Positions 1 to 64,000 of a stretch of DNA of 64,000 nucleotides are shown here, piece by piece. The notes under the pieces are model-generated. The model saw only the letters and a list, made by a program, of their open reading frames with translations, was not told where the DNA came from and ran no database searches. A program made the translations under genes and the position numbers. The DNA is from Aliarcobacter sp. (GTDB lineage: Bacteria > Campylobacterota > Campylobacteria > Campylobacterales > Arcobacteraceae), in contig JAQVLW010000008.1 of the NCBI GenBank assembly GCA_028703945.1, positions 7,288-71,287 of the forward strand, read 5' to 3'. How positions within the stretch are numbered: position 1 is the first letter of the stretch; each line of letters opens with the position of its first letter.

Positions 1-186
1 TACTTTTTTCTTATCTGTTGATACTAAATATTTTGGTTTAAAGTTATCATCTGGATCAAACCCTAATTGAGATTTTGGTAAGTCTCTTACATGCCCCATT
101 GAGGCCATTACTGTATAATCACTACCTAAAAATTTCGATATTGTTTTCGCTTTTGCTGGGGACTCCACTATTACTAAATTCTTCAC
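1..186 (-). CDS. topA: DNA topoisomerase I, N-terminal part (runs off window edge)
   Basis: Manual translation from GTG at 186: [38 protein letters not shown], the TOPRIM start of TopA. Confidence 0.95.
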
Positions 187-239
187 TAAAAAACCTTCAT
201 TATTTTTAAAGTTTGCATTCTAACATAAATAAATTAATT

Positions 240-1025
240 TTACTTGTAAATTATAATCTCTTCTTCTATATCTATACTAAACTCTTCTTTTATTTTTTTC
301 TTCGCCAAATCAATCAAATATATCGCATCTTCGAAAGTTCCAGCACCATTATTTACTAAAAAATTTGCATGTTGTTCTGAGAAACTCATATCCCCTTGCC
401 TCAGACCTTTTAATTCGACTGACTCTATCAATCTTCCTGCAAAATCATCTTTTGGATTTTTAAAACAAGAACCTGCACTTGGAACATGGGGTTGATTATC
501 TCTCATTTTATTGAATTCTTTTAGTTTTTCTTTACAAAAACCAGATTCAATATTAAAAACAACTTCATAAATAATCGTATCTATTTTTGTTTCTCTATAA
601 GAAAAATTCACATCTTCTTTTTTTATATAACCATCTTTTGTTTTTATACTATTTATATAATTAAACATTTCCCAAGATTTAAGTCCCGCATTCATTTTAA
701 CTAAACCACCCAAATTTCCAGGTAGTTTTGCTAAAAATTCTAAATTTGCAATATCATTATTTCTAGTATATGTAAGAAGTTTGCCTGAAGTTGTTGAACA
801 TCCAACAAAAAGAAGATTTCCTTCTTGTTTTATATAGTCAAACTTTTCTCCTAAAATCGCAAATTTTTTATTTGTATTTGGAGATATTAAAAGGTTATTA
901 GCACGACCTATAATTTGATACTCACTATAATCGCCTATTTCATTTATTTCTAAAACTTCTAAAACTGGTCCAATTTTTATTGAAGAATATTTTTTAAAAT
1001 CTATTGTTTTTCTATTATTTTGCAT
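240..1025 (-). CDS. murB: UDP-N-acetylenolpyruvoylglucosamine reductase
   Basis: LPGNLGGLVKMNAG, PSAGSCFKNP and HANFLVN motifs. Confidence 0.95.
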   Translation of the reverse strand: MQNNRKTIDFKKYSSIKIGPVLEVLEINEIGDYSEYQIIGRANNLLISPNTNKKFAILGEKFDYIKQEGNLLFVGCSTTSGKLLTYTRNNDIANLEFLAKLPGNLGGLVKMNAGLKSWEMFNYINSIKTKDGYIKKEDVNFSYRETKIDTIIYEVVFNIESGFCKEKLKEFNKMRDNQPHVPSAGSCFKNPKDDFAGRLIESVELKGLRQGDMSFSEQHANFLVNNGAGTFEDAIYLIDLAKKKIKEEFSIDIEEEIIIYK

Positions 1026-1028
1026 TAA

Positions 1029-1892
1029 TTATCTTGCTCTTAACTCTTCATATTCACTTGGAATTAAAAAATCTTGTGATTTTATAAGATTCTCATAAAA
1101 ACCATTTTTATACCCTAGTTCATATAATTTATCCAAAGCTTTATATTGTAAATCGCTCATTTTTACAGAATTATCATTTGCATATAAATCTAAATATTTA
1201 TCTAATGTTTTGGCATCAACTCTAATTAAACCTTTTTCTATTAACATCGGAGCTAAAACTTTTCTATTTTTATTTGCAACTTCAACTGCTTTAATTAAAG
1301 TATTTTCATAATTTATAGCATCAGACAGAGGAAGAGATCGTCTTAAACACATTCCACCGAGTGGTAATGGTAAATCTCCACCACTTAATTTAACCCAAAT
1401 ATCCCACATTTCACGTTCTACTTCTAACTCTTGATTATATGTCAAAATTGATTCATGAATTAAAACACCCGCATCGACTGTTCCATTTAAAACTGCTTCT
1501 TCAATTTCTAGGAAATTTAGATAAGTTATTCTTGCGTTTGGATATGCGATTTTGAATAAAAGAGCATTAGTTGTAAATTCCCCACTAAGAGCTACTTTAA
1601 AGTTTTTCTTTAAAGTAGCTCCTTTTTTCTTTATAAGTTTTGGACCATATCCTTCACCAAAAGATACAGCTGTCTTTAATAAGGCATAATCATCTTTTAC
1701 AAAAGGATACAATGCAAATGAAATAGCACAAATATCATATTCACCTTTTAATGTTGCTTGATTTAAACTCTCTATATCATCTGCAATATTTTCAAATTTT
1801 GCATTTGTTGGAGTAACCCAACCAAACTTAATAGCATAATACATAAATATATCATCAGCATCTGGTGAATGAGCAACACTTATAGTTTTCAA
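1029..1892 (-). CDS. mqnD: 1,4-dihydroxy-6-naphthoate synthase (futalosine menaquinone pathway)
   Basis: AHSPDADDIFM, GEGYGP and LPLPLGG motifs. Confidence 0.88.
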   Translation of the reverse strand: MKTISVAHSPDADDIFMYYAIKFGWVTPTNAKFENIADDIESLNQATLKGEYDICAISFALYPFVKDDYALLKTAVSFGEGYGPKLIKKKGATLKKNFKVALSGEFTTNALLFKIAYPNARITYLNFLEIEEAVLNGTVDAGVLIHESILTYNQELEVEREMWDIWVKLSGGDLPLPLGGMCLRRSLPLSDAINYENTLIKAVEVANKNRKVLAPMLIEKGLIRVDAKTLDKYLDLYANDNSVKMSDLQYKALDKLYELGYKNGFYENLIKSQDFLIPSEYEELRAR

Positions 1893-2015
1893 TTTTTTAT
1901 CCTTGACTTTTTTCTTGGGGGGATTGTAACAAGTTATGGTTTATTTTTTGGTTATAGTGGATTTTATTACAATGAATTCTAACCATTTTTGATTAATGAT
2001 TAGAATTCTTATTAA

Positions 2016-3518
2016 CTAAAATCCCGAGTTTGAAACTAATGTAGAAATTATATTTAAAAGTGGGTCTATTAATAAAACTGCAATTATTGTTAAAAAAACT
2101 GCAAATCCAACGATTGATTTTGTTGGAGTTGTTGCATTTTGCATAAATTCAGTATTTGCACCTTGTTCAACATCTCTTAAAAACATATAAGAAATTGGTC
2201 TTAAATAATAATATGCAGCAATTACAGAATTTAATACCATTATAATCGCTAAAGCAATATGTCCTGAATTAACTGCACTTGATATTAAATACATTTTTCC
2301 CCAAAATAACGCAAAAGGAGGAAGCCCTGATAATGCAAATAAAAATAAAGCTAAAATTGAAGCAGTAAATGGTGAAATTTGAGCAAGTCCTGAGAATTTA
2401 ACAAAAGTATATGGAGATTCATAATCTTTAAACTCTTTTCCTCTATTAAGCCATAACATACCAAAAGCACCAAAATTTGTAATTGTAAATAAAATCCAAT
2501 ATAAAAAAAGTGCATTTGTTGCTTGTTGCGTTCCAATCGCAATTGCTGCCATTGCCATACCCGCATTTGAAATTGATGAATAAGCAAGCATTCTTTTAAT
2601 ATCTTTTTGTTGTAATGCAATTAAATTAGGAATTGTCATTGTTAAAATTACTGTTACATAAAGTATAGTTTGAATTATAATATCATTTGCATGAATAAAG
2701 ATTTCAAAAAATCTCAAGGCTACAACAAATCCAGCAATTTTTGGTACAACTGATATAAATCCAGCTAAGGCAGAAGTTGATCCTTGATAAACATCAGGAA
2801 CCCAAACATGATATGGAAATAAAGATAATTTAAATCCAATAGCTGCAAACATAAATGCAAAACCAACCAATACTAAAATATAATTAGAATAATTTTCCAT
2901 TGATAGAAAACCATCTTGAGTCAAAACTTGAGCCATTTGAGCTAATTCCACTGTTCCCGTAATTGCATAAAAAATCATTGAACCAAAGACAAAGAATGCA
3001 GCAGCTAATGCACCCATTGTAAAATATTTAACTGCCGCTTCTATTGATACCATTCTATTATGCATTGCAATTAATGTATATAAAGCAAGGGAAGATGTTT
3101 CAAGCCCTACAAAAATTAAAATCAGAGAATCTGAACTAACCATAAATTGGAATCCAGCAACTGCAAATAAATATAATGCAAAATATTCAGCATATCTGAA
3201 TTCTTGAAGTCTTAATTTTGATAATCCTAATAAAATAAATAATATTGAACCTCCAATGATTATACATTGAGATAAAACAGCTATTCCATCAACTAACATC
3301 AAATCAAATAAACCTCTTGGTTCTCCATTAAAAGATAAAAGAGTAAACAAATCAAAAATCAAAAATAAAACAACTAAAATTACATAAAGTGATTTATGTT
3401 TATTTTTATTAAATATATCTGTTAATAAAATTCCTAAAGCCCCAATTATTGCAATTGATATCGGTGCTATTGTTCCTAAATTTAAACTATCTAAACTTAT
3501 ATTTATAGGTTCAAGCAT
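2016..3518 (-). CDS. nuoN: NADH-quinone oxidoreductase subunit N
   Basis: EAAVKYF, FKLSLFPYHVWVPDVYQG, KRMLAYSSI motifs; last gene of nuo operon. Confidence 0.95.
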   Translation of the reverse strand: MLEPINISLDSLNLGTIAPISIAIIGALGILLTDIFNKNKHKSLYVILVVLFLIFDLFTLLSFNGEPRGLFDLMLVDGIAVLSQCIIIGGSILFILLGLSKLRLQEFRYAEYFALYLFAVAGFQFMVSSDSLILIFVGLETSSLALYTLIAMHNRMVSIEAAVKYFTMGALAAAFFVFGSMIFYAITGTVELAQMAQVLTQDGFLSMENYSNYILVLVGFAFMFAAIGFKLSLFPYHVWVPDVYQGSTSALAGFISVVPKIAGFVVALRFFEIFIHANDIIIQTILYVTVILTMTIPNLIALQQKDIKRMLAYSSISNAGMAMAAIAIGTQQATNALFLYWILFTITNFGAFGMLWLNRGKEFKDYESPYTFVKFSGLAQISPFTASILALFLFALSGLPPFALFWGKMYLISSAVNSGHIALAIIMVLNSVIAAYYYLRPISYMFLRDVEQGANTEFMQNATTPTKSIVGFAVFLTIIAVLLIDPLLNIISTLVSNSGF

Positions 3519-5050
3519 TAGTTAACCTCCCCAATAGAGTTTAAAGCTCTTATTTTTTCTTTTGAATTATTATTAACTGCTTTTATTTCCATTACTTTTG
3601 TTAGTTGAGTAACCGTTGTATTTAAAGGATCCAATACTACTTTTGGATAAATACCAAGAGCTATAATTAAAATTACCAATGCCCCAAGTGCTATTAACTC
3701 TCTTCCTAAAATATCTTTCATACTTTTATTTTCTTCTTTTACTAAGTTTCCAAAAAAAGTTCTTTTATACATTGCTAACATATAAACTGCACTTAAAACA
3801 ATCGTTAAAGAACCAATAAATGCCAAAATTGGTGAATATTTAAAGAATCCTAATAATGATAAAAATTCACCAATAAATCCAATAGTTAAAGGTAAGCCAA
3901 TAGAAGCCATTAAAACTATTCCATAAACTAGGGCAAACATTGGCATATTATGGGCTAATCCACCAAACTCTTTTATCATTTTTGTTTTTCTTCTATCATA
4001 TAACACTCCAACACACATGAAAAGTGCTCCTGAAACAATTCCATGTCCTATCATTAAATAAACAGCACCTGAAATTCCTTCAACATTTAAAGCAAATACT
4101 CCAAGAGTAATAACTCCCATATGAGAAATTGAAGAATATGCAATCATTTGTTTCATATCTTCTTGCGCATAAGCAATCATTGCCGTATAAATAATTGCAA
4201 TTAATCCTAAAGTTGCCATAAATCCAGCGAAATAAACACTTGCATCTGGAAACAATGGAAGTGAAAATCTAATAAATCCATAAGTTTCCATTTTTAGTAA
4301 TACTGCTGCTAAAATAATAGAACCAATTGTTGGTGCTTGACCATGAGCTAATGGTAACCATGTATGAAATGGAAACATTGGAACTTTTACAGCAAATGCC
4401 ATAAAAAATGCAATAAATAACCAAAGTTGCAAATCAAAAGGGAGAATTAAACTATTCCAATCAAGGAAACTAAAACTCCAAACTCCTGTTGCTTCATGAA
4501 AAATATATCCAAAATACAAAATCCCAACAAGCATTATTAATGAACCTGTGAATGTATATAAGAAGTATTTAATTGCTGCATAAAATCTTTTTTCTGCACC
4601 CCAAAATCCAATAATATAAAACATTGGAATAAGTGTAAATTCCCAAAATACATAAAATAAGATTAAATCTAAAGATACAAAAACCCCTACCATTGTCATT
4701 TCTAAAAACAACATTGTAATAATCAAGTTTTTTACACCTTTTTTTTCTGTTAAACCTATAACTGCAATCATTGTCATAAAAGCAATCATAACTATTAAAA
4801 ATAGACTTATTCCATCTACTCCTACTAAATAATTAATTCCATAAGTACTAATAAGTGGAAGACTTTGAACAAACTGCATTCCTGCAACACTTGGGTCAAA
4901 ATAGTACCAAAGTAATAATGATAAAATAAATTCAACAACAGTTACAACAACTCCGTATTGTCTCATAGAATCTTTATCTATTAAAAAACCAACAGTCGCT
5001 GCTGCTGCTGGAAAAAATATCAACATTGATAAAATGTGTTCCATTTGCAT
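3518..5050 (-). CDS. nuoM: NADH-quinone oxidoreductase subunit M
   Basis: AVKVPMFPFHTWLPLAH and KQMIAYSSISHMG motifs; operon position. Confidence 0.95.
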   Translation of the reverse strand: MQMEHILSMLIFFPAAAATVGFLIDKDSMRQYGVVVTVVEFILSLLLWYYFDPSVAGMQFVQSLPLISTYGINYLVGVDGISLFLIVMIAFMTMIAVIGLTEKKGVKNLIITMLFLEMTMVGVFVSLDLILFYVFWEFTLIPMFYIIGFWGAEKRFYAAIKYFLYTFTGSLIMLVGILYFGYIFHEATGVWSFSFLDWNSLILPFDLQLWLFIAFFMAFAVKVPMFPFHTWLPLAHGQAPTIGSIILAAVLLKMETYGFIRFSLPLFPDASVYFAGFMATLGLIAIIYTAMIAYAQEDMKQMIAYSSISHMGVITLGVFALNVEGISGAVYLMIGHGIVSGALFMCVGVLYDRRKTKMIKEFGGLAHNMPMFALVYGIVLMASIGLPLTIGFIGEFLSLLGFFKYSPILAFIGSLTIVLSAVYMLAMYKRTFFGNLVKEENKSMKDILGRELIALGALVILIIALGIYPKVVLDPLNTTVTQLTKVMEIKAVNNNSKEKIRALNSIGEVN

Positions 5051-5056
5051 AACCCC

Positions 5057-6916
5057 TTAAAGTACTGATAAAACTAAGGCAAAAACTAATCCTAAGATTA
5101 ATCCAACTGCCATAAGTCTTAAAGATGATGATAAATTTCCAGTTTGAATTGGTCTTGCTTTTACACCTAATTTATTAATAAAGTGAGCTAAACTGTCAAC
5201 TGTTGTATCAATTAATTTTATTTCAATTGTTTTCCATGCCCAAACAGAAATTGCATAATATGGTTTTGAAATAATATTTTCATAAATTTTCGGAATAAAA
5301 TATTGGTTAATTAGCAATTTATAGATTGCTGTATTTTCCCAAGATTTACTAAACCCATCTTTCTTATATTTAAACACTGCAAGTAAAATTCCACCAATTG
5401 CCATAGCACTCGTAGCTAAAATCAATATCCAAGTTGTTGAATGTTTAATATTATTAGCTTCCCAAGTTGGAAGAGCTTTAGTAACAAACTCTATAAATGA
5501 GTGCTCAAACCAACCAGCAATTACTGCTAATACGGCAAGGGGAATCATTGCTGCAATTACAAAATTTTTAGCTTCATGTGGGTGAAACTCTTCATTTGAA
5601 TAATTTTGAGTTCCAAAGAAAATTTTCATTACAAGTCTAAATGAATAAAAGGCTGTTAATCCAGCTGTTATCCATAATATTGTCCATAAAACAATAGCAT
5701 CTGCATTAAATGCTACTTCAAGTATTTTATCTTTTGAGAAAAATCCAGCAAATGGAAATATTCCTGCAAGTGCCAAGGAAGCAATAGTCATAATAATTGA
5801 AGTTCCTTTCATTTTATTATGAAGACCACCCATTTTTCTAATATCTAATTCATCATCCATTGCATGCATAACATTTCCAGCACCCAAGAATAATACAGAT
5901 TTAAAAAAGGCATGGGCAGCTAGGTGAAATAAAGCTACCCAATAAGCTCCTAGACCCGCTGCTACAAACATATATCCTAATTGTGATAGTGTTGAATAAG
6001 CAATAATTCTTTTCATATCATTATTTACTAGTGCCATTGAAGCTGCAAAAATTGCCACAAATGCTCCTAAAATTGCAATCGCATATCCAACTTCAGGAAC
6101 AAGAGTATAAAGTTCATTTGCTCTTACGACTAAATAAACTCCAGCTGTTACCATTGTTGCTGCGTGAATTAGCGCTGAAACAGGTGTTGGTCCTTCCATT
6201 GCATCTGCAAGCCATGTATGAAGTGGAAATTGTGCTGATTTTCCCATTGCTCCTAAAAATAATAAACCTGCAATCCAAATTAGAGTACTATTTTCTAAAG
6301 TAGAGATTTGTGCAAATACAATATCATATTGTAAACTTCCAATATTCCAATATATTAGGAACATCCCAAGAAGTAAACCTAAATCTCCAACTCTATTCAT
6401 AATAAAAGCTTCATTTGCAGCCCATGATGCCGATTCTTTGTGATACCAAAAACCAATCAATAACCATGAACAAACTCCAACACCTTCCCAGCCTATAAAT
6501 AAAACAGCGAAGTTATCACTCATTACAAGAACTAACATTGAAAATACAAAAGCTGAAAGATAAGAAAAATATCTATTAAAACCCTTGTCATGTTCCATAT
6601 AACCAATAGAATGAATATGAACCATAGTAGATACAACCGTAACAACACTCATCATCACAACACTAACTTGATCAACCACAAATCCAAAAGGAATATCTAA
6701 ATTCCCGATTACAATCCAATCAAATAAATTTACATGAAAAGTAGTATCTGTTGTGTAAATAAAATACAAAAGATTCAAAGATGCATACATTGAAACAGCT
6801 AACATAAAAGATGTAAATAATCCAGTAAATAAAGTCTTTTTTTGCATTGAAAATAGCGCAGAAATAAGAGAGCCTACAAGTGGGGCAAAAAGTGCAATAT
6901 ATATATATTTTTCCAT
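5057..6916 (-). CDS. nuoL: NADH-quinone oxidoreductase subunit L
   Basis: GKSAQFPLHTWLADAMEGPTPVSALIHAATMV motif. Confidence 0.96.
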   Translation of the reverse strand: MEKYIYIALFAPLVGSLISALFSMQKKTLFTGLFTSFMLAVSMYASLNLLYFIYTTDTTFHVNLFDWIVIGNLDIPFGFVVDQVSVVMMSVVTVVSTMVHIHSIGYMEHDKGFNRYFSYLSAFVFSMLVLVMSDNFAVLFIGWEGVGVCSWLLIGFWYHKESASWAANEAFIMNRVGDLGLLLGMFLIYWNIGSLQYDIVFAQISTLENSTLIWIAGLLFLGAMGKSAQFPLHTWLADAMEGPTPVSALIHAATMVTAGVYLVVRANELYTLVPEVGYAIAILGAFVAIFAASMALVNNDMKRIIAYSTLSQLGYMFVAAGLGAYWVALFHLAAHAFFKSVLFLGAGNVMHAMDDELDIRKMGGLHNKMKGTSIIMTIASLALAGIFPFAGFFSKDKILEVAFNADAIVLWTILWITAGLTAFYSFRLVMKIFFGTQNYSNEEFHPHEAKNFVIAAMIPLAVLAVIAGWFEHSFIEFVTKALPTWEANNIKHSTTWILILATSAMAIGGILLAVFKYKKDGFSKSWENTAIYKLLINQYFIPKIYENIISKPYYAISVWAWKTIEIKLIDTTVDSLAHFINKLGVKARPIQTGNLSSSLRLMAVGLILGLVFALVLSVL

Positions 6917-6918
6917 GC

Positions 6919-7218
6919 TTACCCTTTCATCCTAGCAATATCATCTAAATTCATAGAACCTGTTCTTTTGTACCATAAGATAAGTAATCCAAGCCCGATT
7001 GCTACTTCACTTGCAGCAACTGCAATAATAAAAAATGCAAACATTTGTCCTGTTAAATCTCCATGAAATTTTGAAATAGCTGCAAATCCAACATTTACGG
7101 CATTAAGCATAATTTCTGTTGAGAAAAATAACATTAATACATTTTTTCTTCTAATTACTCCTATTAAACCAATACAAAATAGAATTGTTGAAAGTATTAA
7201 ATAAGCATTAAGAGTCAT
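6919..7218 (-). CDS. nuoK: NADH-quinone oxidoreductase subunit K
   Basis: EIMLNAVN and AASEVAIGL motifs, 99 aa hydrophobic. Confidence 0.95.
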   Translation of the reverse strand: MTLNAYLILSTILFCIGLIGVIRRKNVLMLFFSTEIMLNAVNVGFAAISKFHGDLTGQMFAFFIIAVAASEVAIGLGLLILWYKRTGSMNLDDIARMKG

Positions 7219-7796
7219 TTAATCTCCTTTTGAGATGCTTTCTCAAGTCTGATTTTTTCATCTATTTCTTCTTCTTTCATTTCTGAATATGATTCATTCA
7301 TTTTTTTACCTGCAAGTACGATTCCACCAATCATTGCAACAAGAAGCATAATAGCTGCTAATTCAAAAGCTACTAAATATTTTGTAAATAATACAATTCC
7401 AACATCAGCAGAATTCCCATATTCAGGATGTATTGGATAATCAACTTTAAGATTTTGTCCAATAACTGGAGCAATTAATACAACAACTACAATTAATGCA
7501 ATAATTCCTGAAAGTAAAAATACTAATCTTGGATTTCTTATTTTCTCTTTTACTTCTGATAATGAGTCAAAGAACATCATCCCAAAGGCATATAAAGCCA
7601 TAACAGCCCCCGTATAAACAACTATTTGAACGGCACCTAAAAAGTCTGCATTTAATAAAAAGAAAAATGCAGATATAAAAATCATTCCAGCAGCAAGTGA
7701 ACTTAATGCATATAAAGCATTATTTGTTAAAACTGTAATACTAAACATACTAATTGTTAACACGGAAAATATTATAAAAGCTATAATTTCAAACAT
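7215..7796 (-). CDS. nuoJ: NADH-quinone oxidoreductase subunit J
   Basis: QIVVYTGAVMAL and FELAAIMLLVAMIG motifs. Confidence 0.93.
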   Translation of the reverse strand: MFEIIAFIIFSVLTISMFSITVLTNNALYALSSLAAGMIFISAFFFLLNADFLGAVQIVVYTGAVMALYAFGMMFFDSLSEVKEKIRNPRLVFLLSGIIALIVVVVLIAPVIGQNLKVDYPIHPEYGNSADVGIVLFTKYLVAFELAAIMLLVAMIGGIVLAGKKMNESYSEMKEEEIDEKIRLEKASQKEIK

Positions 7797-7807
7797 TTAG
7801 ACTCCTC

Positions 7808-8431
7808 TTAGTATGATAATGGTGTTTTTTTAATTTTTTTATCTGCATCAGGTGACACCGAACCATATCCTTCAAATTCAAGTTGTGCACCCAAACCATT
7901 TATTGATGTTAAAATATCTTCTTTAAGTGAAAAATGTGCTCTTTGTTCACTTGAATTTTCATATCTTCCACCATGAACGATTGCAAGTTCAGGACAAACC
8001 TCAGCACAATATCCACAGAAAATACATCTTCCCATGTTTATCGTATATTGCATTACCTCTTTTCTTGAATTTTCATCAATTCTTGTTTCCATTCTAATAC
8101 AATTTGCAATACAAATCTTTTCGCAAAGTCCACAACCAATACATCTTTCTTCACCTGATTCTAAAAGCCTAAGAAGTTTATGTACAGCTCTATATCTTGG
8201 ACCTATTGGTAATTTTTCTTTTGGATATTGAACTGTTGCCATTTCACCTTTGAATAATGCCCGATACATTATTCCAAAAGTGATTCTCATACCAACAAAA
8301 AGTTCACCTTTTATAGAACGCACTAATACTTGCTTTAACATATCCCATGAAGTTTTAGGATAATCATCCTCTTGAACTGTGATATATCTATCTGATATAT
8401 TTCTATTTTTAAACTCTTTTAGTTCCATCAT
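7808..8431 (-). CDS. nuoI: NADH-quinone oxidoreductase subunit I
   Basis: Two CxxCxxCxxxC ferredoxin motifs (CIGCGLCEKIC, CIFCGYCAEVC). Confidence 0.95.
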   Translation of the reverse strand: MMELKEFKNRNISDRYITVQEDDYPKTSWDMLKQVLVRSIKGELFVGMRITFGIMYRALFKGEMATVQYPKEKLPIGPRYRAVHKLLRLLESGEERCIGCGLCEKICIANCIRMETRIDENSRKEVMQYTINMGRCIFCGYCAEVCPELAIVHGGRYENSSEQRAHFSLKEDILTSINGLGAQLEFEGYGSVSPDADKKIKKTPLSY

Positions 8432-8437
8432 TAACTC

Positions 8438-9430
8438 CTAAAACATCATCACAAAACCAGTAACTAAAATATTTAGTACTGCAAGTGGCATTAATATTTT
8501 CCAACATAACCACATTAATTGATCAGGTCTAATATGAGGCCAAGAAGCTCTTGTCCATAAAAAGATAAAAATCAAAAACATAACTTTTAATACAATTGCC
8601 AATCCACCTGGGATAAACCATAAATCATTAAATCCACCTAAAAATATAAGCGTAATTAAAAATGAAATTGTAAAAAGGTTCGCATACTCTCCAATAAAAA
8701 ACATCCCCCATCTCATACCTGAATACTCAGTTGCATAACCAGCAACTAATTCAGCTTCGTGCTCAAGTAAGTCAAATGGTGTTCTATTTGTCTCTGCAAA
8801 TCCAGCAATTGTAAATAAAATAAAAGCTAATGGTTGAGACCAAATAATCCAGTCACTAACTCCCCCTGATTGATAGTTATTAATATCAATTAAAGATAAA
8901 CTTCCAACCATCATAAGTGGAGCTAAAAGTGAAAGTCCTGATACAACTTCATAAGATAAAAGTTGAATTGCAGTTCTTGCACCCCCAAGTAATGCCCATT
9001 TATTAGCACTACTCATACCACCTAGTAATGGTCCATAAAGTCCAACAGCGCCCACAGACATTACAAATAAAACACCCACATTAATATCAGAAATAATTGG
9101 TCTAACTGTATATCCAAACATTTCAAATTCTGGGAAGAATGGAACTGCACTCATTGCAATAAATGCAGTTGCAGCGGTAATTAAAGGTGCCACCATAAAA
9201 ATTGGTTTATTTGCGTTTGCAGGAATAAAATCTTCTTTACAAAATAGTTTGATTCCATCTGCTGCTATTTGTAATAATCCATAAGGTCCAACATTTGTAG
9301 GTCCTAATCTTCGTTGCATAAATGCTAAAACTTTTCTTTCAATATAAGTTGTAAATCCAGCAAGTGCTGAGAAAACTGATAAAACAACAACTACTTTGAT
9401 TACTGTTTCTAATATGATACTTGTTTCCAT
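8438..9430 (-). CDS. nuoH: NADH-quinone oxidoreductase subunit H
   Basis: ERKVLAFMQRRLGP and AETNRTPFDL motifs. Confidence 0.96.
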   Translation of the reverse strand: METSIILETVIKVVVVLSVFSALAGFTTYIERKVLAFMQRRLGPTNVGPYGLLQIAADGIKLFCKEDFIPANANKPIFMVAPLITAATAFIAMSAVPFFPEFEMFGYTVRPIISDINVGVLFVMSVGAVGLYGPLLGGMSSANKWALLGGARTAIQLLSYEVVSGLSLLAPLMMVGSLSLIDINNYQSGGVSDWIIWSQPLAFILFTIAGFAETNRTPFDLLEHEAELVAGYATEYSGMRWGMFFIGEYANLFTISFLITLIFLGGFNDLWFIPGGLAIVLKVMFLIFIFLWTRASWPHIRPDQLMWLCWKILMPLAVLNILVTGFVMMF

Positions 9431-9431
9431 A

Positions 9432-11906
9432 CTATGCCTTTACTACTTTTGCTTTATTAAATCTGTAACTATTAAATAAAACATTTGATGCACTGTTTTT
9501 CATAAATGTTGATACATAAGGAATATTTCCATCAATTTGAATATCAACAAAAGCATTTAATACTAACTCTTGATTATTTGCATTTACTTTTACTTTATCA
9601 CCCTCAGATAATTCAAGTTTTTCAAACATAGCTTTTGAGAAGAAAACTCCATCTTGTAAATTTTCTTTAAATTCATGGCTAATTGCTGTAAATTCATTAA
9701 ATTGATTAATTGGATTTGCCTTATAAATCAAAATCTCATCATTTGATAAAGTGATTTTCTCTACATCAATTTGTTTTGTTGTATCTTGAGTTAAAGTATC
9801 ATTTGAAGTTAATTCATAACCTCTATATTCAACTTGGTCATTTCCAAATTTGTTTGGTAAATCATCAAAAGCAAGAGCTTTATAACCTTTTTCAAGAGGA
9901 AGTTTTGCTGTATATTCAATTGTATATTCAACATCTTCATTTAAAAGTTCATTTGCAATTTCATTTAATGTATAACCATTAAAGCCTATTGCTGCATTTG
10001 TAGGGATTACTTTTTTATCAATATTTGTAAAAGTTCCCTCTTGTTGATTAAGTGAGGGAATATCTAAATCTCCATCACCTAAAGCTGAAAGTTCAAAATC
10101 TGCTTTTACGTTATAACCAACGCTAAATCCTGATTCTTCTTTTGATAATGTACAGATTTGTGCAACCCCTAAAGTATTTGTTTGAGATGGAATAATTACC
10201 ACATCAAACTCTGTACATTTATCAACTAAACCACAAAGTTTTGCAAGATTTTCAGCATTTGGATGAGTTATTAAATCTTCTCCAACCATTAAAGAGAAAG
10301 AGTCTTTTTTTGCTAACATTTCATCAACTAAATCAAGGAATTTTTCATCTTTTCCAAAATCAGCTAAAAATGAAATATATTCATAAGAAACCTCTTTTGA
10401 AACATTTTTAGAAACTACTTTTTTAACTTCTTTTTCTTCGCCAGTTGCTTCATCAACTACAATTTCTACAACATTTTCTTTAACAACTTCTGTTAGAGTT
10501 TTAACTCTTGTCTCTTTTTTTGAATCTATATAAGCTTGAACTTCAGTTGGTAAATCTTTCGCAAATTTATATAAAATAAAATATAAAATTGACTCTTCAA
10601 CCATCGCATCATGGTAGATAAACTCTGTAGTTTTACCTTTTTTACCAATTTTTTCCATAATTGGATCTACTATTGGATGAAAATATAAACCACTTCCTTT
10701 ATTCATTGTAACTGAGTTATTAAAGGCATATCTTGCATTTGGTAAATCAGATTTTAAATATGAACCTACAGAAATTACAAAGTTTGAATTATGTACATCT
10801 GATAATTTTGAAGAATAAAGTGATTTTCCAGATGTTTTCGAGTAGTTTCTTAAAAACTCTTGGTATCTTCTTGCATCTTCATTTACAAGATTTGCTCCCA
10901 TTTTTTGAGCGATTTTTTGTAAAATCAAAGCCTCTTCATTTGTTATGAAAGAATTAAATTTGATATTTTTTGCTTTTTTAAATGCTTCAAGTGCTTTTGC
11001 AAAAACATCTTTATCTTTTGATTGAACTTTGTTTTCAAAATCATAGGCAAATCTTCCAGCTCCATTTACAGTTGAAAAATGTGGTTCATTTGTAACTCTA
11101 TAGATTTTTTTTGTTGCATGTTTATCAATTGATTCATGTTTGATTTCATAATACATAAATGCACAATCTGATGAGTGGGGATTTGCTGCTGGTATTTTTC
11201 TAAGTTCCCAAGCATTTGAAGTATATTGAAAATCATGAGAAACTAAAGCTCCAACGGGACATGCTGAAATACACTCCCCACAATTTGTACAGGCATCAGA
11301 GTCATAACCAATAAGTGATTTATTAAGTTTATTCCACATAGCATAGGCATCTTTTGGCATTTCATCTTTAAATACTTTATCAATGTTTTCAGAATCTCTT
11401 TTTACCGTACTAAGTGCTTTTGAGCCAACCATATCTTCACATACTGTTACACATCTTTCACAAACAATACATAAAGCAGGGTCATAATTCATAACTCCCC
11501 AATGCTGAGTTGGTCTGTGAATATCTTTTATACTATAAGATTGAGAATCTACTTTCATATATAAAGAGTAGTTTTGTAATTCACACTCTCCACTTTGGTC
11601 ACAAACTCCACATTGTAACGGATGGTTTACATCGTAAACTTCCATTATAGCTCTTCGCTCTTTTTCAATGTTTTCTGTAATAGTTGAGATATTCATATCA
11701 GCTTTAACTTTTGTATTACAGCCATACACTTGTTTTCCATCAGCTTCAACTAAACACAATCTACAGGCAAGTGTTGGAGAACATCTTGTTAAATAACAAA
11801 CAGCAGGAACAAATACATTATTTGCCCTTGCTACATTTAAAATAGATTCACCATCTTTGGCTTGAACTTCTTTACCATCAATTGTTAGTGTAATCATATC
11901 GCTCAT
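9432..11906 (-). CDS. nuoG: NADH-quinone oxidoreductase subunit G
   Basis: N-terminal Fe-S motifs CRLCLVE, HPLQCGVCDQSGECELQ, CIVCERC. Confidence 0.94.
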   Translation of the reverse strand: MSDMITLTIDGKEVQAKDGESILNVARANNVFVPAVCYLTRCSPTLACRLCLVEADGKQVYGCNTKVKADMNISTITENIEKERRAIMEVYDVNHPLQCGVCDQSGECELQNYSLYMKVDSQSYSIKDIHRPTQHWGVMNYDPALCIVCERCVTVCEDMVGSKALSTVKRDSENIDKVFKDEMPKDAYAMWNKLNKSLIGYDSDACTNCGECISACPVGALVSHDFQYTSNAWELRKIPAANPHSSDCAFMYYEIKHESIDKHATKKIYRVTNEPHFSTVNGAGRFAYDFENKVQSKDKDVFAKALEAFKKAKNIKFNSFITNEEALILQKIAQKMGANLVNEDARRYQEFLRNYSKTSGKSLYSSKLSDVHNSNFVISVGSYLKSDLPNARYAFNNSVTMNKGSGLYFHPIVDPIMEKIGKKGKTTEFIYHDAMVEESILYFILYKFAKDLPTEVQAYIDSKKETRVKTLTEVVKENVVEIVVDEATGEEKEVKKVVSKNVSKEVSYEYISFLADFGKDEKFLDLVDEMLAKKDSFSLMVGEDLITHPNAENLAKLCGLVDKCTEFDVVIIPSQTNTLGVAQICTLSKEESGFSVGYNVKADFELSALGDGDLDIPSLNQQEGTFTNIDKKVIPTNAAIGFNGYTLNEIANELLNEDVEYTIEYTAKLPLEKGYKALAFDDLPNKFGNDQVEYRGYELTSNDTLTQDTTKQIDVEKITLSNDEILIYKANPINQFNEFTAISHEFKENLQDGVFFSKAMFEKLELSEGDKVKVNANNQELVLNAFVDIQIDGNIPYVSTFMKNSASNVLFNSYRFNKAKVVKA

Positions 11907-12721
11907 TATGCTTCAACCTTTTCAATCTTTACTTGTCTATATTTATATCCATCAAAAATATTTTCATTATTTTTTGTTTTTAATATTGCAATTGTTCCAT
12001 GTAAATTTTCATCAATCTTTAATACTCTTTTAATTTTCTCATTCTTTGATATTACAAAAACTTCATTACCGTTTGATACTTTAGAAATATTTGCAAAAGT
12101 TTGACTAGCTATCAATTCATCGTTTTTTTCATCTATTAATTTATAAACTAAAGTTCCATTAAATGACTTTAATTCTTCTAATTCTTTTAAATCAAAATTC
12201 TTGCAAGAATCTATTTTTTTTGCTAAGTCTTCATTTAAAACAACTAAATTAAAATCTGAATATTTTTTAATTAAAGCAATTAATTGAATAATATTCTCAA
12301 CTCTTTCATGATTTATTAAATCATCTCCAATAATTAATGTTTTAACTTTAGATTTTTGTGAGTTTTCAAAAGCCTCTTCAAACTCTTCTTCTCCCGCACT
12401 ACTTTCAGCACTAATATAACCTAAGTCTAAATCATCTAAAAAAGTTTTAGTTTTTTCATCACAATTTGAAGCAAAAGCATTTAGTAATAAACCACAAATT
12501 CCTTCTTCACTGCCTACTTCATATTTAATAAGTTGAGAATAAAAAGGCTTTAATTTAGTATTATCAATAGGATGCATATAAACAAACTTTGCACCATTAT
12601 TTTTAACAGCCCCTAAAATAGAATCGTTTAATTTTTTATCTTCAATAAAAGTAGCAAAAGAGATAATGAAATCACTATTTAAAATTTGTTCCATATTATT
12701 CATCTTTTTCGCTCTCTTCAA
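11906..12721 (-). CDS. Campylobacterota-type complex I subunit in the nuoF position (no NADH/FMN motifs)
   Basis: Lies between the nuoE-like gene and nuoG; lacks NuoF FMN and Fe-S motifs, as in C. jejuni and H. pylori complex I. Confidence 0.7.
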   Translation of the reverse strand: MKRAKKMNNMEQILNSDFIISFATFIEDKKLNDSILGAVKNNGAKFVYMHPIDNTKLKPFYSQLIKYEVGSEEGICGLLLNAFASNCDEKTKTFLDDLDLGYISAESSAGEEEFEEAFENSQKSKVKTLIIGDDLINHERVENIIQLIALIKKYSDFNLVVLNEDLAKKIDSCKNFDLKELEELKSFNGTLVYKLIDEKNDELIASQTFANISKVSNGNEVFVISKNEKIKRVLKIDENLHGTIAILKTKNNENIFDGYKYRQVKIEKVEA

Positions 12722-12968
12722 CTATAATTTTTTCTTCAGGTTTTGTTTTTTTTACTACAATTGTCCAATCTACTTCATTAAATTTTAATGAATTCATTAA
12801 TGTATAACCAGCTTCATAAACTACATCTGCTGATTTTTGAATATGACTAAAATCTCCAATTTCAAACATAATAATTGCTGTCTCATCTTGTGTAATTTGT
12901 TTGTCGAGGAGTTCCAACATTCTCGTGTAGAAGTCATCTTTTAAATATCTTAAATCAAATCTTTTCAT
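12696..12968 (-). CDS. Campylobacterota-type small NuoE-like subunit
   Basis: MKRFDLRYLKDDF...MFEIGDF...LMNSLKFN, 90 aa, in the nuoE slot. Confidence 0.8.
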   Translation of the reverse strand: MKRFDLRYLKDDFYTRMLELLDKQITQDETAIIMFEIGDFSHIQKSADVVYEAGYTLMNSLKFNEVDWTIVVKKTKPEEKIIVEESEKDE

Positions 12969-12978
12969 AATATTTCCT

Positions 12979-14205
12979 CTACCTATCTATTTCACCAAAA
13001 ACGATATTTAAGTTACCAATAATTGTAACAACATCCGCTAATTGACATCCAACTAAAAGTTCTTCTAAAAGTGCAGTGTGCTGGAAACTAGGAGTTCGCA
13101 GTTTCATTCTATATGCATAAGGACTTCCATCACTTACAACAAAATATCCCAACTCACCTTTTGGAGATTCAGTTGCCACATAAACTTCACCAACAGGTGG
13201 TCTCATACCTTGAGTTACTAAAACAAAATGTTGCATTAAAGAGTAGTTTTGAGTCATAATTTGCTCTTTTGGAGCTGAAATATAATTTGGTGCATGAGCC
13301 ATTAATTGCGTGTCTGATTCTTCATACATAGGAACTAATTGTTTTAAAATTTTTCCAGATTCTCTTATTTCTGCAATACAAATTTTATATCTTCCATAAG
13401 AGTCACAAGTATCAGAAACTGGAATATCAAAATCAAGTTCAGGATAAATGCCATAAGGCATCTCTTTTCTTAAATCCCATTTGATTCCACTTCCTCTTAA
13501 AACAACACCTGAACATCCCCAACTTTTTGCCATTTCTGGAGTAATAACTCCAACATTCTCAAGTCTCATTTTCCAGATTCTATTTTCTGTTAAAAGCCCT
13601 TCATAAGTTTTTAACTCAGTTTCTAATATATCTAAAAATGATAGACAATCTGTTGTCCAATTTTTAGGTAAATCCAAAGGAACTCCACCTATTCTAACAG
13701 CACTGTGAGTAAGTCTTGCTCCACAATAGTCCTCAATTAAGTCCATTGCATATTCTCTTTCTCTAAAACAATAAAGAAACATAGACATAGCACCAACATC
13801 AAGAGCATGAGTTGCTAACCAAAAAAGATGTGAAGTAATTCTGTTTAATTCTAAAAGCATTGTTCTAATAATTTCAGCTCGTCTTGGAGCTTCTATTCCT
13901 AGAAGTTTTTCAATTGCAAGTGCGTATCCATAGTTATTTGAAGTTGCTGCTATATAATCCATTCTATCAGTTGTTGGTAAAAATTCGTTATACATCATAT
14001 TTTCAGCCATTTTTTCCATACCTCGATGAAGGTATCCAATCATTGGTCTTGATTTTACAACCTCTTCACCTTGAAGTTCTAAGATAAGTCTTAATTGACC
14101 ATGAGCAGACGGATGTTGTGGTCCAAAGTTTACCATCATGGTATTATCTTCTCGCTCGAAGTGAATATTTTCAAAGAAAGGTTTTAGTCTATTTGATTGT
14201 TGCAT
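12979..14205 (-). CDS. nuoD: NADH-quinone oxidoreductase subunit D
   Basis: [24 protein letters not shown] and C-terminal GEIDR. Confidence 0.97.
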
Positions 14206-14210
14206 ATTTC

Positions 14211-15014
14211 TTACCTTCTTCTTTTTAAAACAACTGATTCTTCAGGTTTTAGTTTTTTCATAATTTTTGAAGTATTCTCTTCTTGATAAGAGATATTTGT
14301 TTCTGGTTCAAACTCTGAAATATCAGTATCAAATGGAACTTCATGTCCAAGTCTTGCAAATCTTGTTGTATCATATCTATCAATGGCAGCTGGATCTCGC
14401 TGCTCTGGTCCAATAATACTTCTAGCTTCTTTTCCAAAAATTTTATCAACTTCATACCACGAAGCAGTCTCATCACCTTGAAGTGGATAAGTTTTTTTCA
14501 ATGGATGGTCATACCAATCATCAGGCATAATTAATCTTTTTAAATTTGGATGATTTACTACTTTTACACCTAGCATATCATACATTTCTCTCTCTGACCA
14601 ATTAGCAGATTTAAAAAGAGATGTTACTGATTCTATTGATTCATCTTTTTGTAAAAAACATTTAATTCTTATTCTTTTGTGTTTACTCAAAGATAAAAAT
14701 TCGTAAAAAATTTCGTAACCATCCCTTGTAGCTAAATAATCAATTGCTGATAATTCCATTAACATGTCATATTCTAATTTTTCTTTTAAAAGCTTAATAC
14801 ATGAAATCAAAAAACTTTTATCAATAATAATTACTAAATGAGTATGTTCAATAAAAGCCTCTTGAACATTAATACTATAATTAATTTCTTCAAAATCTTT
14901 AGCAAAAATTTCGTCACTATTTGGATTAAATCTTGGAACTGGAGGAGATACAAAAAATCTATCTGTAAAATAAGCTTGTTTTTGTACACTATCTTTAGGA
15001 GTATATTTTCTCAT
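14211..15014 (-). CDS. nuoC: NADH-quinone oxidoreductase subunit C
   Basis: [13 protein letters not shown] and HPLKKTYPL motifs. Confidence 0.94.
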
Positions 15015-15523
15015 TATACTAACCTCTTTTTCTTTATGCTTCTAAAAATTGATTCTTTTCTTATTTTTTGTTGAAGTGCCATAAGGGCATATTGTAAAGT
15101 TTCAGGTCTTGGTGCGCATCCAGGAAGGTAAATATCAACTGGAATAATTCTATCCGCACCTTGAACTGTGGCATAAGTATTAAACATTCCACCTGTATTT
15201 GCGCAGCTTCCCATAGAAATTACCCATTTAGGATCTGGCATTTGATCATATAATCTTCTCATAAATTCTGCATGTTTTTTTGTTAGAGTTCCTGCAATTA
15301 TTAAAACATCAGATTGTCTAGGACTTGCTCTAAAAATTGTACCAAACCTGTCAAAATCATATCGAGATGCACCAGTTGCCATCATCTCAATGGCGCAACA
15401 GGCCAAACCATAGGTCATTGGCCATAAAGAGTTAGAACGCCCAAAATTTACTAACTTATCAATAGTTGTTAATTTAACAGCAGCTCCATTATCTTGTAAA
15501 TAATTTATTTTATGCTGTGCCAT
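15014..15523 (-). CDS. nuoB: NADH-quinone oxidoreductase subunit B
   Basis: [16 protein letters not shown] and LPGCAPRPE motifs. Confidence 0.97.
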
Positions 15524-15894
15524 TCAAGCGCTCCTTTTCTCCATGCGTATAAAAATCCAATTGCTAAAAGCGTAATAAATAATATCATTTCAACAAACCC
15601 AAACCATCCTAAGATTTTAAAGTTAATTGCCCAAGGAAACATAAATATAATTTCAACATCAAATAAAATAAATAATAATGCCGTTAAATAAAACTGTGTA
15701 GAAATACTGTTAGGTTGTTTTGTAACTTCAGGTCCACACTCATATAAAGTTGTTTTTAGTTTTTCAGTATCAAGTCTAGCAATCTTTCTACTTATATATC
15801 GTGAAAGCCATACTGTTGCACCAAATGCACTAAATGTTACAATAAACATTACAAATGCACCAAAATAGGGATGTGCAAATTCCATATGTGTCAT
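15505..15894 (-). CDS. nuoA: NADH-quinone oxidoreductase subunit A
   Basis: YECG and [15 protein letters not shown] motifs. Confidence 0.95.
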
Positions 15895-16209
15895 TTAATC
15901 TATCCTTTTAAAGCTAAAAAGTTCTTTTATTCTACAAATATAATATCTTATTTGTAATAAATAGCCACTTATTAATAATGTATGCAATGATATTCTAACC
16001 TAATAAAAATTAGCTTATTGTTTAATGTTTTTCTAAGGATTAGAAACAAACTGGTACAAAAAGAAACAAAAAATCTTTACTAAAGATTTCAAAATATAAT
16101 CTATTATTTTTTATATTCTTAAAATATTATAAAATATTACAACTAATGATACTTTTTAAAGATGAAATATCTATGATATTTCTTTTATGTTATAAAATCT
16201 AAAATAGGT

Positions 16210-17943
16210 TTAGAAAAAACCTACTTTAGTTTCACTATCAAATTGACCTTTTTGCTCTTTTGTAATTTGCTCTTTAAAGTCCTCAACTTTGAATAGTGGT
16301 TCATCACTAACAGCAATCTTATAAGCTGTATTTTTAATAACTAATTCTATTTGTCCGCCCGTTAATTCATATTTTGCTAATTCTTCAATGTCAAAATTTT
16401 CTTCAAGAGGTAAATTAATTGGTATTAGTTTTTTCCAAAGGTCTATTCTTTGAGCTTTATTTGGTTTTACAAATTCAATTTTATAATTAAATCTTCTTGA
16501 AAATGCTTTATCTAGGTTTTCAAGTAAGTTTGTAGTTGCAATTAAAATTCCATCAAATCTTTCTATTTGCTCTAAAAAAATATTTTGCATCTGATTATGC
16601 ATTTTATCACTACTACTAACTCCTCCTGAAGCTCTTGAACTTAAAAATTGATCTGCTTCATTTAAAAGTAAAACTGGTTCTGATTTTGTTTGAGTTCTTA
16701 GTTCATAATATTTATCGAAAATACTTCTAACATTTTTTTCACTCTCACCAATATACATAGATAAAATTTTTGAACAGTCAAAGCTTAATACATCTTTTTT
16801 AAGGGATTTTGCTAAAGCAAGTGCTGTTAAAGTTTTTCCAGTTCCAGCAACTCCATAAAAAATTATTTTTGCTTCAATTCCTCTTTTTTTATCTTTAATT
16901 CCCCATTGTTTTAGACGATTTATTACATTCTTATCAACTTGTTTTAAAAGTGCATCTAACGTTTCTTTTGTTTTCTCATTTAGAACCACATCATCTAAAG
17001 TTTTTGTTGTTGAAATAAGTTCAAACATATCTTGTTCTTTTATAACTGTATCTAGTTTTATTTTCCCAACATTTGCACTTTTTTTAGTTGGATGAGAAAT
17101 CTTATATAAAACCTCATCAGGAATATAGAAGTTTCTATTAATTCCACCAAATGGAGTTAAAACCTCATCATAATCAATCAAAGCTTTTGAAACTAATGTT
17201 GAAGTCTCTTCAAGTAAACTTCTATATTTTATTTTTTCATAATCATCGCTTGAAATTAATTCAATTAAAGAATTCATATCTCGTAAACTTCCATCTCCAC
17301 CTGAATACTCTTCTTTTAAAAGAGCTAAAAATAAAGTTTGTTCTTGTTCATTTAAATCATTATTTTTGAAAAAATCTTCAAGCATTATTGAGTTACTTGT
17401 AACTTTTATTCTTTCTTTAATTCTATTTTCAAGAAGAATTAATTTTGATTTCAATCTATTTGAACTTGGACTATTAACATCAAAGTTTTTTCTAACTACA
17501 TTTAACTGTTGTGCCAAATCTATTCTAAAAAATTGATCTTGAAGATATTCTAAATGGTCTGAATAGTTTTTAATCTCAGGAAGAACAAAATCATTACTTC
17601 CATTTTCAAGCATTTTTAAATATGCACTTGATAATGAAACACTTGAATTAATAAGTTCAAGTTTTGAAACTTCACTTAATTTTACTTGATCAAAAGATAC
17701 TTGAACCACCCACCCAAATTCTAAAAGTGATTTTATTAAATCAAGTTTTTCCAAATGTTTGTAAGTTTTTAAATCATAAAATTCACCCAAAATATCTATT
17801 ACACCTAATGTATCTCTACCATTTACATACTCTTTTGACATAAATTGTAAAATTTTTGCTTCCTCTTGCGAACATTTTAATTGTCCAAAAAAATTCGTTG
17901 ACTCAACATTTTGTGCTTTTATAAAATTAATTACTTCTTTCAT
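16210..17943 (-). CDS. AAA+ family ATPase
   Basis: Walker A GVAGTGKT, SMYIGESEKN, Walker B-like LLNEAD, TTN and AFSRR (SRH). Confidence 0.85.
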   Translation of the reverse strand: MKEVINFIKAQNVESTNFFGQLKCSQEEAKILQFMSKEYVNGRDTLGVIDILGEFYDLKTYKHLEKLDLIKSLLEFGWVVQVSFDQVKLSEVSKLELINSSVSLSSAYLKMLENGSNDFVLPEIKNYSDHLEYLQDQFFRIDLAQQLNVVRKNFDVNSPSSNRLKSKLILLENRIKERIKVTSNSIMLEDFFKNNDLNEQEQTLFLALLKEEYSGGDGSLRDMNSLIELISSDDYEKIKYRSLLEETSTLVSKALIDYDEVLTPFGGINRNFYIPDEVLYKISHPTKKSANVGKIKLDTVIKEQDMFELISTTKTLDDVVLNEKTKETLDALLKQVDKNVINRLKQWGIKDKKRGIEAKIIFYGVAGTGKTLTALALAKSLKKDVLSFDCSKILSMYIGESEKNVRSIFDKYYELRTQTKSEPVLLLNEADQFLSSRASGGVSSSDKMHNQMQNIFLEQIERFDGILIATTNLLENLDKAFSRRFNYKIEFVKPNKAQRIDLWKKLIPINLPLEENFDIEELAKYELTGGQIELVIKNTAYKIAVSDEPLFKVEDFKEQITKEQKGQFDSETKVGFF

Positions 17944-17958
17944 TCTTATTTCGTTATC

Positions 17959-18312
17959 CTACTTATTTATTTTTTCTGATATTTTTTTATAATAATTATT
18001 TAACTCTTCTTTTTCTTTAAAAGTTATTTTATAAGTATTATTTATTATTAGATTAAGTTGATTTATCTCTAAATTATTTATATCTTTATATTTAAAAATA
18101 TTTGAGTTTTCATCAAGGTCCACAATAAAGCTATTTTTTATTTCAATAAAATAATCATCACAAAAAGCTTTATATGAACCTTTTGAATAAGCATATTCTT
18201 GACAGTTACTTTTTTTCAAATATTCTTCAATATAATCCAAGTTTGTGTGGTTGTAAATGTTTAATGAAATAACCACAATGGCTATAAATAAAAAAAGTCC
18301 TATTAAAATCAT
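17959..18312 (-). CDS. Hypothetical protein with N-terminal TM anchor
   Basis: 117 aa ORF, hydrophobic N-terminus, RBS upstream. Confidence 0.6.
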   Translation of the reverse strand: MILIGLFLFIAIVVISLNIYNHTNLDYIEEYLKKSNCQEYAYSKGSYKAFCDDYFIEIKNSFIVDLDENSNIFKYKDINNLEINQLNLIINNTYKITFKEKEELNNYYKKISEKINK

Positions 18313-18421
18313 TTAATCTCCCCTTAAGAACTATATGATACAGCAACATGTCTTAACTACTTATGAATATAAAACTTGCTAGAATTAAGAAATTATACAA
18401 GAATTAAAAAAAAGGAATATT

Positions 18422-19039
18422 ATGATTAAGACAATCTCCTCTTCATTTGCTTTAACAACCCTTTGCTTTTTTGCGTTAACTAGCTGCTCTAGTAATAACG
18501 AATTTTTAAAAGCTTCCTCAAATGAACTTCAAATTGCAGATGATTGTAGAAATACAAATAAGCATTTAGAGATGGATTGTTATGACTTAATTTCTTATAA
18601 AAACTCTTTTGCTCAATTAAGATTGGGTTTAAATGCTCAATTAAGAGGTGATTTTGAAGAAGCAATTCAAAGATTAAATATCTCTAAACAAAAAGGTAAT
18701 TTTTATGCAAATGCAGCTTTAGCAGATATTTATAAAAATGGATTTGGTGTCGCTGTTAATAATGATTTAGCTGTTAAACTTTTAGAAGATACAAAAGAAA
18801 TTGATCCAATAGCTGCGTACAGATTATCTTTTTATTACCTTGATAAAAATAAAGTTGAAGATGCTTTAGAACTTCTAAATTATGCAGCAATAAACGATGT
18901 TAAAGCTGCTCAATTAGAACTATCTAATCTATATTTAAATGGTGAATTTATTGAAAGAAATACAGATAAAGCCAGTTATTGGCAAGAACAATATGAAGAT
19001 ACATCAGCAAATTTTGCAAATAAAATCTATGGAATATAA
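18422..19039 (+). CDS. Sel1-repeat lipoprotein
   Basis: Lipobox LTSC; Sel1-like repeats (LADIYKNGFGV, AQLELSNLYLNG). Confidence 0.8.
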   Translation: MIKTISSSFALTTLCFFALTSCSSNNEFLKASSNELQIADDCRNTNKHLEMDCYDLISYKNSFAQLRLGLNAQLRGDFEEAIQRLNISKQKGNFYANAALADIYKNGFGVAVNNDLAVKLLEDTKEIDPIAAYRLSFYYLDKNKVEDALELLNYAAINDVKAAQLELSNLYLNGEFIERNTDKASYWQEQYEDTSANFANKIYGI

Positions 19040-19702
19040 ATGTTAAAAAAAATACTACTACCAAGCTTGTCAATATTCTTATTTACAGCTTGTTCTTTAA
19101 AAATGCCTGAGTTTTCAATGCCCTCAATGCCTTCTTTCTTGTCGTTTTCAAATAATAAAGATGCCATTGCGCTTGAAAAAGCTAATGTTTGTCAAAAAAT
19201 AGAAGATATTGATAATAAACTTTTTTGTTACAGAAAAATCGTAAATGAAAACTCTTATGCTCAACTTAGAATGGGAACATATAGTGTTGAGAAAAAAGAT
19301 TATAAAAAAGCAATTGATTATTTAAACCAATCAATTAATAACAAAAATGCTTACGCTAATCTAGCTTTAGCGTTTTTATATTACAAAGGTGAAGGAGTTG
19401 AAAAAGACATAGATAAAGCTTTTCAACTTCTAAAAGATTCAAGCGATGTTGACCCAAATTCAGCTTATCAATTATCAAGATTTTATTTGCAAGGTATAAA
19501 TACAAAAGTTAATGTGGATAAAGGAATTGATTTATTAGAATTTGCAGCTTCAAAAAATATGTTAGCTGCACAAAAAATGCTTGTTAACATATATAAAGAT
19601 GGCTTATTCTCTCAAGATAAAAATGCTAAAAAAGTTAAACAATGGGAAGATATAATCAAAAAAGATATAAAAGATACAAATTTCGAAATTTATAAACTCT
19701 AA
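19040..19702 (+). CDS. Sel1-repeat lipoprotein (tandem paralogue)
   Basis: Lipobox FTAC; LAFLYYKGEGVEKD repeat; visible similarity to the preceding gene. Confidence 0.8.
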   Translation: MLKKILLPSLSIFLFTACSLKMPEFSMPSMPSFLSFSNNKDAIALEKANVCQKIEDIDNKLFCYRKIVNENSYAQLRMGTYSVEKKDYKKAIDYLNQSINNKNAYANLALAFLYYKGEGVEKDIDKAFQLLKDSSDVDPNSAYQLSRFYLQGINTKVNVDKGIDLLEFAASKNMLAAQKMLVNIYKDGLFSQDKNAKKVKQWEDIIKKDIKDTNFEIYKL

Positions 19703-19715
19703 AAATTAACCAATA

Positions 19716-20294
19716 TTACTTTTTTTCTAAACCATAGAAAAAAAGTTTTATTGTATTTTCTACAATATCTTTAGTATCATATTTTTCTAATAAATAACTC
19801 TCTATAAATCCATCTGATAACTTTTTAAAAAGTATTACTATATGTTTATAATCCATCTGTGAATCTGGATATAAAGATTTAAATTGTTTTATTAAAAACT
19901 CATAAATTTCATTAACTATTGCATGATTTGAAATATCTAATTTATGGAAAAAATATGGATCATTCGTCAGTGTTTCATCTCTATTATTATCTATTTGAAT
20001 AAATATTTCATATTTACAAGATAAATACAATTCAAGATTTTGCATAGGATTAGTCGTTTCTTTTTCATTTAATTTATCTAAAAAACTTTGTAATTTTAAA
20101 ATTAAATATTCCAAATACAAATCTTCTTTTGAAGTAAAAAGATTATAAATAGTTCCAATTGAAGTCTCTAACTCAATTGCTAGTTGTGAAATCTTAAAAT
20201 TTTTATAGCCACATTTATCAAAATACCCAGCAGCAGCTTTTAGATACAACTCCTTTTTTACCTTATTTAACTCATCATTTATTTTGCTTTTCAT
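19716..20294 (-). CDS. TetR/AcrR family transcriptional regulator
   Basis: N-terminal HTH ISQLAIELETSIGTIYNLFTSKEDL. Confidence 0.88.
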   Translation of the reverse strand: MKSKINDELNKVKKELYLKAAAGYFDKCGYKNFKISQLAIELETSIGTIYNLFTSKEDLYLEYLILKLQSFLDKLNEKETTNPMQNLELYLSCKYEIFIQIDNNRDETLTNDPYFFHKLDISNHAIVNEIYEFLIKQFKSLYPDSQMDYKHIVILFKKLSDGFIESYLLEKYDTKDIVENTIKLFFYGLEKK

Positions 20295-20433
20295 TCTAAT
20301 CCATATTTTTTTTCTTGAATTATAATTTAATTCATATTAAAACATTAAATGAACATATAAAAATAAATTGAACTTAATTCATTATTAAGTATTATTGATT
20401 TAAAATCTTTTCATCTTAATATTTAGGATTTAC

Positions 20434-21057
20434 ATGAGTGCCAATACTCCCGCTCAAATTTGCATAAAACTTCTAAGAGATATAAAAACAGATGCATTAC
20501 TTATTTATATAAAAACTGTAATTGAAGAACTTCTTGAAAATATAAAAAATGAGACATATAAAATTGACTTAGGTTATGAAAATTTCAACAAGGAAATAGA
20601 AGAAAATATTATAGAGTTAAATATAAAATTAGACAAAACAATAATTAATGCTTATGAATTAAAATCTTTTATGGCATATCAACAAATGAAACAAACAAAT
20701 CATAAACTTCTTCCAAATGATGAAGCCTTGGTTTTTTATTATAATACAATTGTAAAGCAAATCGAAACCCAATTAAAAGAAGGCGAACTTTGGATTCCTG
20801 AACAAATTGTTCTAGCACTTTTAAGTGAATGGGTATTAGAAGAAGAGAAATCAACTATTTTTTATACTTTTTTAAATGATTTTGATTATTTAAGACTTTT
20901 AAGTTATTATGAGACTGCAAGAAATAATGAAAAAAATATTAATCTTAGAGAGAATATAATAAGGATGTATCAAATTTCATCTTCAATGATAAAAAGATTA
21001 AAAAATTCAAAATATAAAATAAACTCATCGAGAAAATCTAAAATGAGAAAAAAATGA
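20434..21057 (+). CDS. Hypothetical protein
   Basis: 207 aa ORF with RBS, overlaps the SulP start, divergent from TetR. Confidence 0.6.
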   Translation: MSANTPAQICIKLLRDIKTDALLIYIKTVIEELLENIKNETYKIDLGYENFNKEIEENIIELNIKLDKTIINAYELKSFMAYQQMKQTNHKLLPNDEALVFYYNTIVKQIETQLKEGELWIPEQIVLALLSEWVLEEEKSTIFYTFLNDFDYLRLLSYYETARNNEKNINLRENIIRMYQISSSMIKRLKNSKYKINSSRKSKMRKK

Positions 21058-22685
21058 AAAACAATATTTTATCTGGTTTAACAGTCGGAATAATTGCCCT
21101 TCCTTTATCTATGGCACTTGCAATTGCAACAGGAGTTCCCCCACAACTTGGACTTTATACAGCAATTATTGCAGGATTTTTTGCAGCAATTTTTGGAAGT
21201 AGTAAGGTAAATATTTCAGGTCCTACTGCTGCGTTTATTGTAATTCTTATTCCAATTGTTCATGACTTTGGAGTCTCAGGATTACTTATTTGTGGTTTAT
21301 TATCTGGTTTTATTTTAGTAATTGCTGGATTTTTAAAACTAGGAACCTTAATAGAAATAGTTCCCTATCCAGTAACTGTTGGATTTACTTCAGGAATTGC
21401 AGTAGTAATTGCTACTTATCAAATAAAAGACTTTTTTGGATTAAGTATTGAAAATTTTGAAGGACATTATTTAGATAAAATTTTTCTCATTTTTAGTAAT
21501 TTCAACACTTTCAAACCAGCTGAATTAATAGTTGGAGCAACAACTCTTTTTATTCTTATTTTTTGGCAAAAAACAAAAAGCAAAATACCTTCTGCACTTA
21601 TTGCACTTGGATTTATAACGGTTGTTGTTTATATTGCAAATATCTATTTCCCCCAATTAAATATTTCAACCATTTATTCAACTTTTGATTATAAAATTGG
21701 TAATTTAGAAGGACAAGGAATTCCACCTATTCCTTTACATTTTGAACTTCCTTGGAGTTATTTAAATGTTGATCAAATAAATTTTGATTTATTTTACAAA
21801 CTTCTTCCTCATAGTATTGCAATAGCAATTTTAGGAGCTTTAGAATCTTTATTATGTGCTGTAATTTCAGATGGAATGACAGGACATAAAACAGACCCAA
21901 ATAAAGAATTAATTGGTCAAGGAATTACAAATATAATTGTTCCTTTTTTTGGAGGGATTCCAGCAACTGCTGCAATTGCTAGAACTGTTGTAAATGTAAA
22001 AGCAGGAGCTACATCAAAAATATCTTCGGTTATTCACTCTTTATTTATTTTAGCTTCAATTTCTTTTTTAGCAACTTATTTATCATTTTTACCAATGGCA
22101 GCTCTTTCGGCACTTTTATTAATGGTAGCTTGGAATATGTCTGAAATTAAACATTTTATCAATATTGTAAAAGTAGCACCAGGAAATGATATTTTAATTC
22201 TTTTAACATGTTTTTTCTTAACTGTTCTAATAGATATGCAAGTTGCTGTTGCTATTGGAATGGGACTTGCTTCAATATTATTTATCAAAAAAACCATAGA
22301 TTTACATTCTATTGAATTAACAAATAACAGAACAAATATTATCCATCCTGATATTCCAGATAATATTTCCATTTATGATATTAATGGTCCTATGTTTTTT
22401 GGAGCTGCTCAAAGTGCACTAAAAACACTTTTAAATGTAAACGAAAATACAAGTGTAGTAATTTTAAATATGAAAAATGTACCAATAATTGATATGACAG
22501 GAATTATAACCCTTGAATCTATTGTTGAGAATTTTGAAAGTAAAAATAAAAAATTGATTTTTTGTGGATTAAGTGAAAGAATTCTAAAAAAATTAGAGAA
22601 AGCACACTTTCATTTTGATGGTGTGACTTTAAAAACTTTTGATAATTTACATGATTCTATTAACTACTCAAAATCTGTAACATAA
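21054..22685 (+). CDS. SulP/SLC26 anion or dicarboxylate transporter (DauA-like) with STAS domain
   Basis: ALPLSMALAIATG, ELIGQG, GGIPATAAIART and C-terminal STAS (GPMFFGAA). Confidence 0.9.
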   Translation: MKNNILSGLTVGIIALPLSMALAIATGVPPQLGLYTAIIAGFFAAIFGSSKVNISGPTAAFIVILIPIVHDFGVSGLLICGLLSGFILVIAGFLKLGTLIEIVPYPVTVGFTSGIAVVIATYQIKDFFGLSIENFEGHYLDKIFLIFSNFNTFKPAELIVGATTLFILIFWQKTKSKIPSALIALGFITVVVYIANIYFPQLNISTIYSTFDYKIGNLEGQGIPPIPLHFELPWSYLNVDQINFDLFYKLLPHSIAIAILGALESLLCAVISDGMTGHKTDPNKELIGQGITNIIVPFFGGIPATAAIARTVVNVKAGATSKISSVIHSLFILASISFLATYLSFLPMAALSALLLMVAWNMSEIKHFINIVKVAPGNDILILLTCFFLTVLIDMQVAVAIGMGLASILFIKKTIDLHSIELTNNRTNIIHPDIPDNISIYDINGPMFFGAAQSALKTLLNVNENTSVVILNMKNVPIIDMTGIITLESIVENFESKNKKLIFCGLSERILKKLEKAHFHFDGVTLKTFDNLHDSINYSKSVT

Positions 22686-22698
22686 TTTAGTTGAGAAG

Positions 22699-23544
22699 TT
22701 ATTTCTCAACTAAATCATAAAGTGCTTGAATTTCTTGTGCCCAAATCTCTTCGTTTATAGTTTCTAGTACAAGAGGAATATCATCCATTCTCTCATCATT
22801 CATTATAAACTTAAAAGCATCCCAACCAATTTTCCCAACACCCAAAGAATCGTGTCTGTCAACTTTACTTCCAAGTTCTGGTTTTGAGTCATTTATATGC
22901 ATTCCCATGAGATATTGTCTTCCAACAATTTGCTCAAATTCATTCCACGTTTTATCATAAGCTTCTCTTGTTCTTATATCATACCCAGCTGTAAACATAT
23001 GACAAGTATCAATACAAACGCCAACTCTGCTTTTATCTTCAATTTTATCAATAATATAAGCTAAATGTTCAAATTTATATCCAAGGTTACTTCCTTGACC
23101 CGCTGTATTTTCAATAACAAGTTTTACATCTTTTGTGATTTCAATTGCCCTATTCATAGAAACAGCAATATTATTTAAACACTCTTCTTCAGATATTTTT
23201 CTCAAATGACTACCTGGATGAAAATTTAACTTATCAAGTTTTAAAATTTCACATCTTTGTATTTCATGTACAAAACCGTCAAAAGATTTTGCCCTTGCAT
23301 CAGTTTCTGGATGTCCTAAATTTATTAAATAACTATCATGTGGCAAAATATGTTTTACCTGAATTCCAGATTTTTCCAACTCCTTAAACCATTTATCAAT
23401 TGTTTTTGTATCAAGCTCTTTTGCAGTCCATTGTCTTTGATTTTTTGTAAAAAGTGCAAAAGCTTTTGCCCCTATTAAAGTAGCATTTATCGGTGCATTA
23501 TAAACTCCACCACTAGCACTTACATGTGCTCCTACATATTTCAT
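22699..23544 (-). CDS. nfo: Endonuclease IV
   Basis: [24 protein letters not shown] and DRH metal-binding motifs. Confidence 0.96.
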
Positions 23545-23780
23545 TATATATTCCTAATTATTTTATTTATTTTTTATTTTACTTAAATATTCTGTAGCTA
23601 ATTTTAAAAGTGACAATAAAGTGTCATTTATAAACATTTTTGATTTATATCAAGGAATATTTCTGAATTTTTGTTTTATAACCAAAAGCATATTATACAA
23701 TGGCTTTTTAAATTTAAAAGTCGCTACAAATAGGCTATAAAAATTTTGTATTATTTCTAAAAAATAAAGGATTAAATTAT

Positions 23781-24980
23781 ATGGAAAAAGTTGTAATTAT
23801 TGGTGGTGGATATTCGGGAATTTATGCATTACAAGAGTTAGTTAAAAATAAAAATATAAAAATCACCCTAATTGATAAACATACTTTTCACAATTTACAA
23901 CCAGAAGTTTATGATTTAATTGCTAATAAATCAAATATTGCTGATGTTACAATAGATTTAACAACATTATGTATGGGGCTTAATCATGATTATTTAGAAT
24001 ATAAAAATCTAAAAGTTAGACAAATTGATCATGAGAAAAAAAAGATTTACACAGAAGAACAAGAAATAGTAGAGTTTGACTATTTAATTATGGCAGCGGG
24101 TACACGAACTTTTTTCCCTCCACAAATTCCAGGGCTTAATAATGCCCACGATATTAAAAAACTTCATTGGGCAATGTTCTTTAAACAAAGTTTTGAGAAT
24201 CAATTATTTAAAAAAATAAGTGATGAAGCAAAAAAATGTGATGACACACACATCGTTGTTGTGGGAGCCGGTCTTTCAGGTGTTGAAATAGCAGCTGAGA
24301 TGGCATATAACTCTAAAATGTTTTTCAAAAGAGGAAATTTCTCTTGTGATAATCTTAAAATTTCACTTGTAAGTAGCTCAGATACCATACTTCCTGGACT
24401 TTCGGCAAAATTAGTAAGTATGTCTCATCAAAGACTAAAATATCTAGGGATTAATGTAATTACTAATACAAAATTATTAAAATGTAATGAAGACCACTTA
24501 GAACTATCAAATGGCACAAAAATCTATCATTCTTTTATTATTTTTACAGGTGGGATTGAAGCTTCTACGATTACATCGCAATTAAATGTTGAAAAAAATG
24601 CGAGAGGACAAATTATTGTAAATGAATATCTTCAATCAGATAAATATGAAAATATTTTTGCAATTGGAGATATGGCTCAAATCAAAAATAAAAAAGGCGA
24701 GATAATGCCTCCAAATGTTACAATAGCCCGAATTAGTGGTACAACTGCTGGTAAAAATGTTTTAAGTATGATTGCTGGAAAATCAATGATTAAATCTAAT
24801 CCTAAATTAGATGGAATATTAATTGCGTTGGGTGGTAAATATGCAGCTGGGGATATTTTCGGAATTCTAACAGTAAAAGGAAGAATTGCATATGAAATTA
24901 AAAAATATGTATTTAGTTCATATAGAAAACCTTTATTGAAATTAATCAAAATCGGTTATAACAAATTAAAAAGATTGTAA
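23781..24980 (+). CDS. NDH-2 family FAD-dependent oxidoreductase
   Basis: GGGYSG, VVGAGLSGVEIAAE and FAIGD motifs. Confidence 0.85.
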   Translation: MEKVVIIGGGYSGIYALQELVKNKNIKITLIDKHTFHNLQPEVYDLIANKSNIADVTIDLTTLCMGLNHDYLEYKNLKVRQIDHEKKKIYTEEQEIVEFDYLIMAAGTRTFFPPQIPGLNNAHDIKKLHWAMFFKQSFENQLFKKISDEAKKCDDTHIVVVGAGLSGVEIAAEMAYNSKMFFKRGNFSCDNLKISLVSSSDTILPGLSAKLVSMSHQRLKYLGINVITNTKLLKCNEDHLELSNGTKIYHSFIIFTGGIEASTITSQLNVEKNARGQIIVNEYLQSDKYENIFAIGDMAQIKNKKGEIMPPNVTIARISGTTAGKNVLSMIAGKSMIKSNPKLDGILIALGGKYAAGDIFGILTVKGRIAYEIKKYVFSSYRKPLLKLIKIGYNKLKRL

Positions 24981-25030
24981 AAATAATAGTTGAAAAATTA
25001 GGTGATAAAATTGTTTTTGAGCTTATAGAG

Positions 25031-25065
25031 TAATAAGAGATTAGTTTTTAACTAATCTCTTATTA
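25031..25065. terminator. Bidirectional intrinsic terminator hairpin
   Basis: Perfect 16-bp inverted repeat TAATAAGAGATTAGTT-TTT-AACTAATCTCTTATTA between convergent genes. Confidence 0.75.
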
Positions 25066-25441
25066 TTTTAATCAAAATATCATGTTCTTTATCTCTGTGA
25101 ATAACCTCTTTTTGATTTCTTTCAAATAACTCTTTTATAAAATTATCAGGGTAAGTTGAAGATAAATTCTCTTTATTAAATGTTTTTAAATCTTGACATT
25201 TAAATGTTGCTTTGCAAACTTTATCTTCATAAATTTTCATATCTAAAATAGCAGTTCCTGCGCTAAAAATCTGAACTTGTGTATATTCTTTAAATTTGTA
25301 AATAAACCCTTTATCATAAAACTTCATTTGTGGTGTTTTGATTAATATTGTGGCACTATTTGAGCTAATTTGTGGTTCATTTGTACTAAAACATCCTGTA
25401 AAAATGAATATAGAAAAAATGATAATGAGTAAATTTTTTAT
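25052..25441 (-). CDS. Lipoprotein, 129 aa, apparent ATA start
   Basis: ORF extends 38 codons upstream of the tracked ATG: (I)KNLLIIIFSIFIFTGC lipobox; AAAGGA RBS 6 nt before ATA; in-frame TAA just upstream. Confidence 0.65.
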   Translation of the reverse strand: MKNLLIIIFSIFIFTGCFSTNEPQISSNSATILIKTPQMKFYDKGFIYKFKEYTQVQIFSAGTAILDMKIYEDKVCKATFKCQDLKTFNKENLSSTYPDNFIKELFERNQKEVIHRDKEHDILIKIIRD

Positions 25442-25507
25442 GGCTAATCCTTTGTTTTAAAAACTTTTACTATAATTATATCAAATTATATAATTAAAGG
25501 TTTTTTA

Positions 25508-26581
25508 TTGTTAGTTCATATTTGTTGCGCAGTTGATAGTCACTATTTTTTAGAAAGAATACAAGAAGAATTTCCAAACGAAGAGTTGGTAGGTTATTTT
25601 TATGATCCAAACATTCATCCATATAGTGAATATAGACTTAGATATTTAGATGTAGAATATTCATGCCAAAAATTAGGCATAAAATTAATTGAAGGTGCTT
25701 ATAACCTCGAAGAGTGGTTAAAAAAAGTTAAAGGAATGGAGCATTTACCTGAAAAAGGAGATCGATGTACAGTTTGTTATGATGACAGACTTGATACAAC
25801 TGTAAAAAAAGCTATTGAATTAGGTCATAATAAATTTACAACAACTCTTTTAATTTCACCAAAAAAATCACAAGAAAAACTTGAAATTATTGGAAACAAT
25901 TTGTCATCAATGACAGGATTAGAGTTTATTTATAGAGATTATAAAGCTGGAAATGGCGCTGAAATTCAAGGGCAAAAAGTAAAAGAAAATTCTCTTTATA
26001 GACAAAATTATTGTGGTTGTTTATTTGGACTTAGTGCACAAAGGGAAGCTCAAAAGAAGATTATGGATGAAATGTTTAATCCAATTTCAAATCAAATATT
26101 GCCAGAGTCAATAGAAGAGAGACTTGAACTTTATAAAAAAAGAAATGAGCTTGAAAGTAGTGGTGCAAACTATAAAATCATAAAACAAAGATTTTTAAAT
26201 TATAGACTTTTAAGTGCAAAGGTAAAAATAGCTAAAAATATTGTTCCATCATATATTTTGTGTTATTCAACAATAAATAGAAATAATACAAATGGAAGAA
26301 TTGAATATGAAAAAGATGGGATAAACTACTTAAACAGAGACGAAGTTAAAATCATTGATATTACAACTTTTAATCTATTTGCAGACTCTTCATACAAAAA
26401 TGTAAAAGAGCTTATGTACAATCCTCTAAGTTTTGAAAAAGAATTAGAAACAAGAAATAAAATACTAAAAAATCCTTATGATTTAAGTGCTTTAATAGTT
26501 CTTGATGAAATCAAAAATGAGAAATATGAGATAGAAATAAACTCAGAAACTTACGAAGATATAAAAGAAGAGTTGATATGA
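25508..26581 (+). CDS. queH: Epoxyqueuosine reductase QueH
   Basis: LVHICCAVDS, YDPNIHP, RCTVCY and YRQNYCGC motifs. Confidence 0.9.
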   Translation: MLVHICCAVDSHYFLERIQEEFPNEELVGYFYDPNIHPYSEYRLRYLDVEYSCQKLGIKLIEGAYNLEEWLKKVKGMEHLPEKGDRCTVCYDDRLDTTVKKAIELGHNKFTTTLLISPKKSQEKLEIIGNNLSSMTGLEFIYRDYKAGNGAEIQGQKVKENSLYRQNYCGCLFGLSAQREAQKKIMDEMFNPISNQILPESIEERLELYKKRNELESSGANYKIIKQRFLNYRLLSAKVKIAKNIVPSYILCYSTINRNNTNGRIEYEKDGINYLNRDEVKIIDITTFNLFADSSYKNVKELMYNPLSFEKELETRNKILKNPYDLSALIVLDEIKNEKYEIEINSETYEDIKEELI

Positions 26582-27621
26582 AACTATTAGTTTGCGCCAT
26601 GGAAGCCTCATCAAATATCCATTTAAAAGAGTTAAAAAAGTATCTAAATAATAATGTAGAACTTGTTGGAGTTTTTGATAAAGAACTTGGAAATCCTTTG
26701 TATGATTTAACAGCATTAGCAATTATGGGAATTGTTGATGCTTTAAAAAAATTGCGATTTTTTTTCAAGTTAAGAGATGAATTAGTAGTTTTAGCAAAAG
26801 ATTGTGACAAAGTTTTATTGATGGATAGTTCAGGCTTTAATTTGCCACTTGCAAAAAAGCTAAGAGAAACGTATCCGAATAAAGAGATTATTTATTATAT
26901 TTTGCCACAAGCTTGGGCTTGGAAAAAAGGAAGAGTTGCTAAGTTAGAAAAATACTGTACAAAACTTTGCTCAATCATTCCTTTTGAGAGCGAAATGTAT
27001 AGCGATAAAAATAAAATCACTTATGTTGGGCATCCTCTTTTAGATGAAATAAAAGATTTTAAAGAGGAATTATCTAACACAAATAAAATAGCTTTTATGC
27101 CAGGAAGCAGAAAAACAGAAATTACAAATCTTATGCCAATTTTTAAAGAATTAATTAAGAGAATCCCAAATAAAGAGTATATTTTAATAATTCCTGAAAA
27201 ATTTGATAATGAATATATAAAAAAAATATATGGAGATATTTCAGATTTTACTATTTCAAAAAACACTCATAAAACTCTCCAAGAAGCAGAATATGCTTTT
27301 ATTTGTTCAGGAACAGCTACACTTGAGGCTGGGCTTATTGGAACTCCCTTTACCCTTTCATACATTGCAAAAAAGTTTGATTATTTTATAGGTTCTTTAT
27401 TTGTAAAACTAAATTTTGTAGGTCTTGCAAATATCTTTTTTGAAAAAATGGGAAAAGCACCTTTACACAGTGAATTTTTGCAAGAAAATGTGACAGTTGA
27501 AAATCTATTTAATGATTATCAAAATATGGATAAGAATTTATTTTTTGAGAATTCTAAAATTCTAAGGGACTATCTAAAGAATGGAAGTTCACAAAATGTT
27601 GCGAAGATAATTCAAAACTAA
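26578..27621 (+). CDS. lpxB: Lipid-A-disaccharide synthase
   Basis: MEASSNIH, YYILPQAWAW, YVGHPL, MPGSR and SGTATLE motifs. Confidence 0.94.
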   Translation: MKLLVCAMEASSNIHLKELKKYLNNNVELVGVFDKELGNPLYDLTALAIMGIVDALKKLRFFFKLRDELVVLAKDCDKVLLMDSSGFNLPLAKKLRETYPNKEIIYYILPQAWAWKKGRVAKLEKYCTKLCSIIPFESEMYSDKNKITYVGHPLLDEIKDFKEELSNTNKIAFMPGSRKTEITNLMPIFKELIKRIPNKEYILIIPEKFDNEYIKKIYGDISDFTISKNTHKTLQEAEYAFICSGTATLEAGLIGTPFTLSYIAKKFDYFIGSLFVKLNFVGLANIFFEKMGKAPLHSEFLQENVTVENLFNDYQNMDKNLFFENSKILRDYLKNGSSQNVAKIIQN

Positions 27622-27672
27622 TTATTTTTTGGATATAATATTTGTCATTCAATAAAAAAATCAGGATATTAT

Positions 27673-28116
27673 ATGTTAGATATTATGCAAATTCAAGAAA
27701 TTCTTCCTCATAGATACCCAATGTTACTGGTGGATAGAATCACAGAAATGGAACTTAGACAATCTATTAAAGGTTTTAAAAACGTTTCTATTTCAGAACC
27801 AGCTTTTCAAGGACATTTCCCAGGTCATCCAATTTATCCAGGTGTATTAATTTTAGAAGGTATGGCTCAATGTGGTGGTGTTTTAGCTCTTAAAAGCTCT
27901 GATTTAACAGATGAAGAGATGAAAAATAAAGTAATCTATTTTATGAGTATTGACAAAGCAAAATTTAGAATTCCAGTACGTCCAGGTGATAGGTTAGATT
28001 ATGAATTAGAAGTTGTTAGAATGAAAAGTTCTTTAATGACACTAATAGGAAAAGCTTATGTTGATGGTAAATTAGCAGCAGAAGCAGAATTAAAAGCTAT
28101 GATAGTCGATAAATAA
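27673..28116 (+). CDS. fabZ: 3-hydroxyacyl-ACP dehydratase
   Basis: [12 protein letters not shown] and [15 protein letters not shown] motifs. Confidence 0.97.
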
Positions 28117-28127
28117 TAGGCAAATAA

Positions 28128-28910
28128 ATGAACAATATTCACAAAACTGCGATAATCGAAGAAGGTGCCATATTAGGTGATAATATTACAATTGGTGCTT
28201 TTACAATTGTTGGGAAAAATGTAAAAATAGGTGATGGGACAATTATAGATTCTCATACACTAATTGATGGAAAAACCACTATTGGCAAAAATAATCATAT
28301 CTTTTCTCATGCCAGCATTGGAAGTATTCCTCAAGATTTAAAATTCAACGGTGAAGATGTTGAATTGATAATTGGGAATAATAATAAAATAAGAGAATAC
28401 ACTTTATTTAATCCAGGAACAATTGGTGGTGGTTCAATTACAAAAATTGGTGATGATAACCTATTTATGGGTTATGTGCATGTTGCTCACGATTGTATTA
28501 TAGGAAATAATTGTATTTTTGCCAATGGTGCAACACTAGCAGGACACGTGGAATGTGACGATTTTGTAGTAATTGGGGGATTAACTCCTATTCATCAATT
28601 TTGTAAAATTGGAACTCAAGTTATGGTAGGTGGGGCTTCAGCTGTTGCTCAAGATATTCCTCCATTTTGCCTAGCAGAGGGAAATAAAGCTGTTTTAAGA
28701 GGACTAAATCTAACTGGTTTACGAAGAAGATTCGAAAATAGAGAAGATATAGATGCTATAAAATCTGCATATAAAGAACTTTTTGAATCAGGAAAACCTC
28801 TTCAAGAAGTTGCACGAGAATTATTTGAAACAAACGAAAATAAACATGTAAAAGAATTAGCAAGTTTTGTATTAAATACAAAACGAGGTATTCCTTTTAA
28901 CAGAAAGTAA
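28128..28910 (+). CDS. lpxA: UDP-N-acetylglucosamine acyltransferase
   Basis: Hexapeptide repeats, PQDLKF, HVAHDC. Confidence 0.96.
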
Positions 28911-28920
28911 TAGGTATAAA

Positions 28921-30141
28921 ATGAGTAAGATTATATGTGATTTTTGTGGAACAACTGACACCAAAGATAATCCCGTAATTGCAGGAGACAATGCTTGTAT
29001 TTGCAAAGCTTGTGTAACAGCTGCTAATGAAATAATGAGTGGAAATCTTCCAATAGAAGAGTTGGATAATAAAATTACTCCAGCTGAAGCTAAAGAGATT
29101 AAAATCAAAACTCCTGCTGAACTAAAAAAAATATTAGATGAGTATGTAATAGGACAAGATAGAGCTAAAAAAGTTCTAAGTGTTGCTGTTTACAATCACT
29201 ATAAAAGAATTTTTAGACACCATGAAATTGATGATGATACAGAATTAAGTAAATCAAATGTTTTATTAATTGGACCAACTGGTTCAGGAAAAACACTTCT
29301 AGCTCAAACTATTTCTAAATATCTTGATGTTCCTTTGGCAATCGCAGATGCTACTTCTTTAACAGAAGCTGGATATGTTGGTGATGATGTTGAAAATGTT
29401 GTAACAAGACTTGTTCAAGCAGCAGATGGTGATATCAAAAAAGCTCAAAGAGGTATTATTTTCATTGATGAAGTTGATAAAGTAGCTCGAATGAGCGAAA
29501 ATAGATCAATCACAAGAGATGTTTCAGGAGAAGGAGTTCAACAAGCATTATTAAAAATTGTAGAAGGTGCTGTTGTAAATGTTCCACCAAAAGGTGGAAG
29601 AAAACATCCAGGTCAAGATGCACTTCAAGTTGATACTACAAATATTTTATTCATTTGTGGTGGAGCTTTTGATGGATTAGAAGATATTATCAAGAAAAAA
29701 CAAGGTGCGAATGTACTTGGCTTTAATCAAGATAAAAAAGGTAAAAATGATCACGATAAAGTTTTATCAAATGTAGAAGCAGATGATTTAGTAAAATATG
29801 GTTTGATTCCTGAATTAATAGGAAGACTTCATATGGTTGCCACTTTAAATGAAATTACAGAAGATGATATGGTTCATATTTTAACTGAACCAAAAAATGC
29901 ATTAATTAAACAATATATCAAACTTTTCCAAATGGATGATGTTAAATTAGAATTTGAAAAAGATGCACTAAAAGAGTTAGCAAAATTAGCAATTATTAGA
30001 AAAACTGGTGCTAGAGGATTGCGTTCAATATTAGAAGATATAATGTTAGATATAATGTTTGACCTTCCAAAATATAAAAATAAAACAATAACTATAACTA
30101 AAGAGGTTGTTCTTAAAACTAAAGAACCAAAAGTAGCATAG
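28921..30141 (+). CDS. clpX: ATP-dependent Clp protease ATP-binding subunit
   Basis: C4 zinc finger, [25 protein letters not shown]. Confidence 0.97.
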
Positions 30142-30154
30142 AAAGGATATAAAA

Positions 30155-31186
30155 GTGTTTTTAGATAAATTAATAGGTCTTTTTTCAAGTGATATGGCAA
30201 TTGACTTGGGAACAGCAAATACGATTGTTTCAGTAAGAGGTAAAGGTATAATTATAAATGAGCCTTCAGTTGTTGCTGTTCAAAAAGACAAAAATGGTAG
30301 AGATAGAATCTTAGCTGTTGGGCAAGAAGCTAAACAAATGATTGGGAAAACTCCTTTAAATATTCAAGCTGTTCGTCCTATGCAAGATGGTGTAATTGCC
30401 GATTTTGAAATGACTGAAAGAATGATTAGATATTTTATTGAAAAAGCTCACTCAAGAAAATCATTTATTCGTCCAAGAATTATTATTTGTATCCCTTATG
30501 GTATTACTCAAGTTGAGAAAAAAGCAGTTGAAGAATCAGCAATGAGCGCAGGTGCAAGAGAAGTATTTTTAGTTGAAGAACCAATGGCAGCTGCAATTGG
30601 TGCGGGAATTCCTGTATCTGACCCTGCTGGTTATATTGTTGTTGATATTGGTGGAGGAACAACTGAAATTGGTGTTACTTCACTTGGTGGATTAGTTTTA
30701 TGTAAATCTATAAAAGTTGCTGGTGATAAATTTGACAGATCAATTATTGAACATGTTAGACAAAATTACAACTTATTTATTGGTGAAAGAACTGCTGAAA
30801 ATATCAAAATAGAAATAGGAACAGCAATCAAACTTGATACTGAGTTAAAAATGAAGGTAAAAGGAAGAGATAATTCTGGTTTACTTTCTACAATTGAGTT
30901 AGGAAGTGAAGGGGTAAGAATTGCTATTAAAGAACCATTAAAAGAGATTGTTTCGTCAATCAAAAGTGTTCTTGAAAATATGCCTCCTGATTTAGCAAGT
31001 GATATTGTTGATAATGGTGTAATTATCACAGGTGGTGGAGCATTAATCAGAGGATTAGATGTATATTTAAGCGATATTATTAGGCTTCCTGTTAAAATTG
31101 CTGATGAGCCTTTATTATCAGTTGCATATGGAACAAGTCAAGTTCTTAACGAACCAGAGTTACTTAAACTAATTACTAATGCGTAA
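30155..31186 (+). CDS. mreB: Rod shape-determining protein MreB
   Basis: DLGTANT, DIGGGTT and TGGGAL actin-fold motifs. Confidence 0.97.
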   Translation: MFLDKLIGLFSSDMAIDLGTANTIVSVRGKGIIINEPSVVAVQKDKNGRDRILAVGQEAKQMIGKTPLNIQAVRPMQDGVIADFEMTERMIRYFIEKAHSRKSFIRPRIIICIPYGITQVEKKAVEESAMSAGAREVFLVEEPMAAAIGAGIPVSDPAGYIVVDIGGGTTEIGVTSLGGLVLCKSIKVAGDKFDRSIIEHVRQNYNLFIGERTAENIKIEIGTAIKLDTELKMKVKGRDNSGLLSTIELGSEGVRIAIKEPLKEIVSSIKSVLENMPPDLASDIVDNGVIITGGGALIRGLDVYLSDIIRLPVKIADEPLLSVAYGTSQVLNEPELLKLITNA

Positions 31187-31982
31187 ATTCGTTTTTGCAT
31201 TACTTTTTATAATTGCAGGGGCATCTTATCTTTTTCGGATAGATGAACTGCTAATTAAAAAATTCACATTTTTAAATGATTTTAAAAGTTTATACAGTAA
31301 TAAAGTTATTAATTTTACTACATCTCTTGAAAAACATTTTAATCAAGCAGAAACAATTGAAAAATTGAAAATTGAAAATGGTGAACTAAAAGAATACAAA
31401 ATATTATATACAAATGCTCAAAATCAATTACATACACTAAAAGAATTTTTAGTTAATATTGATATTCCAGAAAATAAATCAAAAATTGAAATTGTTAAAG
31501 TTCTTTCTTATATAAATTATAATGATTTTACAAAAGTTTGGTTAGATAAGAAAATAGAAAATGATACAATTTTAGGTCTTATTACCGATAATTATTCAGC
31601 AGGAATTGTTGTAAATAAAAATGGTAATGCAGTTGGATTATTAAATGGAAATAAAGAGTGTTCTTATGCCGTTTTTATAGGTGAAGGAAAAGCTCCTGGA
31701 ATTATTACCTCATCAAAAAATCAAGATGAATTAGAAATAAAATTCATTCCTGTATGGGCTGAAATTAAAAAAGGCGATGAAGTTATAACTTCAGGTATGG
31801 ATAATATCTTTTTTGAGGGATTAAAAGTTGGAAGAGTTATTCAAGTTACTGACCTTACAGATATGAAAATTGCTACTGTAAAGCCTTATGTAAATGTATT
31901 AAAGAAAAAATATTTTTACACTTATAAAAGTGATAATGAAGTTACGAATAATACCTTAGAAAAAAGTGAAACTAAAAAATAA
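31179..31982 (+). CDS. mreC: Rod shape-determining protein MreC
   Basis: Follows mreB; coiled coil plus GDEVITSGMDNIF motif. Confidence 0.9.
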   Translation: MRKFVFALLFIIAGASYLFRIDELLIKKFTFLNDFKSLYSNKVINFTTSLEKHFNQAETIEKLKIENGELKEYKILYTNAQNQLHTLKEFLVNIDIPENKSKIEIVKVLSYINYNDFTKVWLDKKIENDTILGLITDNYSAGIVVNKNGNAVGLLNGNKECSYAVFIGEGKAPGIITSSKNQDELEIKFIPVWAEIKKGDEVITSGMDNIFFEGLKVGRVIQVTDLTDMKIATVKPYVNVLKKKYFYTYKSDNEVTNNTLEKSETKK

Positions 31983-31988
31983 ACTAAT

Positions 31989-32600
31989 TTAATATCTAGC
32001 CATAACTTTATCTACATCATCCCAAGATAAAGTTTTTTCACTTTTTTTGAACATATTGTAAATATATCTAGCAAACATATCTGTCTCTAAATTTACTTTT
32101 GTTCCAACCTTGTAGTTTTTAAATAGTGTATTTTTAACCGTATGTGGAATTATGGTAAGCCTAAAAGAATCTTCTATAACTTCATTTACTGTAAGTGAAA
32201 CTCCATCGATAGTTACACTCCCTTTTTGAATAATATATTTTGCATATTCACTCGGTATTGAGACAAAAAAATCGGTTGAATTTCCATTTGATTTAATAGA
32301 TTTTATTGTTCCCAAACAATCCACATGACCTTGAACAATATGCCCCTCAAATCTATCGCCCATCATCATTGCAGGTTCAATATGAACCTCATCTTTATAG
32401 TTTTCCATTGCAAGAATTTTTTGAGATTCTGGTGAAAGTTCAACTGTAAATGTATCACTTGTTACTTTTACAACCGTTAAACAAGCTCCATTTATAGCTA
32501 TTGAATCTCCAATTTTTGGATTGTAGTGTGCATGTAGTGTCAAAAAATTGTTTTTAAAACTAACAACTTTTGCCATCTCTCGTATAAGTCCAGTAAACAC
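31989..32600 (-). CDS. ribE: Riboflavin synthase alpha chain
   Basis: MFTGL N-terminus, GDSIAINGACLTV, GHIVQGHVD. Confidence 0.95.
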   Translation of the reverse strand: MFTGLIREMAKVVSFKNNFLTLHAHYNPKIGDSIAINGACLTVVKVTSDTFTVELSPESQKILAMENYKDEVHIEPAMMMGDRFEGHIVQGHVDCLGTIKSIKSNGNSTDFFVSIPSEYAKYIIQKGSVTIDGVSLTVNEVIEDSFRLTIIPHTVKNTLFKNYKVGTKVNLETDMFARYIYNMFKKSEKTLSWDDVDKVMARY

Positions 32601-32748
32601 TTAAAAAACCTTTTGATATATTTTAGGTATAATATCGAAAAATTGTTAAGAAGCTAATTTTAACTACTTTAATTAAAAAACTTAAAAAAGATACAGTTGA
32701 TTTATAAAAAATTCAAAATATAATTTTCTCTTAATCAAAAGGAATAAT

Positions 32749-34620
32749 ATGGATTATGATGTAATTGTTGTTGGTGGTGGTCATGCAGGGATTGAAGCCT
32801 CACTAGCAAGTGCAAGAATGGGTAAAAAAACTCTTCTAATTACTATGTTAGTAGAGCAAATAGGAGCAGCTAGTTGTAACCCCGCAGTTGGAGGACTTGC
32901 AAAAGGTCACTTAGTTCGGGAACTTGATGCAATCGGTGGAGAAATGGGACTTTGTACTGATACAGCTGGTATTCAATTTAGAATATTAAATGCCTCAAAA
33001 GGTGCTGCTGTTCAAGGAAGTCGAGCTCAAATTGATATGGATAAATATAGAGAGTATATGAGAAAAGTTTGTCATAATACTCCTAATTTAGAAGTTTATC
33101 AAGATGAAGTATCTTCACTATTAGTAAATGATAAAAACGAAGTTTATGGCGTTAAAACAAAATTAACAGAAGAGTTCACTTCTAAAAAAGTTATCATAAC
33201 AACTGGAACTTTTATGAGAGGACTGATTCACATTGGTGAAAATAGTTATTCTGCTGGACGAGCTTGGGAATTACCATCTAGCACACTTTCAATTCAATTA
33301 AAAGAATTAGGTTTAAATGTTGGAAGATTAAAAACTGGAACTCCATCAAGAATTGATGCAAACTCTATTGATTTTTCTTCTATGGATATGCACGGTGGGG
33401 ATGTAAATCCCTCACCTTTTTCATTTAGAACAGATAAATCAAAATTTGCACCAATACAATTTCCCTGTTATATCACATATACAAATTTAGCTACCCATGA
33501 AAAAATATCTTCTAATTTTTATAGAGCGCCACTTTTCACAGGTCAAATTGAAGGACTTGGACCTAGATATTGCCCAAGTATTGAAGATAAAGTAAATAGA
33601 TTTAGCGAACGTGATAGACATCAACTATTTTTAGAACCACAAACTGCTATGTGTACAGAGTATTACATAAATGGTCTTAGTACATCTTTACCAATTGATG
33701 TTCAAAAAGAGATGATTCACTCAATAAAAGGTCTTGAAAATGCAAAAATTGTTAGATATGGTTATGCGATTGAATATGATTATATCGACCCAACTGAATT
33801 AAAACATACACTTGAAACTAAAAAATTAAAAAATCTTTATAATGCTGGTCAAATAAATGCGACAACAGGTTATGAAGAAGCCGCAGCTCAAGGATTAATG
33901 GCAGGAATTAATGCAGCACTTGCAATTGATGAAAAAGAGCCATTTATTCTAAGACGAGATGAAGCTTATATCGGAGTTTTAATTGATGATTTAGTTACAA
34001 AAGGAACTAATGAACCATATAGAATGTTTACATCACGTGCTGAATATAGACTTCTTTTAAGAGAAGAAAATGCTGATTTAAGATTATCTCAATATGGTCA
34101 TAATTTTGGTCTAATAGATGATAACACAATGGCAAAAGTAGAAAATAAAAGAAAAGTTATAGATGAAGCAATTGAGTTTATGGCAAAAGAATGGGTAACT
34201 TCTAAAAAAGAGACTTTAGAATTACTTGAATCAATTGGTGAAGAAAAAATAAATGATAAAGTTCTACTTGTAGATTTAATAGGTAGAAATACTATTGATG
34301 CACCTAAATTTGACAAATTAGTTCCTAGCCTTGCTTCAATTGATGAGTATTTAAAAGAGCAAATTATTATTGAAGCCAAATATTATAGATATATTCAAAA
34401 ACAACAAAAACAAATTGAAAAAATGAAAAAAATGTTAAAAGCAACTATTCCTGAGAACTTCTCTTTCAAAGGACTTGCTGGATTATCAAATGAAGTTATT
34501 GAAAAATTAGAAAAACATAGACCACCCACTTTATTTAATGCAAGTCTTATTTCTGGAATTACACCAGCGGCGCTTGATATTATTCATCTAAACATTAATG
34601 TAAAATGTCAGAAGCAATAA
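32749..34620 (+). CDS. mnmG: tRNA uridine 5-carboxymethylaminomethyl modification enzyme MnmG; last 4 codons and stop come from the transposon end
   Basis: [32 protein letters not shown] motifs; final TGT CAG AAG CAA TAA lies inside the left end. Confidence 0.97.
34601..34605 (+). repeat. Target-site duplication, left copy (TAAAA)
   Basis: TAAAA directly before TGT at 34606; identical 5-mer at 55304-55308 directly after ACA. Confidence 0.9.
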
Positions 34621-34675
34621 AAATTGATAATGAACCAATATAAATTGATAATATGTAAAATAAAAATTGATAATG
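34606..34675 (+). repeat. Transposon end with three contiguous TnsB-type sites
   Basis: CAATAAAAATTGATAAT (34615), CAATATAAATTGATAAT (34636), AAATAAAAATTGATAAT (34658); 21-22 bp period. Confidence 0.88.
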
Positions 34676-34690
34676 AGAGTTTAATCTAGC

Positions 34691-36382
34691 ATGGCAAAAA
34701 AGAAAAGTATCATTCCTGAGGTTATGGTAAATAATCCTGAGGATACTTTTCAATTCCTATTTCCCTTAAAAATAATACTTGATGAAGATAAATTTAGTAA
34801 TAGTCATTATGAAGTTGTTGTTAAAAATATGGATAGTAAAGAAGTATTTACTTATCAAGTATCTCCAGAACTTTTATTTACACATTATCCACTTTGTAAA
34901 TCATTTAAAAATGGTGAAAGAATTGAAAAAAATTCAAACAAAGATATTATTGATAAAAGCTTTATAATAAATACAAAACTTGTAAATGAGCATAATTTAA
35001 GAAAACTGACTGATATTTTAGATGATAAAAGTGTTGGGACTTTATTAGGTTGGAATCTTAAATATGTAAATAAAGCAAAATATATCAATTGCTATTTAAT
35101 TGAACAAGATAATATAAAAATTATCATTCCACACTTTGCAATAGGTATATATTACTATTTTAGGTTTTCTCAATTAAGAGAAGCTGTATTTGATTCTACT
35201 TTAAACGAACTATATATTATATGCGAAGATGATAGAGCTAATGCAAAAATAGTATTACCCACTTATAGAACAGATGAAGATGCAGCTTTTATACATAGAT
35301 TTGCTTGTCAAAAAAATGCAATTAAAGAGTTTGATAATGTATCTAGATATATCCATAACTATTTGAAATTTATGCAAGAAAACAATTTAGATAATGATAT
35401 ATATAAAATGCATTTGAAATTTAATTTCCCAACAAAAGAAGAATTCCAAATTGACACTAGAAGTTCACTTGTTACAAATAAAGAAACGAATGAACAGTAT
35501 TATTTTATTCATGAAATCACAAATGATTATTCAGATATAGGCTTTGAAAAACTAACAAAAATTATAGAAAAAAATAAAGTTATTTTAAATTTAGGAGATA
35601 TAGAAAATCTTCCAAAAGTAGAAAAAGATATTCCAAATGAAACATCTGAAGTATTAAAAATAACACATGCAAGTAAAAGAAATACTCAAACTTATCATCA
35701 AAAAGATAGAAAAAAAAGTTGTGGTAGTTTAAAAAACATTTCTATAGATGAAGAATCTTCAACTAGAGATATTATTAATGATTTACTAAAAATCTTCAAA
35801 GAGCAACAAACTGACAATATAACTGATCAAAGCTTAACAGAATCATCTTCAAAAGGCAATAAAACAATTAGAAAGGTAGTTATTTCAAGTGAATTTGTAA
35901 AATCAAAACCTTTAACTGAAATAGATAATTTTGTAGTTTTCAATCAATATATAAACTTTTTACAACAACGTGCTGATATAAAAGATTTTCATTTAAATGA
36001 AAAAAAAGATTTACCGCAATATATATTTGAAGATGATGAAACAAAAATCAATCCAAAATGTAAAATAAAAAAAAGACCTAGACAATATCTAACAGCAACA
36101 TTTAAATATGAAAATTCTTATGTTGGACTATTAGAATTAGAAAACAATCCATCTTCTGGAAATTCTACTTGGGTAATAATTTCTAACAAACCAATTAAAA
36201 CTGAACATTTTGAATTTTTTATGAATCTATATTTTAAAAAAGATATAGGAATAGATAATATAATAAAAAATCATTCTCAAACTAATCCTAAATTTGCTAA
36301 AAAGAATCATGAGAGAAATGAAAAATTAAATGAAATCCAACTTGGGAAATGGTATGCTGGGTTGCTAGGAAAAATTAAATAA
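34691..36382 (+). CDS. TnsE-like target selector (putative)
   Basis: 563 aa; IIIPHFAIGIYYYF segment and C-terminal RPRQYLTATF...VGLLELE...NSTWVI resemble TnsE regions; next to the transposon end. Confidence 0.55.
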   Translation: MAKKKSIIPEVMVNNPEDTFQFLFPLKIILDEDKFSNSHYEVVVKNMDSKEVFTYQVSPELLFTHYPLCKSFKNGERIEKNSNKDIIDKSFIINTKLVNEHNLRKLTDILDDKSVGTLLGWNLKYVNKAKYINCYLIEQDNIKIIIPHFAIGIYYYFRFSQLREAVFDSTLNELYIICEDDRANAKIVLPTYRTDEDAAFIHRFACQKNAIKEFDNVSRYIHNYLKFMQENNLDNDIYKMHLKFNFPTKEEFQIDTRSSLVTNKETNEQYYFIHEITNDYSDIGFEKLTKIIEKNKVILNLGDIENLPKVEKDIPNETSEVLKITHASKRNTQTYHQKDRKKSCGSLKNISIDEESSTRDIINDLLKIFKEQQTDNITDQSLTESSSKGNKTIRKVVISSEFVKSKPLTEIDNFVVFNQYINFLQQRADIKDFHLNEKKDLPQYIFEDDETKINPKCKIKKRPRQYLTATFKYENSYVGLLELENNPSSGNSTWVIISNKPIKTEHFEFFMNLYFKKDIGIDNIIKNHSQTNPKFAKKNHERNEKLNEIQLGKWYAGLLGKIK

Positions 36383-36475
36383 TTGGCATTCCTAATTAAT
36401 AATACTATATTATAATAGTTTTAATAGCTGTATTTATATATAGAAAGAAAAATATATTAATAAGCTTCAATTATT

Positions 36476-37513
36476 TCAAATAGTAAACTTGATATTATGT
36501 TTATTTTCATTTAATTCAAAAACAATTTCTTGCTTTGTATGTTTTATAATTTTTCTTTTACCATAATCAAACTCTTTATGATGATTAGGACATAAAATAA
36601 GTATATTTTCCTTGTTCTCACTACCTTTATCTTTTTTAGGAATAATATGTGCTGCTTCTATATAAAATGAACCATCACTTTTTTTAATCGTCTCATTACA
36701 TATTTGACATTTAAATTTTCTTTCTCGTTTTATTCTAGAAATTAAGACATTATTTCTCTTATAAACTTTCCCATTTAAGGTTATAGTTTCACTTATATTA
36801 TCTGTAAGATCTGGTATATCATGTATAGTTTGTTCTATTTCTTCTTGTTCTATTACATCATAGTTTATTTCTTCTTTTAAATAAATTTGGTAAATATTTT
36901 TTAGTACATCAATCTCTTTACTATAGATATTATCTTTTTCTAATTCCTTTAATTCATCAATTATAATTTCTTTTAAAATGTTCATGTCATCATAATAACT
37001 GATTCCTCTTTGTCCAACTAAACGATTTCCCTTAGTGTATTTTTTATACTTATCTGAATTTAAGTAGTATGGAAATCGTAACGATAAATTCTTGTTGGCT
37101 TTAATATTTGAAAATAAAGTATCATTTTCAAATTTTTCATATTTTGTCTCTTTTCTTGTTTCAAGAGTTTTAACATTAGCATAAATTCCAACAATTTGTC
37201 CCAAATTTATCTCTGTATTATTTGAATAAAATATAAATACTCCACCATTTAAAAATTTCCTAAATTTTGCATTATTGATTTCTACATAACCATAAATTTC
37301 ATTCTCAATATCAATACTTTTATCAAATTTAAAATTTAATGATTCATGCCCTGGAAACTTTTTAGCATATTTATGATGTGCTTTTGGATTTAGTAGAGGG
37401 TTCTCCCATCCACTATTATTCCATGACAAATTACCAATTACAATTGAATTTTTAATCATTTCAAATTTTCTTTCTTTATTTTGTATCAAATTGTTTGATA
37501 ATGTTTCCGTCAT
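36476..37513 (-). CDS. HNH endonuclease with uncharacterised N-terminal domain (type IV restriction-like); likely start 37459
   Basis: C-terminal CQIC...IEAAHIIP...ENILILCPNHHKEFD (McrA-like HNH). Confidence 0.8.
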   Translation of the reverse strand: MTETLSNNLIQNKERKFEMIKNSIVIGNLSWNNSGWENPLLNPKAHHKYAKKFPGHESLNFKFDKSIDIENEIYGYVEINNAKFRKFLNGGVFIFYSNNTEINLGQIVGIYANVKTLETRKETKYEKFENDTLFSNIKANKNLSLRFPYYLNSDKYKKYTKGNRLVGQRGISYYDDMNILKEIIIDELKELEKDNIYSKEIDVLKNIYQIYLKEEINYDVIEQEEIEQTIHDIPDLTDNISETITLNGKVYKRNNVLISRIKRERKFKCQICNETIKKSDGSFYIEAAHIIPKKDKGSENKENILILCPNHHKEFDYGKRKIIKHTKQEIVFELNENKHNIKFTI

Positions 37514-38456
37514 TATAAACTACAGCAAATCTATTATAATTAGTAGAGTTAATAACATCCATAAAATATTCTTGATTTATAGGAAATCCTTTAGTGGTAA
37601 TTTCATTTATGTTATAGTTTTCCTTAAAAAGATATGGGTTAACAATAAATTCTGATTTTTTATCTTTTGATATATATTCAATTCCAAATATAAAGTGAGG
37701 GAGTAGTCCTCCTTTAATACTAATTTCATTTTCATCAGAATAACGTGCTTTATAAGTTGGTAAATTGTATTTTTTACATAATCTACCAAAATAGCCAGAA
37801 TTTCTACTATATACAGCAAATTTAAGATAAGGCTTTGTTAATATAAAATGAAAAATTAATTGTTCACTATCTCCTGAAAAATCTAATGCTATTCTATGAT
37901 CTACTGTAGTCGAAATATAATGTGAATATTTTTCAACAGATGTACCCATTGTATGTAAATACGCATAATAATAATCTCTAATACTAAGTTTATCTCTAGG
38001 ATTAATTGATTGTATTACTTCTAAAAATTCACGCTCTGTTGTATTTTCAAAATATCTCTCAAACTCTGTATTTTCATCAAGAATTTCATCATTTATGGTG
38101 TTATATATAAAGTTAAATGTATCATCTGAAATATCATTAATATCCAATAAATAATTTCTTCTAAGTTCATTTTTATTATCTAATTTAGCTATATCATTAT
38201 AAAAATTTGATGCCTTATCTCCTACCATAAATAATTTATCAAAAACATCAAAAATAGAATTACAATTTAATCTACTCAGTTGATATTTCATTTTAATACC
38301 TCTGTAAAGCATTAAAATATCCTTATTATTTTCATTTATTAATTCAATACTCTTAGTTAAGATATCTTTTTCATCTAAGGTTAACTCTTTTTTAGTATTA
38401 CCATGAACAGTATAAGTATTTGATGGAATTTTATAAATATCCAAATTCTTCTCCAA
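37476..38456 (-). CDS. Putative R-S-E class ADP-ribosyltransferase
   Basis: Ordered motifs LYRG, YISTT and ENEISIKGG, like LT/CT A-subunit LYRA, YVSTS, EQEVSALGG; no signal peptide. Confidence 0.6.
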   Translation of the reverse strand: MEKNLDIYKIPSNTYTVHGNTKKELTLDEKDILTKSIELINENNKDILMLYRGIKMKYQLSRLNCNSIFDVFDKLFMVGDKASNFYNDIAKLDNKNELRRNYLLDINDISDDTFNFIYNTINDEILDENTEFERYFENTTEREFLEVIQSINPRDKLSIRDYYYAYLHTMGTSVEKYSHYISTTVDHRIALDFSGDSEQLIFHFILTKPYLKFAVYSRNSGYFGRLCKKYNLPTYKARYSDENEISIKGGLLPHFIFGIEYISKDKKSEFIVNPYLFKENYNINEITTKGFPINQEYFMDVINSTNYNRFAVVYNDGNIIKQFDTK

Positions 38457-38700
38457 AAATTTTAGTGATTATTTTATCTTATATTGACATGAATATATTT
38501 CTATAAATTCAAGTTATTTTAAAAATCTTATTATATAATCAACACGATTAAAGCACAACAGCTCTGCTAACGCTCTCACCCATTTGGGTATGTGAACCTG
38601 TATTTTTTAGTTACTTTGTGAATAGTTGCAATAGTATCTATACGAGGAGAGCAATATAGAAATTACACTATTGGAATTACATTATCAAAGGACAATCTAA

Positions 38701-39303
38701 GTGAATAGACTAGCTAATAAATCTTATGAGGCAATACGTCAAGAAGCAAAAGACTATGCTAAAACTCATAACCTAAAACTAACACTATCTCAAACAAAAG
38801 TTGCAAATTTTTATGGATTTAAAAACTTTTCAATTTTAAGAAAGTACTTTGATAAAAAATTACGTTCTAAAAAAGGAGATATTATGTTAGAACAATTAAA
38901 CAATATTAAAAAGAATTTAAAGAATATTAGAGAAAGAAAAGTTTCATCAAAAGAGATGCATGATTATCTGAATTCACTTAATCAAGAAGAATATTCAACT
39001 TTGGCTACTGCCTTTATAATTGGACGTCAGAGCTGGGATAGAGGAGTATATCAAGATAGTAATGAATGCTCTGCTTTCATAGAAGAAAATGAAGCTTATG
39101 GAATAAAGACGACAAGTCAAATGCTTGATGAAAAGTTTTTGACAAAAGAAGAAAGAAAAAAACAATACGATTTAACATATCAAATGGAAAAAAATGATGC
39201 TATAAAAATAGATAATTCTTACAATCATGATTGGCTTTCTTCTAAAACAAATTTAATAACTGAAACAGAAAAAGGGATTAAGCTAATAGAAGACTTAATA
39301 TAA
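38701..39303 (+). CDS. Hypothetical protein with a second strong internal start at 38884
   Basis: GTG start with AAGGA RBS; in-frame ATG at 38884 preceded by AAGGAG; helical motif YLNSLNQEEYSTLATAFIIGR (DUF3775-like, tentative). Confidence 0.6.
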   Translation: MNRLANKSYEAIRQEAKDYAKTHNLKLTLSQTKVANFYGFKNFSILRKYFDKKLRSKKGDIMLEQLNNIKKNLKNIRERKVSSKEMHDYLNSLNQEEYSTLATAFIIGRQSWDRGVYQDSNECSAFIEENEAYGIKTTSQMLDEKFLTKEERKKQYDLTYQMEKNDAIKIDNSYNHDWLSSKTNLITETEKGIKLIEDLI

Positions 39304-39307
39304 AAAG

Positions 39308-39329
39308 ACTGGAGCAATAATGTTCCAGT
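39308..39329 (+). terminator. Intrinsic terminator hairpin
   Basis: ACTGGAGCA-ATAA-TGTTCCAGT right after the 39303 stop, facing tniQ. Confidence 0.55.
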
Positions 39330-39411
39330 TTACTTAAAATTTTTTGGAGCTTGTAAAATAATCTTAACCTCCATACTATTTTATATTTAATTTTTTATAG
39401 TATTAATCTAT

Positions 39412-40596
39412 TTAATTAAATAAATGAAAATTATTTAAATTTTTATAAATTCTATTAAATCCTTTATGAATACTAGGATGACATCCAACAATTTCAGCAA
39501 CAGTTATAACATTAACTCGTTCACCTATAATTTCTAAATATTTTATTGCTCCGATAACTTCACTTTCAACTATTTCTCTGCCTTTTTTGTTTTCTATTGG
39601 CACTAAATCAAATATCAGATTTTTATACCAAAAAGAAGCATCTTTAAAGCCATGTAAAAAATCTCTATAAGTGATATGGTTTTCTTTTGCAAATTTTTGA
39701 AGATTGTGTGGATAGTTCTGGAATAAAAAGTAAATCATTGCCGTTAGGAAAAAATCTTTATAAATCATACTTACTTTTTTTGAACTATAATTTTCAAGTT
39801 TTTTGCAAAGATTCTTATACTCATTTATTAAAGGAAAATCATCTAAGATTAAACTTTCTTTTCTATCAAGTAAATAAACAAATCTTTTAAAACTATCAAA
39901 TACAAAAACCGAATGAACTTTTTGATTATTGATTATAAAATAGCCCTTATCTAAACCTTTTTCAAACCATTTTACAGTTTTTAGTCCATACTCATAGTTT
40001 GATTGGATTTTTGTAAAAAGTGTAGTACTTAAATCTTTTTCACATTTACTACAAACTGCTAGATTTTTATTATGTTTTATCTTTGAAAAATTAATCTTTT
40101 CATAACAAACCCAACATCTATCAGTTAAAAATATTTCATGTTTAGTACAAACATTATAAAATTGGTATCTCCATTTTTTCCTAAAATATGGAATTCTATC
40201 TTCAGCTAAACATTTTGGGCAATACATCAAGCCATAATGATTTCTTTTATCTACTAATCTTCTTATTTCATTAGGTGGGTATAGACAATTATTACAAATA
40301 TATAGAAAACCTTCTTCACTTCGAAGAGACATTTTAAAAATATCTTCTTTAGTCAAATTACTTTTATTTACTAAAGCTTCATATAATTTTTCATCATACA
40401 AAAAATCTATATCTGTCCTTGAAATCTGACTCCCCTCTTTTTTTACAAAAAGAGTTAAAAAAACTGAGAGTTGTCTTTTATGCTCAAGAGCAACTCGTGT
40501 AAGCCAAGAGCTTAATAATTCATCTGACAAAGGTTTTGGCACTATTAAAAAGAAATAGTCTTGAACCCAAGCATTATTTCTTTTTCTTTTTGACAT
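39412..40596 (-). CDS. tniQ: TniQ/TnsD-family target selector
   Basis: PKPLSDELLSSWLTR, YCPKCL...W...CTKH...L.DRCWVC zinc motifs; C-terminal HTH-like VAEIVGCHPS. Confidence 0.9.
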   Translation of the reverse strand: MSKRKRNNAWVQDYFFLIVPKPLSDELLSSWLTRVALEHKRQLSVFLTLFVKKEGSQISRTDIDFLYDEKLYEALVNKSNLTKEDIFKMSLRSEEGFLYICNNCLYPPNEIRRLVDKRNHYGLMYCPKCLAEDRIPYFRKKWRYQFYNVCTKHEIFLTDRCWVCYEKINFSKIKHNKNLAVCSKCEKDLSTTLFTKIQSNYEYGLKTVKWFEKGLDKGYFIINNQKVHSVFVFDSFKRFVYLLDRKESLILDDFPLINEYKNLCKKLENYSSKKVSMIYKDFFLTAMIYFLFQNYPHNLQKFAKENHITYRDFLHGFKDASFWYKNLIFDLVPIENKKGREIVESEVIGAIKYLEIIGERVNVITVAEIVGCHPSIHKGFNRIYKNLNNFHLFN

Positions 40597-40597
40597 T

Positions 40598-41467
40598 TTA
40601 TAACTTTGGTAAATATTCTATATCATCAATAATGATATATTCTCTTTTAGATTTGATTGCTTTAATTGCAGCTTTTTTTAATAGATTTACAGTTTTACCA
40701 ACCAACCCCTCTGATTGATAAAATAAAGCATTTAATAATTCTGAATTTTCAGCCATATTTGAAGCTTTTTTTAGAGGTAAACATCTTTCATAAGTAGCAA
40801 CAAATGACCTAAACTTTTTATCATTATTCCACCTTGGTAATTCAAGGGCAGGAAATCTTGAACCTGTTTCAGCTCCTATTGATAAGGCAGAATAAGCTTC
40901 TCTTGTACCTGCTAATACAATTGTTAGAGACAAACTATTACTTAACTGTTTTAAATCATCTATAAATGTTCTTTGCTTATTTAAATTTCCTCTTAATGCA
41001 CTATGTATTTCATCAATTAAAATCATTTTTGTACCAAGTTTATTCAAATAATGTTTTGCAAGATTTGCTTTTATTACTACTTTATCTGTTCTTTTTTGAG
41101 GTACACATAACTCATCTAAAATAAGACTATATAATCTGCTTTCATCAGGAATAGTTGGTGCTTGAAAATATATTATAGGTATTTCATAAATTGCTTCACC
41201 ATCTTTTGTGACATAATCAAGTTTTGTTTTATGTAGCTCATACATTCTTTTCAAAATTGCTGTTTTACCATTATTAGAATCTCCATAAACAAGTAATCCC
41301 TCATGTCTCATTTGAGGTGGGTCTAAAAATTTATCTTCTAAAATTTCTATTAATTTTACAGCTGAACCATAACCTATCCAATGGTCTTTTTTACAATATA
41401 AAATTCTCTCATCATCACTTTTACTTAAATATTCAAAAGCTTCTTTCGTTAAATTTCTATCATTCAT
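40598..41467 (-). CDS. tnsC: TnsC (TniB-type) AAA+ transposition regulator
   Basis: HWIGY, Walker A GDSNNGKT, Walker B ILIDEIH; compact 289 aa. Confidence 0.92.
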   Translation of the reverse strand: MNDRNLTKEAFEYLSKSDDERILYCKKDHWIGYGSAVKLIEILEDKFLDPPQMRHEGLLVYGDSNNGKTAILKRMYELHKTKLDYVTKDGEAIYEIPIIYFQAPTIPDESRLYSLILDELCVPQKRTDKVVIKANLAKHYLNKLGTKMILIDEIHSALRGNLNKQRTFIDDLKQLSNSLSLTIVLAGTREAYSALSIGAETGSRFPALELPRWNNDKKFRSFVATYERCLPLKKASNMAENSELLNALFYQSEGLVGKTVNLLKKAAIKAIKSKREYIIIDDIEYLPKL

Positions 41468-41470
41468 AAA

Positions 41471-43372
41471 TTAGCCTATTGGATAAATTTCATAATCATT
41501 ATTATCTTCTTCATTTTTTGGAGTTTTTGAAACATAAAAAGGTTGATTCTCTTTATAATCAATTCTTTCTTTGTCACTTTGCAAAGTTTTTTCTTGATGT
41601 TTTTTAGAGCTATCTTTTCTTCTTACAGATTTTTTCTCATATTTTGCTTGAGCAACATAAGAATGTAATCTTTCATGAGCTTCAAAAATATCATGAGGTT
41701 CTAATTCTCTTCCTTTTATTTTGGCTCTTGCATCTGCTATTGCACTTCTTAGTTCAGATAAATTCATTTTTGGTCTTCGTATATCTGCATAAGGAACCGT
41801 TATATAATCTTTTATATCTTCATCATAAATATAAAGTTTACTAATATCTCTTGGGTCACGTCTACAAACTACACTATTTTCTAAATCAGGTCTTAGTTTT
41901 TTGTATTGTGTTGGGATTATCCATTTTCTAAGAGTTTCACTAAAATAAGTGACATAGTCAATTGTTATTCCATTTTTTTGAACTGTTCTATTTATAGCAG
42001 GTAATAAAGCCATTCTAAGTTTCAAAGTATCAGCAGGAACAACTGGTAAAAAAGGAATAGACTTATCTTCACCAATTCCATATAATCCTTGATAAAATTT
42101 CTCTTCAGGAGTCATTCCTAAAGATGTATGTTCTGTTTTATGATACATATTTATTACAAAATCTAAGTACCATTTTTCTAACTCATCTATTGTCATAGTT
42201 GATTCTTCTTCCGAATCATATTTTCCTTTTGCAAAAATATTTGAAAAAGTGCCTCCTGGTAATTGATGAACTTTTTTCATACAAGTACCTATAACTCTTT
42301 CAACGGCAGCACCGAATTCTGGTCTAGCAACAGGACGATAAATATCTTCAACTCTGTATTCTTTACAAAAGTTTTGTAAACTAGCTGACCTGAAATCCTT
42401 CCCATTGTCCATATGAACCTTCTTAGGAAGACCATAAACCACCCATTCACCTTCAATTCCATATCTTTTTAAAAAATCATCTTTAGGTAAAATAGCATTC
42501 AATAAGCATTGTCCTACATTAAAATAACTTGGTCCTTCAAAACTAATATAAAATCCAAAAATCATTCTACTAAAAACATCAATTGCCACAGTAATAATTG
42601 GTCTTCCAATTGGCTTTCTTGTCTCTTCATCAACTAAAATAACATCAACTTTTGTATGGTCAATTTGAATAATATCCAAAGGCATTTTCACTTCAGGGAA
42701 ATGACCTGTCATTCCCCTTGTTTCATTAACTCGAATACCATTCCTATGTTTTGCAATAATTTTTGGATGTAAATTATTGATTCTACTTCTTACTGTATTT
42801 TTTGTGGGTGCTTTTAGTTCCATATTCTTACACTTGTAAACTATCTCTTCATAAATCATTTGCAAAGGATACTTTTGTTTATTTAAATAGTATTCTTCAA
42901 TTACATCATTTATTATTGTATCCACTGATTCATCTAATCTACTTTTACCTTTTGCACCACAAAACTCTCTTTTTGAGGCTAGAGAACTAACATTTTCATA
43001 CTGTTCATAAGTATTTAACCAACGATAAATAGTAGCTATTCCCTTTTTATGTTTTTTTGCAACTTTTAAAACATCCGCTGCTGTTTTATCTTTTTTATCC
43101 AACAAAGATTTGATAATTTCATATCTTTCATTTGCTTTATCAAAATCTTTTTGTTCTAAATCAACTAAGGTTTTAATATTTTCTTTTATGTTTTTTGGTT
43201 CATTTATTAAATCTTTTACTTTTACTATTTTTTCATAAAATGGAATGACATCTCTTTTTATTAATACTTCATCAAAAGAAGGGTAACCTTTAACCACATA
43301 CTCTAAATCTTTATAAAATATTTTTGAGTTGATTTCAAATTTTATTATATTACTCACAAGATAACTCCACAA
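41471..43372 (-). CDS. tnsB: TnsB/TniA DDE transposase (likely GTG start at 43357)
   Basis: QIDHTKVDV...GRPIITVAIDVFSR, HMDNGKDF and VERVIGT: DDE triad intact. Confidence 0.94.
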   Translation of the reverse strand: MWSYLVSNIIKFEINSKIFYKDLEYVVKGYPSFDEVLIKRDVIPFYEKIVKVKDLINEPKNIKENIKTLVDLEQKDFDKANERYEIIKSLLDKKDKTAADVLKVAKKHKKGIATIYRWLNTYEQYENVSSLASKREFCGAKGKSRLDESVDTIINDVIEEYYLNKQKYPLQMIYEEIVYKCKNMELKAPTKNTVRSRINNLHPKIIAKHRNGIRVNETRGMTGHFPEVKMPLDIIQIDHTKVDVILVDEETRKPIGRPIITVAIDVFSRMIFGFYISFEGPSYFNVGQCLLNAILPKDDFLKRYGIEGEWVVYGLPKKVHMDNGKDFRSASLQNFCKEYRVEDIYRPVARPEFGAAVERVIGTCMKKVHQLPGGTFSNIFAKGKYDSEEESTMTIDELEKWYLDFVINMYHKTEHTSLGMTPEEKFYQGLYGIGEDKSIPFLPVVPADTLKLRMALLPAINRTVQKNGITIDYVTYFSETLRKWIIPTQYKKLRPDLENSVVCRRDPRDISKLYIYDEDIKDYITVPYADIRRPKMNLSELRSAIADARAKIKGRELEPHDIFEAHERLHSYVAQAKYEKKSVRRKDSSKKHQEKTLQSDKERIDYKENQPFYVSKTPKNEEDNNDYEIYPIG

Positions 43373-44018
43373 ATGAATTCATAGTAACTTTGGCTGATTG
43401 TAAATTACTTTTTAGTTTTTCTTTACACACTAAATCCCAAATACAATTTGATATAGTTGGATAATCTATAAGATTTTGTGAGATTAAATTTACCAGTTCA
43501 AAAGCTGATATTTTTTTATTTTCTTTTAGTAAGTTTATAATTTGATTTTCATATTTATTTTCAATGGGATATAGTTTGTATCTATAAAGAAAATCTAAGT
43601 TATCCAAATATATTTCACTGTGATTTTGTTCAGTATAAACTTCAAAATCTAAATTTAATTTATTTGAAGAGACTTTTGCAGATTCAAATCTTTTTTCAAA
43701 ATATTCTTTCTTTTTTTCAATTTCATTTGTGTATTTAACTTCAACAATACTATCTTTTTTTGATGAGTTTTTAACTCTTTTAATATAACAATCTGCACTA
43801 TAAATTTGATTTTTACCATTAAAAAAAATTTCTATTTGAGGTTGTTCTTGATAGGAGATTACCTCATTATCAAATTCTAAAGCTAAAAAATGAGCTTTTT
43901 CAAGTTTTGATTCAAAACCTATTGAAGTATTATTTTTAATACTTGGAAAATGACCAGTAATTGAACGATAATTTTTTTTAATTTTGCGCTGAGTAAAACT
44001 TATAAATAAATCTTCCAT
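43350..44018 (-). CDS. tnsA: TnsA endonuclease
   Basis: SITGHFPSIK...FESKLE...YQEQP...YSAD...EVKY PD-(D/E)xK motifs. Confidence 0.9.
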   Translation of the reverse strand: MEDLFISFTQRKIKKNYRSITGHFPSIKNNTSIGFESKLEKAHFLALEFDNEVISYQEQPQIEIFFNGKNQIYSADCYIKRVKNSSKKDSIVEVKYTNEIEKKKEYFEKRFESAKVSSNKLNLDFEVYTEQNHSEIYLDNLDFLYRYKLYPIENKYENQIINLLKENKKISAFELVNLISQNLIDYPTISNCIWDLVCKEKLKSNLQSAKVTMNSFVELSCE

Positions 44019-44032
44019 AGTTATTTTCCAAA

Positions 44033-44059
44033 TAATTTGATTAATTTGATTAATTTGAT
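44033..44059. repeat. Three perfect tandem copies of TAATTTGAT upstream of tnsA
   Basis: TAATTTGAT x3 read directly, 15-41 nt upstream of the tnsA ATG. Confidence 0.85.
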
Positions 44060-44221
44060 TATATAGTAAATTAACTTGTATTTATTCTGAAATATTTCTG
44101 CGTATTATTATTTATTACTTATTTAAATACAAAAAAGATTTAAATACTAATTTATTTTAAATAATTAAATTATTTTTTAAGTTAATCAATGTAAAATCTT
44201 CCATATATTAGGAGTATTTAT

Positions 44222-44950
44222 ATGAAACTTGCCGTTGTTAGTCATAGTGGTGGATTAGATAGCACTACGCTTATGGGATATATGTTAGAAAATGGATATG
44301 TTGTTCAACCTATTAATCTTAATTATGGACAAGAAAATGTGGTGGAAATGAAAGCACAAGATAATGTGGTTAACTATTTCCAAGACAGATATGGGAAAAA
44401 TAGAGTTTATGATACTATAAAACTTGATTTAACACCAATTGTAAATCCCATCCAAAACATAATAAATAATTTTAGGGAAAATGGTTTTGATAATAAAGAA
44501 TTAGATGATGCAAACTTGAAACACTATTTTCCAAACAGAAATTTACTGTTTTCTTCTATTGCGGGTGTATTTGCAGAAACACTTGCATACTTTAATGGTC
44601 TTAAAGAGACAGCAATATGTATTGGTATACACAAACATACTACTTATAAACCCTACTAGGATATTACATCTGATTTTGCAAATGCTGTTCAAAATGTAGT
44701 AAATTTAAATGATGCAATGAAAGTAACTATTGCTACACCTTTTGTAGAATGGACAAAAAGTGATATAGTAAAATATATGTTAGGGAAAAATATACCATAT
44801 GAACTTACGTGGACTTGTTATGAACCACAAATTAATGAAAAGTATTATGTACCTTGTAAGGTGTGTCAAGCTTGCATTGAGAGAGAAAATGCAGGTATTA
44901 AAAATAATCTTAGTAGTATTAATAAATATATGATAAAAAAGGATAAGTAA
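44222..44950 (+). pseudogene. queC: Divergent QueC-family gene interrupted by one in-frame TAG (44657-44659)
   Basis: SHSGGLDS and FPNRNLLF upstream; TCYEP...CKVCQAC downstream in the same frame; junction reads KPY*DITSDF (probably W, TGG to TAG). Confidence 0.85.
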
Positions 44951-46746
44951 TGCCAACTATTACACCAAAATATTTAGGTTCAATCAATGATAATATGCAT
45001 AACAATAATTCACCTGTAGTTATGAAACGAGTTATAAAAGTTAAAATAAGTGAATTGGCACAATGGTTTCAATATACTAGAGAAAAACAAGGTGGACGGA
45101 ATCCTTTTAAAGTATCTGACAGCTCCCTAATACAAATTCATGAAAGAATCCAAAGAGGAAAAAATGAATCAGGTTTTGTGTTACAAGAAAAGAATAAAAT
45201 AGATGAGATAAAAGAAATTTTGTTAGGAATACATAAAACTAATAAAAAAATATACCTAGGTTCTTTAGTTTGGAATATTAGAAAAATAGATACAAATAAG
45301 TTTGACATATTATCAATATCTAAACTAGATGGCTCGTTACCTGAGTACAAATTAGAGATTGAAGTAAATAAAATATACTTAACTGATTCCGCACATAGAC
45401 ATTTCGGGATAGTAGAAGCATATAAAGAATATCAAAAAAATTCAGATTTATATCCATTATTTAATGAAAACTTTGAATTTTTAGTTGAAATATATAATTT
45501 AACAGCTGATGATGAACAAAACTTATTTAATGAACTAAATTCTAAGCAAAAGAAAATAACAGCTGCTAAAGAAAAACAACTAGACAATAGTACCCCTCTT
45601 GGCAAAATAAAAGATGAAATAATTGATTATGATATGGAAAATGAAAGAATATTTTATAATAATATTGAATTAAACTCAAATCAAAATACTAGACATACAT
45701 TGATGACAATGTCAGTTTTTGTCGCAAGTATAAAAGAAATGTTTAAAAATGAGATTAATGAGGTTTATGCTAATGATACAGTTAATGATACATTAAAAGA
45801 AGACATTGTTTCTTACTATTGTAACTTTTTCGGTGAGTTAAAGAATACAATAATAATTAAATATATCAGTATAACTGGTGAAGAAAAAAATATTTCTCCA
45901 TTTGAGAATTTATATATGAAATACATTTATATTGTTGAAAATGCAGATTTTGATAATGATGAAATATATGAAAACAAGCTTGAGGAAGCAAGAAATACTG
46001 CCAAATTAATAAATTCAAAAATTAGAGAACAGGATTTAATAACGCATAATATTACAATTAAAGCATTATCGAGACTAGGAAAATTAATACGAAAGATGTC
46101 AAATTGGAAAACAGTTATTGAACAAATACAACAAAACTTAATTATTGGATATGATGGAAAATTCTTACAAAAAACTAACAGTGAACTTTTTGAAGCTTAT
46201 CCAGGGAACCAAGAAGCACTAGTAAAATTTAATGAAGATGGTTCTTTAAATATGCAAGTTGTAAGTTGGAAAACTAATGAGCTATTTCATTATTTTACAG
46301 ATAAATTAGAATTACGAAAAGAACCTATTTTATTTTTTGACCAAGATGATTTTAAAAAAATATTAACTAATAATGATAGTATAAAAGTTTCAATAAATAA
46401 TCCCACTATTATTAAGTTTAAACATACATTCTTTATTGCAGATAATTTATATGACGAAATCACAACTAATGATTTGAATATGAATATACTTGCCGTAGAT
46501 AATTGGAGTAAAATTAAATTTACAGGCAAGACTTCTTTTAAGGCAATTATCAAAGATTATGATGAAGGATACATAGATGAAGTTTATGATAGAGGAATCA
46601 GAAAAGCCACAGCAATTTTTGAACTAACACTTCCAGCCTTTGAAAACGAAGCTCATTTAAAACACGGATTAAGAATAAAAGTTAAATCATTTAATATTTC
46701 ATTTGATAATGAAATTGATTATATATTAAGTACTTTTTCGGAATAA
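44950..46746 (+). CDS. DndB/DGQHR-like protein with variant DSAHR motif, 598 aa
   Basis: YLTDSAHRHFGI and EQNLFNELNSKQKK resemble the DGQHR core; start overlaps the queC stop. Confidence 0.65.
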   Translation: MPTITPKYLGSINDNMHNNNSPVVMKRVIKVKISELAQWFQYTREKQGGRNPFKVSDSSLIQIHERIQRGKNESGFVLQEKNKIDEIKEILLGIHKTNKKIYLGSLVWNIRKIDTNKFDILSISKLDGSLPEYKLEIEVNKIYLTDSAHRHFGIVEAYKEYQKNSDLYPLFNENFEFLVEIYNLTADDEQNLFNELNSKQKKITAAKEKQLDNSTPLGKIKDEIIDYDMENERIFYNNIELNSNQNTRHTLMTMSVFVASIKEMFKNEINEVYANDTVNDTLKEDIVSYYCNFFGELKNTIIIKYISITGEEKNISPFENLYMKYIYIVENADFDNDEIYENKLEEARNTAKLINSKIREQDLITHNITIKALSRLGKLIRKMSNWKTVIEQIQQNLIIGYDGKFLQKTNSELFEAYPGNQEALVKFNEDGSLNMQVVSWKTNELFHYFTDKLELRKEPILFFDQDDFKKILTNNDSIKVSINNPTIIKFKHTFFIADNLYDEITTNDLNMNILAVDNWSKIKFTGKTSFKAIIKDYDEGYIDEVYDRGIRKATAIFELTLPAFENEAHLKHGLRIKVKSFNISFDNEIDYILSTFSE

Positions 46747-46750
46747 ACTT

Positions 46751-47548
46751 ATGATTGAATATGAACTTTTTTATGAAAGATTAAATAACAAACGATGTTT
46801 AAAAAGTAATCGTATTTTGAATAAAGATGATTTTCTGATTAGTAGCAAAGAGTTCGTTAACTTATATCAAACTACATATAGTGAATCGGAATATAAATTT
46901 ATAAAAAATATTATCTCATGTATACATGCAAATAATAGAAATATTTTATTATTAAATGAACTATTACTAAATAGAATTCAATCATTCTTTAATTTATTAC
47001 TGAAATCAGACAAACAATATATTAAAGAGCGAGTTATACATTTATATATTTTCTTATTTTGGAACAAATTAACTGGAGATACTGAATTCATAAATAAAAT
47101 AAAAAAAGAAGAATTGTTATACGAAGGTCAAGTTATTGATAATACAGATAAGTTTCAACAAAATTTACTACCGAAAATAGCAAATAATTGTGATTTAATC
47201 TATTATAACCACAAAGAAAGTACACTTGAGTTAATTGAGATAAAAAATGTTGATTTAGACGATAGAGCAATCGCTCAAATTCAAAGATATTATCGTAATA
47301 CAAACTATATTTGTGAAACAATAGATCATCAACTAAGTATATTATATTTAAAACCAACATTAATAATTAAACATGAAAATTTAACTCAAAATCAAACTAA
47401 AACTTCACTTTTAGAACATTGGCAGACATTTCCAACATATTTTAAAGAATTATTGAATATATATAGTTTTGAATTTTGTTATACAAAAGAAACATTAAAA
47501 CTCATTAATTTAAAACCAAAATTAAAATCATTACTAAAAAACAACTAA
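46751..47548 (+). CDS. PD-(D/E)xK nuclease-family protein (NucS-like C-terminal motif)
   Basis: CDLIYY...LELIEIK...RAIAQIQRYY. Confidence 0.6.
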   Translation: MIEYELFYERLNNKRCLKSNRILNKDDFLISSKEFVNLYQTTYSESEYKFIKNIISCIHANNRNILLLNELLLNRIQSFFNLLLKSDKQYIKERVIHLYIFLFWNKLTGDTEFINKIKKEELLYEGQVIDNTDKFQQNLLPKIANNCDLIYYNHKESTLELIEIKNVDLDDRAIAQIQRYYRNTNYICETIDHQLSILYLKPTLIIKHENLTQNQTKTSLLEHWQTFPTYFKELLNIYSFEFCYTKETLKLINLKPKLKSLLKNN

Positions 47549-47571
47549 CTATACAAATTTAGGATTATAAT

Positions 47572-48129
47572 ATGTCAAAAAAACAATATGAAGAACAAAC
47601 AAAGAAACAAACAAAATGTGAATTTTTAATTAATGTGTATAATCTATCTTTTAATAATATAAATAGGCATATTACAATAGTTTGGCAATCAGTAAGTGTT
47701 TTAATTGCTTCATTTGTTTCAATTATATTTAGTGAAAAATATAACATATCAATTTATCCATCATATACTATATCACTTGGATGATAGCTCATCTATTAGA
47801 TAGTAACACTTGGTATAGACGAAATATACATATTATAACAAATATAGAAAGACAAGAAAAGGTTACATTATTTTTTCACTAATCATCTAGAGCCTAAAAA
47901 GATTATAGATACTTTTCTTATTCAAATTTATTTTGCTTTAATAGTATGGTTTATATCTTTATTTTATACATTTTATAAAGCAACTAGAGAGGTTTAATTT
48001 AGTTTATTTCTTCACATCTTTAGCTTTTACTATGCTATGTATTTGTATTTTGTATACTTATCATAAAAAAATATTGAAAATATTAAAAAGTTACTACACG
48101 AATCTCCTGGTGTAAATATGAAAGATTAA
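47572..48129 (+). pseudogene. Frameshifted remnant of a multi-TM membrane protein
   Basis: Successive frames give ...VWQSVSVLIASF / WMIAHLLDSNTWYRRNIHIITNIERQ / LHYFFTNH...IQIYFALIVW / KKLLHESPGVNMKD*. Confidence 0.5.
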
Positions 48130-48166
48130 GTTATGATAGCAATAATATTAATAAGAATGGAGAAAT

Positions 48167-48925
48167 ATGATTAATTTTTTACAAAACCGTACATTATTGA
48201 ATAAATTAGAGATAAGTTCAAATTTTATAAGTCAACGTATGATATATGATTCTCATGCTATTCAATATTTGAGGGAATTACCTCCTAATTTCTTAGAATT
48301 ACAATATAAAAGAAATAAAAAAGAAGAAATTACAAAACATTTAAAAAGTATATATTCAAATATAACTGATGAAAAAGTCGAAAATGTTCTATCTCGCGTT
48401 CAAAATTTAATTAAATATGTAACAAATACAAATAGAAAAGATTATGAAGATTTTACAAAACAACATAATTTTAAAGAAAAAAACTGGAAGAGAATTGAAA
48501 GATGTGAAGTTTGTGGTTTCAAATTTAGAATTCAATCAGATGCAACATTAGAACACGTTTTGCCTTTATCTTTGGGTGGAGCTGATAATGATACTAATTG
48601 GCAATTATTATGTAAATCATGTAATGGTCATAAAACAAATTACTGGGGAGTTTCTGATTTAAAACTTGTTGACTCCTTTATTTCTAAAGATATATTAAAA
48701 CTTACAAAAGTTGAAGATATTCAAAAAAGACTTCCAAAAGATATTAAATATTTTATTATAGAATCTCAAAAAAGAAAATGTTCTTATTGCCAAAACACTA
48801 GTAGTGAAGCTAAAATAGAAGTAAAATTAGAACTTACCTCAGTTTTAAATATAGATAGTTTTAGTACAATATGTGAAACATGCATAAAAACAAAAAAAGT
48901 ATCTAGAAATATATTATTAAATTAA
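48167..48925 (+). CDS. HNH endonuclease with a second degenerate CxxC...CxxC module
   Basis: CEVCG...LEHVLPLSLGGADNDTNWQLLCKSCNGHK; later CSYC...ICETC. Confidence 0.88.
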   Translation: MINFLQNRTLLNKLEISSNFISQRMIYDSHAIQYLRELPPNFLELQYKRNKKEEITKHLKSIYSNITDEKVENVLSRVQNLIKYVTNTNRKDYEDFTKQHNFKEKNWKRIERCEVCGFKFRIQSDATLEHVLPLSLGGADNDTNWQLLCKSCNGHKTNYWGVSDLKLVDSFISKDILKLTKVEDIQKRLPKDIKYFIIESQKRKCSYCQNTSSEAKIEVKLELTSVLNIDSFSTICETCIKTKKVSRNILLN

Positions 48926-48937
48926 AAAGGAGATAAT

Positions 48938-50065
48938 GTGCCAAAATGGTTTACATTTCCATGCCAAATTATTAAACAAGCGAAAGATGCACCAGAAATT
49001 GCAGTTTTTACATGTGATGCGTATGATTTATTTGAAGTTTCAACAGTTTCAAGACTAGAGGAATCTAGTGATGGATATCAACGGATGATTAATAAAAAAC
49101 GACAAAATGATATAAGCAAATACATTGATACTCCGAGAGCTCTTATTCCAACATCTATTGTGTGTGCTGCTGAAGAAAATGATGATTTAGTAAAAGTTGT
49201 CAATAAAAAACAAATAGAAGGTACAATAGATAGATGGACTGCTGATTTAAAGATAAAGTGTGATAAAAATAAAAAACCTTGCTTAGTGATTGATGGTCAA
49301 CACAGATTGTATGGTATTGCTAGTTCTTCAAAACCCACTTTTCCAGTTTCTGTTAATCTATTATTAAATGCTAAAACAGTAACCCAAGTTTTACATTTTA
49401 TCATTATTAATAATAAAGCTACAAGAATTGGGAATGCTTTAATCAATGAATTAAAAGGAAATATTGCCCATCTAAGCCAAAAAGAAGATGAAGAATTAGA
49501 ACATTTATTGTCTCAACTTGGTGTGGAAAGCATTACAAATGAAACATTTATAAGTTTATTGAATGATGAGAAAAATGCTTTCGGTAATATTTTAGATTTC
49601 AAAACTAATAAGATGCAAGTGGTTAGTTCTCAAACTTTAAAAACATTAATCAAAAAAAGTAGAACTTCTGGATTTTTATCTAAAATAGATAATAATGATG
49701 AAAATCAAATTATTGCATACAACTATATGTGGGAAGGCATTAAAAAATCTTTTGAAAAAAGATGGGATTTCGAACTAAGTTTAGCTACTGAAGTTTTACA
49801 GAAACAAAAGACAAAAACAGATTTTAACAAAGAGAAAAAGATTTTTCATAGTGGTGCGATTGATGTTATTGGTGGATTATTAGATGATGAGTTAAAAACA
49901 ACAGCCTATCGAAGAGAATGGGAAGAAAATATTAGCAAAGTTTATGATATTACGGTTAAGATATTATCAAAAGTACCAAAAAGTTTTTGGGAGGAAATTA
50001 CAATAGATAATACTTCCAAAGGGAAAAGAGATTTTAGAGAAAAATTTGAAAAAGCAATTTTATAA
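48938..50065 (+). CDS. DGQHR domain protein
   Basis: GYQR, LVIDGQHRLYG and FIIINNKA motifs; GTG start with AAGGAG RBS 12 nt after the HNH stop. Confidence 0.88.
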   Translation: MPKWFTFPCQIIKQAKDAPEIAVFTCDAYDLFEVSTVSRLEESSDGYQRMINKKRQNDISKYIDTPRALIPTSIVCAAEENDDLVKVVNKKQIEGTIDRWTADLKIKCDKNKKPCLVIDGQHRLYGIASSSKPTFPVSVNLLLNAKTVTQVLHFIIINNKATRIGNALINELKGNIAHLSQKEDEELEHLLSQLGVESITNETFISLLNDEKNAFGNILDFKTNKMQVVSSQTLKTLIKKSRTSGFLSKIDNNDENQIIAYNYMWEGIKKSFEKRWDFELSLATEVLQKQKTKTDFNKEKKIFHSGAIDVIGGLLDDELKTTAYRREWEENISKVYDITVKILSKVPKSFWEEITIDNTSKGKRDFREKFEKAIL

Positions 50066-50719
50066 GTATTTTTCCCATCCATCCTTTCTAATCAAACATG
50101 ACGGGCACTCTCCACACCCATATCCCCAATCAAATTTGGTGATATGGTCATCGTTATAGCAAGTATGAGACTTTTCTAAAACTATTTCAAGTACTCCTTC
50201 ATCTTTTGATAATCGAAAAATTTCTGATTTGGTTAAATTTATAAGTGGATAGTGGAATTTTATATTTGATTCACTTCCTAGATTCAGAGTTCTTTCAATA
50301 TTTATTATAAATTCTTCCCTACAGTCTGGGTATCCCCTATAATCTGTTTGGTTAACCCCAATAATAATATTATCAATTTCTTGCTTTTGCGCAAAAGCAT
50401 GTGCAAGTGTGAAAAATATTGCATTTCTATTGGGTACAAATGATGAGGGTAAGTTTGTTTTGACTCTATGATGGATAGAAATATCTTGAGTAGAATCTAT
50501 AAGTGCAGAATCATTAAGTTGGGTAAAAGCACTGATATTCAGAAGTGTATTTGGTACACCTAAAATATCAGCTATTTTTTTGGCTTGCACTATCTCAATT
50601 TTATGCTTTTGACCATAATCAAAAGTAATCGTCTCGACAAAATCAAACCTATTTTTTGCCCAACCTAGACAAGTAGTACTGTCTTGCCCACCACTAAATA
50701 CAACTAAAGCTTTCTTCAT
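50060..50719 (-). CDS. queC: 7-cyano-7-deazaguanine (preQ0) synthase
   Basis: FSGGQDSTT, FVPNRN, GYPDCR, TCY...CGECPSC. Confidence 0.95.
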   Translation of the reverse strand: MKKALVVFSGGQDSTTCLGWAKNRFDFVETITFDYGQKHKIEIVQAKKIADILGVPNTLLNISAFTQLNDSALIDSTQDISIHHRVKTNLPSSFVPNRNAIFFTLAHAFAQKQEIDNIIIGVNQTDYRGYPDCREEFIINIERTLNLGSESNIKFHYPLINLTKSEIFRLSKDEGVLEIVLEKSHTCYNDDHITKFDWGYGCGECPSCLIRKDGWEKYL

Positions 50720-50722
50720 AAC

Positions 50723-51859
50723 TTATCCTTTCAAAAGTTGTTGTAATAAGAAAATCCTAAATAAATCAATATCTTTACTTGTATTTTGTATATCCATTAT
50801 ATTTCGAATATATCCATCGTCAGCAAAATCATATTTACCCTTTTGCCAATCAATTTTATCTTTAATAGGTTCTAAATATTTCTCAAAATCTGAGATAATA
50901 TATGACCCCTCTTCTAAATAATTGGGATTCTTTCTAAGAATCTTTTTATAAATGATATTCTCCATTATATTTGATAATGCCAATATTCCTACTCCATGAG
51001 TTAGCCTTGTTTTAGTAGGTGGTAATTTCCAATCTTTTGGAAAAGTTTTTTCTACTGCCCCCCAAAAAGCATTTAAAAGACTAACCATTGAATCAATGTC
51101 ATTAGTAGCCTTTCCTGTTACAACATTTGATGTAAAATTAAACAAGGTTCCATTCATAAGACTCGCATTTAAAAGCTTTATAATCGTATTGTCTTTTATA
51201 TATCCATCAGGAAAGGTATGTGTCTTTATTGTATGAAAAAAAGGAGAATGTGTTTGAGTATTTAATATGGAGATTAATTTATTTGGTATTAATTTATCTT
51301 TATATGTAGAAGGTAACTCACTATTAACTTCTGGCAACAACTCATATATAAGTGATTTTGCAAGTGGTTTAGTATTATTTATAAGAATAAATTGTTCTCT
51401 TTGTTCATCCGTATTATCTGTTATAAATGCATTAACAACAACCTCAAAATTCTTATTTTGAAGAGTATTCAGAGCTGTTGCTCTTTGTTGTCCATCAACT
51501 ATTTGTCCATATATATTATCTTGAGGAATACAAATATAACCAAAATCATCATTTATTCTTTCATATTTAACATTTGAATCAAAACATACAACTATTGAAT
51601 TTGCAAGTATAGAATTTTCATCTGTAAGATAATTAACTATCTCTTTTATATGTTTTGAAACTTCTATTCTTTGGTACCCTAATAGTCTACCGGTATCATC
51701 TCTTTTTATTCTATCAATTGATGCAAAATTTAGGATATCTTTTCCCATTGCTTTAAATGTATAGACTTCTTTATTATATTGTTTTATTTTTATTGCTGGA
51801 AATTTTAGCATATATTGTATTCCTTTCTTAATTCCTCTAATTCTCTTTGAAATTGCCAT
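50723..51859 (-). CDS. dpdB: DpdB-like DGQHR protein, second copy (likely start 51811)
   Basis: RIKRD...GYQRIEVSKHI, IVDGQQR, EQFILINNTKPL, TRLTHGVG. Confidence 0.75.
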   Translation of the reverse strand: MAISKRIRGIKKGIQYMLKFPAIKIKQYNKEVYTFKAMGKDILNFASIDRIKRDDTGRLLGYQRIEVSKHIKEIVNYLTDENSILANSIVVCFDSNVKYERINDDFGYICIPQDNIYGQIVDGQQRATALNTLQNKNFEVVVNAFITDNTDEQREQFILINNTKPLAKSLIYELLPEVNSELPSTYKDKLIPNKLISILNTQTHSPFFHTIKTHTFPDGYIKDNTIIKLLNASLMNGTLFNFTSNVVTGKATNDIDSMVSLLNAFWGAVEKTFPKDWKLPPTKTRLTHGVGILALSNIMENIIYKKILRKNPNYLEEGSYIISDFEKYLEPIKDKIDWQKGKYDFADDGYIRNIMDIQNTSKDIDLFRIFLLQQLLKG

Positions 51860-53052
51860 AAATTATGAAAACCTCGTCTTCTATTCCGATTTGAATTTCT
51901 AAATATAATTGTTTCTATCTTTACACTTTGACAAATCTCACATTGACATCGTTGCCAATATTTTGAGGAAAGAATATCTCTGTATTTGTCAATAGGTACT
52001 TTATCTCTAAAAAGAATTTCGTAATTTCCTAAATGCATTAGAACATTTTCTAAACTTTCATTCCCCTTATCATAAGAACGAATAGAGTCCAGTGCCTTTT
52101 TTTCTAAAATTTGGGCTATCTTTTGGTCAACAACACCAGAAGAAATTTTTCTTTTTAATGCAGGAGTACTTACTGCTGAGGGTATTCTTATTGCCGTATA
52201 ATATTTAGTTGGAGTAAAATAATTATCTTTACTATCTTTAAATGCTTTGATTAATGGTGATGTTGAATCAAAACTAGTAATTTTATATTTTACAAATCTT
52301 TCAAGTTGTTTTGCTTTTGCAAAACCAAGAAGATGTAATCTTATTTCTAAACCAATTTCTTCTCTTACTGCTTTTACTATTTCTTCACAAGAATCAACAT
52401 CCAAAGGAACCATTCCTCCGATTGCTATATAATCATAACCCATTTCAACAAGTTCTCTTGCAGCTTTTTTCATACTTAATGGGGACCAAGCCTGAATTAC
52501 ACCAATAGGATGAAATTCTACTTTTTGTTTTTTGCATTCTTTTAAAAATTCTCTTGCATTATTTATTGTAATATCATATCTCTTTTGCATCTCTTTTGTA
52601 ACTTGAAACTTATCATCAAAGTCTGAATCAGTATCAAATCTTTTATCATATTGAAATATAATATGATCTACAGACATTCCATAGTCAAACATACATTCTT
52701 CATAATATTTAACGGTTTCATCTACTTTATAAGGAGGTTCATCAAGTTGATGATAACTAAATGCTCCGTTATCTCCAAAAACCTCACCTTCATAATATCG
52801 TAAAAATCGTTTGACCCCCTCCATTTTTAATCGGATGGTTTGTTCTGAAGAATATGCTCTACTAGATGATTTATAAACTCCATCATCTAATAATCCTCTC
52901 GAAATAAGCATACCATCATAAGGTTTCTTTTCAAAAACTTCATGTGGATATTTATCTGTTCTTTGAATTACTCTATTTTTTGAGAACTCATCATTTATAA
53001 AATCGTAATTAGGGTCTATTGTATCTTGACAATCTGCAAATATAAATTTCAT
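51805..53052 (-). CDS. dpdA: DNA 7-deazaguanine transglycosylase DpdA (TGT-like)
   Basis: F.D.QD.IDPNYDF...YPHEVF..PYDGMLIS, GDNGAF, SVDH, LHLLG, SFDSTSP, C.C.IC...RRGFHN. Confidence 0.88.
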   Translation of the reverse strand: MKFIFADCQDTIDPNYDFINDEFSKNRVIQRTDKYPHEVFEKKPYDGMLISRGLLDDGVYKSSSRAYSSEQTIRLKMEGVKRFLRYYEGEVFGDNGAFSYHQLDEPPYKVDETVKYYEECMFDYGMSVDHIIFQYDKRFDTDSDFDDKFQVTKEMQKRYDITINNAREFLKECKKQKVEFHPIGVIQAWSPLSMKKAARELVEMGYDYIAIGGMVPLDVDSCEEIVKAVREEIGLEIRLHLLGFAKAKQLERFVKYKITSFDSTSPLIKAFKDSKDNYFTPTKYYTAIRIPSAVSTPALKRKISSGVVDQKIAQILEKKALDSIRSYDKGNESLENVLMHLGNYEILFRDKVPIDKYRDILSSKYWQRCQCEICQSVKIETIIFRNSNRNRRRGFHNLWQFQRELEELRKEYNIC

Positions 53053-53057
53053 GTTCT

Positions 53058-54236
53058 TTAAATCTCTTTATTAAATTGTCTAATTAAATATGCAGTTAAC
53101 ATTCTTTTATGTCCAGGAGTATTTTGTATTTCTTTCCATTCTAACCCTAATTCTTCCCATGTTCCACTAGACCATCGACAATATGATTTCAATTTAGTTA
53201 ATTCTTTAACCACTCTTATTTCTATTTTTTTATCATGCGGATTAACATTTCTCATAATTGTATCCATCAATGCCCCTATAGCAAATATACCTGTTCCATG
53301 CATGAGCCTGCTTTGATTAGTTGGTTTTCCCCAATCTTCATGAAACACTTTCTTAACTCCATTCCAGTAAATATATATGATTTTTAAAATACTTTCATAA
53401 TCTGTTTCTCCATTATTTGTATTTACATATGGAAATAAGCATCCGGCAGTATTATTTATTGAATTTCTTAAAATCGTAATAATAGAATTATGTGCAATTA
53501 CTGGTTTAAATGTTCCATCATTTTCAATTGATACCTTTTGAATCAAGCCATAAAATGGTGATTTAGGCTCAAAATTTAGTGATTCTGTTATAGATGAAGG
53601 AATTTTCCTCGAATCTAGATCAGAAGGGAACATCCCATTGATTGTTGGCAATAATTCATCAATTAAACCTTTTGGTAGAGGTTTTGTTTTATTTACTCTA
53701 ATAAATTGTTCTCTTTGTATTTCTAAATTATTCGCAATAAAAGCAATAACAGGTATTGGTAAATCTGGTTTATTACATTTATTTAAAGCCAAGGCTCTTT
53801 GTTGTCCATCAACAATCCAAGCTGGTCGGAATCCTTCTTCTTTAAGAGGAATACTTAAAATTCCACTCATAGAATATTTGTCCGAACTTAATTTACTTCC
53901 TCTTGCTTTTGTAAATTTTACTTCGTCGTTAATAGCTAAAAGAATTGAATTAGGAAATAAAATATTATCAGTATTTAAATATTCCAAAATATCATTTATA
54001 TGTTTTTTAACTTCTTTTCTTTGTAATCCATGAAGTTGTCCTTGTTCATCCCTATGAATTCTAGAAATATCAGCAAAAGATAATATATCTTTTGCTGGTA
54101 TAAAAAAACTGTATATTGTTTGACTATTTTGCTTTGTTTCTAAAGCTCTTGTTGTAAAACTATTTTTCATTATAAATACTCTTTTTTCTTTCATTAAATA
54201 ACTTATGAAATCTTTTTTGCTCGCAAGAATAAACAT
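53058..54236 (-). CDS. dpdB: DpdB DGQHR protein (likely start 54170)
   Basis: ISRIHRD...QRKEVKKHI, WIVDGQQR, EQFIRVNKTKPLPKGL, SRLMHGTG; directly upstream of dpdA. Confidence 0.82.
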   Translation of the reverse strand: MFILASKKDFISYLMKEKRVFIMKNSFTTRALETKQNSQTIYSFFIPAKDILSFADISRIHRDEQGQLHGLQRKEVKKHINDILEYLNTDNILFPNSILLAINDEVKFTKARGSKLSSDKYSMSGILSIPLKEEGFRPAWIVDGQQRALALNKCNKPDLPIPVIAFIANNLEIQREQFIRVNKTKPLPKGLIDELLPTINGMFPSDLDSRKIPSSITESLNFEPKSPFYGLIQKVSIENDGTFKPVIAHNSIITILRNSINNTAGCLFPYVNTNNGETDYESILKIIYIYWNGVKKVFHEDWGKPTNQSRLMHGTGIFAIGALMDTIMRNVNPHDKKIEIRVVKELTKLKSYCRWSSGTWEELGLEWKEIQNTPGHKRMLTAYLIRQFNKEI

Positions 54237-55059
54237 TCTTTCTTAACATAAATAGACCTTTTGATGCTGATGAAACTTGTTCTTCTTGAATTTGTTTATC
54301 TATTATTTTTTCCAACTCTCTATTTGAAAGTTGTTTACCTTTCTTAGAAACCTCTATTTCATATTGATTTAAAAATATATTAATATGCTCTTGCAAAACA
54401 TTATGATTTAATTCTAAATTATTTTTAACAATTTCTTTTGATAACCATCTTAGACATCTTTGTCCTAAATTTATTAAAGTTCCTGATTCATATTTATTAA
54501 ATCTAGTATCAAAATTCAGAAAACTTTTACTGAAACTTAAATTATTCTCTTTTGAAACATTAATTATAAAAACTTTATCTCCATATTTATCAATTAAGTC
54601 TTCAATATATTTATTCATAGCATTTAAATATTCTTTAGATAAATAAATTAGTATTACAGAAGCATCTACTAATTTGGATATAGAATATTCATTTATTTTT
54701 TCCCACCACATTTCATTTGGAAAATGTCTGGATACACTATCTAGTTGATTTCTTGAAAAGGTTATTCCATAAGATGAAATGATTTTATTTGAATCAATTA
54801 ATCCATAGCCAGCAGAAGCAATCAGCACTAATGTAGAAAATTTTATATTAAATTCTTTCTCTGTATCTAAAACTGCCTTCCAAGAAACACCTTTATACAA
54901 ATCTCTAGCTTTTAGATTCTTATATTCAGATTTTTCAAGATTCATTTTCCATTCTGAACTTATTTTATCAATAGTATCATTATTATAATTTCTAAATAAA
55001 TGTATCTCATTTGGTAATACTTTTTTACCATTTGTACAATTTGTTATTATATATACCAT
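54160..55059 (-). CDS. dpdC: DpdC-like (YaaA/DUF328-like) protein
   Basis: ARDLYKG...ASAGYGLI...ISSYGITF YaaA-like motifs; first gene of the dpd operon. Confidence 0.65.
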   Translation of the reverse strand: MVYIITNCTNGKKVLPNEIHLFRNYNNDTIDKISSEWKMNLEKSEYKNLKARDLYKGVSWKAVLDTEKEFNIKFSTLVLIASAGYGLIDSNKIISSYGITFSRNQLDSVSRHFPNEMWWEKINEYSISKLVDASVILIYLSKEYLNAMNKYIEDLIDKYGDKVFIINVSKENNLSFSKSFLNFDTRFNKYESGTLINLGQRCLRWLSKEIVKNNLELNHNVLQEHINIFLNQYEIEVSKKGKQLSNRELEKIIDKQIQEEQVSSASKGLFMLRKNVYSCEQKRFHKLFNERKKSIYNEK

Positions 55060-55235
55060 ACTACACTTTCAGTTTTATTTAATGTTATATTATATCTATA
55101 AATGTATTCTATTTTTATTAATTTATGCATCTCATTCCTTTAAATATTTGTATAATCTAACTATTCAATACTCTATTATCATATTATTTTTTACACATGA
55201 TTTTTTATCTTATTATCTTTAAATACAAAATATTG

Positions 55236-55257
55236 TACAATCGTGCAAAAAGAAGGT
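55236..55257 (+). promoter_or_regulatory. Putative outward-facing -10 box (TACAAT) and RBS (AGAAGGT) in the transposon end
   Basis: TACAAT at 55236-55241 resembles GATACAATCG upstream of pyrG; AGAAGGT 9 nt before ATG 55267. Confidence 0.45.
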
Positions 55258-55266
55258 ATTCAACAT

Positions 55267-55323
55267 ATGAAAAATCTATTATCAATTTTTATTGAATATG
55301 ACATAAAACAAAAAGAAGCATAA
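55267..55323 (+). CDS. Hybrid 18-aa mini-ORF (MKNLLSIFIEYDIKQKEA) crossing the right end
   Basis: Starts in the element, in frame with the displaced mnmG tail, stops 1 nt before ATG 55325. Confidence 0.4.
   Translation: MKNLLSIFIEYDIKQKEA
55278..55303 (-). repeat. Transposon opposite end with terminal TnsB-type site
   Basis: rc TGTCATATTCAATAAAAATTGATAAT; a weaker site may lie at 55175-55191. Confidence 0.88.
55304..55308 (+). repeat. Target-site duplication, right copy (TAAAA)
   Basis: Directly follows the terminal ACA; identical to 34601-34605. Confidence 0.9.
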
Positions 55324-55324
55324 T

Positions 55325-56161
55325 ATGCAAGTCTATTTATATGCAAAAAGTGGGCATACAGTTGGACTTGACGCAACAAGAAGATGTGCAGCAATTGCAA
55401 ATGCTTTAAAAGAGTTTGATCCTATTTTATGTACAAGTGACTTTAGAGCAGGAGCCTTTGCAAAAGATTATTTAGGTGTTAAAAAATATGTAAATATTGA
55501 TGTTGTAAGAAATTTACATAATATCATGCAAAGAAGAGATATTTTAATTTATGAAACACCTGAAGTAAATGAAGATATGAGAAAAGACATGAGTGAATTT
55601 TGTACTTTACTTTATGGAATTGGTGAAGAACTAAATGAGATTATTGTTGATAAATCTATTTACATTAAAAATGAAAATCCTACTATTGAAAAAACTATCT
55701 TTTTTGGAGATGACGATTATCATAATCTTCTTTTAGGAATAATTGAAGATTCTAAAAAATATGATATTAATCTTTTAATGGGTCACTATTTCTTTTTAGG
55801 GAATGAAAAAATATTTGTTAATCATTTTTCAAATATTATTGATGAAGAAGAGTATGTTCAAACAATACAAAATTCAAAATACCTATTAACCGCATCTCTT
55901 CAAACAGCTCTTGAATCTCTTTCTTGCGGTAATAAACCAGTATTATTTAAAAGGATTGATAAAAGCTATGATGAAGAATTAATTAAAAAATTAAATCTTC
56001 CTCTTATTCAATCAGACAATTTAGAAGAATTGATAAACCAATTTGAATTAATCATAAAAGATTATCCTATTATCACAAATTTTAAATGTACAGATTTTAA
56101 AATTATCAGCTCAGAAATAAAAGAAAAAATTGAATTATTTAATAAACTAGTAAAGATATAG
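55325..56161 (+). CDS. Conserved hypothetical protein, glycosyltransferase-B-like (tentative)
   Basis: 278 aa; N-terminal SGHTVGL resembles the PseG/GT28-type G-x-GH region; originally 1 nt downstream of mnmG. Confidence 0.55.
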   Translation: MQVYLYAKSGHTVGLDATRRCAAIANALKEFDPILCTSDFRAGAFAKDYLGVKKYVNIDVVRNLHNIMQRRDILIYETPEVNEDMRKDMSEFCTLLYGIGEELNEIIVDKSIYIKNENPTIEKTIFFGDDDYHNLLLGIIEDSKKYDINLLMGHYFFLGNEKIFVNHFSNIIDEEEYVQTIQNSKYLLTASLQTALESLSCGNKPVLFKRIDKSYDEELIKKLNLPLIQSDNLEELINQFELIIKDYPIITNFKCTDFKIISSEIKEKIELFNKLVKI

Positions 56162-56259
56162 TACTTAATGAATATTTATATATAAGTAAATCTTATGATT
56201 TATTATGCAAATTATAAGGTTGCTTTATATAAAATTAAAAAAATTATGAAGGTTTTATA

Positions 56260-57645
56260 ATGGATAAAGAAAATGAATTTTTAAAAAAAACTCCTTACAG
56301 ATATAAAAGATATATTGGTTACTTAATAGCTAGTATTGTTGCATTAAGTTTACCCTTTATTAAAATTAATGGAAATCACATTTTTCTATTATCTTTTGAT
56401 AAAAAGCAGCTACATTTATTAGGAACTGCATTTGATATGCAAGAACTTTATTTGATGCCATTTTTATTAATGCTTTTATTTTTAGGAATTTTTGCTGCTA
56501 CTTCACTTGGAGGAAGAGCATGGTGTGGTTGGACTTGTCCCCAAACAATTTTTAGGGTAATTTATAGAGATTTAATTGAATCAACACTTTTAGGCTTAAG
56601 AAGAATCAAAAATAAACAAAAAGATCCTGATTTATCAAAAGCAGAAAATAAAACAAAAAAAGTTATTGGATTAATCCTTTGGACATGTTTATCAATTATT
56701 GCTGCATCTAACTTTTTATGGTTTTTTGTTCCTCCTGAAGATTTTTTTGCTTATTTGCAAGATCCAGCAGAACATCTATTTTTAATTGGATTTGTTTTAG
56801 CAATTGCAGCATTTTTGGTTTATGATATAGTATTTTTAAAAGAAGATTTTTGTATTTATATCTGTCCTTATTCAAGGGTTCAATCTGTTTTATATGATAA
56901 TGACACATATCAAGCGATTTACTCTACAAATAGAGGTGGAACAATTTATAATGATCATCATGAAAAAATTATTTTTAAAGTAAAAGATTTACCAGAACCT
57001 ACAAATGAATGTACTACATGTGAATCTTGTGTAACAGTTTGCCCTACTCATATTGATATTAGAAAAGGTTTACAACTTGAATGCATAAACTGCCTAGAGT
57101 GTGTAGATGCATGTACAACAGTAATGGGGAAATTAGGGAAACCTTCTTTAGTTCAATGGTCAAGTACAAATCAAATTAAAAATAATATTCCTACAAAAAT
57201 AATTAGAAAATCATCTATTATGTATTTTGTTGCTTTAGTTGTTGTAATTGGATTATTATTTGTAATGGGTGGAGAAAAAGAGTATATGCTTTTAAATATT
57301 AATAAAACTACACAGCTTTATAAAGTAAAAGAGAATAATCTTGTTACTAATAATTATGTTTTATTATTTCAAAATACAGAATCAAAAGTTATGACTTATG
57401 AGTTAGAAATTGTTGATAATCCAGATATTAAAATTACAAGATTTGAATCATTTAGTTTAAGTCCTGGAAAACTTGCAAAAAAAGTAATAATTTTAGAAAC
57501 TGACAAAATTTTAGTCAATGATAACACTAAAGATACACCTATAACGGTTACCTTAAAAGCCTTTGCAAAAGAGGACCCAACAAAAGTTGTAGTATTCAGA
57601 AAAGCCGTATTTATCTATCCTAGATTAGATAAATTACAACAATAA
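56260..57645 (+). CDS. ccoG: Cytochrome c oxidase accessory protein CcoG
   Basis: GRAWCGWTCPQT, FCIYICPY, CTTCESCVTVCP, CINCLECVDAC. Confidence 0.94.
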   Translation: MDKENEFLKKTPYRYKRYIGYLIASIVALSLPFIKINGNHIFLLSFDKKQLHLLGTAFDMQELYLMPFLLMLLFLGIFAATSLGGRAWCGWTCPQTIFRVIYRDLIESTLLGLRRIKNKQKDPDLSKAENKTKKVIGLILWTCLSIIAASNFLWFFVPPEDFFAYLQDPAEHLFLIGFVLAIAAFLVYDIVFLKEDFCIYICPYSRVQSVLYDNDTYQAIYSTNRGGTIYNDHHEKIIFKVKDLPEPTNECTTCESCVTVCPTHIDIRKGLQLECINCLECVDACTTVMGKLGKPSLVQWSSTNQIKNNIPTKIIRKSSIMYFVALVVVIGLLFVMGGEKEYMLLNINKTTQLYKVKENNLVTNNYVLLFQNTESKVMTYELEIVDNPDIKITRFESFSLSPGKLAKKVIILETDKILVNDNTKDTPITVTLKAFAKEDPTKVVVFRKAVFIYPRLDKLQQ

Positions 57646-57648
57646 AAC

Positions 57649-57674
57649 CTAGATAAGAGAAATCTCTTATCTAG
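57649..57674. terminator. Intrinsic terminator hairpin after ccoG
   Basis: CTAGATAAGAGA-AA-TCTCTTATCTAG inverted repeat. Confidence 0.6.
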
Positions 57675-57755
57675 CCTAACTTAACTTACTTATCAACAAA
57701 ACTTAGATACAATCGCGATTATATATTTAACAACTATTTTTATGGAGTATTTTTA

Positions 57756-59372
57756 ATGACAAAATTCATTTTTGTAACAGGTGGAGTTCTTAGTTCACTA
57801 GGAAAAGGTATAACTTCTGCTTCTATTGCAACAATATTAAAACAATCAGGCTTTAAAGTGAGTATGCTGAAAATCGACCCTTACTTAAATGTAGATCCAG
57901 GAACTATGAGTCCATTGGAACATGGGGAAGTTTTTGTTACAGCAGACGGTGCTGAAACAGACTTAGATTTAGGAAATTATGAAAGATTTATTGATAAAAC
58001 TTTAACTAAAAAAAATAGTTTTACAACTGGACAAGTTTATCAAAGTGTAATTAAAAGAGAAAGAGAAGGTGGTTACTTAGGAAAAACTATTCAAGTGATT
58101 CCTCATGTAGTTGATGAAATAAAAGAAAGAATTTATGCTGCAACTGAAGATAATGATTTTTTAATTATTGAGCTTGGTGGAACTGTTGGAGATATTGAAG
58201 GTTTACCATTTATGGAAGCGATTAGATCAATTAGACATGAACTTCCAAAAACAAATACTATGAATATCCACTTAAGTTTAGTACCTTATATTAAAGCAGC
58301 TGGTGAACTTAAAACTAAACCAACGCAACACTCGGTTCAAGAGTTAAGAAGAATTGGTATTACACCTCATATGTTAGTTTGTAGAACTGAAAGAGAACTT
58401 CCAAAAGCTTTAAAAGATAAATTAGCATTAGCTTGTGATATTGATAGAAATGCAGTTATTGAAGCTGGAGATGCGCAATCTATTTACCAAGTTCCTTTAC
58501 AGTTTATTAAAGAAGGGATTTTAACTCCTTTATCTGAACATTTTAATATTAAGATTAAACCAAACATGGAAAAATGGGATACTTTAGTTAAAAATATTTT
58601 ACTTCCTCAAGGTGAAGTTACAATTGCATTTGTTGGAAAATATTTAGATTTAAAAGAGTCATATAAATCACTAATTGAAGCACTTATTCATGCAGGTGCG
58701 CATTTAAGTACTAAGGTAAATATTCATTGGTGCGATAGTGAAAGAATAGAAGATGTTGGAGCTTATGATATTATTGGAAATTCTGATGCTATTTTAGTTG
58801 CTGGTGGATTTGGACAAAGAGGTGTTAATGGAAAATTAGCGGCCATAAAATATGCAAGAGAAAATAAAATTCCATATTTAGGTATTTGTTTAGGAATGCA
58901 ATTAGCAATTATTGAATTTGCAAAAAATGTACTTGGTCTTGAAGATGCAAACTCTATTGAATTTGATCCAAATACAAAAAATCCTTTGATTTATTTAATT
59001 GATGAATTTATTGACCAAAGTGGAAATAAACAAATTAGAACGCATGAATCACCAATGGGTGGAACAATGAGATTAGGTGAGTATCCATTTGAACCATTAA
59101 AAGGAACTCATTTACAAAAAGCTTATGGAAACAATGAAATCTATTATGAAAGACATAGACATAGATATGAAGCAAATCCAAAATATAAACAAGTATTAGA
59201 AGATGCTGGAATGATTATTTCTGGGCAGTCTAATGGATTAATTGAAGCTATTGAATTAAAAGATCATCCTTGGTTTGTTGGAGTTCAATTCCATCCAGAA
59301 TTTACATCACATTTAGAAACACCAAATCCTATTATTTTAGAGTTTGTAAGACAAGCAACTAAAAATAAATAA
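57756..59372 (+). CDS. pyrG: CTP synthase
   Basis: [32 protein letters not shown]. Confidence 0.98.
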
Positions 59373-60937
59373 TGTCTAAAATAACAAAAAATAGACTTTT
59401 TGAACTTCTATCAGCAAGGCATTTGAATAATCCTTATTCAAAGCTTGCTGACCTTCCTTCACCTGACAATTTCAAAGATATTCACATAGCTACAAAAAGA
59501 ATCAAAAAAGCTATTTTAGAAAAAGAGACTATCACAATAGTTGGAGATTATGATGTTGATGGTGTAATCTCAACAACAATTATGTTGGATTTTTTTAATA
59601 CAATAAATGTAAAAGTAAATCATATTATTCCAAATAGGTTTGAACATGGATATGGTTTATCTACTAAAATTGTTGATTTAATTAATGAAGGTTTGGTAAT
59701 AACTGTTGATAATGGAATTTCTGCTTATGAAGCTTCTGTTAAATTAAAAGAAAAAAATATTGATTTAATAATTACAGACCATCATACAGTAGGAGCAAAA
59801 ATTCCAATTGCACTTGCAATAATAAACCCAAAACAAGCTGATTGTAACTTTGAATTCAAAGATATTTGTGGTGCTCAAGTTGCTTGGTATTTATGTGCTG
59901 CAATTAAAAAAGAGATGAATTTAGATGTTAATATGTCAAACTTTCTTGATTTACTTTGTGTGGCAATTATTGCTGATATTATGCCAATGACAGCACTTAA
60001 TTATACTATTGTAAAACAAGGTCTTAAAAAAATAAAAACCTCATCGAGGGAAGCTTTTAAGAAACTAAATGAAATTATGTCAAAAGAAATTTTTGTTTCT
60101 GATGATGTTGGCTTTTTTATTGCTCCAAAATTAAATAGTGCAGGAAGAATGGATGATGCTAGTGTTGCATTATCATTTTTACTTTCTAAAAATTCTTTTC
60201 AAGCAAATGAAAGTCTAGGATTACTAGATGAATTGAATAATTACAGAAAAACTCTTCAAGAAGAAATTTCAAAAAAAGCAGAATCAAAAACCAATAAAAA
60301 TGACAATGCTGTTATTGTTTGGGGAGAAGATTGGCATGAGGGTGTAATTGGGATTGTTGCTTCAAAACTATCAAATTCACATAAAAAACCAGCTTTTATT
60401 TTTTCTATTCATAATGGAATTGCAAAAGGAAGTGCTAGGGCAAATTCTAATATAAATTTATATGACATTATTACAAAAGCAAATCATTTATTATTGGGAT
60501 ACGGTGGGCATAAAAATGCAGCAGGATTGTCTTTAAAAGTAGAGAATCTTGAAGAGTTTAAATCTATTATAAATAAAGAATTAGAGTGTTTTAAAGAAGA
60601 TTTACATATAGAACCTATAACTTTAGGAGAACTTGATGTATCAAGTGTTGACTTAGAATTTTTATCAATAATTGAACAATTTGAACCTTATGGATTAGAA
60701 AATCATAGACCCATATTTAAAATTTCAAATACTTCTTTAGTAAAATATACCCTAATTGGAAAAGACAAAAACCATTTAAAATTAACTTTAAATAGTGATG
60801 GATTTGTATTTGAAGCTTTAAAATTTAATGATTCAACTGTTGATTTAGCTTCAAATCTAAATTTAGTTGTATCAATTAGTAAAAATGAGTTTAGAGGAGA
60901 GATAACTCCTCAATTTTTAATTCAAGATTTTTTATAA
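59372..60937 (+). CDS. recJ: Single-stranded-DNA exonuclease RecJ
   Basis: GDYDVDG, TDHH, NSAGR, GGHKNAAG (DHH/DHHA1). Confidence 0.94.
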   Translation: MSKITKNRLFELLSARHLNNPYSKLADLPSPDNFKDIHIATKRIKKAILEKETITIVGDYDVDGVISTTIMLDFFNTINVKVNHIIPNRFEHGYGLSTKIVDLINEGLVITVDNGISAYEASVKLKEKNIDLIITDHHTVGAKIPIALAIINPKQADCNFEFKDICGAQVAWYLCAAIKKEMNLDVNMSNFLDLLCVAIIADIMPMTALNYTIVKQGLKKIKTSSREAFKKLNEIMSKEIFVSDDVGFFIAPKLNSAGRMDDASVALSFLLSKNSFQANESLGLLDELNNYRKTLQEEISKKAESKTNKNDNAVIVWGEDWHEGVIGIVASKLSNSHKKPAFIFSIHNGIAKGSARANSNINLYDIITKANHLLLGYGGHKNAAGLSLKVENLEEFKSIINKELECFKEDLHIEPITLGELDVSSVDLEFLSIIEQFEPYGLENHRPIFKISNTSLVKYTLIGKDKNHLKLTLNSDGFVFEALKFNDSTVDLASNLNLVVSISKNEFRGEITPQFLIQDFL

Positions 60938-61582
60938 AACAACGTGTGGACGAGGAGTAGAAGTTTGTCTTTTATTACCGTCTTGTAATCTTTCAACTTC
61001 TAAACCTAAAATTTCATCATCAATTTCTGTTTTTTCATAAGATGAAGATAAAATATTTCCATTTCTAATATCAATCAATTTTATAAATACATTTAAACTT
61101 TTACTAGTTAGGGAGTATGTTCCAACCACAGCATATTTTTCTTTTGTAATTTTAGAAGAAACGATATTGTCTTTATTTCGTGTTAATAAGTTAAAACCAT
61201 TTGTCCCAAATTCAAACTCTTTTCCCAACTCTATTTCTCTTACAATAATATTTTCAGAAACTAAACTATCTTTTAGCATACTAGAAAGTAAAAATCCTAA
61301 TTGAGATTTATTTTTTAATTTATCTAAATTAACAAAATCAGATACTAAAACAGCTTCTTGCAATGAAATATTTTTTTTGATTTTACTTACAGAGTCAGCA
61401 ACAAGTTTTGAAACTAAATAATGAAAGTTATTTGACCCTGTAATAGGGTTTTTATAAACACACGAACTAAAAGAAAGAACTAAGAAAATTGGAATTATAA
61501 AAAATTTCAATTTTCCTAAAAATTTAAATATCATTTTGACGATCGTTCTTTTATTATATTTATAGTTCTTGCTGGGGCGCAA
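60932..61582 (-). CDS. FlgO-family outer membrane lipoprotein (likely start 61534)
   Basis: VLVSDFVNLD...LGFLLS...AVVGTYS FlgO-like pattern. Confidence 0.75.
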   Translation of the reverse strand: MRPSKNYKYNKRTIVKMIFKFLGKLKFFIIPIFLVLSFSSCVYKNPITGSNNFHYLVSKLVADSVSKIKKNISLQEAVLVSDFVNLDKLKNKSQLGFLLSSMLKDSLVSENIIVREIELGKEFEFGTNGFNLLTRNKDNIVSSKITKEKYAVVGTYSLTSKSLNVFIKLIDIRNGNILSSSYEKTEIDDEILGLEVERLQDGNKRQTSTPRPHVVL

Positions 61583-62187
61583 TCTTTAAAGATTATACAA
61601 TCATTTATAATACCGTGTTCATACGTTGCTCTGGCACTTGTAATTATTTTACCTGTGATATTATCTATTACTCTTGCATTTAACATGATTTTACCTGATA
61701 ATCTTGAGTAAGTTCCTACAACAACATAAGTATTAGGTATTTTATTTTTTAGCTCATGGGGTTTTCTTGAGATAAAATATTCACCTTCATCATTTATAGA
61801 AATAGCCATTTGACCTCTAAATTCAGTAATATCAAAACCTCTATTTGAAAGTTCATTAATCAAACTTTCACTAACAACTCTTCCGAATTCAGTAGTTTTT
61901 TTAAATTCATCTAGTCTAACAAAAGAAGTAATTAACACCGGTTTGTTTGTATCCATCTTTTTATTTTGTAACATTTGGGCAGCTAGTGATGCAATTGTCG
62001 ATTCTAGCGTATTTTGGGTAGTAACATTTTTTTGCATATCTGCTGCAACTTCTAAATGTTGCTTAGTAGTTTGTACTTTATCATATTCTTTTGCTATTGG
62101 ATCATTGCTTCTACTTACTGTGCACCCTGTTACAAAAAATAAAAATATACCCGCTAATATACTTGACTTAAGAATACTTTTAAACAT
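61531..62187 (-). CDS. FlgO-family outer membrane lipoprotein
   Basis: Lipobox VTGC; VLITSFVRLD...FGRVVSESL...GEYFISR...VVVGTYS. Confidence 0.8.
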   Translation of the reverse strand: MFKSILKSSILAGIFLFFVTGCTVSRSNDPIAKEYDKVQTTKQHLEVAADMQKNVTTQNTLESTIASLAAQMLQNKKMDTNKPVLITSFVRLDEFKKTTEFGRVVSESLINELSNRGFDITEFRGQMAISINDEGEYFISRKPHELKNKIPNTYVVVGTYSRLSGKIMLNARVIDNITGKIITSARATYEHGIINDCIIFKDCAPARTINIIKERSSK

Positions 62188-62349
62188 TAAAAACCCCTTT
62201 TCATAATTATTTAAATTTTATTTAAAGTTTGCTTAGATATTCTTGAATGATTGTTTATTACTTTAAAGGGACTATTATACCTTAGATTAGAAGCTTTGTG
62301 ATTTAAATCATAATAATATATAATCAATAAAATTTATAAGGAAAAAATT

Positions 62350-62895
62350 ATGGCAAATATTTTAATACCTATCTCAAATGGATTTGAAGAAATTGAAGCT
62401 ATTTCAATTATAGATGTTTGTAGACGTGCAAATATTGAAGTTACAATTGCAGCAGTTGAAGATTTAACAACAATTGGAGCTCACAATATTAAAATTCAAG
62501 CCGATTGTAAAATAGAAGATATTTCTAGTGATAACTTTGATATGATTGTTTTACCAGGTGGACTTCCTAATGCTTTTACTCTTGCAGAAAATTCAAGAGT
62601 TCAATTATTATTAAAAGAGTTCAAAGATAAAAATAAAAAGATTGGTGCAATTTGCGCAGCACCTTATGCTTTATATAAAGCAGGAGTATTAAATAAGAAT
62701 TATACTTGTTATCCTAGTTTTGAAAAGAAAATAAAAGAAGATGGTTATTTTTCAAATAAAGACATTGTTATTGATGACAAGGTAATCACTTCAAGAGGAC
62801 CTGCCACTGCTATGATTTTTGCACTTGAAATTGTAAAAATACTTTGTGATGAAAAGATTTATATTGAGGTAAAAAATGGTTTATTAGTAAACTAA
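62350..62895 (+). CDS. DJ-1/YajL/PfpI family protein
   Basis: GFEEIE, LPGG, AICAAP, TSRGPATA. Confidence 0.92.
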   Translation: MANILIPISNGFEEIEAISIIDVCRRANIEVTIAAVEDLTTIGAHNIKIQADCKIEDISSDNFDMIVLPGGLPNAFTLAENSRVQLLLKEFKDKNKKIGAICAAPYALYKAGVLNKNYTCYPSFEKKIKEDGYFSNKDIVIDDKVITSRGPATAMIFALEIVKILCDEKIYIEVKNGLLVN

Positions 62896-62896
62896 A

Positions 62897-63664
62897 ATGA
62901 AAATACCTACAAATAATTTAGCTCTTGCCCTTGGTGGCGGAGTTGCTAGAGGTGCTTTTCATTTAGGAGTTCTCGATTTTTGCGAAACACATAATATTAA
63001 TATAAAAGCATATAGTGGCTCATCAATTGGTTCAATTATAAGTGCTTCTCATGCTAGTGGAGTAAAAGCAAAAGAACAACTAAAAATATTTTCTTCCAAA
63101 GAAATACGGCAAGTTTTAAAATTTAATTTTTTTAGAAATGGCTTATTGAAAATTGATTCTACAAATAAGATAATAAAAGAACTTCTACCAATAGAAAATA
63201 TTGAAGATATTCCAAAACCTCTTTGGATTAGTGCTTATGATTTAAAGAAAAAGGAACTTCACTATTTTAATAGTGGAAATACTTTAACTTTATGTCTAGC
63301 TTCAAGTGCTTTATTTCCTGTATTTAAGCCTATTTCTTATAATGGAATGTATTTGATTGATGGAGGATTATTTGATAATATTCCAATAAAACCTCTTGAG
63401 AATAAAGGTTATGATATTTATGCTATTGATTTATTCGCAAAAAGTAACGAACATAAAAGCAAAAAATTTAATCCAATAAAATCTATAAAAAAATCACTTT
63501 TTAAGCAACTCCATTCAAATCACAAATATTCTTTAGAAAACACAAACTATTATTTAGGAAGTCCTCATATAAAAAACTTTTCATTATTTACTTTTCAAGA
63601 GCTAGAAGATTGTTTTAAATTAGGTGTTAAAGAAGCTCAAAATCATTTTTTGGATACACTATAA
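62897..63664 (+). CDS. Patatin-like phospholipase
   Basis: GGGVARG, GSSIG nucleophile elbow, DGG motif. Confidence 0.9.
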   Translation: MKIPTNNLALALGGGVARGAFHLGVLDFCETHNINIKAYSGSSIGSIISASHASGVKAKEQLKIFSSKEIRQVLKFNFFRNGLLKIDSTNKIIKELLPIENIEDIPKPLWISAYDLKKKELHYFNSGNTLTLCLASSALFPVFKPISYNGMYLIDGGLFDNIPIKPLENKGYDIYAIDLFAKSNEHKSKKFNPIKSIKKSLFKQLHSNHKYSLENTNYYLGSPHIKNFSLFTFQELEDCFKLGVKEAQNHFLDTL

Positions 63665-63688
63665 ATAAAAACTGAAAAGATTTATATT

Positions 63689-64000
63689 ATGTCTGATACA
63701 CCAAAATTTACCCATCTTCATTTACATACAGAATATTCCCTACTTGATGGTGCAAATAAAATAAAACCCCTTGCTAAAAAAGTAAAAAAAATGGGAATGA
63801 CAAGCGTTGCTATGACTGACCATGGAAATATGTTTGGCGCAATTGATTTTTATAATGCCATGAGAGCAGAAGGAATTAAACCAATCATTGGAATGGAAGC
63901 TTATATTCACAATAGTGAAGATATAGGTGATAAAACAAATAGACAAAGATTTCACCTTTGTTTATATGCAAAAAATGATGTTGGTTACAAAAATCTAATG
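63689..64000 (+). CDS. dnaE: DNA polymerase III alpha subunit, N-terminal part (runs off window edge)
   Basis: Manual translation MSDTPKFTHLHLHTEYSLLDGA...AMTDHGNMFGA (PHP domain). Confidence 0.96.
   Translation, partial: MSDTPKFTHLHLHTEYSLLDGANKIKPLAKKVKKMGMTSVAMTDHGNMFGAIDFYNAMRAEGIKPIIGMEAYIHNSEDIGDKTNRQRFHLCLYAKNDVGYKNLM

Follow-up and report, generated by a model that had tools for sequence, protein, structure and literature searches.

A probable mnmG-homing Tn7-like transposon in Aliarcobacter and related Campylobacterales

Tn7-like transposons are valued because every family has a single safe target on the chromosome, and a standard tool for single-copy integration is mini-Tn7, which uses glmS. 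Tn7 of Escherichia coli uses TnsABC together with TnsD to insert into attTn7 behind glmS, where the region recognised by TnsD spans +23 to +58, and has a second pathway into conjugal plasmids through TnsE, a structure-specific and not sequence-specific selector. Other known Tn7-like attachment sites are yhiN (Tn6230), tRNA genes and, for the I-F3 CASTs, guaC, rsmJ and ffs; the TniQ protein of the I-F CAST does not bind DNA alone. Members of the Tn5053/Tn402 family have no TnsA, carry a TniR resolvase with its res site and transpose replicatively. The closest described layout to the element reported here is that of Tn6022 and the AbaR-type elements of Acinetobacter, which use a site in comM and encode TniQ, TnsF and a remote TnsE, with TnsF as the partner protein that reads the target site (Faure et al. 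2023, PMC10293859).

We analysed a window of 64,000 nucleotides from Aliarcobacter sp. (assembly GCA_028703945.1, contig JAQVLW010000008.1, positions 7,288 to 71,287) and find what is most likely an intact Tn7-like cut-and-paste transposon with a heteromeric TnsA/TnsB transposase and the 3' end of mnmG as its dedicated attachment site, a reading to which we give a probability of about 85%. It shares with Tn7 the TnsA and TnsB transposase, an AAA+ TnsC, a TniQ-domain selector, a 5-bp target duplication, TGT...ACA ends with sites clustered at one end and dispersed at the other, a clustered end placed about 20 to 55 bp away from coding sequence that is conserved at the 3' end of an important host gene, and probably a TnsE-like second selector. 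It differs in that the target is mnmG and not glmS, and in that it inserts within the last codons, its end re-supplying the tail and stop, whereas Tn7 inserts 23 bp past the stop. Its TnsC is a short TniB-type protein and its selector is likewise shorter than the 508-aa TnsD, while the tns operon points at the target from the middle of the element, with two cargo slots and a detached tnsE-like gene on the other strand. With Tn6022 it shares an operon of TnsA, TnsB, a TniB-type TnsC and a short TniQ. The highly divergent TnsE homologue of Tn6022 is encoded far from that operon, at the element's other end and on the other strand, and the gene tentatively assigned to TnsE here agrees with it in position and strand. 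Unlike Tn6022, it has no TnsF, an inactivated tyrosine recombinase, as no recombinase-like Pfam match was found within the element, and in compact relatives tniQ abuts the TnsE-like gene directly. Furthermore, Tn6022 splits comM at the Walker B motif, whereas here the mnmG 3' end is used and the gene appears to be left functional, and its TnsB has only about 35% identity with the Acinetobacter relatives. With the probable TnsE-like gene, the layout resembles that of Tn6022 without TnsF. Like the yhiN/Tn6230, tRNA and guaC/rsmJ/ffs I-F3 CAST families, compared here by description only, the element would home to a conserved gene end in fixed orientation through a TniQ/TnsD-family protein or a partner, but its attachment site is a different one and it has no CRISPR-Cas module.

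Table 1. Features of the transposon and its insertion site (positions in the window)
Feature	Position	Strand	Size	Basis or remark
mnmG (gidA)	32749-34620	+	623 aa	Pfam GIDA, E 1e-161, and both C-terminal domains
Conserved mnmG block GGnATnACnCCnGCnGCnnTtGAtATnnTnCAy	34555-34587	+	11 residues encoded	putative recognition site
Target-site duplication TAAAA, mnmG-proximal copy	34601-34605		5 bp	
mnmG-proximal end	34606-34674	+		TGTCA terminus and three contiguous 16-nt repeats
Conserved core gene	34691-36382	+	563 aa	probably a divergent TnsE
Cargo slot 1	36476-39303			three ORFs
HNH nuclease, slot 1	36476-37513	-		Pfam HNH_2, E 8e-9
ORF, slot 1	37476-38456	-	326 aa	
ORF, slot 1	38701-39303	+	200 aa	
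TniQ	39412-40596	-	394 aa	Pfam PF06527, E 1e-21, 78 bits
TnsC, TniB-type AAA+ adaptor	40598-41467	-	289 aa	Pfam TniB PF05621, E 1e-49, 168.6 bits
TnsB, DDE transposase	41471-43372	-	633 aa	Pfam rve PF00665 and Mu-transpos_C PF09299, above cutoffs
TnsA, endonuclease	43350-44018	-	222 aa	Pfam PF08722 Tn7_TnsA-like_N, 37.6 bits (cutoff 26.5)
Cargo slot 2	44222-55059			Dpd deazaguanine module and nucleases
Split queC, slot 2	44222-44659 and 44717-44950			Pfam QueC
Two ORFs, slot 2			598 aa and 265 aa	
HNH, slot 2	48167-48925			
DpdB-like, slot 2	48938-50065			
QueC, slot 2	50060-50719	-		Pfam QueC
DpdB, slot 2	50723-51859	-		
DpdA, slot 2	51805-53052	-		
DpdB, slot 2	53058-54236	-		
DUF6884-like, slot 2	54160-55059	-		
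Distal end	55175-55303	-		TGACA terminus and two repeats
Target-site duplication TAAAA, distal copy	55304-55308		5 bp	
Displaced native mnmG tail CAA AAA GAA GCA TAA	55309-55323	+		
Downstream host gene	55325-56161	+	278 aa	

The element proper runs from 34606 to 55303 (20,698 bp) and is present as a single copy in the 2.33-Mb genome. A preliminary description of this DNA had placed an intact Tn7-like transposon at 34601-55308, with TGTCA...TGACA ends, a shared end site and a TAAAA duplication, and all of this is borne out, the claimed span being the element plus both TAAAA copies. The termini sit inside an inverted repeat of 27 nt with 89% complementarity, and a 26-nt end pattern has exactly two matches in the whole genome, which are the two ends of the element. 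The shared site is the 16-mer AATAAAAATTGATAAT, confined to both ends at 34616(+), 34637(+, one mismatch), 34659(+) and 55278(-); four matches with at most one mismatch compare with 0.17 expected, and none of 100 shuffles reached four. The mnmG-proximal repeats, at offsets +11, +32 and +54, are clustered in the manner of Tn7R, an architecture common to all seven fully delimited relatives. The distal end is dispersed like Tn7L: one repeat, at 55278-55293, is perfect, and a second, weaker copy follows some 90 bp further in, at 55175-55190. This spaced one-plus-one layout was seen in five of six fully delimited relatives, with G146 scored for the first site only and G083 showing extra weak matches. 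The repeats are putative TnsB sites, and their layout makes the ends asymmetric, as in Tn7. The position of the tns operon in the middle of the element had raised the suspicion of nested or tandem elements, but no end repeat with at most one mismatch occurs between 34675 and 55277, so that this is one element with two cargo slots. An integrase-type island is ruled out, as the element has no recombinase, and the presence of TnsA and the lack of a resolvase detectable by Pfam in the element set it apart from the Tn5053/Tn402 (TniABQR) family.

All four Tns proteins are full length, and their TnsA, DDE, Walker A/B and TniQ zinc motifs are intact, as had been claimed. TnsA has the catalytic motif E..D76..E93xK95, and it also matches the NCBIfam TnsA-like model (E 5e-9), at 35.8 bits under the cutoff of 110. 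TnsB has the triad D238/D322/E358 and TnsC the Walker A motif GDSNNGKT and Walker B motif ILIDE. The zinc ligands of TniQ (C126/C129/C150/H153 and C161/C164/C182/C185) are all invariant in 26 homologues, and the conservation of the protein's C-terminal half equals that of the TniQ domain. An AlphaFold2 model of TniQ (pLDDT 77.7, pTM 0.71) gave full-length Foldseek matches to I-F CAST TniQ (9gs9/6v9p) and to TnsD (8v32), with a probability of 1.0. The preliminary description was right about these four genes but missed a fifth core gene and the mid-element position and orientation of the operon, which reads towards mnmG with a cargo slot on either side; in G437 the operon is inverted. The core of five genes and the architecture of the ends are found in 17 of 17 Arcobacteraceae elements, with unrelated cargo.

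The fifth gene encodes a 563-aa protein, 25 to 86% identical among these 17 elements, and in every one of them it adjoins the mnmG-proximal end. UniRef names its close homologues "TnsE C-terminal domain-containing", and Pfam TnsE_C matches one of 14 homologues (E 6e-4). The protein itself has no Pfam or NCBIfam match, and a profile of the family found no match among PDB sequences. Its AlphaFold2 model is poor (pLDDT 49), but the top seven Foldseek hits in the PDB are all entries of the TnsE C-terminal domain (5d17/9d5l/5d16; E 0.04-0.36). The protein is probably a TnsE-like second target selector, a call that is tentative because of the poor model and the missing Pfam and NCBIfam match for the ORF itself.

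Sequence comparison strongly supports the 3' end of mnmG as the attachment site. In the occupied gene the transposon end provides the final four codons together with the stop (C-Q-K-Q-*), and the native tail K-Q-K-E-A-* is found at 55306-55323 and in empty sites. The empty site had been predicted to read ...GTA AAA CAA AAA GAA GCA TAA T ATG, and three genomes of the same genus (G021, G005 and G022) show it, with the junction ...AAT ATT AAG CAA AAA GAG GCT TAA T ATG and the 278-aa gene contiguous with mnmG; in G014, G041, G046 and G083 the same gene comes after the element. When 21 occupied sites of five families were aligned, a block emerged in mnmG, 18-51 bp from the insertion point, that shows no variation at codon positions 1 and 2, and in all 21 the insertion lies 17-18 nt 3' of the conserved mnmG His codon. 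By analogy with the geometry of TnsD in Tn7, this block is the likely binding site of the selector.

The same site is used across Campylobacterales. Among 25 full-length tniQ orthologues with at least 49% identity, from five families of the order, 24 lie directly behind mnmG with the same element end proximal, which speaks against insertion of close relatives at unrelated loci, and in 23 the element end starts 17-18 nt past the same His codon in fixed orientation; the element of G110 lies 45 bp further downstream, past the native mnmG stop. The only exception is an extra copy, in a genome that already has an element at mnmG. This copy is complete (17.5 kb, with a perfect CATAG duplication) and sits on a plasmid-like Rep/toxin-antitoxin contig that encodes a YafQ toxin, an HTH protein and an ORF with weak similarity to RepB primase (E 0.005, below cutoff). 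TniQs of about 30% identity are found at other loci. Seven mnmG-site elements of 16.2-23.9 kb, differing in cargo, have perfect 5-bp duplications (TAAAA, ATTAA, ATGTT, TATTT, TGAAA, TGAGA and TGAGA); in several others the far end has no matching duplication (G168 and G167) or lies beyond the 20 kb of sequence examined. Decayed end scars at the mnmG site in G016 and G015 show turnover. When genome contigs were searched for TniQ-related loci, the sole match was the G014 MAG, whose sister element has a 94% identical TniQ and entirely different cargo, implying recent mobility.

In the mechanism that we propose, TniQ would bind the conserved mnmG coding block and would then recruit and orient TnsC, and TnsA/TnsB would carry out the insertion so that the end with the clustered sites comes to lie beside mnmG, at the fixed distance past the His codon. 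The last 4-5 codons of MnmG, which are not conserved, would thereby be swapped for element-borne codons and a stop, so that mnmG could stay functional. The TnsE-like protein probably gives a second route into mobile or replicating DNA, as suggested by the complete off-site copy on a plasmid-like contig in a genome with a filled mnmG site. A tblastn search of PLSDB plasmids with TnsB found no member of the family, all matches being below 40% identity, and catalogued plasmids thus give the plasmid pathway no support. The preliminary description had proposed a TniQ-directed mnmG site in Campylobacterota, of which the mnmG site is strongly supported by the 24 of 25 orthologues and the empty sites, and TniQ as its reader is what we infer. 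In its most far-reaching form, which we hold tentatively and at slightly less than even odds, the 394-aa TniQ alone would be a sequence-specific reader of the mnmG block, without a TnsD-type extension, TnsF or Cascade, in a minimal, orientation-specific integration system of four proteins, native to Campylobacterota, whose end has co-evolved to re-terminate the host gene at no cost and whose divergent TnsE gives a plasmid route.

The homing to mnmG could be real and the reader nevertheless be the 563-aa protein, a complex of TniQ with it or a host factor, TniQ being a mere TnsC adaptor. TniQ is short and has the architecture of I-F CAST TniQ along its full length, and the 563-aa protein is the product of the only other conserved core gene, located right at the mnmG-proximal end; TniQ would then work as it does with TnsF in Tn6022 or with Cascade in CASTs, and Faure et al. 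(2023, PMC10293859) see small TniQs as typical of targeting that depends on a partner. We nevertheless consider this unlikely. In the most distant subfamily sharing the site (G011, G167 and G437), TniQ is the best-conserved core protein (51-55% identity, compared to 43-47% for TnsC, 44-47% for TnsB and 36-39% for TnsA), and the 563-aa protein is the fastest evolving (25-26%) despite the identical site. The fold and family signals of the latter point only to TnsE, a structure-specific selector, and the location of the sole off-site copy fits a TnsE-type role. Together with the agreement between the position of the block and the TnsD footprint of Tn7, this argues for TniQ as the selector.

The shared position could also stem from a single old insertion that was passed on by vertical descent, or by homologous recombination of the whole mnmG region, since the hosts are all of one order and mnmG beside the element is conserved highly enough to permit such transfer. 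This is very improbable given the same-genus empty sites and the scattered distribution of the element, which is carried by about 10% of Arcobacteraceae species in nine genera. The 5-bp duplications match the sequence of their own hosts, the junction shifts by 1 nt (17 versus 18), the complete copy outside mnmG has a duplication of its own, and identities of host and element are incongruent (G046, mnmG 92% and TniQ 66%; G041, mnmG 89% and TniQ 90%). That the copy studied here is a fixed relic, with silenced or subtly inactivated proteins, would agree with its single occurrence in the genome, but the five full-length core ORFs with their catalytic motifs, the perfect terminal repeats and duplication, and the sister element in G014 make it quite improbable.

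The preliminary description knew of no Tn7-family element at mnmG, and in the literature searched, which covered the supplements of large surveys in part so that an unnamed listing is possible, we likewise found no paper linking mnmG or gidA to Tn7-like elements, TniQ, TnsD or TnsE. Within that coverage, the mnmG-homing family of Aliarcobacter, Halarcobacter, Malaciobacter, Sulfurimonas, Sulfuricurvum and relatives represents an undescribed attachment site. Campylobacterota have few tools for site-specific integration, and this family could provide one. It also lets the mnmG 3' end be predicted as a hotspot of defence islands in these genomes, and it raises the mechanistic question of whether DNA can be read by a short TniQ that has no partner.

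The element carries anti-phage genes, and its cargo slots hold a Dpd 7-deazaguanine DNA-modification module plus nucleases. The genes of slot 1, none of which were found in 16 sister elements, include a PADLOC match to a type IV methyl-directed REase (E 2e-9) and a weak Scabin-like match below cutoff (E 0.012). In slot 2, NCBIfam scores of 500 bits for DpdA (cutoff 200) and of 361 and 424 bits for DpdB (cutoff 300) were obtained, and PADLOC also calls both DpdA and DpdB.

The preliminary description's report of a Tn7-like element at the 3' end of mnmG (gidA) is confirmed as an observation, and its interpretation of this gene end as the attachment site is supported. All catalytic, Walker and zinc-ligand residues of the claimed TnsA, DDE, Walker and TniQ zinc motifs were found, the eight Cys/His ligands of TniQ being invariant across 26 homologues, and the tns operon lies mid-element and is transcribed towards mnmG. 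The span first given, 34601-55308, equals the element plus both copies of its 5-bp duplication TAAAA, and the TGTCA...TGACA termini are borne out, sitting within an inverted repeat of 27 nt with 89% complementarity. One family member (L083 in genome G437), unlike all others, has its tnsA-tnsB-tnsC-tniQ operon turned round with respect to the ends, and its element end and TnsE-like ORF563 gene still abut mnmG as usual.

Features of the element and its flanks, in window positions
Feature	Position	Strand	Remarks
Conserved mnmG block	34555-34587		GGnATnACnCCnGCnGCnnTtGAtATnnTnCAy
Element proper	34606-55303		20,698 bp
16-mer AATAAAAATTGATAAT, mnmG side	34616, 34637, 34659		three in tandem; one mismatch at 34637
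ORF563	34691-36382	+	563 aa; adjoins mnmG-proximal end
Cargo slot 1	36476-39303		HNH protein similar to type IV restriction enzymes; two unknown ORFs
326-aa ORF	37476-38456	-	
TniQ	39412-40596	-	Pfam
TnsC, TniB-type	40598-41467	-	Pfam
TnsB	41471-43372	-	Pfam
TnsA	43350-44018	-	Pfam
Cargo slot 2	44222-55059		DpdA (NF041059, 500 bits); two DpdB paralogues (NF041060, 361 and 424 bits); QueC; third DpdB-like gene beside HNH gene; split second queC; two unknown ORFs
Split second queC	44222-44950		145-aa ORF, Pfam QueC positions 2-121; 77-aa ORF, positions 151-205
Dpd module	48938-54236		
Intact queC	50060-50719		
Distal junction	55231-55327		
16-mer AATAAAAATTGATAAT, far side	55278		single inverted copy

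An 800-nt query joining both flanks aligned contiguously, at 88-89% identity, in three genomes of the same genus (G021, G005 and G022), and the predicted empty site was found there as ...AAT ATT AAG CAA AAA GAG GCT TAA T ATG, with species-level substitutions; here mnmG has K-Q-K-E-A-stop as its ending, and its 3' end overlaps with the beginning of the same gene downstream. The window insertion has swapped this ending for K-C-Q-K-Q-stop, a change that, judging by the sequences compared, is probably neutral because species differ in the MnmG tail that follows the His-containing helix (KQKEA, FTKNPK, FNKKS, RNQNI). Beyond the distal end, the displaced mnmG tail follows immediately, and after it the downstream host gene begins.

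TniQ orthologues of at least 53% identity were present in 18 of 184 Arcobacteraceae species genomes, spanning 9 genera, and a class-wide sample of 401 genomes added seven full-length copies (49-61% identity) from four other families. With two exceptions, tniQ is encoded on the strand opposite to mnmG, 2-21 kb downstream of its 3' end; TniQs of ~30% identity in these genomes map far from mnmG. The insertion points in relatives agree with the proposed site: in the 23 junctions read, the element end lies 17-18 nt after the conserved His codon of mnmG and consists of TGTCA, TGTAA or TGCAA and three ~22-bp repeats, followed by an ORF563 homologue. G189 fits this pattern as well: its tniQ lies on another contig, which terminates in the 3' part of mnmG joined to the element end. 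One copy, L063 in G110, differs from all others: its end is shifted 45 bp downstream, with both the native mnmG stop and a terminator-like hairpin preceding it. The conserved mnmG block occupies the stretch 18-51 bp away from the insertion point, a placement that resembles the TnsD footprint in glmS at +23 to +58.

Shared descent from a single insertion would be an alternative account of this distribution. Seven elements of 16.2-23.9 kb are bounded by perfect 5-bp duplications (TAAAA, ATTAA, ATGTT, TATTT, TGAAA, TGAGA and TGAGA) that follow each host's own mnmG sequence, and the cargo of the window element was found in 0 of the other 16 Arcobacteraceae elements. The identities of mnmG and TniQ are incongruent, with 92% for mnmG and 66% for TniQ in G046; the corresponding values are 89% and 90% in G041 and 83% and 76% in G047. 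These sequence comparisons indicate that the mnmG-site elements are independent events and not the result of descent. At the same position in G016 (L017) and G015 (L018), degenerate end-like sequences (TCGCAGAATCAATAAAAATTGAT... and TGTAAGAAGCAATAAAGATTGATGAT...) stand just 5.5 kb and 1.9 kb from the downstream gene and have the look of earlier insertions that have decayed.

We infer that TniQ reads the mnmG site. In the most divergent subfamily on the identical site (G011, G167 and G437), the core protein with the highest conservation is TniQ at 51-55% identity, compared with 43-47% for TnsC, 44-47% for TnsB, 36-39% for TnsA and 25-26% for ORF563, and conservation in the C-terminal half of TniQ equals that of the TniQ domain; both observations support TniQ as the reader. 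CAST I-F TniQs need a partner, and the confident AF2 model of the window TniQ (pLDDT 77.7) matched them over its full length, which argues against TniQ alone. The use of TnsF by Tn6022 points the same way; this family has no TnsF-like gene, since tniQ abuts the TnsE-like gene in compact relatives. Within the overall model, we put the chance that TniQ is the sole reader at roughly two in three.

The fifth core gene of the family is ORF563, as a homologue occupies exactly its position in 17/17 Arcobacteraceae elements examined. ORF563 itself had no match in Pfam or NCBIfam, but UniRef names close homologues "TnsE C-terminal domain-containing," and Pfam TnsE_C matches 1 of 14 homologues (E 6e-4). 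Its AF2 model is poor (pLDDT 49), and with this model the best seven Foldseek matches in the PDB were all the TnsE C-terminal domain (5d17, 9d5l and 5d16; E 0.04-0.36). The remote, opposite-strand placement of ORF563 is also the layout of Tn6022, where TnsE is encoded remotely, close to one end and on the other strand (Faure et al. 2023, PMC10293859). ORF563 is thus probably TnsE-like, on evidence that is consistent but weak.

Our results support the family as representing a new target site among Tn7-like elements, with a Tn6022-like layout minus TnsF. Mentions of mnmG or gidA together with Tn7-like, TniQ, TnsD, TnsE, TnsA or TnsB were not found in the searchable open-access literature, and the papers naming both mnmG and Tn7 were all unrelated to such targeting. 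In the text and part of the supplements of Faure 2023 (PMC10293859) and Benler 2021, mnmG is unmentioned, matches to "gida" or "mnmg" being letters inside protein sequences. Within these sources, mnmG was not found catalogued as an attachment site, in agreement with the preliminary description, which knew of no such use. A Benler 2021 table lists an Arcobacter genome with a Tn7-like element, so family members have already entered catalogues with the site left unnamed.

The end repeat AATAAAAATTGATAAT gave 4 matches at ≤1 mismatch versus 0.17 expected (0/100 shuffles reached 4), and a 26-nt end pattern occurs in the whole 2.33-Mb genome at two places only, the two element ends. No further end-like site was found within the window element, so it is one element rather than two in tandem or nested. 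The proximal end of each of the seven delimited elements carries a contiguous series of three repeats, at +11, +31/32 and +53/54 (in G146 the third fell under the scoring filter yet is visible in the sequence), whereas the distal end in 6/7 has one repeat at +11 and a second ~90 bp inward. This clustered versus dispersed arrangement is the Tn7R/Tn7L asymmetry, and in Tn7, too, the clustered-repeat end faces the target gene. Naming by gene order, with the tnsA-proximal end as "right," would reverse the labels; hence, we use "proximal" and "distal." In G146 (L058), two sites separated by 1.65 kb are candidates for the distal end: TGAAA, in agreement with the duplication, comes after the one that makes the element 18,608 bp long, and TGAAG comes after the other (16,953 bp), which may be an extra end copy.

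G446 has its mnmG site occupied by one family copy; another, complete and 17.5 kb long, lies at a non-mnmG site (contig C49, L084 and L085, ~8286-25803) with a perfect CATAG duplication and a stop codon in tniQ. A TnsE-type pathway would yield such a copy, and this single case may be an example of it. On the 28-kb contig there are genes for an HTH protein and a YafQ toxin, and one ORF weakly matches RepB primase (E 0.005, below the cutoff); no family member was found among PLSDB plasmids.

The cargo agrees with the defence-rich cargo of Tn7-like elements described by Benler et al. 2021. A 326-aa ORF gave solely a sub-threshold Scabin-like ADP-ribosyltransferase match (E 0.012, 15.9 bits versus a cutoff of 27), leaving that identity unconfirmed. 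No dpdC-K restriction genes were recognised in the Dpd module, which is unusual in that two full DpdB paralogues flank dpdA and in that the HNH gene is paired with a third DpdB-like gene, a more distant one. The split queC, beside the intact one, is probably a disrupted copy.

Follow-up and report, generated by a model that had tools for sequence, protein, structure and literature searches.

The minus strand between positions 50060 and 55059 of the window (the whole 64,000-nucleotide stretch of Aliarcobacter DNA analysed here) carries five co-directional open reading frames, dpdC, dpdB, dpdA, dpdB and queC, which almost certainly constitute one translationally coupled operon carried as cargo by a Tn7-like transposon. 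The two DpdB proteins are an ancient, co-inherited pair that defines a dpdC-dpdB-dpdA-dpdB subtype of Dpd systems. The open reading frame list and profile searches resolve the operon into the following genes.

54160 to 55059, minus strand: dpdC, first gene of the operon, 299 aa, predicted dPreQ0-to-dADG amidohydrolase (PADLOC DpdC, 2.6e-41)
53058 to 54170, minus strand: upstream dpdB, the added 'up-type' paralogue, 370 aa (NF041060, 424 bits)
51805 to 53052, minus strand: dpdA, DNA-guanine transglycosylase, 415 aa (NF041059, 500 bits)
50723 to 51811, minus strand: downstream dpdB, the canonical 'down-type', 362 aa (NF041060, 361 bits)
50060 to 50719, minus strand: queC, 7-cyano-7-deazaguanine (preQ0) synthase, 219 aa (TIGR00364, 244 bits)

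The NCBIfam cut-offs are 300 bits for DpdB (NF041060), 200 bits for DpdA (NF041059) and 150 bits for QueC (TIGR00364). The PADLOC match spans residues 3–294 of the dpdC product, for which the Pfam DUF6884 score of 24.9 bits falls short of the cut-off (30). The NCBIfam and PADLOC matches bear out the gene assignments of a preliminary description of this DNA, and its gene order and overlaps (54170/54160 and 51811/51805) hold in a direct reading of the sequence and in the profile matches. The dpdC and upstream dpdB genes overlap by 11 nt (ATG at 54170, dpdC TAG at 54162–54160), and the dpdA and downstream dpdB genes overlap by 7 nt, ATGCTAA (ATG at 51811, dpdA TAA at 51807–51805). The other intergenic gaps measure 5 nt, between upstream dpdB and dpdA, and 3 nt, between downstream dpdB and queC. 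The longest open reading frames of the two dpdB genes open earlier, at 54236 and 51859; homologues, however, begin at the positions that correspond to 54170 and 51811. A promoter scan of the operon region, uninformative in such AT-rich DNA, returned 42 sites versus 39.6 expected.

The operon contains a DpdA with the catalytic Asp, a DGQQR DpdB adjoining dpdA and a DpdC, which together make up a Dpd modification module. DpdA aligns over its full length with the S. Montevideo DpdA structure 7UI4 (E 2e-96) and keeps the catalytic residues Asp95, Asp130 and Asp256 (S. Montevideo numbering) as well as Phe99 and Phe265. Gln replaces S. Montevideo His181, as it does in the DpdA of all two-DpdB loci, and the two-DpdB subtype may therefore differ in target recognition. 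In the S. Montevideo system, DpdA swaps G for preQ0 in a reaction that needs the DpdB ATPase, and DpdC turns dPreQ0 into dADG (PMC10164549), in agreement with the chemistry given in the preliminary description. By homology to that system, the operon should write 7-deazaguanine into the cell's own DNA. With ATP and the required DpdB, DpdA would put preQ0 in place of selected guanines, and dPreQ0 would be converted to dADG through hydrolysis by DpdC. The preQ0 would be supplied by the island QueC together with the host QueD, QueE and QueC. The operon queC is 67% identical to a queC of a Sulfurovum dpd island and 33% identical to the host queC on contig C28, which carries queC-queD-queE (the host tgt is on contig C20). 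The island queC is an extra copy beside the host genes.

The operon occupies one end of a mobile element that contains several further genes.

34606 to 55303, no strand assigned: Tn7-like transposon of 20.7 kb in the 3' end of mnmG, carrying the operon
44222 to 44949, plus strand: queC-like pseudogene with an in-frame TAG at 44657
44950 to 47548, plus strand: DndB-like protein of 598 aa and nuclease of 265 aa with a PD-(D/E)xK-type pattern, convergent with the operon
48167 to 50065, plus strand: HNH endonuclease of 252 aa and a third, divergent DGQHR protein of 375 aa, the 3' end overlapping the 3' end of queC by 6 nt

The element is a Tn7-like transposon by its TnsA, TnsB, TnsC and TniQ proteins, its termini, its 5-bp duplication and an empty insertion site in a congener. 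The tnsA, tnsB, tnsC and tniQ genes are located at 44018–39412 on the minus strand (Tns domain matches). The transposon ends have TGT...ACA tips, a TAAAA duplication and repeated A[AT]AAATTGATAAT TnsB-type sites, and the dpdC start is positioned 244 bp inward from the end. In the queC-like pseudogene, the TAG codon corresponds to Trp in an intact homologue at locus L014, and the copy at locus L015 is broken at other sites. A 145-aa QueC-like frame at 44222, for which L015 has an open reading frame of similar length, raised the question of a short but working protein or of recoding; both readings were rejected because the window and L015 genes are broken at different codons.

The 598-aa protein has a sub-threshold DGQHR domain match (41.7 bits), and the 265-aa nuclease, assigned at motif level only, has a conserved D...ExK...QIQRYY pattern. 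This pair recurs beside dpdC-B-A-B in L015, L008, Myxococcus and Planctomycetota and beside dpdD in Janthinobacterium, and it is a candidate effector pair in place of dpdD-K. The 252-aa endonuclease matches Pfam HNH (3.2e-13). The 375-aa DGQHR protein matches TIGR03187 at 108 bits and NF041060 at 97 bits, under the cut-off, and in the tree it sits apart from the DpdB clade at the tip of a long branch. DpdD-K models gave no match to the neighbouring open reading frames save a marginal DpdF match over the HNH motif (E 0.0014), and the operon does not appear to be part of a complete dpdA-K restriction-modification system. DpdD, a PLD-domain protein and a large helicase are carried by L009, L012, L014 and L098 (L098 annotations: DpdK and DpdJ).

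The second DpdB is no peculiarity of this locus and belongs to a common layout. A true DpdB was sought in 401 genomes from the phylum of the window and in 400 from the class to which locus L023 belongs, and it occurs only in the window genome and that of L023. Since no comparison set came out of this search, loci anchored on dpdA were taken instead. These 85 loci come from Pseudomonadota, Actinomycetota, Nitrospirota, Campylobacterota and other phyla. The dpdC-dpdB-dpdA-dpdB order with an intact dpdB on both sides of dpdA is found in 74 of them, a proportion (87%) that overstates the two-DpdB share among all Dpd systems because the loci are the nearest relatives of the window DpdA. PGAP names both genes DpdB on Sinorhizobium americanum CCGM7 plasmid B and on an Agrobacterium vitis plasmid (RefSeq). 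The GATOR-GC survey, a 2025 genome-mining study dominated by enterobacteria, reports 801 extra dpdB copies in 2,335 unique windows (PMC12235509). A dpdB on each side of dpdA is thus standard and ancient in a widespread Dpd subtype, and existing annotation already records it.

A phylogeny of the two copies, which had been suggested as a check, separates them clearly. The upstream copies form one clade (100/100 support, stem length 0.91), and the downstream copies group with the single-copy types. An Enterobacter plasmid system has the order dpdC-dpdA-dpdB with a single DpdB and a DpdA ~93% identical to 7UI4, and its DpdB groups with the downstream-type copies (94/85 support). By position and in the tree, the downstream gene is the counterpart of the studied Salmonella-type DpdB. 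The 'dpdB2' label that the preliminary description had placed on the downstream gene is therefore reversed: the downstream gene is the canonical type and the upstream gene the added paralogue. The same Actinomycetota, Campylobacterota and Pseudomonadota subgroups recur in the upstream and downstream sets as congruent subclades, and each window DpdB falls in the Campylobacterota subclade of its set. In the 85-locus sample, every upstream-type copy is accompanied by a downstream copy or a remnant of one. The six genuine single-copy loci of the sample, like the Enterobacter plasmid system, are all downstream-type, and at the one locus with a decayed copy, it is the upstream one that is lost. The upstream paralogue would have arisen once and then been inserted between dpdC and dpdA.

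The two DpdB proteins of the window share 34% identity over 375 residues (E 1e-61). Both have VDGQQR and an N-terminal GxQR motif, which confirms the earlier reading of DGQQR and similar N-termini in the two proteins. The Q, GxQR, VDGQQR, QF..N, LIxELLP and SRLxH elements are kept at at least 90% in both DpdB clades. The upstream clade has 19 invariant positions of its own and a 6–10 residue insert with a conserved RG that precedes the DGQQR strand. AF2 models were obtained with pLDDT values of 84 (upstream) and 91.5 (downstream). The best fold matches are ParB, PadC and SspE for the upstream model and ParB, Noc, PadC and sulfiredoxin for the downstream model; the matches of both to ParB, Noc, PadC and SspE are weak (E 0.02–0.6). 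They are consistent with the published DpdB fold assignment and do not constitute independent proof of it; the PDB holds no entry for any DpdB.

Both dpdB copies are under strong purifying selection, like dpdA. The median dN/dS values over 58 pairs are 0.079 for the upstream dpdB, 0.073 for dpdA and 0.088 for the downstream dpdB. Relaxed selection on one copy, named in the preliminary description as the mark of simple redundancy, is absent (0.079 and 0.088). The distance matrices of the two copies correlate at r = 0.96, with a partial correlation given dpdA of 0.56, in a mirror-tree comparison whose correlations are inflated by shared history and whose pairs are not independent. The partial correlation with dpdA is 0.69 for the downstream copy and 0.18 for the upstream copy, so of the two copies, it is the downstream one that DpdA follows more closely. 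Within the Campylobacterota lineage, this downstream copy evolves ~2-fold faster than the upstream one (window versus A. butzleri dN, 0.22 downstream and 0.09 upstream).

In the leading model for the role of the upstream DpdB, the two DpdBs would assemble on DNA into a heteromeric clamp, a ParB-like ATPase. The heteromer would take the place of the DpdB homodimer found in one-copy systems, with both nucleotide sites remaining active. The descriptive results (gene identities, layout and its spread, phylogeny, motif retention, purifying selection and transposon context) are, as a whole, as good as certain; description and heteromer taken together as a single reading are slightly favoured, and the heteromer itself is given a little short of an even chance. 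It is favoured by the homodimeric state of S. Montevideo DpdB, whose ATPase domains are proposed to dimerise (PMC10164549). Also in its favour are translational coupling to dpdA from both sides, the constant association of the upstream type with a downstream copy or remnant while single copies are downstream-type, and the correlated distance matrices. In heterodimeric NTPases, one site is often degenerate. Both DpdB sites are intact, and two separate homodimers therefore fit equally well, which counts against the heteromer. S. Montevideo DpdB functions by itself, as a homodimer, and does not enter into a stable complex with DpdA (PMC10164549), so a partner is not intrinsically required. The literature search found no paper on DpdB heteromers. 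In a stronger form of the model, which is a tentative possibility, the upstream DpdB would be an obligate partner that makes the clamp an asymmetric heterodimer and, together with the His181-to-Gln change in DpdA, makes the choice of target sites or the density of modification differ from the Salmonella model. In that case, the one Dpd machinery that has been studied would be a reduced, atypical form.

Two separate homodimers are a doubtful but serious alternative to the heteromeric clamp. The downstream DpdB would drive DpdA as in Salmonella, and the upstream DpdB would perform another ATP-dependent job on DNA, such as positioning DpdC, setting modification density or sites, or signalling modification status to restriction or effector genes. 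The complete NTPase motifs of both copies agree with this arrangement, and the 19 clade-only positions and the RG insert suggest a distinct surface on the upstream protein. The closer match of DpdA to the downstream copy, the possible change in target recognition at the Gln position and the overlap of upstream dpdB with dpdC also favour it. However, DpdC works independently of DpdA and DpdB in vitro (PMC10164549), and dpdC is also found in single-DpdB loci that lack the upstream type. Moreover, the effector sets that accompany the two-DpdB module differ widely (dpdD-K types in L009, L012 and L014; the 598/265-aa pair here), which argues against a tie to any one effector.

A DndB-like regulator that binds the operon promoter and tunes the modification level, as the preliminary description had considered, is an improbable role for the upstream DpdB. 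DpdB is a member of the DndB/ParB-like superfamily (Pfam DndB matches), DndB reportedly binds DNA as a regulator (PMC5699537), and the surroundings of dpd islands commonly hold a third DGQHR gene or more. However, the DndB equivalog TIGR03233 (cut-off 328) gives 23.5 bits for the downstream DpdB and no match for the upstream one, and neither protein is a DndB orthologue. No dnd-family genes were found on the open reading frames scanned between 34.7 and 64 kb of the window. The upstream copy is as constrained as dpdA and keeps all NTPase motifs, and its gene is translationally coupled within the operon rather than separately controlled. An (A/T)AACTG repeat array was sought in the 244 bp upstream of dpdC, where a single AAACTG and no array was found. 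Finally, simple redundancy, in which one dpdB is a dispensable duplicate drifting to loss, could draw on the low identity of the copies, the faster downstream copy and the broken copies in a few loci (L073, L055 and L082), but it is effectively refuted by the dN/dS values, equal to that of dpdA in both copies, and also opposed by retention of the pair across phyla, by the congruent subclades and by the fact that two of the three loci with a broken copy come from metagenome bins, in which frameshifts may be assembly errors.

The locus alone is one more example of a layout already annotated in databases. Its value is as a pointer to a large, phylogenetically broad Dpd group that keeps two equally constrained DpdBs. 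To our knowledge, all biochemistry on 7-deazaguanine insertion into DNA concerns a one-DpdB system, and a second DpdB has never been studied. The role of the upstream copy, as partner, specificity factor or regulator, is a gap in the understanding of how ParB-like NTPases drive base exchange in dsDNA. The compact operon of ~5 kb should clone easily. The locus also shows that a Dpd module can be mobile as cargo of a Tn7-like element even where the canonical dpdD-K restriction genes are lacking.

The window operon shares with the S. Montevideo Dpd system (7UI4, PMC10164549) a TGT-like DpdA with the same catalytic Asp, a DGQQR DpdB, DpdC and preQ0 dependence, as well as a downstream-type dpdB directly after dpdA. 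The Salmonella type has one DpdB in a dpdC-dpdA-dpdB order with dpdD-K restriction genes, whereas the window has an upstream-type DpdB between dpdC and dpdA, Gln for His181 and an attached queC, without dpdD-K. DndB, SspE and GmrSD, which are ParB-like DGQHR/DGQQR NTPases, have the superfamily and nucleotide-binding motif in common with DpdB, and the ParB, PadC and SspE fold matches are those reported for DpdB (PMC10164549). DpdB lacks a fused nuclease domain, and the SspE EHxxP motif is absent from it (PMC10164549). On Sinorhizobium americanum CCGM7 plasmid B, the genes run in the same order, dpdC-dpdB-dpdA-dpdB, and preQ0 genes come next. The window proteins are 35–45% identical to those of proteobacterial two-DpdB islands and differ from them in their Campylobacterota subclade and in Tn7-like carriage with other nuclease modules. 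Aliarcobacter islands with dpdC and without a restriction operon have been reported in a survey (PMC12235509). The nearest relative is the Aliarcobacter butzleri island (GCA_001010665.1, L008), with identities of 62% for dpdC, 83% for upstream dpdB, 78% for dpdA and 69% for downstream dpdB. Both islands have a Tn7-like tnsABC-tniQ set (70–90% identical), and in the butzleri island the same transposon end lies ~230 bp from dpdC, on its upstream side, while a 567/273-aa pair is homologous to the 598/265-aa pair of the window. The queC gene, the pair of HNH endonuclease and third DGQHR protein, and the queC-like pseudogene are absent from the butzleri island, whereas the window has all of them.

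Five co-directional ORFs, all on the minus strand, occupy positions 50060–55059 of the window.

Genes of the dpd operon, in transcriptional order
First gene, minus strand: dpdC (PADLOC DpdC, 2.6e-41)
Start at ATG 54170, minus strand: upstream dpdB (NCBIfam equivalog DpdB, 424 bits; cut-off 300)
51805–53052, minus strand: dpdA (NCBIfam equivalog, 500 bits; cut-off 200)
Start at ATG 51811, minus strand: downstream dpdB (NCBIfam equivalog DpdB, 361 bits; cut-off 300)
Last gene, minus strand: queC (NCBIfam equivalog, 244 bits; cut-off 150)

The NCBIfam and PADLOC assignments bear out the preliminary description of an operon with a dpdB gene on either side of dpdA. The stop/start overlaps that it reported are correct: the ATG of upstream dpdB sits 11 nt within dpdC, and the ATG of downstream dpdB and the dpdA stop codon share the sequence ATGCTAA. 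The starts of homologues agree with both ATG positions. The two DpdB proteins of the window are 34% identical, and the DGQQR motif ascribed to both is read in each as VDGQQR.

The closest homologues of the downstream DpdB come from Aliarcobacter butzleri, Sulfurovum and one further bacterium, and the order dpdC-dpdB-dpdA-dpdB is observed in all three loci and likewise in the actinomycete Streptosporangium roseum. A dpdA-anchored scan with one genome per species yielded 80 loci, and the window and additional look-ups extended the set to 85 dpdA loci. Intact dpdB genes flank dpdA on both sides in 74 of the 85; this 87% is an upper figure, as the sample is skewed to relatives of the window's DpdA. 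The remaining 11 loci comprise six genuine dpdC-dpdA-dpdB singles, two loci ended by contig edges, a Novacetimonas maltaceti locus in which upstream dpdB is reduced to a remnant of ∼110 aa (L073:9690–9992), and two metagenome bins in which downstream dpdB is split into two ORFs (L055:11287–12392 and L082:7717–8830), possibly through assembly error. Decay of one dpdB copy is rare among the loci compared. The loci belong to Pseudomonadota, Actinomycetota, Nitrospirota and Campylobacterota, and to Armatimonadota and Abditibacteriota, which are single-copy.

A plasmid system of Enterobacter cloacae, whose DpdA shares ∼93% identity with the S. Montevideo DpdA of known crystal structure (7UI4), has the order dpdC-dpdA-dpdB, followed by dpdD, dpdK, dpdJ and dpdH. 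Maximum-likelihood analysis of 79 DpdB sequences, with the distant third DGQHR proteins as the outgroup, placed the upstream DpdBs in a single clade (support 100/100) on a long stem (0.91). The Salmonella-type single DpdB clusters with another single and actinobacterial downstream copies (94/85). In the outgroup-rooted tree, the upstream clade is nested among the downstream and single types, with moderate support at the deep nodes (87/55 and 91/78). The upstream clade and the Salmonella-type grouping therefore invert the labels of the preliminary description: the canonical DpdB is encoded by the downstream gene (minus strand), which it named dpdB2, and the added paralogue is the one encoded between dpdC and dpdA. 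Within the upstream and the downstream set alike, groups of Actinomycetota, Campylobacterota and Pseudomonadota repeat, so the pair has been co-inherited since a single duplication. Downstream-type DpdBs (47% identical) are also encoded on two phage-like metagenome contigs (L010:10001–14511 and L011:2184–6096) and are placed within the Campylobacterota downstream clade. Both contigs also code for a DUF6884 (DpdC-like) protein and a 462-aa PAPS-reductase-like protein, and no DpdA was found within 10 kb of their DpdB genes.

Both copies are under constraint. The GxQR, VDGQQR, QF..N, LIxELLP and SRLxH motifs are conserved at ≥90% in both clades, which share 43 invariant columns. A further 19 positions are invariant in the upstream clade alone, which also has a short insert containing a conserved RG, and seven positions are invariant in the downstream set alone. 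Relaxed selection on one copy, which the preliminary description had raised as an observation that would count against its reading, is absent: median dN/dS values are 0.079 (upstream dpdB), 0.073 (dpdA) and 0.088 (downstream dpdB) across the 58 locus pairs for which dS was usable. The AF2 models of the two proteins (pLDDT 84 and 91.5) exhibit an identical order of secondary-structure elements, and a fold search matched them best, if weakly, to ParB, Noc, PadC, sulfiredoxin and SspE. The same folds have been reported for S. Montevideo DpdB (PMC10164549).

In S. Montevideo, DpdA exchanges G for preQ0 through Asp95 and Asp256, the exchange requires ATP hydrolysis by DpdB, and DpdC converts dPreQ0 to dADG without the need of DpdA or DpdB (PMC10164549). 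DpdB is a homodimer, and its ParB-like domains are proposed to dimerise around DNA (PMC10164549). The window's DpdA keeps all catalytic residues, and His181, which contacts the base edge in S. Montevideo DpdA, is replaced by Gln (Q187). Outside the single-DpdB set, this position is Gln in all 79 loci, most of which have two DpdBs (in a few, one copy is truncated or decayed); it is His in five of the seven single-DpdB loci. The Gln residue marks the two-DpdB subtype and may be relevant to target recognition.

In the leading model, the two DpdBs would form a heteromeric clamp. Such a heteromer of upstream and downstream DpdB is plausible and has indirect support, because DpdB has a homodimer precedent, because the two copies are tightly co-inherited, equally constrained and translationally coupled on either side of dpdA, and because the upstream type is always accompanied in the sample by a downstream copy or its remnant. 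The intact motifs in both DpdBs would agree equally with an arrangement of two separate homodimers. A DndB-like regulatory role of the upstream DpdB is the weakest option.

The operon is carried by a Tn7-like element (34606–55303; 20,698 bp) and begins 244 bp inside one of its ends. The element has TGT...ACA tips and a 5-bp target duplication (TAAAA), and repeated A[AT]AAATTGATAAT sites are found three times at the mnmG end and once at the other end. The insertion point lies in the last codons of mnmG (3′ end), and the joined flanks align unbroken with an empty site in a same-genus genome (L106). The tns genes are located mid-element with cargo on either side.

Genes of the Tn7-like element outside the operon
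44018–39412, minus strand: tnsA, tnsB, tnsC and tniQ
44222–44949: queC-like pseudogene with an in-frame TAG at 44657
44950–47548, facing the operon: 598-aa DndB-like protein (sub-threshold DGQHR domain) and 265-aa nuclease
48167–50065, facing the operon: HNH endonuclease gene, then a third DGQHR gene 12 nt on

The same transposon end is found upstream of dpdC in A. butzleri. At positions 60–140 of the A. butzleri locus L008, two Tn7-like ends abut (...TTTTTGACA AAATA TGTGAGATTC...), which points to elements arranged in tandem at a single attachment site; the element with the dpd genes begins ∼230 bp before dpdC. In a Helicobacteraceae bin, the dpd cassette is placed after tniQ of a different Tn7-like element.

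No dpdD–K genes were found at the window locus. The 3′ ends of the HNH/third-DGQHR gene pair and of queC overlap by 6 nt, and the pair is absent from the A. butzleri locus L008 and from L015. Its DGQHR protein is very divergent and falls outside the DpdB clade; a third DGQHR gene is also present in other dpd loci (L014, L016, L023, L054 and L072). The 265-aa predicted nuclease displays a conserved D...ExK...QIQRYY (QxxxY) pattern. Homologues of the 598/265-aa pair are found at L015:12911–15503, L008:4822–7351, L102:10001–12575, L103:10001–12611 and L104:10001–11803. In Campylobacterota and Myxococcus, pairs of this type are convergent with dpdC-B-A-B, and in Janthinobacterium the pair adjoins dpdD; next to dpdC-B-A-B in the Planctomycetota locus (L104), a 600-aa gene is the only member called. 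The pair is a candidate effector of Dpd systems, either alternative or additional. On the far side of the tns genes, the cargo at 36476–38456 includes a gene for an HNH protein that weakly resembles phosphorothioate-dependent and type IV restriction enzymes (PADLOC mREase_IV, 2.2e-9) and, directly upstream of it, an unassigned 326-aa gene.

The queC gene of the island is an extra copy; the host queC-queD-queE genes reside on another contig, and the host genome contains a housekeeping tgt. The intact L014 homologue of the queC-like pseudogene has Trp at the TAG codon, and another stop together with a frameshift interrupts the L015 homologue, so inactivation was independent in the two islands.

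A literature search for the role of the second DpdB copy found no study, and a PDB search found no DpdB structure. The role of the upstream DpdB is a genuine question, general to the two-DpdB subtype and not a discovery at the window locus. In RefSeq, PGAP names both genes DpdB on rhizobial plasmids. In the GATOR-GC survey, no other dpd gene has as many additional copies as dpdB (n = 801 in 2,335 unique windows), and Aliarcobacter is among the islands with dpdC but without the restriction operon (PMC12235509). The twin DpdB is not special to the window, its layout is not unusual, and the operon belongs to a known, already annotated subtype.
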